Origin: Malacoraja senta
Taxonomy: Eukaryota
Length of the DNA stretch: 64,000 bases
Reading direction: 5' to 3'
Assembly: GCA_038087875.1 (NCBI GenBank)
Contig: CM075995.1
Span: 4,218,001-4,282,000, forward strand
Shown here in pieces: positions 1 through 64,000 of this stretch. The translations under genes and the position numbers were made by a program. Positions within the stretch are counted from its first letter, which is position 1. Every line of letters begins with the position of its first letter. The notes beneath the pieces are model-generated. The model had not been told where the DNA came from, ran no database searches, and saw only the letters and a list, made by a program, of their open reading frames with translations.

Positions 1-79
1 GCACAGGTGCTCAATGGTCAGCGGACTAGAGGGGTCGAAGGGGTATTTCCATGCTGCATCTAATATCAATCCTCAATTG

Positions 80-1330
80 ATATTGAGGATGTAACTAGGA
101 AAATGGACAAGGGAGAGCCAGTGGATGTAGTGTACCTGGACTTTCAGAAAGCCTTTGATAAGATCCCACATAGGAGATTAGTGGGCAAAATTAGAGCGCA
201 TGGTATTGGGAGTAGGGCACTGACATGGATAGAAAATTGGGTGGCAGACAGGAAACAAAGAGTAGGGATTAACAGGTCCCTTTCAGAATGGCAGACAGAG
301 ACTAGTGGGGTACCGCAAGGTTCGGTGCTGGGACTGCAGCTATTTACAATATACATCAATGATTTAGATGAAGAGATTAAAAGTAATATTAGGAAATTTG
401 CAGATGTCTTAAAGCTGGGTGGCAGTGTGAACTGTGAGGAGGATGCTATGAGGATGCAGGGTGACTTGGACAGGTTGGGTAAGTGGGCAGGTGCATGGCA
501 GATGCAGTTTCATGTGGATAAATGTGAGGTTATCCACTTTGGTGATAAAAACAGGAAGGCAGATTATTATCTAAATGTCGTCAAGTTAGGAAAAGGGGAA
601 GTACAATGAGATCTGAGTGTCCTTGTACATCAGTCACCGAAAGTAAGCATCCAGGTACAGCAGGCAGTGAAGAAAGCGGATGGCATGTTGGCCTTCATAA
701 CGTGAGGAGTTGAGTATAGGAGCAAAGAGGTCCTTCTGCAGTTATACAGGGCCCCGGTGAGACCACACCTGGAGTATTGTGTTTAGTTTTGGTCTCCAAA
801 TTTGAGGAAGGACATTCTTGCCATTGAGGGAGTGCAGCGTAGGTTCACCAGGTTAATTCCCGGGATGGCGGGTCTGTCATATGTTGAAAGAATGGAGCGA
901 CTGAGCTTGTAGGATGAGAGGGTATCTTATTGAAACATATAATTTAGAAGGATGAGAGGGAATCTTATTGAAACATATAAGATTATTAAAGGATTGGACC
1001 CGATCGAGGCAGGAAACATGTTCCCGATGTTGGGGGAATCCAGAACCAGGGGCCACAGTTTAAGAATAAGGGGTAGGCCATTTAGAACTGAGATGAGGAA
1101 AAACTTTCTCACTCAGAGAGTTGTGAACCTGTGGAATTCTCTGCCTCAAAAGGCAGTGGAGAACGATTCTCAGGATGCTTTCAAGAGAGAGTTAGATAGA
1201 ACTTAAAGATAGCAGAGTCAAGGGATATGGTGAGAAGGCAGGAACGATGGACTGATTGTGGATGATCAGCCATGATCACAGTGAATAGCGGTGCTGCCTC
1301 AAAGGGCCGAATAGCCTACCCCTGCACCTA
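80..1330 (+). mobile_element. CR1-clade LINE, 5'-truncated ORF2 (RT C-terminal part) plus 3' UTR; decayed
   Basis: ORFs 103..609 (YLDFQKAFDK, GVPQGSVLG, KFAD) and 952..1206 (FLTQRVVNLWNSLP) interrupted by stops; ends in a CTATTGT-type tail. Confidence 0.93.
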
Positions 1331-1533
1331 TTGTCTGTGGTCTATGGTCTATGGTCTATTGTCTATGGTCTATGGTCTATGGTCTATGGTCTATGGTCTA
1401 TGGTCTATGGTCTATGGTCTATTGTCTATGGTCTATTGTCTATTGTCTATGGTCTGTGGTCTATGGTCTGTGGTCTATGGTCTATGGTCTATGGTCTATG
1501 GTCTATGGTCTATGGTCTATGGTCTATTGTCTA
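1328..1533 (+). repeat. (CTATGGT/CTATTGT)n 7-bp microsatellite expanded from the CR1 3' tail
   Basis: Tandem 7-mer directly continuing the CR1 terminus; explains the MVYGLWS ORFs. Confidence 0.95.
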
Positions 1534-2007
1534 TAATTCAAATCAGATTGTAAATTGAATTGTTTACATTTGTTATTTTTCCTGCTGTGTCCATTTTCCC
1601 TCTCTTCAAATCTAAATCATTCTTTGGTCTGCTCTCCCATTTCCTCCTCAATTGCTTGTCGAGTCTTATTGTTTAAATTGGTTGAGGAAAAATTCAATAG
1701 ACTCTATGATCCAGGGGTCTGTGGAGCTGCTTTGACTTTGCTGTGTCATTACCAATTCATGATTTCAGCTGTCCACGATGCAGTGTGCTTAGAATGAAAA
1801 AGATCATATATATTTTAAAAAATCCAATTCACAGCACGCTCACCAAGAGATGTGCTGCATAACAATTTCTGGACCCACAGGGATATTTATGTGTTAAAAA
1901 TGTTAAATACGTGCATTTATTACAAATGTCAGCTGCCAGTTGTTATGCTTTCGGTAGACCTGTGTTACGTGTTTAGCCATCGTAGATTTCTATGCAGTTA
2001 TATTATT

Positions 2008-2133
2008 TTTTAGTTTTAGAGATACAGCACGGAAACATGCCTTTCGGCCCACCGAGTCCGCGCCAACCAGCACATCAACATTATCCTACACACACTTAAT
2101 ACATTTTTACATTTATACTAAGCCAATTAACCT
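2008..2133 (-). mobile_element. V-SINE 3' fragment
   Basis: Matches the 3' end of the full SINE copies in this window. Confidence 0.7.
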
Positions 2134-2139
2134 GGCAAT

Positions 2140-4683
2140 TAAGTCTGCCTAGCCCTGGTTACCTCAGTGTTAGTTCCACTGATTCTTCCCCATCCTTCTC
2201 CAACTATGGGACCCCCTTCTCTTCCCCACCCACACTACAGCACTCTCACCCCCCCAACCCCTGACCACCCACCACCCCCCCACCGCCCACACCCCCACCA
2301 CACATTGCCTCGTCCCCATTCCACCCACCTGCCTTCCTCCGGCCCCAACCCCCATCCCTGCCGGGTGTTCACCATCCCCCCGACCTCCCCCTCTCCGACA
2401 TCGAACGGTCTGTCCTCAGCAGAGGTCTTACCTTTGTCCCCCTCCGTCCCCACCTCAATGAGTTCCGCGCCCTCCATGACTTGGAACGCTTCTACCGTCG
2501 CCTCCGCCTCACGGCGGACTTCCATGGAAGGAGTCCTCGCCCCCCACTGATGACCCCTTTCCCGTCTCCAACGCACCCCCTCCTCGTGGAACCCCCCTCG
2601 TAGCCTTCCTGCTTTAGAACTCTTCATCAAAAACTGCCGCCGTGACATCAACCGCCTCAACTTCTCCACTCCCGTCTCACTCCAATCTCTCCCCCCCTGA
2701 ACGCACTGCCATCGACTCACTCCGCAACAACCTAGATTGGGTTATCAAACCCGCCGACAAGGGAGGTGCCGTGGTAGTCTGGCGCGTCGATCTCTACAAA
2801 GCTGAGGCCACGCGCCAACTCTCGGACACCTCCTCCTACTTACCCCTGGACCATGACCCCACTGACGAGCACCAGGCCACCATCTCCAGCACCATCACCG
2901 ACTTCATCCACTCCCACGCCCTGCCCGACCGAGCCTCCAACCTCATCGTTCCCCAGCCCCGCACAGCCCGATTTTACCTTCTCCCCAAAATCCACAAACC
3001 TGACTGTCCCGGTAGACCCATTGTCTCTGCCTGTTCGTGCCCCACCGAACTCATCTCCACATACCTCGACTCCATCCTATCCCCCTTGGTTAAATCCCTC
3101 CCTACCTATGTTCAAGACACCTCAGACACTCTCCGTCATCTGCGCGCATTCCACTCTCTAGGCCCTCACCCCCTCATCTTCACCATGGACATCCAGTCAT
3201 TGTACACCTCCATCCCCCACCAGGATGGTCTCGAAGCCCTCCGGTTTTTCCTCGACCGAAAGAAGCAACCTATACCCGGCCACTGACACCCTCCTCCGCC
3301 TAGCTTCTCATTTGACTCCTCCCATTTCCTCCAAATACAAGGCGTAGCTATGGGCACACGCATGGGCCCCAGCTACGCCTGCCTCTTTGTCGGGTACGTA
3401 GAACAATCCTTGTTCAATATGTACCAGGGCCCCATCCCCGACCTCTACCTCCGCTACATCGATGACTGTTTTGGTGCCACCTCCTGCACCCACACACAAC
3501 TGACTGACTTCATCCGCTTCACCACCAACTTCCATCCGGCACTCAAATACACTGGACCATTTCTGACACTTCCCTACCATTCCTTGACCTCACTATCTCC
3601 ATCGCAGGTGATAGACTTCATACCGACATCCACTACAAACCTACCAACTCCATGGCTATCTGGACTACACTTCTTCCCACCCTGCTTCCTGTAAGGACTC
3701 CATCCCCACTCTCAATTCCTCTGTCTACGCCGCATCTGCTCCCAGGATGAGGCGTTCCACACCAGGGCATCCGAAATTTCCTCATTCTTCAGGGAACGGG
3801 GGTTCCCCTCCTCCACCATAGATGAGGCTCGCACCAGGGTCTCTGCCATACCTCGCAACACTGCTCTCTCTCCCCATCCCCCCCACTCACAACGCGGGCA
3901 GAGTCCCCCTAGTCCTCACCTTTCACCCACCAGCCGTCACATACAACAAGTGATCCTCCGTCAGTTTCGCCACCTCCAACGTGATCCCACCACTCGCCAC
4001 ATCTTCCCATCTCCCCCCCATGTCTGCTTCGCAAAGACCGCTCCTCCGTAACTCCCTTGTCAATTCTTCCCTTCCCTCCCGTACCACCCCCTCCCCGGGG
4101 TACTTTCCCTTGCAACCGCAAGAGATGCAACACTTGTCCCTTCACCTCCCCCCTCGATTCCATTCAAGGACCCAAGCAGTCGTTCCAGGTGCGACAGAGC
4201 GTAGGCTTGGCGATCGTTTTGCCGAACACCTCCGGTCGGTCCGCAATAACCTACCTGACCTCCCGGTGGCTCAGCACTTCAACTCCCCCTCCCATTCCGT
4301 ATCTGACCTCTCTGTCCTGGGTCTCCTCCATGGCCACAGCGAGCAACACCGGAAATTGGAGGAAATGCTCCTCATATTCTGCTTGGGCAGTTTACATCCT
4401 GGGGGCATGAACATTGAATTCTCCCAACTCTGCTAGCCCTTGCTGTCCACACCCCTTCATCAGCCCTTCTGGTTGTCTCCTCCCATCCCCCAGCCCTCGG
4501 GCTCCTCCTCCGCCTTTTTTCCTTTTTTCTTTCTTCTCCCCACCCCCTATCAGTCTGAAGAAGGGTTTCGGCCCGAAACGTTGCCTATTTCCTTCGCTCC
4601 ATAGATGCTGCTGCACCCGCTGAGTTTCTCCAGCATTTTTGTGTACCTTCGATTTTCCAGCATCTGCAGTTCCTTCTTTAACA
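2140..4683 (+). mobile_element. Penelope-like retroelement (RT + Cys linker + partial GIY-YIG; Neptune-like), frameshifted, ending in a pseudo-LTR
   Basis: Translated fragments IKPADKGGAVVVW, FYLLPKIHKP..GRPIVS, MGTRMGPSYACLF, YLRYIDD, CNRKRCNTCP, RLGDRFAEH..PVAQHFN..GMNIEF; terminal repeat about 4550-4683. Confidence 0.92.
4551..4586 (+). ncRNA. Minimal type I hammerhead ribozyme-like motif in the Penelope pseudo-LTR
   Basis: CTGAAGA (4555-4561)-A-GGGT TTCG GCCC-GAAAC-GTT: conserved CUGANGA and GAAA cores around a 4-bp stem II with a UUCG loop; palindromic ACGU helix III. Confidence 0.7.
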
Positions 4684-4870
4684 ACCTACAAACCTGTACA
4701 TCTTTGGAGTGTGGGAGGAAACCGAAGATCTCGAAGAAAAATCACGTGGTCACGGGGAGAACGTACACACTCCGTACAGACAGCACCCATAGTCGGGATC
4801 GAACCCGGGTCTCCAGCGCTGCGAATGCTGTAAGGCAGCAACTCTACCGCTGCACCACCGTGCCGCCCTC
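4684..4870 (-). mobile_element. tRNA-derived V-SINE (HE1-like), 5' part
   Basis: Reverse complement of GGCGGCACGGTGGTGCAGCGGTAGAG..GGTTCGATCC (A/B boxes) plus the V-domain. Confidence 0.85.
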
Positions 4871-4997
4871 CTAACCGTGGTTGTACAGCCATACATTCTT
4901 TTCACATTTCCAAGCTTTTCCGTCTGTCCTGCAGTGAGAATCATCCACCCCATCCAATCCTACTTCCCTGCTTTGCAAATGGCTACTTTATGCTATT

Positions 4998-5492
4998 TAG
5001 AAACATAGAAACATTGGAAATAGATGCAGGAGTAGGCCATTCGGCCCTTCGAGACATTCAATATGATCTTGGCTGATCATCCAAAATCAGTATCCCGTTC
5101 CTGCTTTCTCTCCATATCCCTTGATTCCATTAGCCCGAAGAGCTATATCTAACTCTTTGTCTAATCCCTGAAGAATTTTATGTTTCTATAAGATATCCTC
5201 TCATCCTAAATTCCAGTGAATACAAGCCCAGTTGATCCATTCTTTCATCATATGTCAGTCCCGCCATCCCGAGAATTAACCTGGTGAACCTACACTGCAT
5301 TCCCTCAATAGCAAGAATGTCACTCCTCAAATTTGGAGACCAAAACTTAACACAATACTCCAGGTGTGGTCTCACCAGGGCCCTGTACAACTGCAGTAGG
5401 ACCTCCTTGCTCCTATACTCAAATCCTCTCGCTATGAAGGCCAGCATGCCATTTGCTTTCTTCACTCTGCTGTACCTGTATGCTTACTTTCA
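4998..5492 (-). mobile_element. CR1 LINE 3' fragment
   Basis: ORF 5178..5465 (LYRALVRPHLEYCVKFWSP); tail near 5000. Confidence 0.9.
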
Positions 5493-5624
5493 ATACCCAG
5501 TATGTAACTGTGACTGATTGCACTAAATCAAAATATTGATTAAAACTGACAAGTGTCAATCAATATTTATAATTACTCAATGAAATGAACCTGGTCAGAT
5601 CAGTTTCGTTTATTACAATTACAG

Positions 5625-6030
5625 GTTAGGTTATTGTCACGTGTACCGAGGTACAGTGAAAAGCTTTTGTTGCGTGCTATCCAGTCAGCGGAAAAACAAT
5701 ATATGTTTACGATCGAGCCATTGACAGTGTATAGATACATGAGAAGAGAATAACGTTTAGTGCAAGGTAGAGCCAGTAAAGTTCGATCAAGGATAGTCCG
5801 AGGTTAGACAAAATTGCTGGAGAAACTCAGCGGGTGAGGCAGCATCTATGGAGCGAAGGATTTGGTGACATTTCGGGTCGAGACCCTTCTTCAGACTGAT
5901 ATGGGGGGGTGGCGGGAAGAAGAGGACTAAGGATAGTTCGAGGGTCACCAGTGAGGCAGACAGTAGTTCAGCACTGCTCTCTGGTTGTGGTAGGGTGGTT
6001 CGGTTGCCTGATAACAGCTGGGAAGAAACT
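5625..6030 (-). mobile_element. Rex1/Babar-like LINE 3' end, interrupted by a Penelope pLTR unit
   Basis: Same 3' UTR as 8100-8388 (GTACCTCGGTACACGTGACAATAA); SFFPAVIRQ motif. Confidence 0.75.
5804..5928 (-). mobile_element. Solo Penelope pLTR/hammerhead unit with 15-bp TSD
   Basis: Flanked by AAGGATAGTCCGAGG (5789-5803) and AAGGATAGTTCGAGG (5929-5943). Confidence 0.85.
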
Positions 6031-7155
6031 TGGGGGTAGGGTGTTGACATGGATAGAAAATTGGTTGGCAGACAGGAAGCAAAGAGTAGGAGTGAACGGG
6101 TCCTTTTCAGAATGGCAGGCAGTGGCGAGTGGAGTGCCGCAAGGCTCGGTGTTGGGGCCGCAACAGTTTACCATATATATATTAATGATTTGGAAGAGGG
6201 AATTAGGAGCAACGCTAGTAAGTTTGCAGATGACACAAAGCTGGGTGGCAGTGTGAACTGTGAAGAGGATATTAGGAGGTTGCAGGGTGACCTGGACAGG
6301 TTGAGTGAGTGGGCAGATGCGTGGCAGATGCAGTATAATATAGATAAATGTGAGGTTATCTACTTTGGTGACAAGAACAAGGGGGCAGATTATTATCTCA
6401 ATGGGGTTAGGTTAGGTAAGGGTGAGGTGCAGCGAGACGTGGGTGTCCTTGTACACCAGTCACTGAAAGTTGGCGTGCAGGTACAGCAGGCAGTGAAGAA
6501 AGCTAATGGAATGTTAGCCTTCATGACAAGAGGATTTCAGTATAGGAGTAAAGAGGTTCTTCTGCAGTTGTATAGGGCTCTGGTAAGAACACATTTGGAG
6601 TATTGTGTTCAGTTTTGGTCTCCTAATTTGAGGAAGGACATCCTTGTGATTGAGGCAGTGCAGCATAGGTTCATGAGATTGATCCCTGGGTTGGCGGGAC
6701 TGTCATATGAGGAAAGATTGAAAAGACTAGGCTTGTATTCACTGGAGTTTAGAAGGATAAGGGGAGATCTTATAGAAACATATAAAATTATAAAAGGACT
6801 GGACAAGCTAGATGCAGGAAAAATGTTCCCAATATTGGGCGAGTCCAGAACCAGGGGCCACAGTCTTAGAATAAAGGGGAGGTCATTTAAGACTGAGGTG
6901 AGAAAAAACCTTTTCACCCAGAGAGTTGTGAATTTGTGGAATTCCCTGCCGCAGAGGGCAGTGGAGGCCAAATCACTGGATGGATTTTACAGAGAGTTAG
7001 ATAGAGCTCTAGGGGCTAGTGGAATCAAGGGGTATGGGGAGAAGGCAGGCACGGGTTATTGATTGGGGATGATCAGCCATGATCACAATGAATGGCGGTG
7101 CTGGCTCGAAAGGCCGAATGGCCTCCTCCTGCACCTATTTTCTATGTTTCTATGT
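6031..7155 (+). mobile_element. CR1 LINE, 5'-truncated, relatively young
   Basis: GVPQGSVLGP, one frameshift near 6175, then open through KFADDTKLGG to the stop at 7062; TTCTATGT tail. Confidence 0.95.
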
Positions 7156-7354
7156 CCCTGAATCTGGAGGTGTGTATTTTCACATCTCTATAGCTTTCGC
7201 CTCATGGGAGAGGGGACCGAGAGCTCAGGTATTTAGACCACTCATTAAATTGCCAGTGTATGATGGAACTTTTGCAATATCTTCAAGACTGAAATCTTTG
7301 TTCATTGCGCTATAATTCGCATTAGATCTTGTTGCTTGGACATAAACGTTGATG

Positions 7355-8678
7355 GGATACTAAATTTGCAGATGACACCAAGTTTGCTGGAGTCACGGAC
7401 AGTGAGAAAGTGTTGTAGTATACAGCGGGATATAGATCAGCCACTAAACTGAGCTAAATAAATGGCAGATGAAGTTTAATCCGAGCAAGTGTGAGCTGTT
7501 GCTCTTTGGGAGGTTGGATATAAAGAAAAAATATACAATTAATGGCATGACCTTTAACAGATTGATGTACAGAAGGATCTTCGAGTCCAAGTCCATAACT
7601 CCCTGAAAATGGCAAAACAAGTAGATAGAGTGGTAAGGAAAGCATGTGGTATGCTTGCCTTCACTGGTCAGGGCATTGAGTATAAGAGTCAGGAAGTCAT
7701 GACGCAACTTTATATTACTTTCGTTAGGCTGCATCTGGAGTATTGCGTGCAGTTCTGGTCACCCCATTACTAGAAGGATGGGAGGCTATGGAAGGTGCAA
7801 TGGAGGTTTATAAGAATGATGCCTGGATTAAGGTTTATTAGCTACTGGGAGAGATTTGCTGACTTGGATTGTTTTCCTTGAAATGCAATAGGTTGAGAGG
7901 AGACCTGATGGAGGTATATAAAATAATGAGTGGCGTATATACGGTAGGCAGTTTTTTCCAAGTATGGACTGGGCAAGGCTATGCTCGGCAAGGCTAGCAG
8001 CATAATCAAGGATGAGTCGCACCCTGGCCCCTCTCCCTTCTCCCCTCTCCCATCACGCAAGAGGTATAGAAGTGTGAAAACGCATATTTCCAGATTCAGG
8101 GACAGTTTCTACCCAGGTGTAATCAGGCCACTGATTCATTCTACCACAACTAGAGAGCAGTCCTGATCTACCATCTACCTGATTGGAGACCCTCGGACTA
8201 TCTTTGATCGGACTTTACTGGACTGTCTTGCACTCAACATTATTCACGTTATTCCCTTTATCATGTATCTGCACACTGTGGACGGCTCGACTGTAATCAT
8301 GTATTGTCTTTCTGCTGACTGGTTAGCACGCAACAAAGGCTTTTCACTGTACCTCGATGCACGTGACAAAAAAACAAACTAAACAAAACTAGATATATCA
8401 AAATATAGAGGGCACATCTTTAAGATGTAAGGGGCGAAGTTTAAAGGAGATGTGCGAGGAAAGTTTTTTACACTGAGGGTGGAGAGTACATGGAACACTC
8501 TGGCAGAGGTGGTGATACAATAGTGGCATGTAAGAGACTTTTAGATAGGCACATGGATATGCAGGGAATGGAGATATATGGATTATGTGCAGGCAGACAG
8601 GAGTTGATCATGGCATTATGTCTGGTGGAGACATTGTGGGTTGAAGAGTCTGTTCCTCCGCTGTACTATACTATGTTA
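7355..8678 (+). mobile_element. Old CR1 LINE with a nested Rex1/Babar-like 3' fragment (about 7975-8388)
   Basis: Degenerate KFADDTK and LEYCVQFWSP DNA; nested ORF SIIKDESHPG..FSPLPSRKRYRS..FRDSFYP. Confidence 0.8.
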
Positions 8679-8679
8679 T

Positions 8680-8952
8680 AAAGTGATACAATGTGGAAAC
8701 AGGCCCTTCGGCCCAACTGGCCCAAACCAGCCAACATGTCCCAGCTACACCATTCCCACCTGCCCGCGTTTGGCCCATATCCCTCCTAACTTGTCCTATC
8801 CATGTACCTGTCTAACTGTTTCTTAAATGTTGGGATAGTCCCAGCCTCAACACCTCCTCTGGCAGTTTGTTCCATACCCCCACCACCCTTTGTGTGAAAA
8901 AGATATCCCTCAGATTCCTATTAAATCTCGACTCCTGGCAACATCCTCGTAA
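8680..8952 (-). mobile_element. CR1 LINE 3' fragment, tail-to-tail with the previous copy
   Basis: Same family as 26503-26862, 30105-30635 and 32765-33273. Confidence 0.85.
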
Positions 8953-9352
8953 TGTTCCATGTATTCGATTTTGTGTAAATGTTTTGCAACACGAAATGAT
9001 TTCAATCAGCTGTTTTCTTGAGTTGGGAAGGTGATTTACGTCTCAAGTTACCAATGGATTAAGGCATTACACATTTCATTTACATTTGTACACAGACCAA
9101 CAAAGGTAAATTATCATAATCGCATGAATACAGAGGAGACCTTGTTCGGGAAAAATAGGTCAGTTTGCCTTTTAAGCCAGATTTAAAATGTTAATTGCTA
9201 TGTACTTCACTGAACAAGCTGTAAATCCGAGCTGGTAATGTGGAATTGGCAGTACGTGTGAGTTTATAACTGCTAACTGTCTTGATGTATTGGGGTTTTA
9301 AAATCATGAATCATAAATCAACACTGTAAATTGCTTTGTAATGATTTTGCAG

Positions 9353-9757
9353 GTTGGACTGATTGCCGGGACAGCCATGCTTCTCATAGGATTGGTAGTG
9401 ATTGCAACTGGCTATTTGGTGCCACCCAAGATTGAAGCATTCGGAGAGGAAGAGGAGGATTTTCTGGTGGTGGACGGGCGGGCTGTCCAGTTCAACATGG
9501 CACTGGATATTTGCAAGCTGGCAGGCGCCATCCTCTTCTGCATTGGCGGCATAGTGATGGCCGTCTGTCTCCTGATGTCCGCCTTTGCCACGAGTTACTC
9601 CAAAGAAGAAAAATATCTGCAGCAGAGGTTCAAGGAACGGATAGCGGAAACCCAGACCTCGACCAAACCCATCACCAAAGCACCTGCCCCAGGTGACCAT
9701 AAAATCCCAATCACCTTATCCAAAGTACACAACGTGCAGCCTAAATCAGAGACCTGA
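9353..9757 (+). CDS. NRSN1: Neurensin-1, last coding exon (134 aa + stop)
   Basis: Acceptor ttttgcag|GTT at 9352/9353, phase 0; VGLIAGT..GYLVPPKIEAFGE..AVQFN.ALD..KLAGAILFCIGG..SYSKEEK.LQQ.FKERIA..KIPITLSKVHNVQP matches the NRSN1 C-terminal part; TGA at 9755-9757. Confidence 0.95.
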   Translation, partial: VGLIAGTAMLLIGLVVIATGYLVPPKIEAFGEEEEDFLVVDGRAVQFNMALDICKLAGAILFCIGGIVMAVCLLMSAFATSYSKEEKYLQQRFKERIAETQTSTKPITKAPAPGDHKIPITLSKVHNVQPKSET

Positions 9758-10465
9758 AGTGTAAATATTAGATGTTGCATAAGTTGTAAATTAGCTACAC
9801 CAGACCAAGTCTTTTTAAATGTTTTACCATATTTTTATAGCAATTTAGAGGCAGTTCGTGTATCCATCTACTACATTTTAGATTCATGCCTTTCTTCAGT
9901 AAGTTTATCATGTAAGAATCTCAAATCTGAGATTTTGACTTGTTTTAATCTTATGGTACAATCTCCTGAAAGCTGTAACTTGCAGATGATTTGTCTCCAA
10001 AGTGTAATGGCTTTTATGTGTATTTGAAATGAATTAAAGTGTTTGAGTGATAACTGAGCTAAAATATGAATTTTACTTTTTTCCCTTCTCTCTTTATCAC
10101 ACAAGGGCTTTATTTTTCATGTTTAATTTTTATTTGTTAATGAAAACATTGAAGAAACATTTAGACAGGTACATGGATAGGACAGGTATAGAGTGATATG
10201 AGCCAAACGCAGACAGGTGGGACGAGTGTAGCTGTGACATGTTGGCCAGCATGGGCAAGCTGGGCGGAAGGGCCTGTTTCCATGCTTTAAGACTCTATGA
10301 GTATGATAAAATGCCTCAATATGTTGCACTTCTTTCCAGAGTTAACTGGAAATGCAGAATTAAATCTGTGACATGTAAATATAGTTTACTATATTGTTCT
10401 GTTGGATAACACAAGTGAGCAGTACAAGTACCAAGTGTTGCTAATGTCCTGGTTGGTCTCACGTT

Positions 10466-10471
10466 AATAAA
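10466..10471 (+). promoter_or_regulatory. Candidate polyadenylation signal for NRSN1
   Basis: AATAAA about 710 nt after the stop codon; others exist downstream (e.g. 11987-11992). Confidence 0.25.
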
Positions 10472-10660
10472 ACATTAACAGCTGGCTTAAAACATCACAC
10501 TGAGACAGACGAGAAAACGCTTATAAATAATGCCTAACCAATGCTAACATGGAGTAGAGGGAGCTGCATTCCCCAATGACTGTCCCCTGTTTTGTTTGCA
10601 CAAATACCTGATGCTATTGTTACTATAATGTTACTAAAATTTAAAAAAAAAGAGCACTCT

Positions 10661-10841
10661 GGGCAGCACGGTGGCGCAGCAGTAGAGTTGCTGCCTTACA
10701 GCGCCAGAGACCCGGGTTCGATCCTGACTACGGGTGCTGTCTGTACGGAGTTTGCACGTTCTCCCCGTGACTTGCGTGGGTTTTCTCCAAGATCTTCGGT
10801 TTCCTCCCACACTCCAAAGACGTACAGGTTTGTAGGTTAAT
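10661..10841 (+). mobile_element. V-SINE, 3'-truncated
   Basis: GGGCAGCACGGTGGCGCAGCAGTAGAG..GGGTTCGATCC head plus the V-domain. Confidence 0.88.
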
Positions 10842-10967
10842 TCTTCCATGGAATATTTTCTAATAATCGGGATCACAGGCGTTATGTGTGTACAGTGAAT
10901 GCAATTGCAAAGAAAAGCAGCAAAACAGCAAGTGTACTTTATCTAGAACATTGAGTCTCTTATAATT

Positions 10968-11762
10968 TCATAAGTTATAGGAGCAGAATTAGGCCATTCG
11001 GCCCATCAAGTCTACTCCGTCATTCAATCATGTCTGATCCATCTTTGAATGGCCTAATTCTGCTCCTATAACTTACAAGAGCAGAATAAATATAGGAGCA
11101 ATATATAAAATCAATCTTTATTGATCCATCCATTCTCCTGCCTTCTCCCCATAACCCCCAACATCGGTATTAATCAAGAATCTGTCAATCTCCACCTTAC
11201 AAATATCTATTAACGGCCTCCACAGCCTTCTGTGGCAATGAATTCGACAGATTCACCACTGACTGACTAAAGAAATTGCCCCTCATCTCCTTTCTAAAGG
11301 TGTGTCCTTTTATTCTGAGGCTATGGCCTCTGGTCCTAGACTCTCCCACTAGTGGAAACATCCTCTCCATATACACTCCATCCAGGCCTTTCATTATTCA
11401 GTAAGTTTCAATGAGGTCTTCCCTCATCCTTCTAAATTCCAGGGAGTACAGGCCCAATGCTGTCAAATGCTTATTTTAAGCCATTTATGACCATGTAAGC
11501 ATTTACCTGGAGCAATATGAAACCAGTCCCATTGCTGTACTCTCTCAAGGTAATCAAAGGTTCATAGGTTCATTATTTCCAGGAGCAGAATTAAGCCATT
11601 CGGCCCATGAAGTCTACCCCGCCATTGAATCATGGCTGATCTATCTCTCCCTCACAACCCTATTCTCCTGCCTTCTCTCCATAACCCCTGACCTTTGTAC
11701 TAATCAAGAATCTATCCATCTCTGCCTTAAAAAGATCCATTAGCTTGGCCTCCACAGCCTTC
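10968..11762 (-). mobile_element. Two CR1 3' fragments
   Basis: ORF 11197..11394 (MFPLVGESRTRGHSLRIKG); repeated AGCAGAATTAGGCCATTCGGCCC tails. Confidence 0.8.
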
Positions 11763-12609
11763 ATGAAAAGCATGTTGCTCTTTTATTGTCTTTGTTCAGC
11801 AAATAATCAACGTTCACTGGGCAAATCAAAAAATGGCACTGAGTCACTTAATTTTCTATTCAAAAATGAAACATAATAATTAGAGCACATTATGACTCGC
11901 TTTGCCAAAGAAATGTTGATAGCTTTAATGTGCCGAGATGAAAGGAAGCTGGTGACGGGTACTAGTTTCTAGGAAACACTAGAGGCAATAAAGGACGCTT
12001 TATTTACACAGTTTAAATGTAATGATGAATGTGCCATATATATATCTATATATATATATAGATATATATATATGTATATATGTATATATTTATATACATT
12101 AACATCCACAAAATGTGCAAAAGCTTAAGGACAGTTTTCCCTTGCGGTAAACAAACTATCATGAGCTAGTTTCAGCAGTGACTACAGTTACAACATTATA
12201 GAGGTACAAAGAACACACTACAGGATTCTGCAGGCTTCCGGCTTGTTCATTACACAGGCCAATAATCCATAACACCTATTGACCGAATCATGAGAAGGGA
12301 GCAGGAATCTAACAGATAAGAAGTTAAATTGTAATCTGTCGAGCATCTTTACATTTCACATTTTCATCAGGTGGGTACCTTGACCTCTGGCATGAAGGGT
12401 AATATGCTGGAGTCATTGGAAAACTGAAAAATACTAAATAGTTGCTTAAAATGCCATGTTCATCTTGGATGGCAATGACTGCATGGGCAATGCTTGATTC
12501 ATTGTTCATGTAAAATGTATTGTTGAAACTGTCTTTTATGAACTGTGAATGAATTCATTGTGTACTCCCTTTGGAATCCGGACCAGAATACAGAGTCATG
12601 GAAGATGTG

Positions 12610-12833
12610 TAGGAAAGGAACTGCAGATGCTGGTTCAAACTGAAGATATCCACAAAATGCTGGAGTAACTCAGCGGGACAGGCAGCATCTCTGGAGAGAA
12701 GGAATGGGTGACGTTTTGGGTCAAGACCATTCTTCGGAGTCTGAAGAAGGGTCTCAACTCAAAACATCACCCATTCCTTCTCTCTAGAGATGCTGCCTGT
12801 CCCGCTGAGTTACCCCAGCATTTTGTGTCCATC
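12610..12833. mobile_element. Inverted dimer of Penelope pLTR/hammerhead units with 14-bp TSD
   Basis: Arms are reverse complements; TCATGGAAGATGTG at 12596-12609 and 12834-12847. Confidence 0.88.
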
Positions 12834-13062
12834 TCATGGAAGATGTGATCCATTGCAGTCTTGATCTAGCAGCCAGTCTGTAAACTACAAAACAATGCTG
12901 CACTCCAAAATTCCTTAAAAATGTAAAACTAAAAAGCCAGTTTCATTTACAGGTCATGATTACATGTGGACTTGGGAACAGTTCCAATCTTGCAACACTG
13001 TTGCACAGAGCCAAAGGAAGAATAAATTCACAAAGTTCTTTTATCTTGAAAACAGAAAACAG

Positions 13063-13265
13063 ATTCTCTGCCTCAGGTGGAGGCAGGTTCTCTGGATACT
13101 TTCAAGAGAGAGCTAGATAGGGTTCTTAAAGATAGCGGAGTCAGGGGATATGGGGAGAAGGCAGGAACAGGGTACTGATTGGGGATGATCAGCCATGATC
13201 ACATTGAATAGCGGTGCTGGCTCGAAGGGCCGAATGGCTTACTCCTGCACCTATTGTCTAGTGTC
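13063..13265 (+). mobile_element. CR1 3' end
   Basis: Matches 1135-1335. Confidence 0.85.
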
Positions 13266-13814
13266 AGAACTTCCCTTCAAATAATTAATTTGCGAAGTGG
13301 AGGAGAGGGTGGAAGGGGATGTTGGGTGCGGACATTCTGAGCATTAGCTGCTAATTCTGTTGGTGTTTGAGAGCTGTAGTTTTAAAATTAATCGGAAGCA
13401 ATGCTTACCAGAATCTAAACTGGGCAACCGATTCCAATTGCTCAAGACAGGTTTCGCCTTGTTGTATTTCTGCAATATTCCTCTTTCTGCTCCTGCATCT
13501 TCCCCAAACAGTCCTCCATCTAGTATCCTTGTTTAACTGATTATTTCCCTGGGTCACTCACTTTCACGGCGATTTTTGTAAGCCCTTTCCTTCATTATTG
13601 ATTTGTTCCTTTGGTTCTGATTTTTGTTTACGTATCTTAAAATCTGCGGCTTTAATGCTCATGAGATTACACGGCATCTTTCACTTTTCTTTCCCTGTTC
13701 GGCACTCCCTCTCTCAATCCCTCCTTCTGTTCAGACACACATCGTACCATCTTCACCTTTCAGGCGAGAGTTTGTTACAGAGAACAGTCAGTCTTGTCTT
13801 CTATTCACAGATGT

Positions 13815-15101
13815 TTAACCATATAACAATTTTTACAGCACGGAAACAGGCCATCACGACCCTTCTAGTCCGTGCCGAACACGTATTCTCCCCTAGTCCC
13901 ATATACCTGCGCTCAGACCATAACCCTCCATTCCTTTCCCGTCCATATAACTATCCAATTTATTTTTAAATGATAAAAACGAACCTGCCTCCACCACCTT
14001 CACTGGAAGCTCATTCCACACAGCCACCACTCTCTGAGTAAAGAAGTTCCCCCTCATGTTACCCCTAAACTTCTGTCCCTTAATTCTCAAGTCATGTCCC
14101 CTTGTTTGAATCTTCCCTACTCCCAATGGGAAAAGCTTATCCACGTCAACTCTGTCTATCCCTCTCATCATTTTAAAGACCTCTATCAAGTCCTCCCTTA
14201 ACCTTCTGCGCTCCAAAGAATAAAGCCCTAACTTGTTCAACTTTTCTCTGTAACTTAGTTGTTGAAACCCAGGCAACATTCTAGTAAATCTCCTCTGTAC
14301 TCTCTCTATTTTGTTGACATCCTTCCTATAATTAGGCGACCAAAATTGTACACCATACTCCAGAATTGGCCTCACCAATGCCTTGTACAATTTTAACATT
14401 ACATCCCAACTTCTATATTCAATGCTCTGATTTATAAAGGCCAGCACCCCAAAAGCTTTCTTTACCACCCTATCTACATGAGATTCCACCTTCAGGGAAC
14501 TATGCACAGTTATTCCTAGATCCCTCTGTTCAACTGCATTCCTCAATTCTCTACCATTTACCATGTACGTCCTAATTTGATTTGTCCTGCCAAGATGTAG
14601 CACCTCACACTTATCAGCATTAAACTCCATCTGCCATCTTTCAGCCCACTCTTCCAACCGGCATAAATCTCTCTGTAGACTTTGAAAATCTACTTCATTA
14701 TCCACAGCCCCACCTATCTTAGTATCATCTGCATACTTACTAATCCAATTTACCACACCATCATCCAGATCATTGATGTACATGACAAACAACAGTGGAC
14801 CCAACACAGATCCCTGTGGCACCCCACTAGTCACTGGCCTCCAACCTGACAAACAACCATCCACCATTACTCTCTGGCATCTCCCATTCAGCCACTGTTG
14901 AATCCATCTTGCTACTCCACCATTAATACCCAACCATTGAACCTTCTTAACCAACCTTCCGTGAGGAACCTTGTCAAAGGCCTTACTGAAGTCCATATAT
15001 ACAACATCCACGGCTTTACCCTCATCAATTTCCCGAGTAACCTCTTCAAAAAATTCAAGAAGATTAGTCAAACATGCCCTTCCAGGCACAAATCCATGTT
15101 G
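13815..15101 (-). mobile_element. Young CR1 LINE (distinct subfamily), 5'-truncated, uninterrupted ORF2 C-terminal ~400 aa
   Basis: ORF 13893..15140: QHGF..CLTNL, YMDFSKAFDKV, GVPQGSVLGPLLF, KYADDTK with no stops; 3' UTR matches 31580-31910. Confidence 0.95.
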
Positions 15102-15812
15102 AGAGCAGAAACAGGCCATTCGGCCCAGCGATCCCCGCACACCATCACTATTCTACACACGCTAGGGACAATTTACAATTTTTACCAAAGCCAAATATCC
15201 TACAAACCTGTACATCTTTAGAGTGTGGGAGGAAACCAGAGCAACTGGAGAAAAGCCACGCAGGTCACGGGGAAAACATGTAAAATCTTTACAGACAAGC
15301 ACCCGTAGTCAGGGTGGAACCCAGGCCTCTGGTGCTGTAAAGGGGCTGTCCCACTGTGGCGACCTAATCCGCAAGTTCTGGCGAGTTTGCCATCGACTCA
15401 TACTCGCAGCATGGTCAACACGAGGTCCTAGGAGGTCTTTGTAACTCTCCTTCATGCTCAAGAGTAGTCCCCGCATACTCGAGGCCTTAGCTAGGTCGCT
15501 GCGTATTTTTCAACATGTTGAAAAATGCCCGCGAGTAAAAAGAGGTCGCCATGGAAAAAATCGATACTTTTTTTACTCGTAGGTTTAGTCGAAGTAGTTC
15601 GGCATGTTATTCGTAGGTAATCGAGGGTAGTCGTAGATAGTCTTCGACATAGTCGAAGGAGGTCGAAGGAGGTCTTCTACATAGTCGAAGGAGGTCTTCA
15701 ACATGACATTTTTTCAAACTCTCCTAAACTCTTCTAAACTCGCCAATTTTAGGTCGCCGCAGTGGGACAGCCCCTTAAGGCAGCAACTCTACCGCTGTAC
15801 CACTGTACCACC
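15102..15812 (-). mobile_element. V-SINE split by a Harbinger-type MITE
   Basis: The SINE sequence GCTGTAAGGCAGC is interrupted at TAA. Confidence 0.85.
15341..15775. mobile_element. PIF/Harbinger-type MITE (TAA TSD)
   Basis: TAA|AGGGGCTGTCCCACTG...CAGTGGGACAGCCCCT|TAA. Confidence 0.9.
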
Positions 15813-15964
15813 CACAGTGTATTTCCAGTATTACACAGATAACCAGCTTTGGCCAATAAATGTTTTACCTTGTGAAACAAATGATAAAATTGGTCAGGAT
15901 AACAATCAACAACAATGGAATAGGGACGTAGACCACCCCATGTGATCTGTGGCAGGTGAATATA

Positions 15965-16310
15965 GTTGGATTCATGGGGGGTGGTTTTGGAGGGGAGGAT
16001 GCTCCTCAAACTGCGAGATGTTCCATTTACACATCTTGGACAATGCAGCTCACCCCCTCCATGACACACTGGTCAATCTGAGGAGCACCTTCAGCAACAG
16101 ACTGGTTCCACAAAGATGCAGGACAGAATGCCACAACTCCTCCCCTTTCTGTCGTGGGGTAGACTGACTCCCCAACCTCTCCCCAATCTCTGCACATCCC
16201 CAATCCTTTCCACTCGTCACTTTAATTTCATCTTTCATGTATTTTGTGTTTTATGACAGTCGGCAGATCAATTTCCCTGCTGGGATAAATAAAGTTCTAT
16301 CGTATCGTAG
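15965..16310 (+). mobile_element. Rex1/Babar-like LINE 3' end (second family)
   Basis: ILDNAAHPLH..RSTFSNRL; AATAAA followed by an ATCGT-type tail; sister copy at 50536-50872. Confidence 0.7.
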
Positions 16311-19156
16311 ACTAAACCAATGTTTGCTGTATGCTGCAGTGTGTTATTTTGGTGGGCGGTGGGGCTGGTGGAACGCATATGATTCTCTGCTATAGCGTAT
16401 GTAGGCTTGATACCAATATGATGCCATAAGAAGGACCACACTTGAAAGCATGAGGCCATGCTCATCTTACCGACACAGTCCGCAGACCGAGGTGCCTTGT
16501 GAGGGCGTAGAGAGACTTGGAAAGGCAAAGTTGAAAACAAAGAACTCTCAAACATTTGTGGTGAATCCTCGAAGCCTTCCATCACTGATGGTACTTCATG
16601 GACAACCAGTGATATGAGGGCACATGGTCACTTAAGAAGACTATTCAACCCAACAACATGTGGATCAAAGTTCTATCCAACTGATTTACTCCCTTGTTCT
16701 TCACCATTTCTCTGCTACTTGTAACTCTTCCAAGTACATGTGTAATTCCTCTTTGGAAGTTACGAGTGAATCTTCCTCCAGCAGCTTTTTTAAACTGCAT
16801 TGTATCAGATCTTGATTAGTACGGGTGTATGGGGAGAAGGCGGGAGAATGGGGTTGAGAGGGGAAGATAGATCAGCCATGATTGAATGGCAGAGTAGACT
16901 TGATGGGCCAAATGGCCTAATTCTGCTCCTATAATGTATAAACATGAACAGTGTATTCCAAATCATAAAACGTGCAACGTACAATAAGTTCTCCCATCTC
17001 CCACATACTTAGCCAGCTATAGGTATTAACATAAATAAATTCACTGGCTTTGAATGAAAACCCACAATTGATACTGAGCCTCTGAAGGTACTGACTCGGA
17101 TTCTATGCTTAATTGTCTTTCCCATGTACCGCCTCCTGAACCTAGTGTCTAAACACAATGAACTAACTTCAACTGAGCGACTGCACTATTATAACTCTCT
17201 ACATATTTTGCCTCCCTGTCCCTCTTTGTCAATCAATCATAATTCAACCAAACTGCTAGAATGGTTCTGGGATCTAAGGGAACTGACTTACTGAAGGAAC
17301 GAGAGAAGGCTGCAAGGATCTAAGAATCATTTTATATAGTAGTTTGCTCTGCGATCACCAATTACTTCCATATATTTAGTAATGGCATCTAAAGTACCTG
17401 CCACGGTGACATGGAATGATTACAGCATAGTAGGTAAGGTAGATACAGCGGTCACATGGGCAATTCAGCTAATTACATAAATCTGCGGTTAAATGCATGT
17501 ATTCAGTACTAAAAACTATTAAGCTTATGGATTGCCATTAAAACATCTGCAGCTTCACTCAGGAGCTTTGGAGATGGAAAATTTGCCACACTTGGCATGG
17601 TCTGGCTTGTACTTTGCTGTTGTAAATCACCACAGTGCCGCCTGAAATAGCCAAGTGAGCCACATTTGTATCAATGTGCTACCACAGTCACTAGCAATAG
17701 CTCATGATGGAGCCTCCTTACCTCCTCTCCGGGGTAATTGGAGGCAATCAATAGGAGGCGTAAAAATTGCTTCAATGCCCACAATCCATGAGTGAATGTA
17801 AAAAGTTGGCTTGTAAGCCTTTGTTCTCGAGGCAGATTTTCAGAGATGCCTGCTGCGCTTGGTAATATTTTGACATTGTAATCCCCTTTCTATCTGCAAC
17901 ATTCATTAGCCTTGCAAGTGAAGCCACCCCCACCCGCCCCCCCCCCCCACCCACCCCCCCACCCACCCCCCCACCAACCCCCCCACCCCCCAATTAAGCA
18001 TTTTCACCCATGCCAAGGATTATAAATAGCAATACCATCGCTGCTCTGCACTGAAGTGCCGCCTCTGGAACCTGTACATAATTGTTAAAAATCATCCGCT
18101 AATTATTCAATTGGCATTGCCAGTTCATGATCATGCGAGCACACTCGTAAATAGTTTAGTTTACTTTAGTTTCGGAGATACAGCGCGGAAACAGGCCCTT
18201 TAGTCCACCGATTCCGCGCCGACCAGCGATCCCCGCATATTTACACCACCCTATACGCACTAGGAACAATTTGTAGTTGGGCTTCTTTTGAATCAGGGCG
18301 TTCAGAATTGTTAATCTATAAACTTGCCACAGAGTTTGATTCTTTTTGTCTCCTTCTCTGCGTGTGTGTGGCCCATGGCGATGAAATATCTCCAATAGCT
18401 GCGGAGATTAAACATCCCGCCGATGTCTTACCGGGCAGTAGGCATTAAATGTGGACTCAGGAAGTCATAATAAATAAAATAAAACATCCAAATTGATTGA
18501 TATATTTGATATCACTTGTCAATCGTGGTGATATCTATAAATGTGTTGTTGGCCAAGCTATTCAGGAAGCCAAGGGCAAACCTCCCATTGGAGACTTAAC
18601 TTGGTTGGAGTGGGCTGGTATATTTGTTCACTTCAATTTGTTTCCTCCAGCTTAGTAATAGACTGTGTGTTAATCCTTGTGTGGGCCTCTAAAATGTATT
18701 TGAAAACAGTTTGCTAACTTCAATTTCTTTTGCCCCCCATTTTCAATAGGAACAAGTCAACAATCTGTTCATTGACCAGACCTCCAAATGGTGGAGGCGC
18801 TGCAGTGCCACCGTTAGCCAGGAGGGCGTAATTACAGCATGGATTATTAGGATTGGTAGTTTTCATCATGAATGTGGACAATGGGTAACAAAAGGCCAAA
18901 TGTAATTCTCTACAATCAAAACAAATTTATATTGGTGTCCCCTTGCCAATGATACTACCCGCCCTTCGCTTGAAAAGTCCCACGCGCTTTATAAATATGT
19001 CGATCAGAGGACGGCACCGATAAACTAAAACGATTTTGTCCAACTCAATTCACAGTTCCGGCTGGGGAGGACACTAAAGTAATGAGATAAAAGGTGGGAG
19101 CATAATGAAAAGTGAGGAACTGTGTTGTGTTTGCCAACTTGTAATAGCCTGTCGGT

Positions 19157-19264
19157 TCACAGAGCAAAGACGGCAAGTCCTGCAGCCGCTTGCAAGATTT
19201 CATTTTCATCGGCCTCCAGGCTCTCTGCGGCACTCTCCAATATTTCTTCCAAATTATCATCACC
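19157..19264 (-). CDS. DCDC2: Probable terminal coding exon of DCDC2 (GDDNLEEILESAAESLEADENEILQAAAGLAVFAL*)
   Basis: Strong acceptor tgttttgtttttgctttacacag|GGT, phase 0, 36 codons to TGA; acidic, loosely resembles the DCDC2 C-terminus; phase fits the donor at 33327; position next to NRSN1. Confidence 0.65.
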   Translation of the reverse strand, partial: GDDNLEEILESAAESLEADENEILQAAAGLAVFAL

Positions 19265-19457
19265 CTGTGTAAAGCAAAAACAAAACAGTAGTAAGGAAGG
19301 CAAAACCCAAAGAGGACTAGAATACAAAAATAGGGATGTAATGCTGAGGCTCTATAAGGCGCTGGTCAGGCACATTTAAATTACCATGAAACTAATAGCC
19401 TCCTTCCAAGTTGTTATCCATGTGTAGCTGGAGAAAGCCCAAGCACTTTAAATAGGA

Positions 19458-20577
19458 CTAGACCAACTGGGACCCGTTGGGTCCCTGTCACACAGGAGGT
19501 TTGGTCCCCCAACTCAACCCGTTGTCGAACGTAAGATTCCAGCATTCCCCTGCCTCACCCAGCACTGGACTTTAAAAAAATTCCAATTGCACTTCCCCAA
19601 TTGCAATATCAATTCATCCTCACCCTCCTGTCCTGCCAGGAGCTGGAGTAAATGCAACCCGTTCCCCAACGTAATATTGCACCACTAACTCGTAGCCCCC
19701 AAGGGAGGCGTGGTCCCCCAAATCAACCTGTTCCTGAAAGTAAGATTCCAGCACTCCCCTGCCTACCTCAGCACTGGAATTTAAAAAAAAATCTAATTGC
19801 ACTTCCCCTGCCTGCCACAGCAGTTCCAATTGCAATACCAATTCACCCTTCCCTTCATGTTGAAGGACTTGCTGCCAGGAGCTGGAGTAAGTGTTGCAAA
19901 TGTTGGGTGGAGGACTGTGATATCCCATTCAGGTGAAAAGTTGGTGGAAGCACAGTGTCTTCCTGTATTGCAACTTTGTATCGAACTTTGTCGAAGCTGG
20001 CATTAAGGATTTTAACAGTAAAAATGTTACCGTTAGCTATTTTTAAACCTTTAAGGGCCTGTCTCACTTTCACGACCGAATTCATGACCTCTGCCGAGTT
20101 TGCCCTTGACTCGTACTAGCAGCATGGTCGTCACGAGGTCATAGGAGGTCGTAGGTAGGTCGTAGTAGGCCGTGATGCTAGTCGTAGGTACTCGTGGCAT
20201 CAAGTGGGTCGGGCGTTTATTTCTAGCATGATGAAAAATGTCCACGAGTAAAAAAGGTCGTGAATTAGGTCGTGAAAGTGGGACAGGCCCTTTAAATATC
20301 TATAACGTGAAATATAACATCAAATCTGTATTCATGCCTACTATATTCTGTTGTGCTGAAGCAAAGCAAGAATTTCATTGTCCTATCTGGGACGCATGAC
20401 AATAAACTCTCTTGAATCTTGAATCTTGAATTTTGAATCTGTATGAAACTTTATAGGAACGACCACGGGGAAAAGCTAAGGTGGTGCAAAAATGTTTTGC
20501 GCTCTTGTGTACAGTTTTGGCATACTCCCTTGAGATCATAGAAAGACAGACAAACAAGATGAGACTTTTAATAAGTA
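19458..20577 (-). mobile_element. Non-autonomous Helitron A (contains an internal duplication, a MITE and a LINE-tail insert)
   Basis: Minus-strand 3' end: GGGACCC-AAC-GGGTCCC hairpin then CTAG|T at 19458; its 5' region ends in AGACTTTTAAT like Helitron B. Confidence 0.75.
20054..20291. mobile_element. PIF/Harbinger-type MITE (TTA TSD)
   Basis: TTA|AGGGCCTGTCTCACTTTCACGACC...GGTCGTGAAAGTGGGACAGGCCCT|TTA. Confidence 0.9.
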
Positions 20578-21663
20578 CTAGACTAAGTGGGACCCGTTGG
20601 GTCCCAGCTTCACACGGGAGGACTGGTCCCCTAACGCAATATCCCACCTCTCCGCCAATTCCAATATTACTGGCCAGTGGGAGGGGGGGGGGCGCTTTCT
20701 GGAGCGCTAGCATGGGTTTTGTGGGCTGAAGGGACTGGTTTCCAGAGGGCTGATATGGAAATTGTGGGTCGAATGGATTCTTGGGCTGGCAGCTCAGTCA
20801 CTGAGGCGTGGCACCTCAGTCACTCAGGCCTTGGCAGGCTGGCAGCTCAGAAACTCAGGCCTGGTGGGCTGGCAGCTCAGAAACTGCCAGAAATTCTGTT
20901 GAAAACAGGTGACAGACTCCGTGAGAGAGAAGGGGGAGACGGTGGACAATCAATTTTAGACATTTTCTTTTTTTTTTACAGATCACAGCAATGAAGGAGG
21001 AAAGTATCCTTGCGTGGATCTCTGGAGCGCTAGTATGGGTGTTGTGGGCTGAAGGGACTGGTTTCCAGAGGGCTAGTATGGACATTGTGGACTGAATGGA
21101 TTCTTGGACTTGCAGTTCAGTGTGTCATGGCTGGTGTGGTGGCAGTTCACAGTTATCCCTCCTCCCTTCAGCCCTCAACTCTGCTCCTTGCCATTCCCCT
21201 CCCCCCACGCATTCAGTCCCTCCCCCCTCAACCTCCCCCCCCCCTCCACCATGCACTCTTAGTGGCTCTCCGACAGCGCAGCCATTCCTGCCTATTTGGT
21301 ACCCATTGTGATGAAGAACACGCAGACATAGCAAGTGGAAAAAGGATTTATTAAAATTTAAAATGTGAATGAGTCTTAAAACATTGCAAGTCCAACCTCA
21401 CAGCACTCCAAGCAGAGTGCAGGCAGCAAGTCCAACCTCACAGCACTCCAAGCACTCCAACAGATGCACACACAGGGACGCAAGCACAGGGACACACACA
21501 AACAGATACTCACACACACCTATACACACAAAACGACACTCACATACACACACACACACTCATACAAACACATACACACACTCACACACACAAAGATACA
21601 CACACATACACACACAAATACAAACACACACATACACACAAACACAAAGACACACAGACAAAC

Positions 21664-21694
<31 letters not shown>

Positions 21695-23023
21695 AACACG
21701 CACACAAAGACACACAAACACAAAGACACACACGCATACACACAAACACAAAGACACACACAAACACAAAGACACACCTATGCAAACACACACACCTATG
21801 CACACACACAGACACAAACCTATGCACACACACACACCTATGCACACACACACACACTGACACACACCTATACACACACATACAGACACACACACCTACA
21901 GACACACACCTATAGACACACCCCTATACACACACCCCTATACACACACCCCTATACACACGCACCTATACACACACTCACACACTCACACACAGCACCA
22001 ATACTAAAATGCCAAGTAACTTCAAAACATGGTAAGCATACTGAATCCTGTTACTAACCATATACTCTATGTAAGTAGTTTGAAAATAAGAACACAGGTG
22101 TGTCTAAACCAAATGATTCAAATGTTTAAAGCCTTTTTTATTCTGAAACTCCTCTCGAGCTGCTGCTACTGCAAACACATGCTTTAAATAACTTTCAACA
22201 AACACACACACGGTTCAGGGCGGCGTCTCCACTTTGGGCCTTCCGCACTCAGCGCCACCTCTGGACTCACCAGAAATGATGCAATCAGCACCACCTCTCC
22301 ACTAAGTGGAAATTACACAATCAGCGCCACCTCTCTACCAAGCGGAAGTCACAGAATGAGCAGCAATTTTGCATTAAACAGTCCTGATCTAATAAGACGT
22401 TTATTCACGTTTTTTCCTTCCAAAAAACACATTTGACAGCAAATGACAGCAAGCCACATTTAAAATGCAAGCCACATTTAAAAAGCAAAACACATTTTAA
22501 AATAAAGGCACAGTTTAAAGGCACTTTTCAATTAGCCACTCTTTTCAATTAGCGGCACAGTTAAAAGGCACAGTTAAAAGGCACAATAAAACATTTATTC
22601 CTTCCAAGCACAGTTCCAAATAAACCACAGAAAAGCACAGAAAACCACACTCAGTTTAGTAGACATGTGTTCAATGTTCAGTTGATTCACAGCTCAGACT
22701 GAGAGTCGTGACCTCTTCACTCCCCCCCCCCATCTTGCAGCGACTGAGGCATGTCCACCCTTCCGGGTTTTTTGTCCCTCCCCCTCCCACTGGAAGGGGC
22801 GTGGCCTTCAATGCATGATTGACAGGAGAGAGAATTTCAACATTATTTTAACATTAATAAGTCTTTTATTTTTCATCGATGGGAAAAATCCTCTTGCCCT
22901 GACAGCTGGAGGGGGACTGAGTAAGATGGCCAAAGATCACAGCCGTAAGTAGTTGCGTTTTTTCTAAAATCAATATACAGTACAAACAGGAAGTGGTCAA
23001 GTTTAGACTTTTAATTATATAGA
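20578..23023 (-). mobile_element. Non-autonomous Helitron B with both termini (about 2.4 kb)
   Basis: Minus strand A|TCTATATAATTAAAAG at 23023 ... TGGGACCC-AAC-GGGTCCCA hairpin, CTTAGT, CTAG|T at 20578. Confidence 0.85.
21460..21995. repeat. Degenerate (CA)n-rich low-complexity tract inside Helitron B
   Basis: Interrupted CA repeats; explains the HTHT/VCVC ORFs. Confidence 0.95.
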
Positions 23024-23732
23024 TGTGCTTCAACACATAAACACACACACACACACAACATTAACTTGGAACTTGCAAAACTATAGTTGGATCAATTTAG
23101 TAACAACAGAAACCGTGTACCACTGTGGAAATATTGGTCCACGTGTGTTGGCAGAAAGCAAAAGGAAATGTCTAACTTTAAGCAATTGATTGTCAGAAAT
23201 GGGCCTTGAAATTATGCTAGAATGTTCCCAGGAATAAAAAACAAAACTGTTTGAGTGAGTGAGTGAGTGAGTGAGCGAGTGAGCGAGTGAATTAGCGGGT
23301 GAATTAGCGGGTGAGTTAGCTAACCCCTCTCCTAAAGGGGAGATGCATCATGGCTGCATCAGATGCTGGGTGTATTGTAGGAAGCACATTTGACCTGGAA
23401 CACACCAAGAACATGGGAAAACAATGGGCTCCAGTACTGGTGCTGTGCCAAATGGGTTGATAGAGCAGATGGAAATTAGGAAAGATGCCCTATATCTAGC
23501 CTGACATAAACATGCTGGAAAGACAGTGGGAGCAGAGAGTCGTGGAGCTACAAGGACCGGGATGCAATGGCACAAATATTCAATGACCTTAAGCATATGG
23601 TCAAGCTCAGTGTATGCATCTTCAAATGCCAGATACTGCAACAATTGCTTCCGGAACTGATCCATTCACTACTCAGTCAATCGCTATCAGTCAGATGCAA
23701 TACCTAAAATGCTCACCGTCGCCTTACACACG

Positions 23733-24255
23733 TTCAGTTCAGTTTAGTTTATTGTCACGTGTACCGAGGTACAGTGAAAAGCTTTTGTTGCTTGCTGACC
23801 AGTCAGCAGGAAGGCAATACATGATTACAATCGAGCCATTTACAGTGTACAGATACACGATAAGGGAATAATGTTTAGTGCAAGGTAAAGCCAGGAAAGT
23901 CCGATCAAGGATAGTCCGAGGGTCACCAAAGAGGTAGATAGAAGTTCAGCACTGCTCTCAGCAGATTCAGGGCCAATTTCTTCCCAGCTGTTATCAGGCA
24001 ACTGAATTATCATACCACAACCAGAGAGCAATGCTGAACTACTATCCACCTCTGATGTCTCTCGGACTATCCTTGAGCAGACTTTGCGGGCTTTACCTTG
24101 CACTAAACGTTGTTCCCTTATCATGTATCTATACACTGTAAATGGCTCGATTGTAATCATGTATTTTCTTTCTGCTGACTGGTTATCACGCAACAAAAAG
24201 CTCTTCACTGTACCTCGGTACACGTGCCAATAAACTAAACTGAAACTGAACTGAA
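23733..24255. mobile_element. Two Rex1/Babar-like 3' ends in inverted, tail-out orientation
   Basis: About 23733-23960 is the reverse complement of about 24025-24255. Confidence 0.8.
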
Positions 24256-24906
24256 GTCAATCTTTCATTCTGATTTGGCATTTCAGTCAAAGGAGTTCCT
24301 AAATAATGATTGCACCTTTGGCAAACATCAAGCAAAAATTGAGGCAGAAGAAAGGCAGCTTTAAAACAAAGCAAATCGACTCTAAAGCAACAAACAACCA
24401 AGACAACACAAACATAGTTACATAGAGCTTGATATCTAATCGCAGGGAACAGAGGAGCATCTGGGACCGAGAAATCAATGAAACAGCTAACATGATTTAT
24501 TGGATTTTTTATTTAAAAGCACACTATCTCTCAGTTCTTTTACTGTTCGGAAACCTCTTTTACTTTTTTTTAAATGAGTTGGTCAATGTAATTAAGGCAG
24601 GAAAACAATAAGTAATTAAAAATTAATTACTGATTTTATTTTTTAATTGATGCTCTTTCATTTCCAGTTCCATTCTCTTGCGTTCTCAAACAGAGAATAA
24701 CACTTGGTAATTTTAGAAAGATCAGTGATTGCAGACTCTGATTTGTTAAATTGGGTCAAGTTACAGCGAAGGGTAGCAAGGAAGGTGGGGGTTGAGAAAG
24801 AGTGCAGAGAAATATTGGGGAAAGCTCTGAATTAAATACTGATTCAACTATCAAATTTGTTGCTCTCAACTAGTTTAGGGCATGGAGGAATCTTTATCAC
24901 CACACA

Positions 24907-25338
24907 TCATAAGGTCATAAGTGATAGGAGCTTAAATTAGGCCATTCGGCCCATCAAGCCTACTCCGCCATTCATTCATGGCTGATCTATCGCTCCCTCC
25001 TAACCCCATTCCCCTGCCTTCTCCCCATAACCCCTGACACCCATACTAATCAAGAATCTATCTATCTCTGCCTTAAAAGTATCAATTGACGGCCTCCACA
25101 GCCTTCTGCAGCAAAGAATTCCACAGATTCACCACTCTCTGACTAAAGAAACTCCTCCTCATCTCCTTCCTCAAGGAACATCCTTTCATTCTGAGGCTAT
25201 GACCACTAGTCCTACACTCTCCCACTAGTGGAAATATCCTCTCCATATCCACTCTATCCGAGCCTTTCACTATTTGGTACATTTCAATGAGGTGTCCCCT
25301 CATTCTTCTAAACTCCAGCAAGTCTACAGGCCCAGTGT
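24907..25338 (-). mobile_element. CR1 3' fragment
   Basis: ORF 25082..25321 (LEFRRMRG..FFSQRVVNLWNSL). Confidence 0.88.
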
Positions 25339-25434
25339 ACAGATAATATCGGAAGGCATTTGTTGAATTTTACCATTTCTGATTTAAAGATTAAACCACA
25401 TTTGAAAGTTTACATTTGTAGCTGATATTTATCA

Positions 25435-25653
25435 TAAGTAGACACAAAATGCTGGAGTAACTCAGCGGGTCAGGCAGCATCTCTGGAGAACAGGAATGGT
25501 TCGAGACCCTTCTTCAGACCAAAGAGTCTGAAGAAGTCTCAAACAGAACGTCACCTATTCCTTTTCTCCTGAGATGCTGCCTGACCCACTGAGTTACCCC
25601 AGCATCTTGTGGCTATTTTCGGTGTTAACCAGCAACTGCAGTTCCTTCCTACA
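25435..25653. mobile_element. Inverted pLTR/hammerhead dimer with 11-bp TSD
   Basis: GATATTTATCA at 25424-25434 and 25654-25664; inverted arms. Confidence 0.85.
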
Positions 25654-26167
25654 GATATTTATCACGCTATCTCTATCAGTTAGAAAGATATATATATATA
25701 TATTTTTTTTAATTTATTAGAAGCAAATGTACAAAAATAGAACCAACGGCATATAAAATAATAGTTATTGTACAGCTTCAATTTTAACTTTTAGCTATAG
25801 TTGGAAGAAAAGAAAGGAGAAAAAGCAAGAAGGTGAAAAAGTGAGATGTGCAAAGATAGAACCCCTAGACTCCCAAAGTGGTGTAGCCAAAGAGTGAATA
25901 AATGAAAGAAAGAGAGGAATAGAAAAAAAAATAATAATAAAAGGACAAAAAGAGAAAGAAAGAAATAAGTGGTGATACACCTGCCTCTTTAGAGAAGTAT
26001 CAATGGCAACTGAAGATGACCCCCCCCCCCCCCCCCCCCAATTTTATATACCTCTCAGGAGAATGAGTGCATTAATTGTAAACCAGAAAAGGCCATCTTG
26101 TGGCATCTTATCAATCTGGATATGTGCATTTCATGATCAGACAGAGGCCCTGTTGGGATATTTACCG

Positions 26168-27230
26168 CAATGATGCCTAGGTTAGAGGGTTTTAGCTCCA
26201 GGGAGAGGTTGGACAGACTTGAATTGTTTTCTCTGGAACACTGGAGGTTGCGCGGAGACCGGACAGAAGTATAAAAAATTATAAGAGGCATAGATAGGGT
26301 AGACAGTCAGAACCTTTTTCCCTGGATGGAAAAATCAAATACTAGAAGGCATAGCTCTGAGGGGCAAAGATTGAAGGAAATGCGTGTACCAAGTTTTTTT
26401 CAAACGGAAGGTGTTGAGTGCCTGGAAGGTGCTGCCAGGTGTGGTGATTGAGGCAGATACAATGGAGGCATTTAAGAGACTTTTGGATAGGCATATAGAT
26501 ATGTCATAGAGTGATACAGTGTGGAAACAGGCCCTTCAGCCCAACTTGCCCACACCGGCCAACATGTCCCAGCTACACTAGCTCCACCTGCCTGCGTTTG
26601 GTCCATATCCCTCCAAACGTGTCATATCCATGTACCTGTCTAACTGTTTCTTAAATGTTGAGATAGCCCAGCCTCAACTACCTCCTCTGGCAGCTCGTTC
26701 CATACACCCACCACCCTTTGTGTGAAAAAGTTACCCCTCAGATTCCTATAAATCTTTTCCCCTTCACCTTGAACCTATGTCCTCTGGTCCTCGATTCCCC
26801 CACTCTGGGCAAGAGATTCTGTGCATCTACCCGATTTATTCCTCTTATGATTTTGTACACCATATTATATAATAGTGTATACACATTATAGGAATAGAAA
26901 TTGGAATGCTTTATTATCACACGTCACTAGGCACAGCAAAATTCTTTGTTTGCATACACAATGTATACAAATAACAGCCACCTACGGCGCTGATAAAGAT
27001 GTATAAAGGTGACAACAGAATATACTGTTACTGTTCAGGGTTTAATAAGAATCATTGGACTATCCACGATGCATCACCATAATGCTTCCTCAATAAACTA
27101 ACAAGATATATGGAGGGATATGGATTATGTGCAGGCAGATAAGAGTTGGTCTTGGCATCATGTCTGGCACAGACAGTGTGGGCCGAAGACCCTGTTCTCG
27201 TGCTGTACTGTTCTATGTTCTATGTTCTAT
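26168..27230. mobile_element. Nested CR1 fragments (+ strand old copy, with a - strand copy at about 26503-26862 inserted)
   Basis: CR1 ORF2 end and 3' UTR sequences on both strands. Confidence 0.75.
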
Positions 27231-27439
27231 TGTCTTTTGGACTGTCAAGATAAGGAATGGAAGAATTTAGGACAAATCCTGTGCAATCCCATCCTGATCA
27301 CCTAACCTAGGTTGGGATAGCACAGGATTTTCATTGAATTTTTTCTCTTCTTATCTTGACAGTCCAAAAGATAATAGAACATAAAACATAATTTTTCACT
27401 GGCCTAGATTCTCAACGGCAAACGCCTATATAATTAGAC

Positions 27440-27900
27440 ATTAAAGCTGGAGTAACTCAGCGGGTCAGGCAGCATCTCTAGAGAGAAGGAATAGGTGACG
27501 TTTCAGATCAAGAACCTTCTTCAGACTTGGAGAAAGGGAAACGAGAGATACAGATAAAAAGAACAAATGAAGAAAAGATCTGCAAAAAGCAATATCAAGG
27601 AAAGGTGGAGCCCACAATGGTCCATTGTTGGCTGTGGGGTAGGTGATAACAAGTGATGCAGACAGTGAAACTCACCAGGGCGACAGTGACACTAGTACGA
27701 CGAATAGGGTGGTGGTGGGTTGGAGAGAGAAGGGATGCAAGGGTTAATTGAAGTTCGAGAAGTCAATGTTCATACCGCTGGGTTGTAAGCTTGGGTGATG
27801 TTCCTCCAATTTGCGTTGGGCTTCCCTGACAGTGGAGGAGGCCCAGGACAGAGAGGTCAGTGTGGGAATGGGAAGGGGAGTTAAAGTGTTTGGCAACTGG
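27440..27900 (-). mobile_element. Penelope-like 3' fragment (GIY-YIG C-terminus + pLTR)
   Basis: RKLEEH..SLQPSGMNIDFSN; pLTR at about 27440-27527. Confidence 0.85.
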
Positions 27901-28254
27901 TACTGCTGTACTTTAACAATATCATTATAAACCATACTTTAACTCTCAATTTATCCCAAAATAACATTTCTTCCAAGTGAGATTTAATTGCATTGAAGCC
28001 TTCAAGACTATACCTGAATGCAATGAAGCAAGAGTGAGTTACTGTAATGATTATAGTGGAAGTGTTTAAGCTTGCCAGCAGCCTAGAGTCAGTAAAGTGC
28101 AATAAAAGTTCAAACTAATTGCAGAATAATGACTCCAGTGTCACCAACTGGGTCCACAGAGGTAGCGAGCTGAATAGGTCATGCAGCTCCTTAAGCTACT
28201 TATGCCATTTAATTAGATTCCAAGTAATCTGTACTTCAATGCTGTTTGTCGATT

Positions 28255-28495
28255 CAGTTCAGTTTTGTTTATTGTCACGTGTACAGTGAAAAGCTTTTGT
28301 TGCATGCTATCAAGTCAGCAGAAAGACAATACGTGATTACAATCGATCCATTGACTGCTTAAGCCAGCAAAGTCCGAACAAGGATAGTCTGAGGGTCATC
28401 AAAGAGGTAGATAGTAGTTCAGCACTGCTCTCTGACGGTGGTAGGATGATCCAGTTGCCTGATAACAGCTGTGAAGAAACTGTCCCTGAATCTGG
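28255..28495 (-). mobile_element. Rex1/Babar-like 3' end
   Basis: Matches 5625-6030. Confidence 0.75.
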
Positions 28496-28734
28496 GGCGT
28501 GCATTATTTCTTACCCTACCTAAACGGCGTGCATGTTACTGCAATGGATTTATTCAATGTGGAAACAGTAGAGTTAACAGACAAACCAGAGTGTGTTTAA
28601 GCTAATATAATGCTAAGGCAAAGCAATTCCTTGTTTCTGGTGGTGGTTTACCTACTTGAGATGATTTCTAGATTCTCCCACCAGGTGCTGGTTTATTACT
28701 ATAAAGAACCATGTTGTAAAAGGGGTCTGTTAGG

Positions 28735-30635
28735 ACATAGAACGTCGGAACAGCCAGTGCAGCACAGGAACAGGCGCTTTGGCCCATAATGTTTGTTCCG
28801 AACATGATACCTAGTTAAACTTATCTCATGGATAGGATAGGTTTGGAGGGATTTAAGCCGAATGCAGGCAGAGAGACTAGTGGAGATGGAGCATGTTGGT
28901 CGGCGTGGGCACGTTGACCCAAAGGGCCTGTTGCGACACTATGTAAAGGGCCTGCGCGACTCTTTGATTCTACGATTCGGTCTGCTTGTACATGATCCAT
29001 ACCCTCTATCCCCTGCACTCCCATGTGCCTATCTAAAAGCTTCTTAAATGCCACTATTGTATTTGCCTCCACCATCACCCCTGGCAATGCGTTCCAGGCC
29101 CCCACCAATCCCTGTGAAAAACTTGACCTGCACATCTCCATTGAACTTTCCCCCTCTCACCTAATAGCTAAGTCCCCTAATGTTGGACATTTCCTCCCTG
29201 AGAAAAAGGTTCCGACTATCTACCCTATCTGTGCCTCTCCTAATGTTATATCTATTCTTGCTTCAGCATTCTGTTCTGCCCAGACTGCCTACCCCAGCCA
29301 TTCAGCCCAATTTTCCCAAACTGACCAACACGTCACATCTACATTAGACTAACCTGCCTGCGTTTGGCCCATATCCCGCTAAACGTGTCTTACCCATGTA
29401 CCTGTCCCAATGTTCCTTAAACATTGCGATAGTCCCTGCCTCCTCCGGCAGCTCGTCCCATGCACCCAATAAATTGTTGATGAGGCACCTCCATTGGAAG
29501 TGTCCAACACTGCCTGTGAGCTGCAGGTGGGAGATGCACACAGGGACAATTCTCCTTGTCTATCTGTTGCTGAAGGTCACCATGTCCTACAGGCTCTTTC
29601 CCCGTCCACACCATCATGTCGAAAGCCCAAAAGCACCCTCACCCATGAGCCCTGTTCTGATGGGTAAGGCCTATATAAAACGGTTGTGGAGGGGATAGTT
29701 CCAGTAGTGGGAGAGTCTCGATCCAGAGGGCACAGCCTCAGAATTAGAGGACATATCTTCAGAATAGAGATGAGGAGGAATTTATTTTTCTTGAAGGTGG
29801 TGAGTATGGAATTCATTGCCACAGATGGCAGTGGAGCACAAAACATTGAATGTTTTTAAAGCAGAGATTGATAGGTTCTTGATTAATAGGGGTGTCAAAG
29901 GTTACATGGAGAAGGCAGGAGAACAGAGTTGAGAGGGAAAAATAGATCAGCCATGATCGGATAGTGGGGCAGATTCGATGGGTCGAATTGCCTAATTCTG
30001 CTCCTCTGTCTTATGATTTTATGAAAGCTTAAATAACGAATATATGCTCATGTTCATGTGATAGAAGCAGAATTAGGCCATACTCATGGCCTAATCGCCA
30101 TTCAATCATAGAGTGAAACAGCGTGGATACAGGCCCTTCGGCCCAACTTGCCCACACGAGCCAACATGTCCGAGCTACACTAGTCCCACCTGCGTGCACC
30201 CAGTCCATATCCCTCCAAACTTGTCCTATCCATGTACCTGTCTAACTTTTTCTTAAACGTTGGGATAATCCCAGCCTCAACTACCTCCTCTGGCAGCTTG
30301 TTCCATACACGCACCACCCTTTGTGTGAAAAAGTTACCCCTCAGATTCCTGTTAAATCTTTTCCCCTTCACCTTGAACTTATGTCCTCTGCTCCTCGATT
30401 CCACTACTGTGGACAAGAGATTCTGTGCATCTACCCGATCTATTCCTCTCATGATTTTATACACTCTAAAAGATCACCCCTTATCCTCCTGCGCTCCAAG
30501 GAATAGAGACCCAGCCTACTCAACCTCTCCCTATAGCTCAGACCCTCTAGTCCTGGCAACGTCCTCGTAAATCTTCTCTGAACCCTTTCAAGCTTGACAA
30601 TATCTTTCCTATAACATGGTGCCCAGAACTGAAGA
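28735..30635. mobile_element. Cluster of CR1 3' fragments on both strands
   Basis: ORFs 28821..29141, 30180..30464 and 30449..30835 (FWAPCYRKDIVKLERVQRRFTR); + strand copy at about 29690-30025. Confidence 0.8.
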
Positions 30636-30959
30636 CAATCAAGGCTGATATATTTCTCTCTCCAAACCCCTTTCTCATGCATTCTCCCCATAACCCCTGA
30701 CACCCATAGTAAACAAGACTCTATCTGGCTCTGCTCACCCCATCCACGATACATCCTGAAGAGCTCATAAAATGTTACTTCATCTTGCAAGACAATCACT
30801 TTACTTCTCTCCAAATAGTTCCCAATTGGCAACAAGCCTTAAAGTGATTGGGAATTCCATTGCGCAGCAAAGTTAGGATCTGCTCCTACAATTAAACGTT
30901 ACGTTCTTCCTAAGTAATTGACAAATGGCATTAGCTAAGACTCTGTGGTCTGATTTGGT

Positions 30960-31298
30960 AGTTTAGTTTAGTTTAGCTTAGTTTAGTTTGGTTTAGAGAT
31001 ACAGCGCGGAAACAGGCCCTTCGGACCACCGTGTCCGCACCGGCCGCGATCCCCGCACACTGACACTATCCTGCACACACCAGGGACAATTTACATTTAT
31101 ACCAAGCCAATTAACCTACAAACCTGTACGTCTTTGGAGTGTGGGAGGATAGCGAAGATCACTGAGAAAACCCATGCGGTCAGGGGGAGAAGGTACAACC
31201 TCCGTACAGACAGCACCTGCATTCGGGGTCGAACCCAGGTCTCTGGTGCTGCAAGCGCGGTAAGGCAGCAACTCTACCGCTGCGCCACTGTGCCACCG
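30960..31298 (-). mobile_element. Full-length V-SINE with (ACTAA)n tail
   Basis: tRNA-like head, V-domain and CR1-like tail. Confidence 0.9.
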
Positions 31299-31579
31299 TT
31301 AAGCCAGTGTAGGCTTCCAAATCAATTTTGCATAAAGAGTAATATCACCGGCTCTGTCTGCATACCACTGCATCTGCATAAGTGACACATCCATCATCAC
31401 ATTACCTCATGTACCAGATGGCACAAGTCAAGTGAAAAATATTTGTTTGAGTTACAGTCAGAAGGTAACATGGCACACAACATACTGCTCTGAAGGCAAT
31501 CTTATGCTCCATGTATTTTGAAAGTAATTTTCCAAAGAGGTGGGAGCGTTCACAGTCAGTGTTTATAGTTTGCAGCCAG

Positions 31580-32420
31580 GATGGTTTTCCCATTGAGAGT
31601 AGGGAAGATTCAAACAAGAGGACATGACTTGAGAATTAAGGGACAGAAGTTTAGGGGTAACATTAGGGGGAACTTCTTTACTCAGAGAGTGGTAGCTGTG
31701 TATAATGAGCTTCCAGTGGAAGTGGTGGAGGCAGGTTCGATTTTATCATTTAAAAATAGATTGGATGGGTATATGGACGAGAAAGGAATGGAGGGTTATG
31801 GTCTGAGTGCAGGTAGATGGGACTAGGGGAGAAAAAGTGTTCGGCATGGACTTGAAGGGCCGAGATGGCCTGTTTCCATGCTGTAATTGTTATATGGTTA
31901 TTATATGGTAATCTGTTGAATTCATTGCCATCGATGGTTGTGGAGGCCAGGTCAATGGATATTTTTAAGGCAGAGATTGATAGATTCTTGATTGGTACGG
32001 GTGTCAGAGGTTATGTGGAGAAGGCAGGAGAATTGGGTTGAGAGGGAAAGTTAGATCAGCCGTGATTGGATGGCGGAGTAGACTCGGTAGGCCGAATGGC
32101 CTAATTCTGCTCCTATCACTTATGAACATGAATTTATGAAAATCAAATATTAGTTTTATGGTGAGAGGGACAAAGTTTAAAGGAGATTTGCAGGGTAAGT
32201 TTGTATCTACATGATGCCTGGAATGAGCTGCCGGGGGTGGTGGCTGAAGCAAAATACGATAGTGGCATTTAATTTAATTAATTTTGGAAAATGATATTTA
32301 GATATGCAGGGAATGAAGGATATGGGTTATGTGCAGGTAGATTAGCGATGGTCTTGGCATCATGTTCAGCGGAGTCATTGTGGGCCAAAGGGACTATTCT
32401 TGTGATGTACTGTTCTATGT
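31580..32420 (+). mobile_element. Stacked CR1 3' fragments
   Basis: ORF 31581..31826 (same family as 13815-15101) followed by other CR1 tails. Confidence 0.8.
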
Positions 32421-32550
32421 TTTATTCAAATCTCATGCTTGTGAAGCCAATTCACGAGTTTACGAGTTGCTGAAAGTAAAATAATTTTCACAATTTTAAA
32501 AGGCATTTGTCTGTGCTTCTTGGATGTTCTCAATAATGTTACAGAAGGCA

Positions 32551-32749
32551 GACACAATTGCTGGAGAAACTCAGCGGGTACGGCAGCATCTATGGAGCGA
32601 AGGGAATAGGCAACGTTTCGGGCCGAAACCCTTCTTCAGCCTGAAACGTTGCCTATTTCCTTCGCTCCATAGATGCTGCCGTCCCCGCTGAGTTCCTCCA
32701 GCAATTTTGTCTACCTTCGATTTTCCAGCATCTGCAGTTCCTTCTTGAA
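32551..32749. mobile_element. Inverted pLTR/hammerhead dimer with 16-bp TSD
   Basis: AATGTTACAGAAGGCA at 32535-32550 and AATGTTATAGAAGGCA at 32750-32765; intact HHR core on the minus arm. Confidence 0.88.
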
Positions 32750-32764
32750 AATGTTATAGAAGGC

Positions 32765-33273
32765 AACATGTTATAGAAAATATATTGTCAAGCTTGAAAG
32801 GGTTTAGAGAAGATTTACGAGGATGTTGCCAGGACCAGAAGGTCTGGATTATAGGGAGAGGTTGAGTAGGCTGGGTCTCTATTCCTTGGAGCGTAAGAGG
32901 ATGAGGAGTGATCTTATAGAGGTGTACAAAATCATGAGAGGAATAGATCCGGTAGATGCACAGAATCTCTTGCCCAGAGTAAGGGAATCGAGGAGCCTTC
33001 AAGGTGAAGGGGAAAAGATTTAATAGGAATCTGAGGGGTAACCTTTTCACACAAAAGGTGGCGGGTGTATGGAACAAGCTGCCAGAGGAGGTAGTTGAGG
33101 CTGGGACTATCCCAACGTTTAAAAAACAGTTAGACAGGTACATAGATAGGACAAGTTCGGAGGGATATGGACCAAACGCAGGCAGGTGGGACTAGTGTAG
33201 CTGGGACATGTTGGCCGGTGTGGGCGTTGGGCTGACGGGCCTGTTTCCACACTGTATCACTCTATGACTCTAT
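32765..33273 (+). mobile_element. CR1 3' fragment
   Basis: ORFs 32823..33023 and 33004..33195; ACTCTATG tail. Confidence 0.9.
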
Positions 33274-33326
33274 AATGTGGGAACTCTTGTGAGAACACAA
33301 AGACAGAATTATTAAACGTCCATTAC

Positions 33327-34305
33327 CGTGCCGGCCTCCAACGCAGATATGATTTCACTCTCAATCTCTTCCAGCGGAGCCTCTTGTTCCGCAGAAATAT
33401 CCTCCAGTTCCTGATCCAGATCTTCACAATCCTCCTGTACCTGAGCTGCACCTTCCTCCTCTACAAGGTCAGCCATCTCTTCTTCGAGCTGAAAATCAGC
33501 TTCAATGTCATCGACTATCTTCTCTTCCTCCTCCAGAAGGTCTTGCGGTGGAAATTGTGTGTCATTCGGATCCTCTTCTGCTTGACCGGCACCTTCCACC
33601 TCTTGCTCCACAAGATCAGAAGGCTCTTCTTCCACCTGAAGCTCAGGTTCGCTTTCCTCAATGGTATCCTCTTCATGAGAGGGGCCCAGCTGGGGAGGAG
33701 GGCGCTTATCTTGCAGATTCCCAACTGGTTGATTCGCAATTCCCGCTGCTTGCCCTGCAAGGTCAACAACGTCTTCGTCCACTTGAATATCGGCTTTGCT
33801 TTCATCAATTATCTTCTCTACTTTGTGAGGAGGATCTTGCGGGGAAAATAATTTAGCGTTTGGACTCTCTTCCATCTGAGCTTCAACACCGTCCTTCCCC
33901 TGATTTGCAAGGCCAACGATTTTATCTTCCACCTGAGGTCCAGCTTCAATTTCTTCAATGGTCTTCCCTTTCTGAGGAAGATCCTGCGGGTGAAAACCGT
34001 CTACCTTTAGGATTCTCTCCTGGCTGGGCGGCATCTTCCACCTCTTCCTTGACCCGGTCGGCCATTTTTTTCTCTGCCCGAGGACCAGCTTCACGTGCTT
34101 TGCCTTTCTTTCCTTTGTCACGTGGATCCGCGTGCGAACGAGGATATTCTTCTGAGCGACGGGGCGTAGGGGTCTCTTCGGTGTTGAACACGTCATTACC
34201 AATCTCCTCTCCCACATTTTGGAGCCTCCCGTCTCTCTCATTGTCACTGCCTTCTTTACTCCGCTCTTGCAAGTTATCCTCCTCTTCTACAATCTCTGCA
34301 GGCCT
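33327..34305 (-). CDS. DCDC2: DCDC2 penultimate coding exon, repeat-expanded, with an apparent 1-nt frameshift at 33988-33990
   Basis: Acceptor ttcttccctcag|AGG gives RPAEIVEEED, like DCDC2 QRPAEIVDEEED; donor ACG|gtaatg at 33327; length 979 = 3n+1; ORFs 33955..34326 and 33312..34247 join if one C is removed. Confidence 0.75.
33400..34140 (-). repeat. Coding tandem repeat, about 5 diverged units of 147 bp (49 aa, acidic)
   Basis: PQD/PQL anchors at + coordinates 33540, 33687, 33834 and 33981 (exact 147-bp spacing). Confidence 0.85.
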
Positions 34306-34425
34306 CTGAGGGAAGAAAACAAACATGCAAACAATTAAACGGTCATTTCAGCCTCACTGACTGTCAGATTAAATTCCATTCAACAAATACATTTTATTAC
34401 AAAGAGCCCAATGGATACAAAATAT

Positions 34426-34578
34426 AGACACAACAAACTCAGTGGGACAGGCAGCATCTCTGGAGAGAAGGAATGGGTGACGTTTCGGGTCGAGACACCT
34501 TCTTTACCTATTCCTTCCCTCCAGAGATACTGCTTGTCTCGCTGAGTTACTCCAGCATTTTGTGTCTATCTTCAGTCC
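34426..34578. mobile_element. Inverted pLTR dimer (centre deleted) with 9-bp TSD
   Basis: ACAAAATAT at 34417-34425 and 34579-34587. Confidence 0.8.
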
Positions 34579-34776
34579 ACAAAATATGACTGCAAGAAGG
34601 TAGAAACTACTGGTAGATAATTATATATACTGTGGCATTCCTCTGTTGGCCATTTTAATGGAGGCACCTTACCTGGTAAGTTAAAGTCTCCATTAGCAGT
34701 GTGGATAGTCATTTAGGTGACCTCATCGGACTATCCTTGTTCGGACTTTGCTGCCTTTACCTTGCACTAAACGTTA

Positions 34777-35358
34777 AAGGCCTGTCTCACGAGTCTGCGG
34801 TCATTGGCGGCGAAACGGGAAGAATCTGCCGCCATAGACCGCGCACTCGTGAGAACGCACAATTCCGGGGCCGTGCGGCGTTGTTCCCAACACCGCACGG
34901 TGCTAAAATAAAACCTACACTGTTGAAAAATATTTTCCTACCGCACAGGCTCCACCAGTGATGCACGAGTGCGGCACGGCCGCCCGCATGGCCGCCGCCA
35001 GTGTGGCTCAAGCGCCGTGCGTCAAACTTGCACTGCCACAGCCTCCGCCAGTGAGGCACGTGTGCGGCACTGCCGCAGGCACAGCCACCGCTACAGCGCC
35101 GCGATCAGGACGGCCGCCGCCACAGCCGCCGCTAGTGAGTCACGTGCGGCGGGCCGACGTCATCGCAGTCGGCCCGCCCTTTTTTTTACTTACCGCAAGC
35201 ACGTGGGACCAGCCGTATTTGAATCACTCGGCCCCCGCGCAGCATCCGTGCGGCGCTCCCGTGGATAGGCTCGGCGCTCTCGCCGTTGCCGTGCAGTCTA
35301 CTCTACAGGCGAAGCCGCACTTCACCGCCGATGACCGCAAACACGTAAGACAGAGCCT
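34777..35358. mobile_element. GC/CpG-rich PIF/Harbinger-type MITE
   Basis: TTA|AAGGCCTGTCTCACG...CGTAAGACAGAGCCT|TTA, inserted in a LINE-tail fragment. Confidence 0.75.
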
Positions 35359-35492
35359 TTAATATCATCAATGGCAGCATGGATTGGGATAGACAGTTTT
35401 TTGTCAGAATGTGAAGGAGTATGGAACCATGCCCTTAGGCAGAGTTATGTTACACCGTGATCTAACCAAATGGCAAACGGTATGGGTTTATG

Positions 35493-35797
35493 GGGGCAGT
35501 AGAGTTGCTGTCTTACAGCACCAGAGTCCTGGGTTCGATACTGACTACGGGTGCTGTCTGCAGGTAGTTTGTATGTTCTCCCCGTGACCACGTGGGTTTT
35601 CTCCGGATGCTCCGCTTTCCTCACCACACTCCAAAGACGCATAGGTTCATAGGTTAATTAGCTTTGGTAAGAATTGTAAATTGTAACTTGTCCCCAGTGT
35701 CTAGGATAGTGCTAGTGTACGGGGATCACTGGTCGGCGCGGAATCAGTTGGCCAAAGGGTCTTTTACCGTGCTGTATCTTCAAACTAAACTAAACTT
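35493..35797 (+). mobile_element. V-SINE
   Basis: Head, V-domain and (AAACT)n tail. Confidence 0.88.
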
Positions 35798-36171
35798 AAT
35801 GGCTGAATGCCCATATTCAACTTTGTTCCTAAGATGCTCCATCCTCAAAGAACGTGAGGGCAGACATGGAAGTAAAAATTGGTCTATCCTTGCAGGGGTG
35901 AAAGTAGTAGGAACTTTGGGCAGCAAGGTAAAAACTTTAGCAAGTAAAATCGTGGAAAGCTCAAAAATCAAATGCAGTAAAACATGAAGGCAGCTGAGTG
36001 GGAAAGAGTGAGAGTTACCAGAGGCCAGAAGGCGCTGCTTTTTTTTTAATGATACGCACTGGTACAACGGCCCCTCTCAAAAGATGATGTGTGTGAAGGA
36101 ACAAGAGCCATGAATACCTTGTGTCTATTTTCACAAATCAGGGTAACAATTAGGACAATATACAAGAGGAG

Positions 36172-36482
36172 GTGGTGCGGTGGTGCGGTGGCGCACCGGC
36201 AGAGTTTCTGCCTTACAGCGCCGGGGTCTCAAGTTCGTTCCTGACTACAGGTGCTTGTCTGTACGGAATTTGTTCGTCCTCCCCGTGACCGCCTGGGTTT
36301 TCTCCGGGAGCTCTGGTTTCCTCCCACACTCCAAACACGTCCAGGTTTGCAGGTTTTGGTAAAATTGTAAATTGTCCCATGTGTGTGTAAGGATGGCGTT
36401 AATGTGCGGGGATCGTTGGTCGGCACGGACGCAGTGGGCCAAGTGGCCCGTTGCCGCGCTGTATCACTAAACTAAAACTAAA
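36172..36482 (+). mobile_element. V-SINE
   Basis: Head, V-domain and tail. Confidence 0.88.
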
Positions 36483-37374
36483 GGAGAAAGATAGGATGTA
36501 ATGAACACAGTGAGATAGAAAATATGAAGGGGTTATGTAACCTTTGAAGGAGCATTAAAAGAATGCTCAATAAGCAGGCCCACTATACATTAAATAGTAG
36601 ATAATACACATCAAGAGGAAGGAGCAACATGTCTATTAATAAGTAGACGCAAAATGCTGGAGAAACTCAGCGGGAGAGGCAGCATCTATGGAGAGAAGGG
36701 GGTGCTTTTGTCAGAACCTTTTTACCAGCATGGAAATGTCAAAGACTAGTGGGAATAGCTTTACGGAGCGAGGGACAAATGTAAAGGAGATGTGCGGGGC
36801 AAGTATTTTTACACAGAGGGCGACGAGTGACTGGAACGCACTGGCAGGGGTGGTGGTGGAGGCAGATATCACAGTGGTTTTTAGATCGGCACATGGATAT
36901 GCAGAGAATGGATGGGTATGTATCATGTGCATGCAGATAAGATTGATTTATTGTGGCATCATGTTCGGCACAGACATTGTGGGCCGAAGGGCCTGTTCCT
37001 GTGCTTAACTGTTCTGTGTTCCACGATCTAGATACGGTGACAGATAAAAATAACAAAGTGCAGGAAGGAACTATGGATGCTGGTTAATACCGAAGAAAGA
37101 CACATAATGCTGGAGTAAGTGGGCCAGGGCCTTAACTCTCTTTTGAAAACATCCAGTGAATTGGCCTCCACTGCCTTCTGTGGCAGAGAATCCCACAGAT
37201 TCACAACACAAAATACTTAAGTATAGTTACACAAAAAGTTACGCAAAACTTCTACAAAGAGAGTGATTTTCATCAGGCCATTTGAAGTTTTGTGCAGATT
37301 AGGATAAGCAGAGTAGCTCACATCAGAAAGGTAATGAATTTCTCGAGTGTGTTCAAAAAAGATATCTGCAGTAA

Positions 37375-37604
37375 GTGTAGGTAGGAAGGAACTGCAGATG
37401 TTAGTTTAGATCAAAGATAGACGCAAAATGCTGGAGTAACTCAGCGGGCCAGACAGCATTCTTTTGGGTCGAGACCCTTCTTCAGACTCCGTCACAGGGA
37501 GACTCCGTCTGAAGAAGGGTCTCGACCCAAAATGTCACCTATTCCTTTTCTCCAGAAATGCTGTCTGACCCGCTGAGTTACTCCATCTTTTTGTATTTAG
37601 CTTC
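37375..37604. mobile_element. Inverted pLTR/hammerhead dimer with 15-bp TSD
   Basis: AGATATCTGCAGTAA at 37360-37374 and AGATATTTGCAGTAA at 37605-37619. Confidence 0.88.
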
Positions 37605-38809
37605 AGATATTTGCAGTAATATGTCCAGGAATGTTTTCTCAAGCAATATGTCGATGCCCTACTAAAGAGGGGACAACATCCAACCTTGTCTGGGGAAATA
37701 AATCCCAGTAAGTGACTGATATGTCAGTGGTAGAGTACTTTGAAACCCTGGGGTCCCTGGTTGATAAGACATATAGAGGCTCTGGGCAAGAGAAAGAAGG
37801 CAGTATATGTTAGGCACAAGTATCTGAGATGAAGCAAATCTCTTGAGGAGTGTATGGATGTAAGAATGTTTAGTTTTAGTTTAGTTTAATTTAGAAATAC
37901 AGCGCGGAAACAGGCCCTTCGGCCCACCAGGTCAGCACCGACCAGCAATCCCCGCACATCAACACTAAACAATTAAAGATAGTCCAAGGGTCTCCAATGA
38001 GGTAGATGGTAGGTCAAGACTGAGCTGAAGTTGTTGATACAATGGATCAGTTGCCTGATAACAGCTGTGAAGAAACTGTCTCTGATTCTGCAGGTCTGCG
38101 TTTTCACACTTATGTACCTCTTGCCTGATGGGAGAAGGGAGAAGGAGTTTCCGGGGTGAGACTCTTCCTTGATTTTAAAGATAGTCCAAAGGTCTCCAAT
38201 GGGGCAGAAGGGAGGTCAGGGCCGCTCTCTAGTTGGAGAGAGGACAGTTCCATTGCCCGATAAGAGCTGGGAAGAAACAGTTGGGATAGAAGACCTGCAA
38301 ACTGTGAAGCCATAGGAAGGAAAATGGATGGAATGGGACAGGGAGATGAGGAATAGGAGAAGTGAGTGCAATTCCACACCCTCTCTTCCCTTTGTCCAAC
38401 CTGGATTTGCAGCAGCTACAGAAGCAATCGAGCAGGCTGTCTGCTTCATTGACAAATACATTGAGGATCTGGTGAGCAACCAGTGAAAGGTCGTGCATAC
38501 TAGAAGGCCCAGAAATTGCCAACAGCCAAATTGGGAATGCAGTTGGGGGAAGAGGATGCCCAGATGGTTTTCAGCCAGACCTTTGTTTCACATACTTAGT
38601 CATACTTTGGGTCATAAGTAAGAACTCACATTTACAGACAAGTGCACTGTAATATAGAAACATAGAAAATAGGTGCAGGAATAGGCCATTCGGCCCTTCG
38701 AGCTAGCACCGCCATTCAATATGATCATGGCTGATCATCCCCAATCAGTACCCCATTCCTGCTTAGTACCCCAACCCTTGATTACATTAGCCCTAAGAGC
38801 TAAATCTAA

Positions 38810-39352
38810 AGGGCCTGTCCCACTTGGGCGACCTAATCCGTGGGTTCTGGCGAGTTTGCCCTTGGCTCATACTCGCAGCATGGTCGACACGAGGTCGTAG
38901 GAGGTCTTCGTAACTCTCCTTCATGCTCGAGAGTGGTCTCCGTGTACTCGAGGCCTCAGCTAGGTGGCGCCCTTTTTGTTCAATATGCTAAAAATTGCCC
39001 GCGAGTAAAAAAAGGTTGCCATGGAAAAAATCAATACATTTTTTACTCGTAGGTTTAGTCGTAGTAAGTCCTAGTAGGTCGGCATGTTAGTCGTTGGTAA
39101 TCGAGGGTAGTCAAAGGTAGTCGTAGATAGTCTTCATCATAGTCTAAGGGAGGTCGAAGGGAGGTGGTAGGAGATCGAAGGAGGTCATCTTCACTATCCA
39201 CTATTCAGTGCCCAATTTTCCCAAAGTTAGTTGTAGCTAGTCGTAGCTAGTCGAAGCTGGTCTTCAACATAGTCGAAGGAGGTCTTCTACATAGTCAAAG
39301 GAGCTCTTCAACATGTCATTTTTTCAAACTCTTCTAAACTCGCCAATTAGGT
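38810..39352. mobile_element. Harbinger-type MITE, right TIR lost (same family as 15341-15775)
   Basis: TAA|AGGGCCTGTCCCACT, then the same internal sequence as the 15341 copy. Confidence 0.85.
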
Positions 39353-39916
39353 ACTCTCTCTCTCGAAAACAACCAATGAATTGGACTCCACTACCTTCTG
39401 TGGCAGAGAATTCCACAGATTCACAACTCTCTAGGTGAAAATGTTTTTCCTCATCTCAGTCCTAAATGGCCTCCCCCTGGTTCTGGACTCCCCCAACATC
39501 GGGAACATTTTTCCTGCATCTAACCTGTAAAATCCCTTAACAATTTTATGTTTCTATAAGATTCCCTCTCATCCTAAATTCCAGTGAATACAAGCCCAGT
39601 TGACCCATTCTTTCCTCATATGTCGGTCCCGCCATCCTGGGAATTAATCTGGTGAACCTACGGTGCACTCCCTCAATAGCAAGAATGTCCTGCCTCAAAT
39701 TAGGAGATCAAAATTGTACACGATACTCCAGGTGTGGTCTCTCCAGGGCCCTGAACAACTGCAGTAGCTCCTAAACTCAAAACCTCTCGCAATGAAAGCC
39801 AACATGCCATTAGCTTTCTTCACTGCCTGCTTTCCTGCATGCTTACTTTCAGTGATTGATGTACAAGCACACCCAGATTTCATTTCATCCCCTTTTCCTA
39901 ATCTGACACCTTTCAG

Positions 39917-40680
39917 TCCTTCAGTCTGTCCTTTCTTCTGTTTTTGTTATTTTTAGTAGAATAGAATAGAATAGAATGCCTTTTATTGTCATTCAAACAG
40001 CTTGGTTTGAACGAAATAGCATTTCTACAGTCTTAACAGTATGTTAAAATATGTTTTAGTGTTCCTTGGTTTGTTTTATGTGGGGTTGGGGGGGGGGGGT
40101 GAGGGGGGAGGGGGGTTTGGGGGAAACTTTTTTTCAATCTCTTACCTCGGCAGAGATGCGATTTTTTTCCGTATCGTATCTCCGTCCCCACTGCGGCCTA
40201 ACATCGTGGAGTTGGCTTGCCTTTCCTGGAGACCAGCGGGCGCTCCAAGCCACCGGAGTCTGCGGGACTTTAACCTCGCGGAGCTTGCGATCCCTTTTCC
40301 GGGGATCGAAGCTCCAACCGCGGGGCCTGTGGGACTTTAACATCGTGAAGCCCGCAGTCTCTGGTAAGAAGAGGCCGACTGGAATTCCATGCCGCGGAAG
40401 GTTTCAACCGCCCCAACGTCTGCTGCGGGGGCTTTGATCGCCCCGACTGCTGATAATTGGACTGCCCCGACCACGGGAGAACAAAGAGGAAGAAGATGGA
40501 ACCTTATTGCCTTCCATCACGGTGAAGAATGTGGAATCCACTGTGATGGATGTTCATGTTAACTTTTATGTGGTTGTGTGTCTTGTTGCTTTTCACTTAG
40601 TATGGCTCTACGGTAATTCAACTTTCACTGTACCTTAACTGGCACATGTGACAATAAACTGACCTCGAAACCTTGAAACC
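39917..40680 (+). mobile_element. Non-coding CpG-rich retroposon with a Rex/L2-like tail (related copy at 51241-51686)
   Basis: Shared TTATTGCCTTCCATCAC..GTACCTTAA..GTGACAATAAA + short-repeat tail; both copies sit inside CR1s. Confidence 0.6.
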
Positions 40681-41202
40681 TACAGATAATAATCTGCCTT
40701 CCTGTTCTTGCCACCAAATTGGATAACTTCTTCATGCACTTTAATCCACATCATACTGCATCTGCCATGCATCTGCCCACTCGCCCAACCTATCCAAGTC
40801 ACCCTGCAGCCTCATTGCATTCTCCTCGCAGCTCATACTGCCACCCAGCTTTGTGTCATCCGCAATGAAGTCATACTTTGAGTCAAAAGTAAGAACTCAC
40901 CTTTACAGACAAGAGCACTGCAATACAGACACGTCTGAAGTTCTGTATACCAGTTCCACGAAGATCGGCTGCAACAAGCTCCCAAACTAACCCCAGTAAT
41001 TGATGAAGCCATTAAATAATGCAGGTGCAAAAAGTATTGGAGACATTGTAATAATAATGGACGATATTTGTAATTTAAAAATGTAAGACTGGTATCGATT
41101 TTAATATGATATGTATCTACCTCCAATAAAAAATATCTTTAAAAAAAAAATAATAATAATGCAGGTGCAGAACTTTCCCCTTTCTGCTCAGGTCTGCTAT
41201 TT

Positions 41203-41400
41203 TGTGTGTGTGTGTGTGTGTGTGCGCGTGTGCGCGTGTGCGCGTGTGAGCGTGTGCGCGTGTGCGCGTGTGCGCGCGTGCGCGTGTGAGTGCGTGCGCG
41301 TGTGTGTGCGTGTGTGTGCGTGTGTGCGTGTGTGTGTGTGCGCGTGTGTGTGTGTGTGTGCGCGTGTGCGCGTGTGCGCGTGTGTGTGTGTGTGTGTGTG
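41203..41400. repeat. (GT/GC)n alternating purine-pyrimidine microsatellite
   Basis: About 200 bp of TG/CG dinucleotides. Confidence 0.95.
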
Positions 41401-41634
41401 TTGAACTGACGTGAATCAATTTCACGCATCGATCGTGCCTTATAGGAGGACCGACATAATCTTCTCCAGTGCATCAGAAAGTTACAGTATGCACAATTCC
41501 TGCTGTGAGATCATGATTGCACAGTGATCAGTCATTCTACAATCTAATCATGCCTTTCATGGAAACAAGTACAGCAACAGAAAATTTCAAAGCCTCGAGA
41601 TTTTGTTGTGGCTCACTACTTTGGAACAAGGCAC

Positions 41635-41980
41635 AGGTTTGGATAGAGTGGATGTGGAGAGGATGTTTTCACTAGCGGGAGAGTCTAGGGCCAGAGGGCA
41701 TAGCCTCAGAATTAAAGTACATCCGTTTAGGAAGGAAATTAGGAAGAATTTCTTTAGTCAGGGGGTGGTGAATCTGTGGAATTCATTCCACAAAAGGCTG
41801 TGGAGGCCAAATCAATGGATATTTTTAAGGTAGAGTTAGATGGATTCTACATTAGTACGGGTGTGAGGGGTTATGGGGAGAAGGCAGGAGAGTGGGATTA
41901 AGAGGGAAAGTGAGATTAGCCATGATTGAATGGCAGAGTAGACTTGATGGGCCGAATGGCCTAATTCTGCTCCAATCACT
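41635..41980 (+). mobile_element. CR1 3' fragment
   Basis: ORF 41603..41833 (GLDRVDVERMF..GHSLRIK). Confidence 0.85.
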
Positions 41981-44191
41981 TCTGAAAGGTTGCTGAAAAT
42001 AATTTAGTGAATTATTGGGTAAAGTGACAGGTTAGTGAAGTGTGTTCAACAAAGAATTTAACCTGGTAAACAATCAATTTAAACCAGACACAAGGGACTG
42101 CAGATGCAGGTTAAAAAAAAGACACAAAGTGCTGGAACAATTCCGCATTTCTGGATGACATGCGTAAGTGACGCTTCGGGTCGGGACACATTCTTCAGAC
42201 TGATTGTAGTAAGGGAGAAAAAACGGGAATGAAATAACACACTGATAAAGATATAATAATCGGTAATACAATGAATTAATAACTGGAATATTAGGAAACC
42301 ATAATAGTGCCAAAACCAAAGACATAGTCCATACAAGGTCATAGTTGTTGAGGTTGAGGTTAGTGTTGAGCAGTGTTCAAGAGCCTGACATTTGCTGGGA
42401 AGAAGCTCATGATTTTCAGGCTCCTGTACCAGAGAGTTGTGAGTATGGAATTATCTGCCTCGGAGGGCGGTGGAGGCAGGTTCTCTGGATGCTTTCAAGA
42501 GAGAGCTAGATAGGGCTCTTAAAGATAGCGGAGTCAAGGGGATATGGGGAGAAGGCAGGAACGGGGTACTGATTGGTGATGATCAGCCATGATCACATTG
42601 AATGGCAGTGCTGGCTCAAAGGGCCGAATGGCCTACTCCTGCACCTATTGTCTATTGTCTATTCTTCCCGATGGTAGTAGCCAAATGAGAGCGTGGCCAG
42701 GTTGGTGCGGGTCCTTGGTGATATTGGCTGCCTATTTGAGGCAGCACCACCTACAGATTCCTTTGATGATGGGGAGCAGTGCTTGTGATGGACTGAATAA
42801 TGTCCACCATTGTGGTCTCCTTTGTCCCTGAGCATTCGAATTGCAAAGTCGCCAAACAGGCCATGATGCGACCAGTCGGTACCCTCTCTGCCGGTAGAGG
42901 TTCTCCAGCCTCTCCCCAACATCAATGCCACCACACTACACACTTCCTCGGGAAAGCAGCCAACATAATCAAAGACCTAGTAATTCCCCAGAAATTCCTG
43001 TCACCCTAGAATTGTCACCCGAGGAATTCCCTCTTCTCCCCGCTGCCATCGGGCAGAAGAGGCAAAAGCTTTGAAACATGTATCTGTAGTTCTGTTGTTT
43101 TGCGTAATCCCGCAGGCATTGCCACTTTCATTTCACTGTACATCTTGTATGTACATTTGACAAATAAAGTTGACTTGACTTGACTTGACCAATTTCAGGA
43201 ACAGCATTTTCAGCCTAATGAACAGTTCTTTCATAACTCAAATTTCAGTGTACCTTAATTGGTACATGTGACAATTAAATTGAATCTTGAATCTTGAATC
43301 TTAAATCTTGAAGCTAAATGTGTGATACCCAATTCACTTCATTGTGGACCTTGCACCTTTTTCTGCACTAACTCTGTAACTATAATACTATAATACTGTA
43401 ACACAATATTCTGCACATTAATATTTCTTTCTTTGCACTACCCGTGCCACTTGTCTATGCCTTGATTGTACTCGTGTAGTATGATTTGAATGGAGAGCAC
43501 ACAAACTAACTTTCTTGATGTATCTCTGTACACATGACAATAATAAACCAATACCAATGTTTTGCCTGACCATGTACCTGTGTATGGTACATGGTCAGGC
43601 AATGTATCTTAAATATTGTCATTGTACCTACCTCAACTACCTCCTCTGGCAGCTTGTTCCATGTACCCACCAACCTCTGTGTAAAAAACTTGCACCTCAG
43701 ATCCCTTTCACCTTAAGCCTATATCCTCTAATTTTCAGACAGTGACTACCATGGGAAAAAGACCATGACTATCTAACCTTTCTATGCCCCTCATGATTTC
43801 ACAAACCTTGAAAAGGCCACCCCTATGTTTCCTTCACTGCAGGCTAAACAATCCCAGCCTATCCAACATTTCTTTACAAATGTAAGCCTTCCAGTCTAGG
43901 TTACATGTCTGAGAGTCTTTTCTGCACCCTCGCTAAGGTCACCCACTCAGGCCATGGCATCTCAAATGCTCACCTAAGCACTTCTTATTTGTCTCCAACA
44001 TCCTCTCAAGCTGTGCCTTACAAATTCCAATCCACCTTCTGGATGACAAAGTTCCTCCTTCGGTCCCCTGTAAATCTCCCACCCCTTACCTTAAAGCTAT
44101 GCTGCCTCGGTATAGACATTGACAGTTTGGAATTAGCTGCGCAGGTGACCAAAGAGAGATGAGTTATATTGGGGTGGATGTAGGCTTTGAA

Positions 44192-44512
44192 GTTTAGTTT
44201 AGTTTAGTTTAGTTTAGAGATACCGCGTGGAAACAGGCTCACCAGGTCTGTGCCGACCAGCAATCCCCGCATATTAACACTATCCTACACACACTATGGA
44301 CAATTTTTACATTTACCATGCCAATTTACCTACATGCGTGTACGTCTTTGGAGTGGGGGAGGAAACCGAAGATCTCGGAGAAAACCCACGCAGGTCACGA
44401 GGAGAACGTACAAACTCCGTACAGACAGCACCCGTGGTCGGAATCGAACCTGGGTCTCCGGCGCTGCAAGCGCTGTAAGGCAGCAACTCTACCGCTGCAC
44501 CACCGTGCCGCC
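44192..44512 (-). mobile_element. Full-length V-SINE
   Basis: (GTTTA)n tail at left, tRNA head at right. Confidence 0.9.
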
Positions 44513-45554
44513 ACTAGTTCACAACTAGTTTTGAGTATATTCAAAGTTTTTTAGTGATAGGCTGGAAAGCAAACAAGAAAGACAACTAGAGAGCACTCCT
44601 GAACTACTATCTATCTCATTGGAGATCGTCGGACTATCTTTGATTGGACTTGACTCACTTTACCTTCGACACTTCGACACAAAATGCTGGAATAACTCAG
44701 CGGGACAGGCAGCATCTCTGGAGTGAAGGAATGGGTAACGTTTCGGTTTCGGGTCAAGACCCTTCTTCTTATTCCCTTCCCTTGCGCTCATTCCCTTCTC
44801 ATGTATCTGTACACTGTGATTGTAATCATGAAAAAGTTTCCACTCAAGTTCCTATGAAATCCTTCCTCTTTCACCTCTCACCTTTGCCTTCCTTGATTCC
44901 CCTACCTTGGGTAAAACGATTGTGCATTCACCATATCCATTCCCAATAAGTTGCCTATTCTACTACCTACGTTACAGCTTTTCTAATTCTAAATCCAATT
45001 TCAAAAGATAAATGATGCTGGTACTGCATGCCTATAAATTAGACTTTGATATTTTCTTTTTAATTTTTGACATATGAAGACATACGTGGAAAGGGAAACT
45101 AATATAAATCAAGCCCAAAAGCAAGAAAAAGCAAATGATCTCATCTGTAACATTGCCTGCAGCTAACTTCCACTCTAATTCCCAAAGAGTGAGGAAAAAA
45201 AGAAAAAACTATTATGTGTTATGTACAGAGACTAAAGATGGATAAACCGCAAGGGGTAATTGTAGAAAAGCAAATAATGAAATTTGTTTAAGTTCCTCCT
45301 TGAACACACATAAATGAAACAATAATGCTATTAAGAGTTTTGATATCAGGAGGCTGTCAAACATGTCACGACCAACAGAGTTTTTTAATCAAAATTATAT
45401 ACAATTCTATCTTATCTAAGCTGAACTTTCTTCACATTTCCTGATCAAAAGCATTATTTGATTGTTTCTGGTTCTGCTGGTTCTCCATAATAATACCTCA
45501 GAATGAAACCAAAGCTTTTCAGAAGAAAATACAGCTGAATCCTACAAATCTTCA

Positions 45555-45915
45555 TAAAAGTCATAAGAGATAGGGGAAGAATTAGGTAATTTGGCCAAGC
45601 CGGTCTACTCCGTCATTCAATCATGGCTGATCTATCTCTCCTTCCTAACCCAATTATCCTGCCTTCTCCCTATAACCCCTGACACCCGTACTAATAAAGA
45701 ATCTATCTATCTCTGCCTTTAAATTCAACTGGCCTCCACAGCCTTCTGTGGCAAAGAATTCCACAGATTCACCACCCTCTGACTAAATAAATTCCTCCTC
45801 ATCTCCTTCCTTAAGGAATGTCCTTTAATTCTGATGCTATGACCTCTAGTCCTAGACTCTCCCACTAGTGGAAACATCCTCTCCACATCCACTCTATCCA
45901 AGCCTTTCATATTCA
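45555..45915 (-). mobile_element. CR1 3' fragment
   Basis: ORF 45725..45910. Confidence 0.85.
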
Positions 45916-46555
45916 GTAAGTATGTATTTAGTGAATGTTAAATTATTCTCTCAGTAGATTTGTGTGTACCGAGTTCTGTTTGGAACCCAACGTCAACCGT
46001 CATTTTAAATATTGCAGCATGTCGTTGCAACCCAGCGTGAATCCAAGCTGTGTCTGTACATCAGTCTGAAGAAGGGTCTCGACCTGAATTGTCACCCATT
46101 GCTTCTCTCCAGAGACGCTGCCTGTCCCACTCAGCTATTCCAGCATTTTGTGTCTACCTTCTGTATCTGTTCACTGTGGACGGCTCGATTGTAATTAAGT
46201 ATTGCTTTCCGCTGACTGGTTAGCGCGCAACAAAACCTTTTCACTGTACCTCGGTACACGTGGCAATGAACTAAACTCAACTCAACGCTGCCGCCGCTGA
46301 CACTACTGCAAGCTCCCTCACCTCTACGCACCCCACTGCCAACCATTTCTCTCTTGCATCTCTCTGGACCCAGACCTGAAAGCATTCCTTCTGTGAATTC
46401 TGCATTGAAGCTGTGGATGAGAGAAAGGATTTCCTGCGTGCAGGGCTGATTCAGTGGGAGCAGCCACCCTATTCCATTATAGAACAACTCCTAATGTTGC
46501 AACAGTCAATGGTCTATATCATTGATCTATAGTCAATGGTTTCTTTATTATAACA

Positions 46556-47990
46556 CTAGACTAAGTGGGACCCATTGGGTCCCATGTTCACACGGGAGGG
46601 CTGGTCTCCCAAAGCAATATTCCACCTCTCCACCAATACCAATATTGGTGGCCTGTGGGGGGGAGGGGCTTTCTGGAGTGCTAGTATGTCTGTTGTGGGC
46701 CGAAGGAACTGGTTTCCAGAAGGCTAGTGTGGGCATTGTGGGCCGAATGGATTCTTGGGCTGGCAGCTCAGTCACTCAGGCCTGGTGGGCTGGCAGCTTA
46801 TTCACTCAGGCCTGGTGGGCTGGCAGCTCAGTCACTCAGGCCTGGTAGGCTGGCAGCTCAGTCACTCAGGCCTGGTGGGCTGGCAGCTCAGTCACTCAGG
46901 CCTGGTGGGCTGGCAGCTAAGTCACTCAGGCCTGGTGGGCTGGCAGCTCAGAAACTGCCAGAAATTCTGCCCAAAACAGGTGAGAGACTCTGTGAGAAAG
47001 AAGGGGGAGAGGGGGAGAGTCAATTTTAGACATTTTTCATCTTTTTCTGCAGATCACAGCAATGAAGGAGGAAAGTTTAACCTGGCCTGGATCTCACAGG
47101 GAGCCAATGAAGGGAGGAAGAAAAATACTGGGGTGAGGTTTAATACTTGCAGGGGGAATACTTACTGATGGGCCGAAGGGACTCCTTTTGGACTAGTACA
47201 GGCCTGAAGGGCCGACGGGATCTTTAAAAAATCTGACTGAAATCACAGTGAAAGGCACTTTTTCTGGACTTTTCCTGGCTTGGCACGGACCTTTTGGGCC
47301 AAAATGCTCCTGCTGGGCTAATACTGGCATTTTGGGCAAAAGGAACTGGTTTCTTGGCTAATAGGGGCCTTGTGGGATGAAATTAGTGGTTTCAGGCAGG
47401 CCAAACAACTCATTTCATTTCATTTCCATTTTAATTTCAAGCACAGGGCAGACCAAACAGCTCATTGCATTTTCATTTCATTTCCATTTCCATTACAGTT
47501 TCAAGCACAGGCCAGGCCAAACAGCTGATTGCATTTTCATTTCACTTCCATTGCCATTGCAGTTTCAAGCACAGGGCAGGCCGAACAGCTGATTGCATTT
47601 TCATTTCACTTCCATTGCCATTGCAGGTTCAAGCACAGGGAAGGCCAATCCAAACAGCTGATTGCATTTTCATCTCATTTCCATTGCCATTGCAGTTTCA
47701 AGCACAGGGCAGGCCAAGCCAAACAGCTCATTGCATTTTCATTTCATTTCCATTACCATTGCAGTTTCAAGCACAGGGCAGGCCAAGCCAAACAGATTGC
47801 ATTTTCATTTCATTTCCATTGCCATTGCACCTTACTCTTCCTTATCTCCATGTCTCACCATACATGAGCACAATCCACCCCGGTTAGACCAGAATGTACA
47901 GAACAGCCCACTGAATCCGTATGCAAGAGGCACCATTTTGACGCCATTTCGACGCCATTTGACAGTCCTAGCTGCAGCTGGCCTCAAAAG
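46556..47990 (-). mobile_element. Non-autonomous Helitron C (3' end clear, 5' end uncertain) with 30-bp and about 60-bp minisatellites
   Basis: A|CTAGACTAAGTGGGACCCATTGGGTCCCA at 46556; first ~520 bp similar to 20578-21020; arrays at about 46756-46950 and 47395-47830. Confidence 0.75.
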
Positions 47991-48139
47991 ACTCGTTGCA
48001 GCCACAGGCTATTACAAAGTGTGCATGAACTCCTTGGCCAAAACTCTTTCTTGGCACTATTTTCTAATGCTGCAAAGCACCCAGTAATGAAGATTGAGAA
48101 CAGACACAAAAAAGGAATTTGAGAACAGACACAGTGAGG

Positions 48140-48600
48140 AAAAGGAATAGGTGACATTTTGGGGAAAAGGAATAGGTGACATTTTGGGTCGAGACCCTCC
48201 TTCAGAATGTCAGGGAAAAGGGAACCGAGTGATATAGAAGATACGTAGGACAAATTAATGAAAATGATACAAAAAGTAAGGATATCAAGGAAATGTGGAG
48301 CCCACAATGGTCCCTTGTTGGCTGTGGGTAGGTGATAACGAATTATACCATCAGTGAAACTTAACAGGATGACAGTGAAACTAGTATGGCGTCTAGGGTG
48401 GGGGTGGGACGGAAAGAGAGGGGATGCAAGGATTACTTGGTTGGAGTTGGCCGCTGGGGTGTGAGCTGCCCAAGTGAAAAATGAGGTGCTGTTCCTCCAA
48501 TTTACGTTTAGCCTCACTCTGACAATGGAGGAGGCCCAGGACAGAAAGGTCAGTGCGGGAGTGGGAAGGGGAGTTGGCAACCGGGAGATCACGCAGGCCA
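48140..48600 (-). mobile_element. Penelope-like 3' fragment + pLTR
   Basis: Matches 27440-27900 and 4280-4600. Confidence 0.8.
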
Positions 48601-48874
48601 AGGCAGACTGGGGGGGGGGGGGGGGGGGTTTATGGAGCTTTCACTTCTGTGCAATTCGATTAACATACCCTTTACAAAGGTGTAATCCCTGGAAAGTGCA
48701 GAAAAGTAATGAAGGAAGTTCAGGCGCAGAAAGACAAAGCAGGAAAATAGGTGTACTATTTGGAAGCAGCTATGAGTGACATCTGCCCTCAAATTCATAA
48801 CTTTCTTCCATATCACTTTGGCCCAGCTCAAAGGTGCGAAGTTTGGCTTACGTGTTTTACTTTCATTGAACAAT

Positions 48875-49070
48875 GAAAGGAACTGCAGATGCTGGTTTAC
48901 ACCGAAGATAAACACAAAATGCTGGAGTAACTCAACAGGTCAGGCAGCATCTCTGGATAGAAAGAACCGGTGACGTTTCCGGTTGAGACCCTTCTTCAGA
49001 TTGAGAGTCAGGAGAGAGGGAAACGAGAGATATTGAGGGGTAAGGTATGAAAACCAGAGATCAAAGGAAA
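48875..49070 (-). mobile_element. Penelope pLTR unit
   Basis: GGAACTGCAGATGCTGG..GACCCTTCTTCAG. Confidence 0.8.
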
Positions 49071-49071
49071 A

Positions 49072-50150
49072 CATGGATAGAAAATTGGTTGGCAGACAGG
49101 AAACAAAGTGTAGGGATTAATGAGTCCCTTTCAGAATTACAGGCAGTGGGGCTTGGTGCTGGGACCGCAGATATTTACAATATACAATAATGATTTAGAT
49201 GAAGGGATTAAAAGTGACATTAGCAAATTTGCAGATGACACAAAGCTGGGTGGCAGTGTGAACTGTGAGGAGGATGCTCTGAGGATGCAGGGTGACTTGG
49301 ACAGGTTGGGTGAGTGGGCAGATGCCTGGCAGATGCAGTTTAATGTGGATAAATGTGAGGTTATCCACTTTACTGGCAGGAACAGGAAGGCAGATTATTA
49401 TCTGAATGGTGTCAAATTAGGAAAAGGGGAAGTACGAGATCTGGGTGTCCTTATTCATCAGTCACTGTAAGTAAGAATGCAGGTACAGCAGGCAGTGAAG
49501 CAAAGCTAATGCTGTTGGCCTTCAAAACAGTAGGAGTTGAGTATATGAGCAAAGAGGTCCTTTCTGCAGTTGTACAGGGCCCTGGTGAGACCACACCTGG
49601 AGTATTGTGTGCAGTTTTGGTCTCCAAATTTGAGGAAGGACATTCTTGCTATTGAGGGGGTGCAGCGTAGGTTCACGAGGTTTATTCCCGGGATGGCAGG
49701 TCTTTCATATGTTGAAAGAATGGAGCAACTGGGCTTGTATACACTGGAATTTAGAAGGATGAGAGGATATCTTATTGAAACATATAAGATTATTAAGGGA
49801 TTAGATACGCTAGAGGCAGGAAACATGTTCCCAATGTTGGGGGAGTCCAGAACCAGGGGCCACAGTTTAAGAATAAGGGGTTGCCCATAAAACAGAGATG
49901 AGAAAAACATTTTCACCCAGAGAGTTGTAAATCTGTGGAATTCTCTCCCTCAGAAGGCAGTGGAGGCCAATTATTTGGATGCTTTCAAGGAGAGTTAGAT
50001 AGAGCTCACAGATAGCGGAGCCAAGGGATATGGGGAGAAGGCAGGAACAGGGTTCTGATTGTGGATGACCAGCCATGATCACAGGGAATGGCGGTGCTGG
50101 CTCGAAGGGCCAAATGTCCAACTCCTGCACCTATTGTCTATTGTCTATTG
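49072..50150 (+). mobile_element. CR1 LINE, 5'-truncated, decayed
   Basis: ORFs 49120..49470 (KFADDTKLGG) and 49570..49890; CTATTGT tail. Confidence 0.93.
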
Positions 50151-51019
50151 AATTGGATCGCTGTTAGCTTGGGGAAGAGGTGACAATGAGGCAGACATTG
50201 TAACATTTAATCAGGAGAACAGTCAGACTAGCATGGGGAGTGAGGGAAAGTAAGGGTTACTTGGTTAGAGAAGTCAATATTCATACCGCTAGGTTGTAAG
50301 CTGCCCAAGCAAAATATGAGGTGCTGCTGTTCCATTTTGCGTTGGGCCTCACCTACGTTTACTTATGTGTTTCACTGAATGGCTCTAATACATAAAGGAC
50401 AGGGATGCTGCTGATAACACTAGGAGGTATGGCAATGTGTTCTTACATGTCAGAACATGTTCAGGCTGACAAGACACTGTGTCTGCCTGCGGCCACGGAA
50501 ACCAGCAGCACTAAACAGCAATTGAGAGCATTTTAAGATGTTCCATCTACACATCTTGGACAATACAGCTCACTCCCTCCATGACACACTACTCAACCTG
50601 AGGAGTACCTTCAACAACAGACTGGTTCCACCAAGATGCAGGCAGAACACCACAGGAGATCCTTCTTCCCTGTGGCTGTCAAACTGTACAACTCCTCCCC
50701 CTTCTGTGGTGGATCAGACTGACTCCCCCCACCTTCCCCAATCTTTGCACATCCCCAATCCTTTCCACTCGTCACTTTCATTTCATGTTTCATGTATTTT
50801 GTGTTTTTAATGACTGTTGGCAGATCAATTTCCTTCCTGGGATAAATAAAGTTCTGTCATATCGTTTCGTATCAGCACATTGTTAATATTTTCCTCGCTG
50901 CTGAAGTAACTCCAGATGTCGTGGGACTATTCCTGTTCCAAAATGTTTCGCATTTGAACACCATCATGTACAGCACAGACAATATGCATCGAAGTGACTG
51001 TTCCTGGTCTTTTCCTATT

Positions 51020-51762
51020 GAGTCATACAGGGTGATACAGTGGGGAAAGAGGCCCTTTGGCCCAAATTGCCCACACTGGCCAACATGTCCCAGCTGCACT
51101 AGTCCCACCTGCCAGCATTTGGTCCATATCCCTCCAAACCTGTCCTATCCATGTACTTGTCTAACTGCTTCTTAAATTAGGGATAGTCCCAGCCTCAACT
51201 ACCTCCTCTGGCAGCTTGTTCCACACACCCACCACCCTTTAACATCATGAAGTTGCGGACTGCGGAGCTTCTAACAGCAGGCATAGAGCGGACTTTACCA
51301 TCCTGGAGCCAGGGATCCCTTGCCGGGGATCGCCGGAGAAGAACTCCGACCGCTGGCCTGTCTGCTACCTATAACATCGAGAAGCCACGATCTCCGTTAA
51401 GAAAGTGGCTGAGTGGATGGAACACACTCCCAATGTCGGAGCTTCGAACATCCCGACGAGAGGGCTTGTACATCGGGCCGTCCGTAGCGGCGACTGCGGA
51501 GGGTCAAGGCCCCAAACATGGGTGAACAAGTGTGCTTTATTGCCTTCCATCACAGTGATCACTGTGGTGGATGTTTATGTTAAATTCTATTGTTCTTTTA
51601 ATTGTGTTGTGTTCTTTTAATTGTACTCAAATATCATTGTACCTTAATTGGTGCGTGTGACAATAAATGTGAATCTGAATCTGAATCTTTGTGTAAAAAA
51701 GTTACCCCTCAGATTCCTGTTAAATCTTTTCCCCTTCACCTTATATCGATGTCCTCTGTGTT
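51020..51762 (-). mobile_element. CR1 3' fragment interrupted by a + strand retroposon (51241-51686)
   Basis: CR1 sequence ACCACCCTTT|GTGT is split; CTTT is duplicated. Confidence 0.8.
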
Positions 51763-52176
51763 CTAAAGCTGCCCAAGGACATCACCGATATGAGTTTACC
51801 TGCACATACCTTCCAACATGTGACTGTTAAATCCATGGATTTGTCTGTTCACATTGACTAAATGACCTTGGAGCCTAAGCCGAGAGAAAGAGAGAGCAAC
51901 ACATGCCAAGTTGTGAGGATATAATTAGTCCATTGATTCCCCTGACAGATGTTGGACAAGGTGGCCAAAATGCCCTGGCTCCATCTGTTTTATGAGAGGA
52001 CGGTAAGGAGAGTGAAGTTTAGATCACCTAAAGCTTATATTCATCATCTTCCGTGAAGGCAAGCCTCTGGATTTTTTAATGTATAGATATCGACTCCAGC
52101 AGAAATGAGAAACTGTAAGCTCCAGATGGAGGCGAAGGAGAGAGATAGAGAGAGAAGGGATATATATATATATATA

Positions 52177-53779
52177 TAGTGCATTCAGAAAGTATTCAGA
52201 TCCCTTCACTTTTTCCACATTTTGTTACGTTACAGCCTTATTCTAAAATGGATTAAATTCTTTTTTTTTATCATCAATCTACACACAATACCCCATAATA
52301 AAAAAGCAAAAAACAGTGTTTAGAAATATTTGCAAAGTAATTAAAAATAAATAACTGAAATATCACATTTACATAAGTATTCATACCCTTTACTCAGTAC
52401 TTTGTTGAGGCACCTTCGGCAGCGATTACAGCCTCAAGTCTTCTTGGGTATGACGCTACAAGCTTGGCACACCTGTATTTGGGTAATTTCTCCCATTCTT
52501 CTCTGCAGATCCGCTCAAGCTCTGTCAGATTGGATGGGGAGTGTCGATGCACAGCTATTTTCAGGTCCCTCCAGAGATATTCGATCAGGTTCGACTCTGG
52601 GCTCTGGCTGGGCCACTCAAGAACATTCATAGACTTGTCACAAAGCTACTCCTGTGTTGTCTTGGCTGTGTGCTTAGGGTCGTTGTCCTGTTGGAAGGTG
52701 AACCTCTGCCCCAGTCAGAGGTCCTGAACGTTCTGGAGCAGGTTTTCATCAAGGATCTCTCTGTTCTTTACTCCGTTCATCATTCCCTTGATCCTGACTA
52801 GTCTCCCAGTTCCTGCTGCTGAAAAACATCCCCACAGCATGATGCTGCCACCACCATGCTGCACCGTAGGTATGGTATTGGCCAGGTGATGAGCGGTGCC
52901 TGGTTTCCTCCAGACGTGACGCTTGGCATTTAGGCCAAAGAGTTCAATCTTGGTTTCATCAGACCAGAGAATCTTGTTTAGGTGCCTTTTGGCAATCTCC
53001 AAGTGGGCTGTCATGAGCCTTTTACTGAGGAGTGGCTTCCGTCTGGCCCACTCTACCATAAAGGCCTGATTTGTGGAGTGCTGCAGATATAGCTGTCCTT
53101 CTGGAAGGTTCTCCATTTCTACAGAGAAACTCTGGAGCTCTGTCAGAGTGACCATCGGGTTCTTGATCACCTCCCTGACCAAGGCCCTTCTCCCCAGATT
53201 GCTCAATTTGGCCGGGCGGCCAGCTCTATGAAGAGTCCTGGTGGTTCCAAAGTTTTTCCATTTCCGAACGACGGAGGCCACTGTGCTCTTCGGGACCTGC
53301 AATGCTGCAGAAATTGTTTTATATCCTTCCCCAGATCTGTGTCTCGAAGCAATCCTGTCTCGGAGGTCTATGGACAATTCCTTTGTCTTCATGGCTTGGT
53401 TTTTGCTCTGACATGCGCTGTCAACCGTGGGACCTTATATAGATTGGTGTGTGCCTTTCCAAATCATGTACAATCAATTTAATTTACCACTGGTGGACTC
53501 CAATCAAGTTGTAGAAACATCTCAAGGATAATCAATGGAAACAGGATGCACCGAAGCTCAATTTGAGTGTCATAGCAAAGGGGTCTGAATACTTATGTAA
53601 ATGTGATATTTCAGTTATTTCTTTTTAATTACTGCAAAAATTTCTAAACCTGTTTTCGCTTTTTTATTATGGGGTATTGTGTGTAGATTGATGATATAAA
53701 AATGAATTTAATCAATTTTAGAATAGGCTGTAATGTAACAAAATGTGGAAAAAGTGAAGGGGTCTGAATACTTTCTGAA
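52177..53779 (-). mobile_element. Tc1/mariner DNA transposon, IR/DR type with ~210-bp TIRs
   Basis: Left TIR TAGTGCATTCAGAAAGTATTCAGATCCC after a (TA)n run; inner repeat TAAGTATTCATACCC; mirror TIR at about 53575-53779. Confidence 0.95.
52394..53392 (-). pseudogene. Tc1 DD34E-type transposase, inactivated
   Basis: MKTKELS..GRPAKL, WSDETKIELFG, HGGGSIMLWGCF, FQQDNDPKH, WPSQSPESNLIE; in-frame TGA at 52715 and a locally frameshifted segment. Confidence 0.93.
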
Positions 53780-53782
53780 AAA

Positions 53783-54010
<228 letters not shown>

Positions 54011-54059
54011 TAATTCAATCCAATTATTTACTTTGTCACTGAAGATTTATCACATTGAT

Positions 54060-55180
54060 CATCACAGTCCTGCACAAAGAACTTTTCTGCAAAGGACAAA
54101 TGAATGAAAGATATGCAAAAAGTAACGATCATCAAGGAAAGATGGAGCCACAATGGTGATTTGTTGGCTCTGGGCTTGGTGATAACAAGTTGTGCAGACA
54201 GTGAAAATCAACAGGATGACACTGAAACTAGTACGAAGACTAGGGTGGGGGAGGTATGGAGAGAGAGGAGATGCAAGGGTTTCTTGAAGTTAGAGAAACC
54301 TACATACATACCGCTGGGGTGTAAGCTGCCCAAGCGAAATATGAGGTGCTGTTCCTCCAATGTATGTTTGGCCTCACTCTGACAATGGAGGGGGCCCAGG
54401 ACAGAAAGGTCAATGTGGGAATGGGAAGGGGGTTAAAGTGTTTGGCAACTGGTAGGCCAAGGCACACTGCGCGAAATGATCGCCCAGTCTACGTTTTGTC
54501 TCGCCAATATATAAGGGTCCACATCTGGAACCGTGGATACAGTAGATGAGGTTGGAGGAGGTGCAAGTGAACCTCTGCCTCACCTGAAACGACTGTCGGG
54601 GTCCCTGGACGCAGTCGAGGGAGGAGGTATAGGGACAGGTGATGCATCTCCTGCGGTTGCAGGGGAAGGTACCTGGGGAGGGGGTGGTTTGGGTGGGAAG
54701 GGATGAGTTAACCAGGGAGTTGCAGATATAATTCAGGACTCAACTGGAGCCATGACATACATCTTCCCAAGGGTCCCTGATGTCCATAGTGTGCATCCAT
54801 CCTTACATAATAACAAAATAATAAACAAGGCAATACAAACCTAACCTCAGTTTTGAGAGATCGATTGAAGGTGGGATCAATCAGAGCAATGATAGATAAT
54901 GTTTCTGGTCGGAAACCTTCCCCAGATTGCGGAAGGCCCCGACCCGAAACGTCACCCATCCATGTTCTCCAGTGATGCTGCCTGACCATGTGTGCAGGAA
55001 GGAACTGCAGATGCTGGTTTAAACCGAAGATAGACACAAATTGCTGGAGTAACTCAGCGGGACAGGCAGCATCTCTGGAGAGAAGGAATGGGTGACGTTT
55101 CGGGTCGAGACCCTTCTTCAGGTGAAGAAGATGCTGCCTGGCCCGCTGGGTTACTCCAGCATTTTGTGTCTATCTTCGGT
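54060..55180. mobile_element. Penelope-like 3' fragment (- strand, about 54060-54725) and pLTR units (about 54895-55180)
   Basis: Reverse of the GTFPCNR..YCIRCSRC..YIGET region; intact HHR core on the minus strand near 55090-55122. Confidence 0.8.
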
Positions 55181-55739
55181 CCAGACATGTATCCTGTGTG
55201 GAAAAAAGCTGCATGTTGTAAAACTAGAAATCTCTACCACCCAAACCTCTGAATTTCCCATATATCCTTCTCCTTTGAAACCAGCCCTTGTTGAAATCAT
55301 GGCCAGAGACATTTATGACATTTAATTTGTTTTTGAATGGCTATTGCTGTATGCATAAGGTGATTTATCATAGTTTTAATTGTAATTACTCATATTTATA
55401 TTCAATTCTGATATTTAATGTGCTTTTATTGCAAGCGTTATTAATATCTTCCCATTTTTCTCTTCAAAAAAATGATTGCGTCTTGAGATTAATGAACGGA
55501 TTTGCATAACTGGCTAGTGACCATCCGGGCTGCCAGTAAGATAACTCGTCCCTGTAAATCTAACCCTGATTACCATTCAGCAGCAAGTATTAGCTCAATC
55601 TGACTGGCCCCTTGTCCCACTGAGATTTCAATGCATCTCTGAAATGCAAAATGACGACAAGGCCTTCACACATCTTTATAAATTCCGGCAAGTTCATTGC
55701 CTCATTGTGACCTGTGAGCAAAATCCAGTTTGGCAGTAA

Positions 55740-56052
55740 TTTAATTTAGTGTAGAGACACAGCGTGGAAACAGGCCCTTCGGCCCACCATGCCTGCGCCA
55801 ACCGGCGATCCCCGCACACTAGCACACTATCCTACACACTAAGGACAATTTACAATCACTACCAAAGCCAATTAACTTAAAAACCTGTACGTCTTTGGAA
55901 TGTGGGAAGAAACCGGAGCGCCCGGGGAAAACCCACAAAGGACACCGTGGGAATGTACAAACTACCTATAGACAGCACCCATAGACAGGATCGAACCCGA
56001 GTCTCCAGTGCTGTAAGGCAGCAACTCTATCGCTGCGCCTCCATGCTGCCCA
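55740..56052 (-). mobile_element. V-SINE
   Basis: Full-length family match. Confidence 0.87.
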
Positions 56053-56666
56053 CGAGCAGTAATAGTACATATAACGTCCATTACCATTGCTCTTCACAGA
56101 TTTGCTCATTCCATTATTGCCCTCAGGCACAAAAGCTCACATAATACCCGTTGTGCTAAGATAACGTTTTTGCGAGCAGAAATAATGACACTTGTTTATT
56201 TTACTGTCACAATCACTTCTCCCCTATCATGCGAAGAACCGCCATTTGTGCCCCATTACTACATTCTATATTTTACATGTAATAAAGGAATTGAGGGATC
56301 AGGATAATGATTAATTTTGCATGATTGCCTCATTGTTGAGGAAGCTGCAGTAAAACATTTAATAATTAAGCCCGCTAAAAGTAATTATATCAATTACACT
56401 CATTGTTTTCATGGTGCACAGACATATATAATGCTACCGTTAATTACTGAACGAGTTGGTTTAGAAAATAAATAAAACTTGTCTCAAATATCTGGCAGAG
56501 ATCTTTAATTGGTCTCTCGAATTGAAGCAGCATATGCTCACCTGTGAAACAAATATACATCTTGCTTCACAGTACCGTAGGTGTTAGGGCAGTTGACCGA
56601 TTTATGACATGTTCATCTCCGGAAATGGGTCTACATTGGAATTACATTGACTATTATTGCTTGTTA

Positions 56667-56669
<3 letters not shown>

Positions 56670-56762
<93 letters not shown>

Positions 56763-56789
56763 TGAGTGAGTGAGTGAGTGAGTGAGTGA

Positions 56790-56866
<77 letters not shown>
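56670..56866. repeat. (GT)n/(GAGT)n microsatellite
   Basis: Direct observation. Confidence 0.97.
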
Positions 56867-56868
<2 letters not shown>

Positions 56869-56972
56869 AATGTGTATATATACACACACACACCCTGAAC
56901 TTTTTGTTTCTCGTTTATTATATTGTTTACAGTGTACTATGTTTACATATTCTGTTGTGCTGCTGCAAGTAA

Positions 56973-57269
56973 AGGGCCTGTCCCACTGTACGAGGTAATT
57001 CCCGAGTTTCCCCTGATTCGAACTCGGAGAATGACGGTAATAGCCGCTCGTAGGTACTCGGGGCTCTCGTGGACATTTTTCAATATGTTGAAAAAACTTC
57101 ACGAGCTTACCGCGTTTCCCGAGTACCTGCCGTTAGCGTTACGAGCCGCTAAGAGACGTCCCGAGCTCCGACGTACCCGTTGCGTACATTCTACGTACTT
57201 ACCACGAGTTTGATTTTTTTTTAAACTCGGGAGAGCTCTTGGGTAAACTCGTATAGTGGGACAGGCCCT
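56973..57269. mobile_element. PIF/Harbinger-type MITE (TAA TSD)
   Basis: TAA|AGGGCCTGTCCCACTGTACGAG...CTCGTATAGTGGGACAGGCCCT|TAA, inside a LINE tail. Confidence 0.9.
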
Positions 57270-57775
57270 TAAGAATGTCATTGTTCTCTCTGGGACATAT
57301 GACAATGAAACACTCTTGACTCTTGACTCTTGATCCCAATCTGAATGTCGGAACAAACGACGCAATGATCAAAATAGAAATGCTAAGTATTTACAGGCAA
57401 GTCAAGTCGAGTTCATTTTCACATGCACACTACAGTGAGTTGCAGGTACAATGAAAATCTTGCTTTGAACTAATCACAGATTGTAGTTTTAAAAATTCAT
57501 AATTTTGCTAAATATGGTATGGCAGAGCATTAGACATAATTACATTTATTTTTATCCTTAGGACAAAACTGAGATCATCATTCTAGCCAGATGTGTTGAA
57601 ATGTTTTATTGGAATCAAATGTTGCTATAAAATGCTGATGCAGGCTTTATATACACATTAAATGAACCAGGAAGAATATTGCTACTGCAACAGTATTTTT
57701 TATTTAAGTCTCAGGCTGGGATTAATAGGAACTGGTTTTGTTGCTCAAATTGTTTCATTGTCTTACACCCATCCA

Positions 57776-58080
57776 GGGTGGCACGGTGGCGCAGAGGTAG
57801 AGTTGCAGCACCGGAGACACGGGTTCAATCCTGACTACGGGTACTGTGCGTACGGAGTTTGCACGTTCTCCCCATGACCTGTGTGGGTTTTCTCCGGGTG
57901 CTCAAGTTCCCTCCCACACACCAACATTGTGGAGATTTGTAGGTTAAATGGCTTGGTAAATTGTAAAAAAAAATGTCCCTAGTATGTGTAGGATAGTGTT
58001 AGTGTCGGGGATGATCGCCAGTCGGCACAGACTCAATGGGCCGAGGGTCTATTTCCGCGCTGTCTCTCTAAACGAAACTA
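57776..58080 (+). mobile_element. V-SINE
   Basis: Family match. Confidence 0.85.
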
Positions 58081-59508
58081 ATCTTATCTCAAAGGTACGT
58101 TGTGGCATTACTACTAACCCTGCGTATGGAACAGCTGCAAGCAGTTATGTAGGATCAGACAGCACAAGCTAATCTAAAGCAATGACACATCCAAGACCAT
58201 CAATCCTGTCTTGACTGCGGGTTGCTGACTGTGGCACTTCGAATGAGTGACCCAGCCAACAATTGGAATTTGATTCCACTCAGCAATCCTCGTGCTATAA
58301 ACAAATCCTTTGGTACACTCTCTTAAATCCACATCACAATTCATATCATCGTTAATAAAAACAAACACTTTATATCCAGTTAGAGGTTGATCAAATTATT
58401 TTAACTGGAAATGCTTTGCTGGACCCTTTGAAGCTCTCGGGGTAGCTAGATCTGTTGTCATTAATGGTTTCATGATGGTTGGTTTTCCTTTGGGGTTTTT
58501 TTAACTTCCAACTGAGATTCTTGAAAGCAGGTTTCCAACGTGAACTTGTGCCCACTGGGAACCAGAATTAGACTGCCAGAACTTATTTCACTTAGTATGT
58601 TTAACAGCCATCGAAGACCAAGAGATTTTAAGTCCATCTGTCTCGGCCTGATTTAAAGCCAGACCCCGGAGGTAGGTGAATAGAGACTCTTAACAGCATG
58701 CTATCCACTGCCCTGGAGACTTGTTAATGTTCAATGTCAACTTGATATAACTGCTCACTTTGAGATGCCTGTTTTGCCAGCCACGTAAGTGATAAATATA
58801 AACACGAGCCAAGTTGCTCTCAAGCCACCTCTACAAAATGCTTCAACTTTTCTGTGTTTTTACTTGTGCGAGCAGAGCAATTACAATTCCACGAGAAACA
58901 TTGCTTGATGCGGCAAAGGGTTTTTATAGCATGCAGCCAATATTTACATCAACCAGTTTTATATTTGGCTTTGACAAGAGCTAGAAGATGACGGCTGATA
59001 CCGAAGAGCACGCACTTGCCAGAACTAGTCAAGAAACAAAATTGGTAATTAGTTATCATCCAGCCATTCCCAAGACCATGAAGTAATTTCATAACCATGA
59101 ACCAACCTGGTTTTGCACCTTCCATTTATCATGTGGTGCAATGTCACCACTTCTGTTTCAGCTTAAAAGTGCAGTAGAACTGGTGCTCTATTGGTGAAAA
59201 AAAACAACACAGAGGATAGTGGGTTGAAATGTATCTTGGATCACAGATCAGATGCCAGTAATATGTGGCTCCTAATATTCTGTACAATTGGTGGTGAAGG
59301 ATCTGAATATTGGCATCCCATACCATAGCCAGATGATACTATGAATATAGCAGATGGCTTCCCAGAGGAGATAATAGGTGCTGATAGCATAAGCACATTT
59401 AAGATTGTATTGGGTAAGTAGCCAGTCCAACATTTGTGTAAACAGGTCCCCAGAGGCATTGTGCCTGTTGTAATCCTAAACGGTGCAAATGGCCAGATAA
59501 GATGACAA

Positions 59509-59648
59509 GTTGTTTAAGAAGGAACTGCAGACGCTGGAAAATCGAAGGTGGACAAAAATGCTGGAGAAACTCAGCGGGTGAGGCAGCATCTGTGGAGCGA
59601 AGGAAATAGGCAACGTTTCGGGCCGGGACCCTTCTTCAGACGGTCGGA
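59509..59648 (-). mobile_element. Solo Penelope pLTR/hammerhead unit with perfect 14-bp TSD
   Basis: AGATAAGATGACAA at 59495-59508 and 59649-59662; minus strand GTCTGAAGAAGGGTCCCGGCCCGAAACGTTGCC. Confidence 0.9.
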
Positions 59649-59859
59649 AGATAAGATGACAATGCACTTTCACTTTCTTGTATTCTTTAGTATCATTGAA
59701 AACGAGCAATGCATATTCATTATCCAGAACAGAAACATTTATAAAAAATTGTGCCGGCATGTAAATCATGAACTATATTTCTGTTGCTACATTTGAACCA
59801 CTGTCTAGGTGGTGAAGACCATTACCTCTTTTTTTTCTTGGTTTAAACTTTTAGAACTT

Positions 59860-60158
59860 TTGACTTTAGAGGTACAGCGCGGAAACAGGCCCTTCGGTCC
59901 ACACCGACCGGCAATCACCCTGCACATTAGCACTGTCCTACATACTAGGGACAATTTACAATTTTACCGAAGCCAATTAACCTACAAACCTGTGTGTCTT
60001 TGGAGTGTGGAAGCAAACCAGAGCACCCGGAGAAAACCCAGGCAGGTCACGGGGAGAGCGTACAAACTCCATACCGACAGCACCCGTAGTCAGGATCGAG
60101 CCTGGGTCTCTGACGCTGTAAGGCAACAACACTACCGCTGCGCCATACTACCATGCCG
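59860..60158 (-). mobile_element. V-SINE
   Basis: Family match. Confidence 0.87.
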
Positions 60159-61204
60159 CATAAACTGGGTTTAAATAAAGCTCTAATTCTCAATTGGGAA
60201 CACTACAATCGTATTATTATTTAATAGGCAGTAAAAGTCGCCGAGCCCAGTAACATGCAGAAACCAGATGAAACCAAATGAAATGTAAGCAATATGATTT
60301 CTCATTCCTTAGTGTTCCCACCATAGAGCTGCAACATATTACTCAATGATTCATTTAGGTGGTTTGCCTTCCTGAATGTCCAAACGATTTAAAACATCTG
60401 TTCATCTGGCCAAGTCCCTCCAATGTTTAACACTAGCCAAGAGGAAATAAAGAAGCTTGCACGTTCTTCTTTAAATAAAGTATTTTAAATATATTTATAA
60501 TGTTTTATTGCAGTGTTTCCATAAATAAACCCTTTGTGAAAACCAATTTGAAAAGAAGACTATTGCTCCCGGATAAGGTGTTCTTTCGACAAACTTTGCA
60601 GAGCCCCGAGTGTGCAACGGCCTGGTTAAAAGCGGGTTTGATTTATCTTAAATTACAGATCAAATATATTAATGGGCGCTCAATGAGAAGTGAGAAAATT
60701 AATTCAGTTTTGGGAGCTTGCATCACAGTGCTTTCTTTCCATCCGTATGCAAAGGCAGCAGGCATTATTCCTTGGAGGCCATCAATCATTTTGTACCTAA
60801 AGATCATCCATTAGCTCTAGAATGCATAAGTGGATGCACAGATATTTATTCTGTGGGGGAATAACTCCCCCGTATGTGAGGCAGAGTTCCTGCCTTCTTG
60901 AAGGTGAGATTCTCACCAGCATTTATTAAGAGACAAGAACATGTAATTGAGGGGTGGGGAGGGGGGGCTTACCATCATATAATCATCCTACCACAACCAG
61001 AGAGCAGTGCTGAACTACTATCAACCTCTTTGGTGACCCTCCGACTATCCTTGATCAGACTTTGCTGGCTTATCATGTGTCTACACACTGTAAGTGGCTC
61101 AATTGTAATCATGTATTGCCTTTCTGCTGACTGGTTAGCACGCAACAAAAGCTTTTCACTTCCTCAGTACACGTGACAATAAACTAAACTGACTGACCAA
61201 CTAA

Positions 61205-62090
61205 ACTTTAGCCAGGGTGGAGCGCAGGGAAGGGAGGGGGGGTTGAAAGGGTGAGGAGGGTGTTGCCTAAAACTGGAGAATTCAATTGTAAGCTACCCGA
61301 GCAGATTATGAGGTGCTCTTCCTCCAGTTTGTATGTTCATAAGGTCATGAGTGACAGGATCAGAATTAGGCCATTCGGCCCATCCAGTCTGCTCTGCCAT
61401 TCAATCATATTTCCCTCTTAACCCCATTCTCCTGCCTTCTCCCATTTAACCACTGACACCCGTACTATCTATCTCTGCCTTAAAAATATCCATTGACTTG
61501 GCCTCCTGTGGTAATGAATTCCACAGATTTGCCACCCTCTGACTAAGGAAATTCCTCCTCATCTCCTTCCTAAAGGAACGTCATTTAATTCAGAGACCAT
61601 GACCTCTGGTCCGAGACTCTCCCACTAGTGGAAACATCCTCTCCACATCAACACTAACCGGGCCATACACTATTCGGGATATTTCAATGAGGTTCCCCCT
61701 CATCCTTCTAAACTCCAGCACGTAGAGGCCCAGTGCCGTCTAACGGTCATCATATGTTAACCCACTAATTCCTGGGATCATGTTTCGTGTAAATCTGCTC
61801 TGAACACTCTCCAGTGCGAGCACATCCGTCCTCAGATATGGGGCCCAAAATTGCTCACTCTGTGGCCTTACTCAGGCAATGGATGAGGCCCAGGACAGGA
61901 AGGTCAGTAGTGGAATGGGAATGGGAGTTAAAATGGTTAGCAACCAGGAAATCCAGCAGGCCTTGGCAGACCAAGTGCAAGTGTTCGACGAAATGGTCGC
62001 CTAATCTTTGCTTGGTCTCGTCGATTTACAGGAAGCCATATTGGGAGCACTGAATGCAGTAAATGAGGTTAGAGGAGGTGCATGTGAATG
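61205..62090 (-). mobile_element. Penelope-like fragment split by a CR1 fragment (about 61335-61860)
   Basis: The PLE GIY-YIG region resumes after the CR1 sequence. Confidence 0.7.
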
Positions 62091-62099
62091 ATCTGCATG

Positions 62100-63010
62100 T
62101 TTCGCCTCTCCATTCAGAAGATTGTGGATTCAAGTTCCATTCAAGGGATTTAAGCATTATAACTAATTTGATGGTCCAGGTGAGTGTTTCATTTTTGGCT
62201 ATGTTTCAAACAAGGTAGTGAATCGCTATACCTCCTCCCTCGACTGCGTCCAAGAACCCTGGCAGTCCTTTCAGATGAGGTAGAGGTCACTTCCTTCAAC
62301 CTCCTCTACTGTATCCACTGTTCCAGATGTGAATCCAATATATCGGCAAGACCAATAGCAGGCTCGGCGATCGTTTCGCTGAACACCTCCGCTCAGTCTG
62401 GCTAGGCCTACGCGATCACCCAGTTGCTAAAAACATTAACTCCCCTCCCATTCCCACACTAACCTTTCTGTCCTGGGCCTCCTCCATTGTCAGAGTGAGG
62501 CCCAGCGCAAATTGGAGGAACAGCACCTCATATTTCACATGATCAGCCTACCACCCAGCGGTACGAATATTGACTTCTCTAACATCAAGTAACATGCTCT
62601 CCCTCTCTTTCCGTCCCTCCCCCACCCTAGTTCTCCGACTAGTCCCTCTCCCCTGACTCTCAGTCTGAAGGAGGGTCTCGACCCGAAACGTCACCCATTC
62701 CATCCCTCCAGAGATGCTGCCTGTCCCACTGAGTTACTCCAGCATTTTGTGTCTATATTGAATCAGGAATTATTTTGCCCTTTCAGGAGATATGAAGATG
62801 AGCACTCATCAGCAATGATGATCAGTACCTATTTCACATCCCACTTTGCTTGAATAGAAACCTCCTCTGGTGTGTGTGGGCTCTCAGATCAGCTATGAGG
62901 TTTCTTGCATTACACCAGAGACTGGACTCCAGAAAATACTTAATTGTGTTTAAGTGTTTTGAAACAGACTCAGGTTGTGAAAGATGTGAATAAATGCAAT
63001 CATTTTTATT
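62100..63010 (+). mobile_element. Old DeuSINE/SacSINE-like relic interrupted by a Penelope fragment
   Basis: Head TCGCCTC..CAGAAGATTGTGGATTCAAG and 3' ..GGTTGTGAAAG..ATAAATGCAA resemble my recollection of the SacSINE1/AmnSINE consensus. Confidence 0.45.
62225..62757 (+). mobile_element. Penelope-like 3' fragment + pLTR
   Basis: LYCIHCSRC..RLGDRFAEH..RKLEEQHLIF; pLTR at about 62660-62757. Confidence 0.85.
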
Positions 63011-63297
63011 TCAGTATCATGTTACTTAAATAATATGTTTAAGTTCTGCATATGTGCTAACCTGATCAATAGGCAGCTCCACTTGTGTCAGATTATCTTC
63101 TTGAATTTCCATTGCATCCAAGGTCTCCCTCCTTTCCTCAAAAGCTTTGAACACGCAGTTTTCTGGGGGAAAGGGGATAATGTTATTAAGACGGTGTTAA
63201 ATACAAGACAATGATACAACAGTGGCTACCAGTGGTGTGCAGCAAGAATTGCATCTCATCTCCAGCAATAAGTGCTAGCAAATACTTCACATCGCAT

Positions 63298-63605
63298 GGG
63301 AGGCACGGTGATGCAGCGGTACATCTACTGCCTTACTGCGTCAGAGGCCCGGGTTCGATCCCGACTACGGGTGCTGTCTGTAGGAGTTTGTACGTTCTCC
63401 CTGTGACCTGTGTGGGTTTTCTTCAAGACCTTTGGTTTCCTCCCACACACCAAAGATGTACAGGTTTGTAGGTTAATTGGCTTGGTATAAAATGTTAAGA
63501 AAAATTATCCCTGGTGTGTGTAGGATAGTGTTAATTTGCGGGGATCGCTGGTCAGTGTGGAATCAGTCGGCTGTTTCCGTGCTGTATCTCGAAACTAAAC
63601 TAAAC
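63298..63605 (+). mobile_element. V-SINE
   Basis: Family match with an AAACT tail. Confidence 0.87.
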
Positions 63606-63632
63606 ATTTTGCCATCACCAGTTTGTTAATGT

Positions 63633-63851
63633 GTAGGAAGGAACTGCAGATGCTGGTTTACAGCCAAGATAGACACAAAAAGCTGAAGTAACTCGGCGGG
63701 TCAGGCAGCATCTCTGGAGAAAACGAATAGGTGACATTTTGGGTCGAGACCCTTCTTTAGACTAATTTCTTCAGACTGGAGTCGAAACGCCACCTATTCC
63801 TTTTCTCCAGAGATGCTGCCTGACCCGCTGCGTTACTCCAGCATTTTATGT
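63633..63851. mobile_element. Inverted pLTR/hammerhead dimer with ~21-bp TSD
   Basis: CCATCACCAGTTTGTTAATGT at 63612-63632 and CCATTACCAGTTTGTTGATGT at 63852-63872. Confidence 0.85.
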
Positions 63852-64000
63852 CCATTACCAGTTTGTTGATGTTTGAAACCATTCACAGTAAAGAGAATGG
63901 TTTGTTTAAGAAATCTTAATTGTGGACATAGTTATAAGTTTGTTGCTGTCTGACTCAGACGTTTACTTTGTAAACAGTTCTCCATTATTCCCCTGTATTA

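Follow-up and report, generated by a model that had tools for sequence, protein, structure and literature searches.

Described systems and the short Penelope copies

The copies described here share with the complex insertions of EN+ Penelope elements head-to-head inverted termini, a tail at one end, TSDs of about 8 to 20 bp, a hammerhead in the terminus, and palindromic junctions (PMC8557442; PMC3846280; PMC2377424). This anatomy, an inverted 5′-truncated pLTR with a one-sided tail of 30 to 40 nt, is already known, and the longer arm of our copies is the Penelope "tail" of those reports (PMC8557442; PMC3846280). However, in the 64-kb stretch of DNA analyzed here (the window), the halves are 70 to 135 nt long and ORF-less, they occur very densely (eight fold-backs in 64 kb), and a sharp boundary at an initiator-like motif is common to their 5′ ends.

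In vitro, PAc (Poseidon clade, Anolis) cleaves and extends both target strands. Its reverse transcription begins inside the RNA at two positions near the pLTR-ORF junction, which define the tail and are about as far downstream of the hammerhead as in our copies; 5′-shortened templates give shorter products, and ribozyme cleavage is dispensable (PMC11167929). PAc belongs to another clade, and the text consulted on it does not take up short copies, solo or inverted, or start-site run-off. Dispersed minimal hammerheads of metazoans have the same core, with an extra base after A9, and the same palindromic stem III; the relevant sections of that report describe them as single or as opposite-strand pairs 100 to 700 bp apart, ascribe them to truncated PLEs, and contain no TSD or breakpoint analysis (PMC4209133). 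In contrast, the motifs in the window are 0 to 25 nt apart, with a stem I of 2 bp. Non-LTR retrozymes, which are likewise short, noncoding, pLTR derived, and hammerhead bearing and have been described in a cartilaginous fish, consist of head-to-tail tandem units, whereas the window copies are monomers or head-to-head pairs (bioRxiv 10.64898/2026.07.22.740005). All close pairs among the 28 arms found are on opposite strands; two or more head-to-tail hammerhead units were not seen, and assignment to the retrozymes was rejected.

In L1 twin priming, both nicks are primed and an inversion results from nonoverlapping parts of one RNA, whereas both window arms copy the same stretch. Retroviral minus-strand strong-stop DNA is a short run-off cDNA primed near the RNA 5′ end; unlike that process, the window system has no tRNA primer or strand transfer. 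MITEs and fold-back DNA transposons end in symmetric terminal inverted repeats and produce TSDs of one set length; TSDs of 9 to 21 bp and unequal ends rule them out here. SINEs have a Pol III head and a poly(A) or simple-repeat tail; no poly(A) end is present in the arm alignment, and Rfam, the one database used for this comparison, gave no tRNA, 5S, or 7SL match.

The parent element

2140..4685, plus strand: Neptune-type Penelope-like element, subfamily A; 5′ truncated, frameshifted, 5′ pLTR absent
4550..4556, plus strand: initiator-like TCAGTCT, predicted +1 at A4552; follows a pyrimidine tract and can also be read as an AG acceptor
4555..4582, plus strand: minimal type-I hammerhead core with CUGAAGA, an extra A, stem II, and GAAACGUU; stem I of just 2 bp
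4648..4685, plus strand: tail, between the short 3′ end (about 4647 to 4649) and the long 3′ end (about 4683 to 4685)

TCAGTCT is called initiator-like, and TATA motifs are named likewise, by comparison with the consensus motifs.

Judged from its sequence, the parent is a broken Neptune-type EN+ Penelope-like element of cartilaginous fish. Its parts run in the order RT, Cys linker, partly deleted GIY-YIG, 3′ UTR, and terminus with tail. RT and the C-terminal GIY-YIG belong to one ORF, which contains a frameshift and has lost endonuclease sequence near position 4200; a tblastn alignment spans RT to the endonuclease C terminus. Homologues carry PF00078, some together with PF01541, and a Pfam search of two Penelope ORF fragments gave no match. 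The linker contains CNRKRCNTC near 4113, a motif also present in close homologues and one that fits the CX2-5CxxC pattern between RT and endonuclease by which Neptune-type elements are recognized (PMC8557442). This pattern is common to Neptune and Nematis. The element lies in another repeat, with an insertion duplication of 2 to 5 bp and six paralogous empty sites of that host repeat. The letters of the window copies (A, B1, and B2) point to at least three parent subfamilies.

Copies of the terminus in the window

A profile search of the window found 28 terminus arms; the reversed window, used as a control, gave one match at E = 1. An earlier note had listed eight TSD-bounded, ORF-less recurrences of the terminus, six of them fold-backs with the hammerhead ends in the center. 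These eight copies are real, each TSD being present and correctly placed, and the six fold-backs have the described arrangement; the set now includes two further fold-backs (54991 to 55185 and a decayed one at 54888 to 54988). The absence of an ORF holds for the short copies, but the terminus is also found on the ORF-linked or UTR-bearing copies at 27435 to 27900, 48158 to 48610, 48872 to 49060, and 62223 to 62763. Unequal arms, reported for all six fold-backs, are present in five; that at 34426 to 34578 has two short arms. Fold-backs are listed without a strand.

5804..5928, minus strand: monomer with short 3′ end and a start some 33 nt upstream of the core; TSD of 15 bp
12610..12833: subfamily B1 fold-back with a long left and a short right arm; TSD of 14 bp
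25435..25653: B2 fold-back with a short left and a long right arm; TSD of 11 bp
27435..27900, minus strand: longer 5′-truncated B copy with GIY-YIG end, UTR, and terminus; short 3′ end
32551..32749: fold-back, subfamily A; left short, right long; 16-bp TSD
34426..34578: fold-back, B1; both arms short; 9-bp TSD
36643..36723, minus strand: decayed solo arm; no TSD found
37058..37126, minus strand: 3′ fragment of a tailed arm; no TSD found
37375..37604: B2 fold-back with a long left and a short right arm; TSD of 15 bp
42091..42230, minus strand: decayed solo arm with tail, extending about 25 nt into the pyrimidine tract
44675..44769, minus strand: solo short arm that begins within the core and sits in another repeat, without a clear TSD
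46060..46160, plus strand: solo short arm beginning at about 4549 to 4550; borderline 13-bp TSD with two mismatches
48158..48610, minus strand: longer 5′-truncated B copy, 3′ part missing
48872..49060, minus strand: tailed B copy, extending into the UTR by 60 nt or more
54888..54988: remnant of an old, truncated fold-back; no clear TSD
54991..55185: B fold-back with a long left arm and a short, internally deleted right arm; no clear TSD
59509..59648, minus strand: monomer with tail, subfamily A, beginning at the G4553 equivalent; 14-bp TSD
62223..62763, plus strand: longer 5′-truncated B copy with GIY-YIG, UTR, and terminus; short 3′ end
63633..63851: fold-back, B2; left long, right short; 21-bp TSD

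TSD scores of the eight copies were 9 to 15, and 3 of 150 random coordinate pairs reached at least 9. Mismatches were found in the TSDs at 5804 (15 bp, one), 32551 (16 bp, one), 37375 (15 bp, one), and 63633 (21 bp, two). Within such units, the inverted 5′-truncated copy forms the 5′ end, and a single pair of TSDs encloses both copies. The expectation that each TSD corresponds to a single empty site was borne out for one copy in eight: the 15-bp sequence at 5804 to 5928 is single in six paralogous host-repeat copies inside the window, where no paralogous empty site was found for the other seven. The segments 61287 to 62088 and 62223 to 62763 might form one long fold-back, although their arms are just 72% alike.

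The 5′ boundary

Of the 18 arms whose limits are set by a TSD or a partner arm, 15 begin within the 11 nt from 4549 to 4559, as do 18 of all 28; starts were called by eye from alignments, and four calls are uncertain. Counting one end per locus, eight of nine fall within 11 nt (P about 5e-6 against a uniform spread over 111 nt). Thus, the 5′ ends of these Penelope-terminus insertions are clustered near the ribozyme, as had been proposed, and are not scattered along the element. The boundary of the short copies sits on the initiator-like TCAGT. The spread is one-sided: fold-back arms reaching clearly past A4552 are absent, barring the ambiguous left arm at 37375 and the decayed remnant at 54888. 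That most of the copies stop just ahead of the ribozyme suggests that copying reached the very start of the element RNA.

The hammerhead core is unchanged across 15 rows, and covariation is seen in stems I and II (0 of 500 shuffles, for a hand-set 6-pair structure). Rfam gave no gathering-score match in the window, chance matches alone in 4400 to 6000, and none for a hammerhead. Single-strand folding does not place the hammerhead as the best structure (z of −1.8 to 0.9), as expected because the motif is minimal. The architecture of the core matches that in PMC4209133. A 9-nt palindrome at 4550 to 4558 overlaps the start cluster, and a 15-nt palindrome is found at 4565 to 4579.

Fourteen related invertebrate-type Neptune families were compared for boundary motifs. 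An initiator-like +1 at −3 or −4 from core C3 is found in 6 of 14 (about 2 expected; P of 0.005 to 0.018), and TATA plus initiator with a spacing of 28 to 34 nt is found in 3 of 14 (P < 0.001 with full shuffles and 0.02 with a local shuffle), for motif windows that were picked after the first motif comparison and with the core contributing two of the seven initiator letters. An AG acceptor at the boundary is present in 1 of 14, no more than chance. In ORF-bearing related loci, inverted arms begin at +1, −45, −46, +55, −222, −231, −243, and, twice, beyond −400 from the core; the clustering is therefore not universal. One related locus (L016, positions 50 to 207) is a 158-bp fold-back of another family in which one arm begins 3 to 5 nt before the core. 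Thirteen other palindromes among the 80 loci inspected included no hammerhead fold-back, and searches for exact patterns in contigs from metagenomes, viruses, and prokaryote genomes gave no copies.

Tails, junctions, and tree

The two 3′ ends lie about 35 nt apart, leaving a tail of 30 to 40 bp at one end, and a long arm is paired with a short one in six of seven fold-backs (P = 0.06). Short arms end at 4643 to 4656, around the short site that monomers also use. Both arms of each dimer have the same subfamily letters, and rare letters are common to both arms in three of seven dimers, including that at 32551 to 32749, in which the left arm begins at core C3 and the right arm in stem II, and that at 37375 to 37604, with two such letters and a duplicated junction hairpin.

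The eight fold-back junctions all differ. Four keep both arms to 4552 to 4555, mostly with extra letters between, and that at 63633 to 63851 has a 10-nt slip duplication ending twice at the A4552 equivalent. The AU test, on 21 of the 28 arms, rejected monophyly of the dimers (P = 0.0002); arms sort by parent subfamily and are interleaved with ORF-linked copies. These results do not support the earlier suggestion of an independent nonautonomous family, nor a clade of dimers with shared junctions, for which the note had proposed a test. An extra G before A4552, as in cap copying, occurs in several junctions and in one read row; it is not counted as evidence, because in the copy at 12610 the other arm explains the G.

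Read data

Depth over the core was 10-fold (run X1) to 21-fold (run X21) higher than over the body, which was steady over 660 bp, although this step is overstated, since the A terminus also collects B-type reads (476 loose ends at 4589). Among the 24 loose-end rows listed, with 2,433 further rows beyond these, heterogeneous 5′ loose ends peak at 4553 in X1 (162) and X21 (399) and at 4552 and 4554 in X16; position 4553 is absent among the six rows listed for X9, a run in which the 85 loose ends at 4565 have the opposite strand of the element as their consensus. Many reads continue into a variant form of the pyrimidine tract; in X21, the count is 552 at 4549 and 399 at 4553. Loose 3′ ends were found at 4647 to 4649 and 4683 in three runs. 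No constant upstream exon was seen, because the 5′ loose letters are heterogeneous (agreement of 0.33 to 0.34). An RNA run from a fragmented library of a related organism showed no position where many molecules begin.

Origin of the copies

We consider it probable (roughly 85%) that target-primed reverse transcription by Neptune-type elements of at least three subfamilies left these copies as by-products and that they are not a family of their own. More tentatively, at somewhat short of even odds, they would be run-off cDNAs primed at 5′-proximal tail sites of an mRNA starting before the ribozyme and joined head-to-head. The element mRNA would begin at A4552 of the initiator-like motif, a start predicted from that motif and lying three bases ahead of the hammerhead core. 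The protein would nick both target strands and begin reverse transcription internally at the two ends of the tail, separated by about 35 nt; in a pLTR-ORF-pLTR transcript, these sites would first be met some 95 and 130 nt downstream of the 5′ end. A cDNA primed there would be short and would run off the 5′ end of the RNA, in the manner of retroviral strong-stop DNA. A single primed nick would yield a monomer; two, usually one per site, would yield two run-off cDNAs joined head-to-head by end-joining repair, which would leave small loops, microhomologies, or slips. Long, randomly truncated copies would come from priming at the 3′ terminus copy, and the ribozyme would travel along uncut. The D. 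virilis Penelope, with a start about 120 nt upstream and an intron ending at the ribozyme, counts against a start at A4552 (PMC2377424; PMC4209133).

Heavy 5′ truncation followed by snap-back self-priming at a palindrome (the 9-nt one at about 4554 or the 15-nt one at 4565 to 4579), in which the cDNA folds and copies itself, is an unlikely source; on this reading, clustering would mirror palindrome positions and not an RNA start. Both palindromes are present, the shared rare letters and the arm beginning in stem II fit, as do the opposite-strand ends at 4565 in X9, the monomer at 59509 to 59648 is preceded by a 6- to 8-nt inverted copy of its own 5′ end, and self-priming at palindromic inverted junctions has been proposed before (PMC3846280). 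However, the four junctions with both arms to 4552 to 4555 and extra letters are not simple products of the 9-nt palindrome, short arms end around the monomers' short site, as a primed end would, and cDNAs that pass the core and continue for hundreds of bases are left unexplained. It is rather unlikely that RT stalls on unspliced nuclear RNA at a 3′ splice site occupied by splicing factors (the pyrimidine tract with the AG of 4552 to 4553), with a minority reading through to give long copies. In subfamilies A and B alike, a pyrimidine tract and CAG directly precede the core, helix I of the ribozyme is where the D. virilis intron stops (PMC4209133), and introns are kept in Penelope copies (PMC2377424), but the AG is at chance level in the related families, no splice joint ending at 4554 was found among the 15 of 225 joints listed, and no constant upstream exon accompanies the boundary.

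An independent nonautonomous retroposon, SINE-like or retrozyme-like, of 100 to 135 nt, with its own transcription and using Penelope protein in trans, is improbable. Termini are several-fold more frequent than bodies, TSDs are clean, a short copy could hold an internal promoter like that of the D. virilis Penelope (PMC2377424), and nonautonomous Penelope derivatives are known (PMC8557442; bioRxiv 10.64898/2026.07.22.740005). Against this stand the differing junctions, the rejected dimer clade, and the lack of a dominant single joined form among the joints listed (15 of 225, and 12 of 408 with letters between); moreover, in PAc the RNA must reach past the first priming site, a part that an inserted short copy does not have (PMC11167929). 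Short copies may nevertheless be remobilized with a fresh junction each time. Self-cleavage of the ribozyme as the step that sets the 5′ junction is highly improbable. The motif is conserved and covaries, and the right arm at 34426 to 34578 begins at, or within 2 nt of, the predicted cut (4582|4583), but it is the only arm of 28 to do so, and the cluster lies about 25 to 30 nt upstream, at the 5′ edge of the core, so cleavage is not the junction maker. A 3′ cleavage product would be without the core, whereas 18 of the 28 arms begin at 4549 to 4559; none of the 24 loose-end rows listed is at 4582 or 4583, stem I is short, and PAc inserts from uncleaved RNA (PMC11167929). The proposed tie between ribozyme and junction thus survives as a cluster beside the core at 4549 to 4559, and the link is the sequence in front of the ribozyme, not its self-cleavage.

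Implications

How inverted and tailed Penelope ends are made is an acknowledged open question (PMC8557442; PMC3846280). Dense minimal insertions with a base-precise 5′ boundary offer a direct test of end formation, and the tempting reading of the ribozyme cut as the junction setter is excluded. Extending the run-off reading, we propose, more tentatively still, that transcription of many Penelope-like elements starts a few bases ahead of the hammerhead and that priming occurs about 100 to 130 nt from the cap, so that most insertions are strong-stop-like run-offs of the terminus, two of which would be joined into a TSD-bounded hairpin when both nicks are primed. If true, one rule would cover the short pLTRs, whether solo or inverted, the tail at one end only, and the orphan minimal hammerheads that number in the thousands in animal genomes, and the start site would shorten stem I, leaving the 5′ ribozyme copy weak. 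If eight fold-backs per 64 kb, as counted in this one window, are typical, elasmobranchs would have very many hairpin templates of about 100 bp, possibly giving dsRNA.

Results

The parent Penelope-like element (2140-4685) codes for an RT and an endonuclease with frameshifts, and it lacks the N-terminus and the 5' pLTR (Penelope terminal repeat). Its top named relatives come from cartilaginous fishes (73% for a protein from Mobula), and it contains a CX2-5CxxC linker, a mark of Neptune/Nematis (PMC8557442). At about 4199-4203, a segment of the endonuclease region found in other copies is missing, and loose read ends agree there at 0.85 to 0.94 in sequencing runs X1 and X9.

The ~130-bp terminus contains a minimal hammerhead, with core position C3 at 4555 and a predicted cut between 4582 and 4583. 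Among five copies from the window and ten loci related to them, the core shows no variation, and covariation is seen in stems I and II (0/500 shuffles, hand-set structure). Rfam did not detect this hammerhead; a descriptor of the motif gave 29 matches across 23 of 80 related loci and 0 in reversed sequence. In subfamily A, that of the parent, stem II plus GAAAC forms a 15-nt near-perfect palindrome (4565-4579), which can seed fold-backs and also muddles strand calls in read mapping. Reads of run X21 are skewed 1.2- to 4.3-fold toward one first-mate direction over the element body (3790-4450) and are near 1:1 over the terminus.

With a profile made from six termini, 28 terminus arms are detected in the window (reversed window, one match, E=1). 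They make up 8 fold-backs, each with two arms head-to-head and the hammerhead ends central, and 12 single arms, 4 of which extend at least 400 nt into the UTR or ORF. The eight TSD-bounded loci listed in an earlier note are all present where it placed them; its six fold-backs are among those counted here, together with 54991-55185 and a remnant at 54888-54988. The repeats that it had named as TSDs proved to be the top matches of a TSD search, scoring 9 to 15, where a score of 9 was reached by 3 of 150 random coordinate pairs. The host of the copy at 5804-5928 is itself a repeat, and the 15-bp TSD sequence is single in six paralogues within the window; the flanks of the remaining seven loci have no paralogue inside the window. 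Of 15 solo Penelope pieces (non-dimer copies or body fragments), 12 are in minus orientation (two-sided P = 0.035), and a host transcription unit may be behind this strand bias. The LINE fragments among the following features have a look that we take to be CR1/L2-like.

Other features of the window
33312-34286, minus strand: acidic, repetitive open frame of 324 codons with no Pfam match, possibly a large host exon
52715-53434, minus strand: Tc1/Sleeping Beauty-like transposase fragment (PF25787, PF01498)
6040-7062, plus strand: RT-bearing LINE fragment (PF00078)
13893-15152, minus strand: RT-bearing LINE fragment (PF00078)
64-609, plus strand: RT-bearing LINE fragment

Judged by eye, 18 of the 28 arms begin within 4549-4559 (the 63633, 54991, and 54888 right arms and 36643 are uncertain). 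When only arms with a TSD or a partner arm as their boundary are considered, the fraction is 15/18; of the other three, one starts near 4521, one at 4571, and one at 4581-4583. With one end counted per locus, 8 of 9 fall inside 11 nt (P ~ 5e-6). For reads placed on 3790-4686, depth over the core is 10x the body median in X1 and 21x in X21, although terminus depth is inflated by subfamily B reads and contig depth does not equal copy number. Across 660 bp of the element body, the reads display no drop like the step at the core. The 5' loose ends are heterogeneous and, among the positions listed, peak at 4553 (X1, X21) or 4552/4554 (X16); no such peak is seen among the six positions listed for X9. 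Many reads continue beyond this into a pyrimidine tract of variant sequence (X21, 552 at 4549).

Arm 3' ends fall into two classes, near 4643-4656 or near 4680-4685, and loose ends at 4647-4649 and 4683 are among those listed for X9, X21, and X16. A long arm is paired with a short one in 6 of 7 scorable fold-backs (P = 0.06).

No two of the eight fold-back junctions are alike. A tree was built from 21 arms, after exclusion of seven of the 28 that were short or decayed. Most of its branches are weak, but dimer arms are mixed among monomers and ORF-linked copies, and dimer monophyly is rejected (AU P = 0.0002). Subfamily letters are identical between both arms of a dimer, and rare letters are common to the arms in 3/7 pairs. 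Each fold-back therefore arose separately, from one source lineage, and the proposal in the earlier note that these copies form a family of their own does not hold.

A4552 is at the predicted +1 of an initiator-like motif, TCAGTCT. In 6 of 14 related families, a +1 of this initiator-like kind is present at -3 or -4 relative to C3 (~2 expected, P = 0.005 to 0.018, nominal because windows were picked after the data were seen), TATA plus initiator at promoter spacing in 3/14, and AG at the boundary in 1/14. In four related loci (L002, L013, L043, L057), a TATA-like box lies 33-38 nt ahead of the core and is followed by an initiator-like sequence between -3 and -8. Another Penelope family has a 158-bp hammerhead-centered fold-back in an AAT-rich target (L016:50-207), one arm of which begins 3-5 nt before the core. 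At L078:772-945, the inverted junction lies within the RT coding region; inversions thus also arise far from the ribozyme. Several unrelated palindromic, MITE-like elements of 100-200 bp occur close to Penelope copies (L012, L029, L030, L054, L079).

Discussion

The short copies in the window are insertions bounded by TSDs. Their 3' ends are of two kinds, their 5' boundary is sharp and one-sided, the junctions are independent of one another, and paired arms share a source. We regard them as by-products of Penelope insertion (probability about 0.85). An independent nonautonomous family is improbable given eight different junctions and the rejected dimer clade.

A tentative model, to which we give slightly less than even odds, is that the mRNA would start at A4552 and that priming at the 5'-proximal tail sites would yield run-off cDNAs of ~95 or 130 nt. 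If a single nick is primed, the outcome would be a monomer; if both are, a fold-back via end-joining repair. The 3' terminus would be the source of long copies. Twin priming in L1 and retroviral strong-stop DNA are comparison systems. It is established for PAc alone, a Poseidon-clade element of Anolis studied in vitro, that both strands are nicked and extended, that two internal priming sites lie near the pLTR-ORF junction, and that products shorten with the template 5' end (PMC11167929). As a general rule the model is a little more doubtful: in D. virilis, the Penelope start lies ~120 nt upstream and an intron ends at the ribozyme (PMC2377424, PMC4209133), and inverted-arm starts are widely scattered in ORF-bearing related loci. 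However, these loci neither back nor break the model, because they were chosen as long copies, which it has primed at the 3' terminus.

Snap-back at local palindromes, which could also operate on top of run-off, is unlikely as the explanation; it fits a mini-inversion in the copy at 59509 and the rare letters common to arms, and the TCAGTCT letters lie within a 9-nt palindrome. They are also readable as a splice acceptor behind the pyrimidine tract, and reverse transcription stalled at such a tract is marginally less likely again. Least probable is that ribozyme cleavage sets the junction. Only one arm begins at the cut site, and no loose ends at 4582/4583 are among those listed. Since the core would be missing from a 3' cleavage product, the junctions are not made by self-cleavage, in agreement with PAc, in which cleavage is dispensable (PMC11167929). 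The clustering of 5' ends claimed in the earlier note stands, whereas its link to the ribozyme cut fails, the cluster lying 30 nt upstream.

The overall anatomy is already known, because Penelope-like elements typically have a 5'-truncated copy in inverted orientation and, at one end, a tail of 30-40 bp (PMC8557442, PMC3846280, and PMC2377424), and in PAc the tail spans the interval between the two internal priming sites (PMC11167929). A literature search with few subscription papers and no 2005-2006 Penelope reviews found no proposal of run-off to a hammerhead-side start for solo or inverted pLTRs, which is weak evidence of novelty; a map of genomic copy ends in Fig. S2 of PMC11167929 may be relevant to the run-off claim. 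The feature is real and follows a Penelope pattern that is already known, here reduced to an extreme minimum; what it adds is a precise, testable hypothesis on the origin of short and inverted pLTRs.
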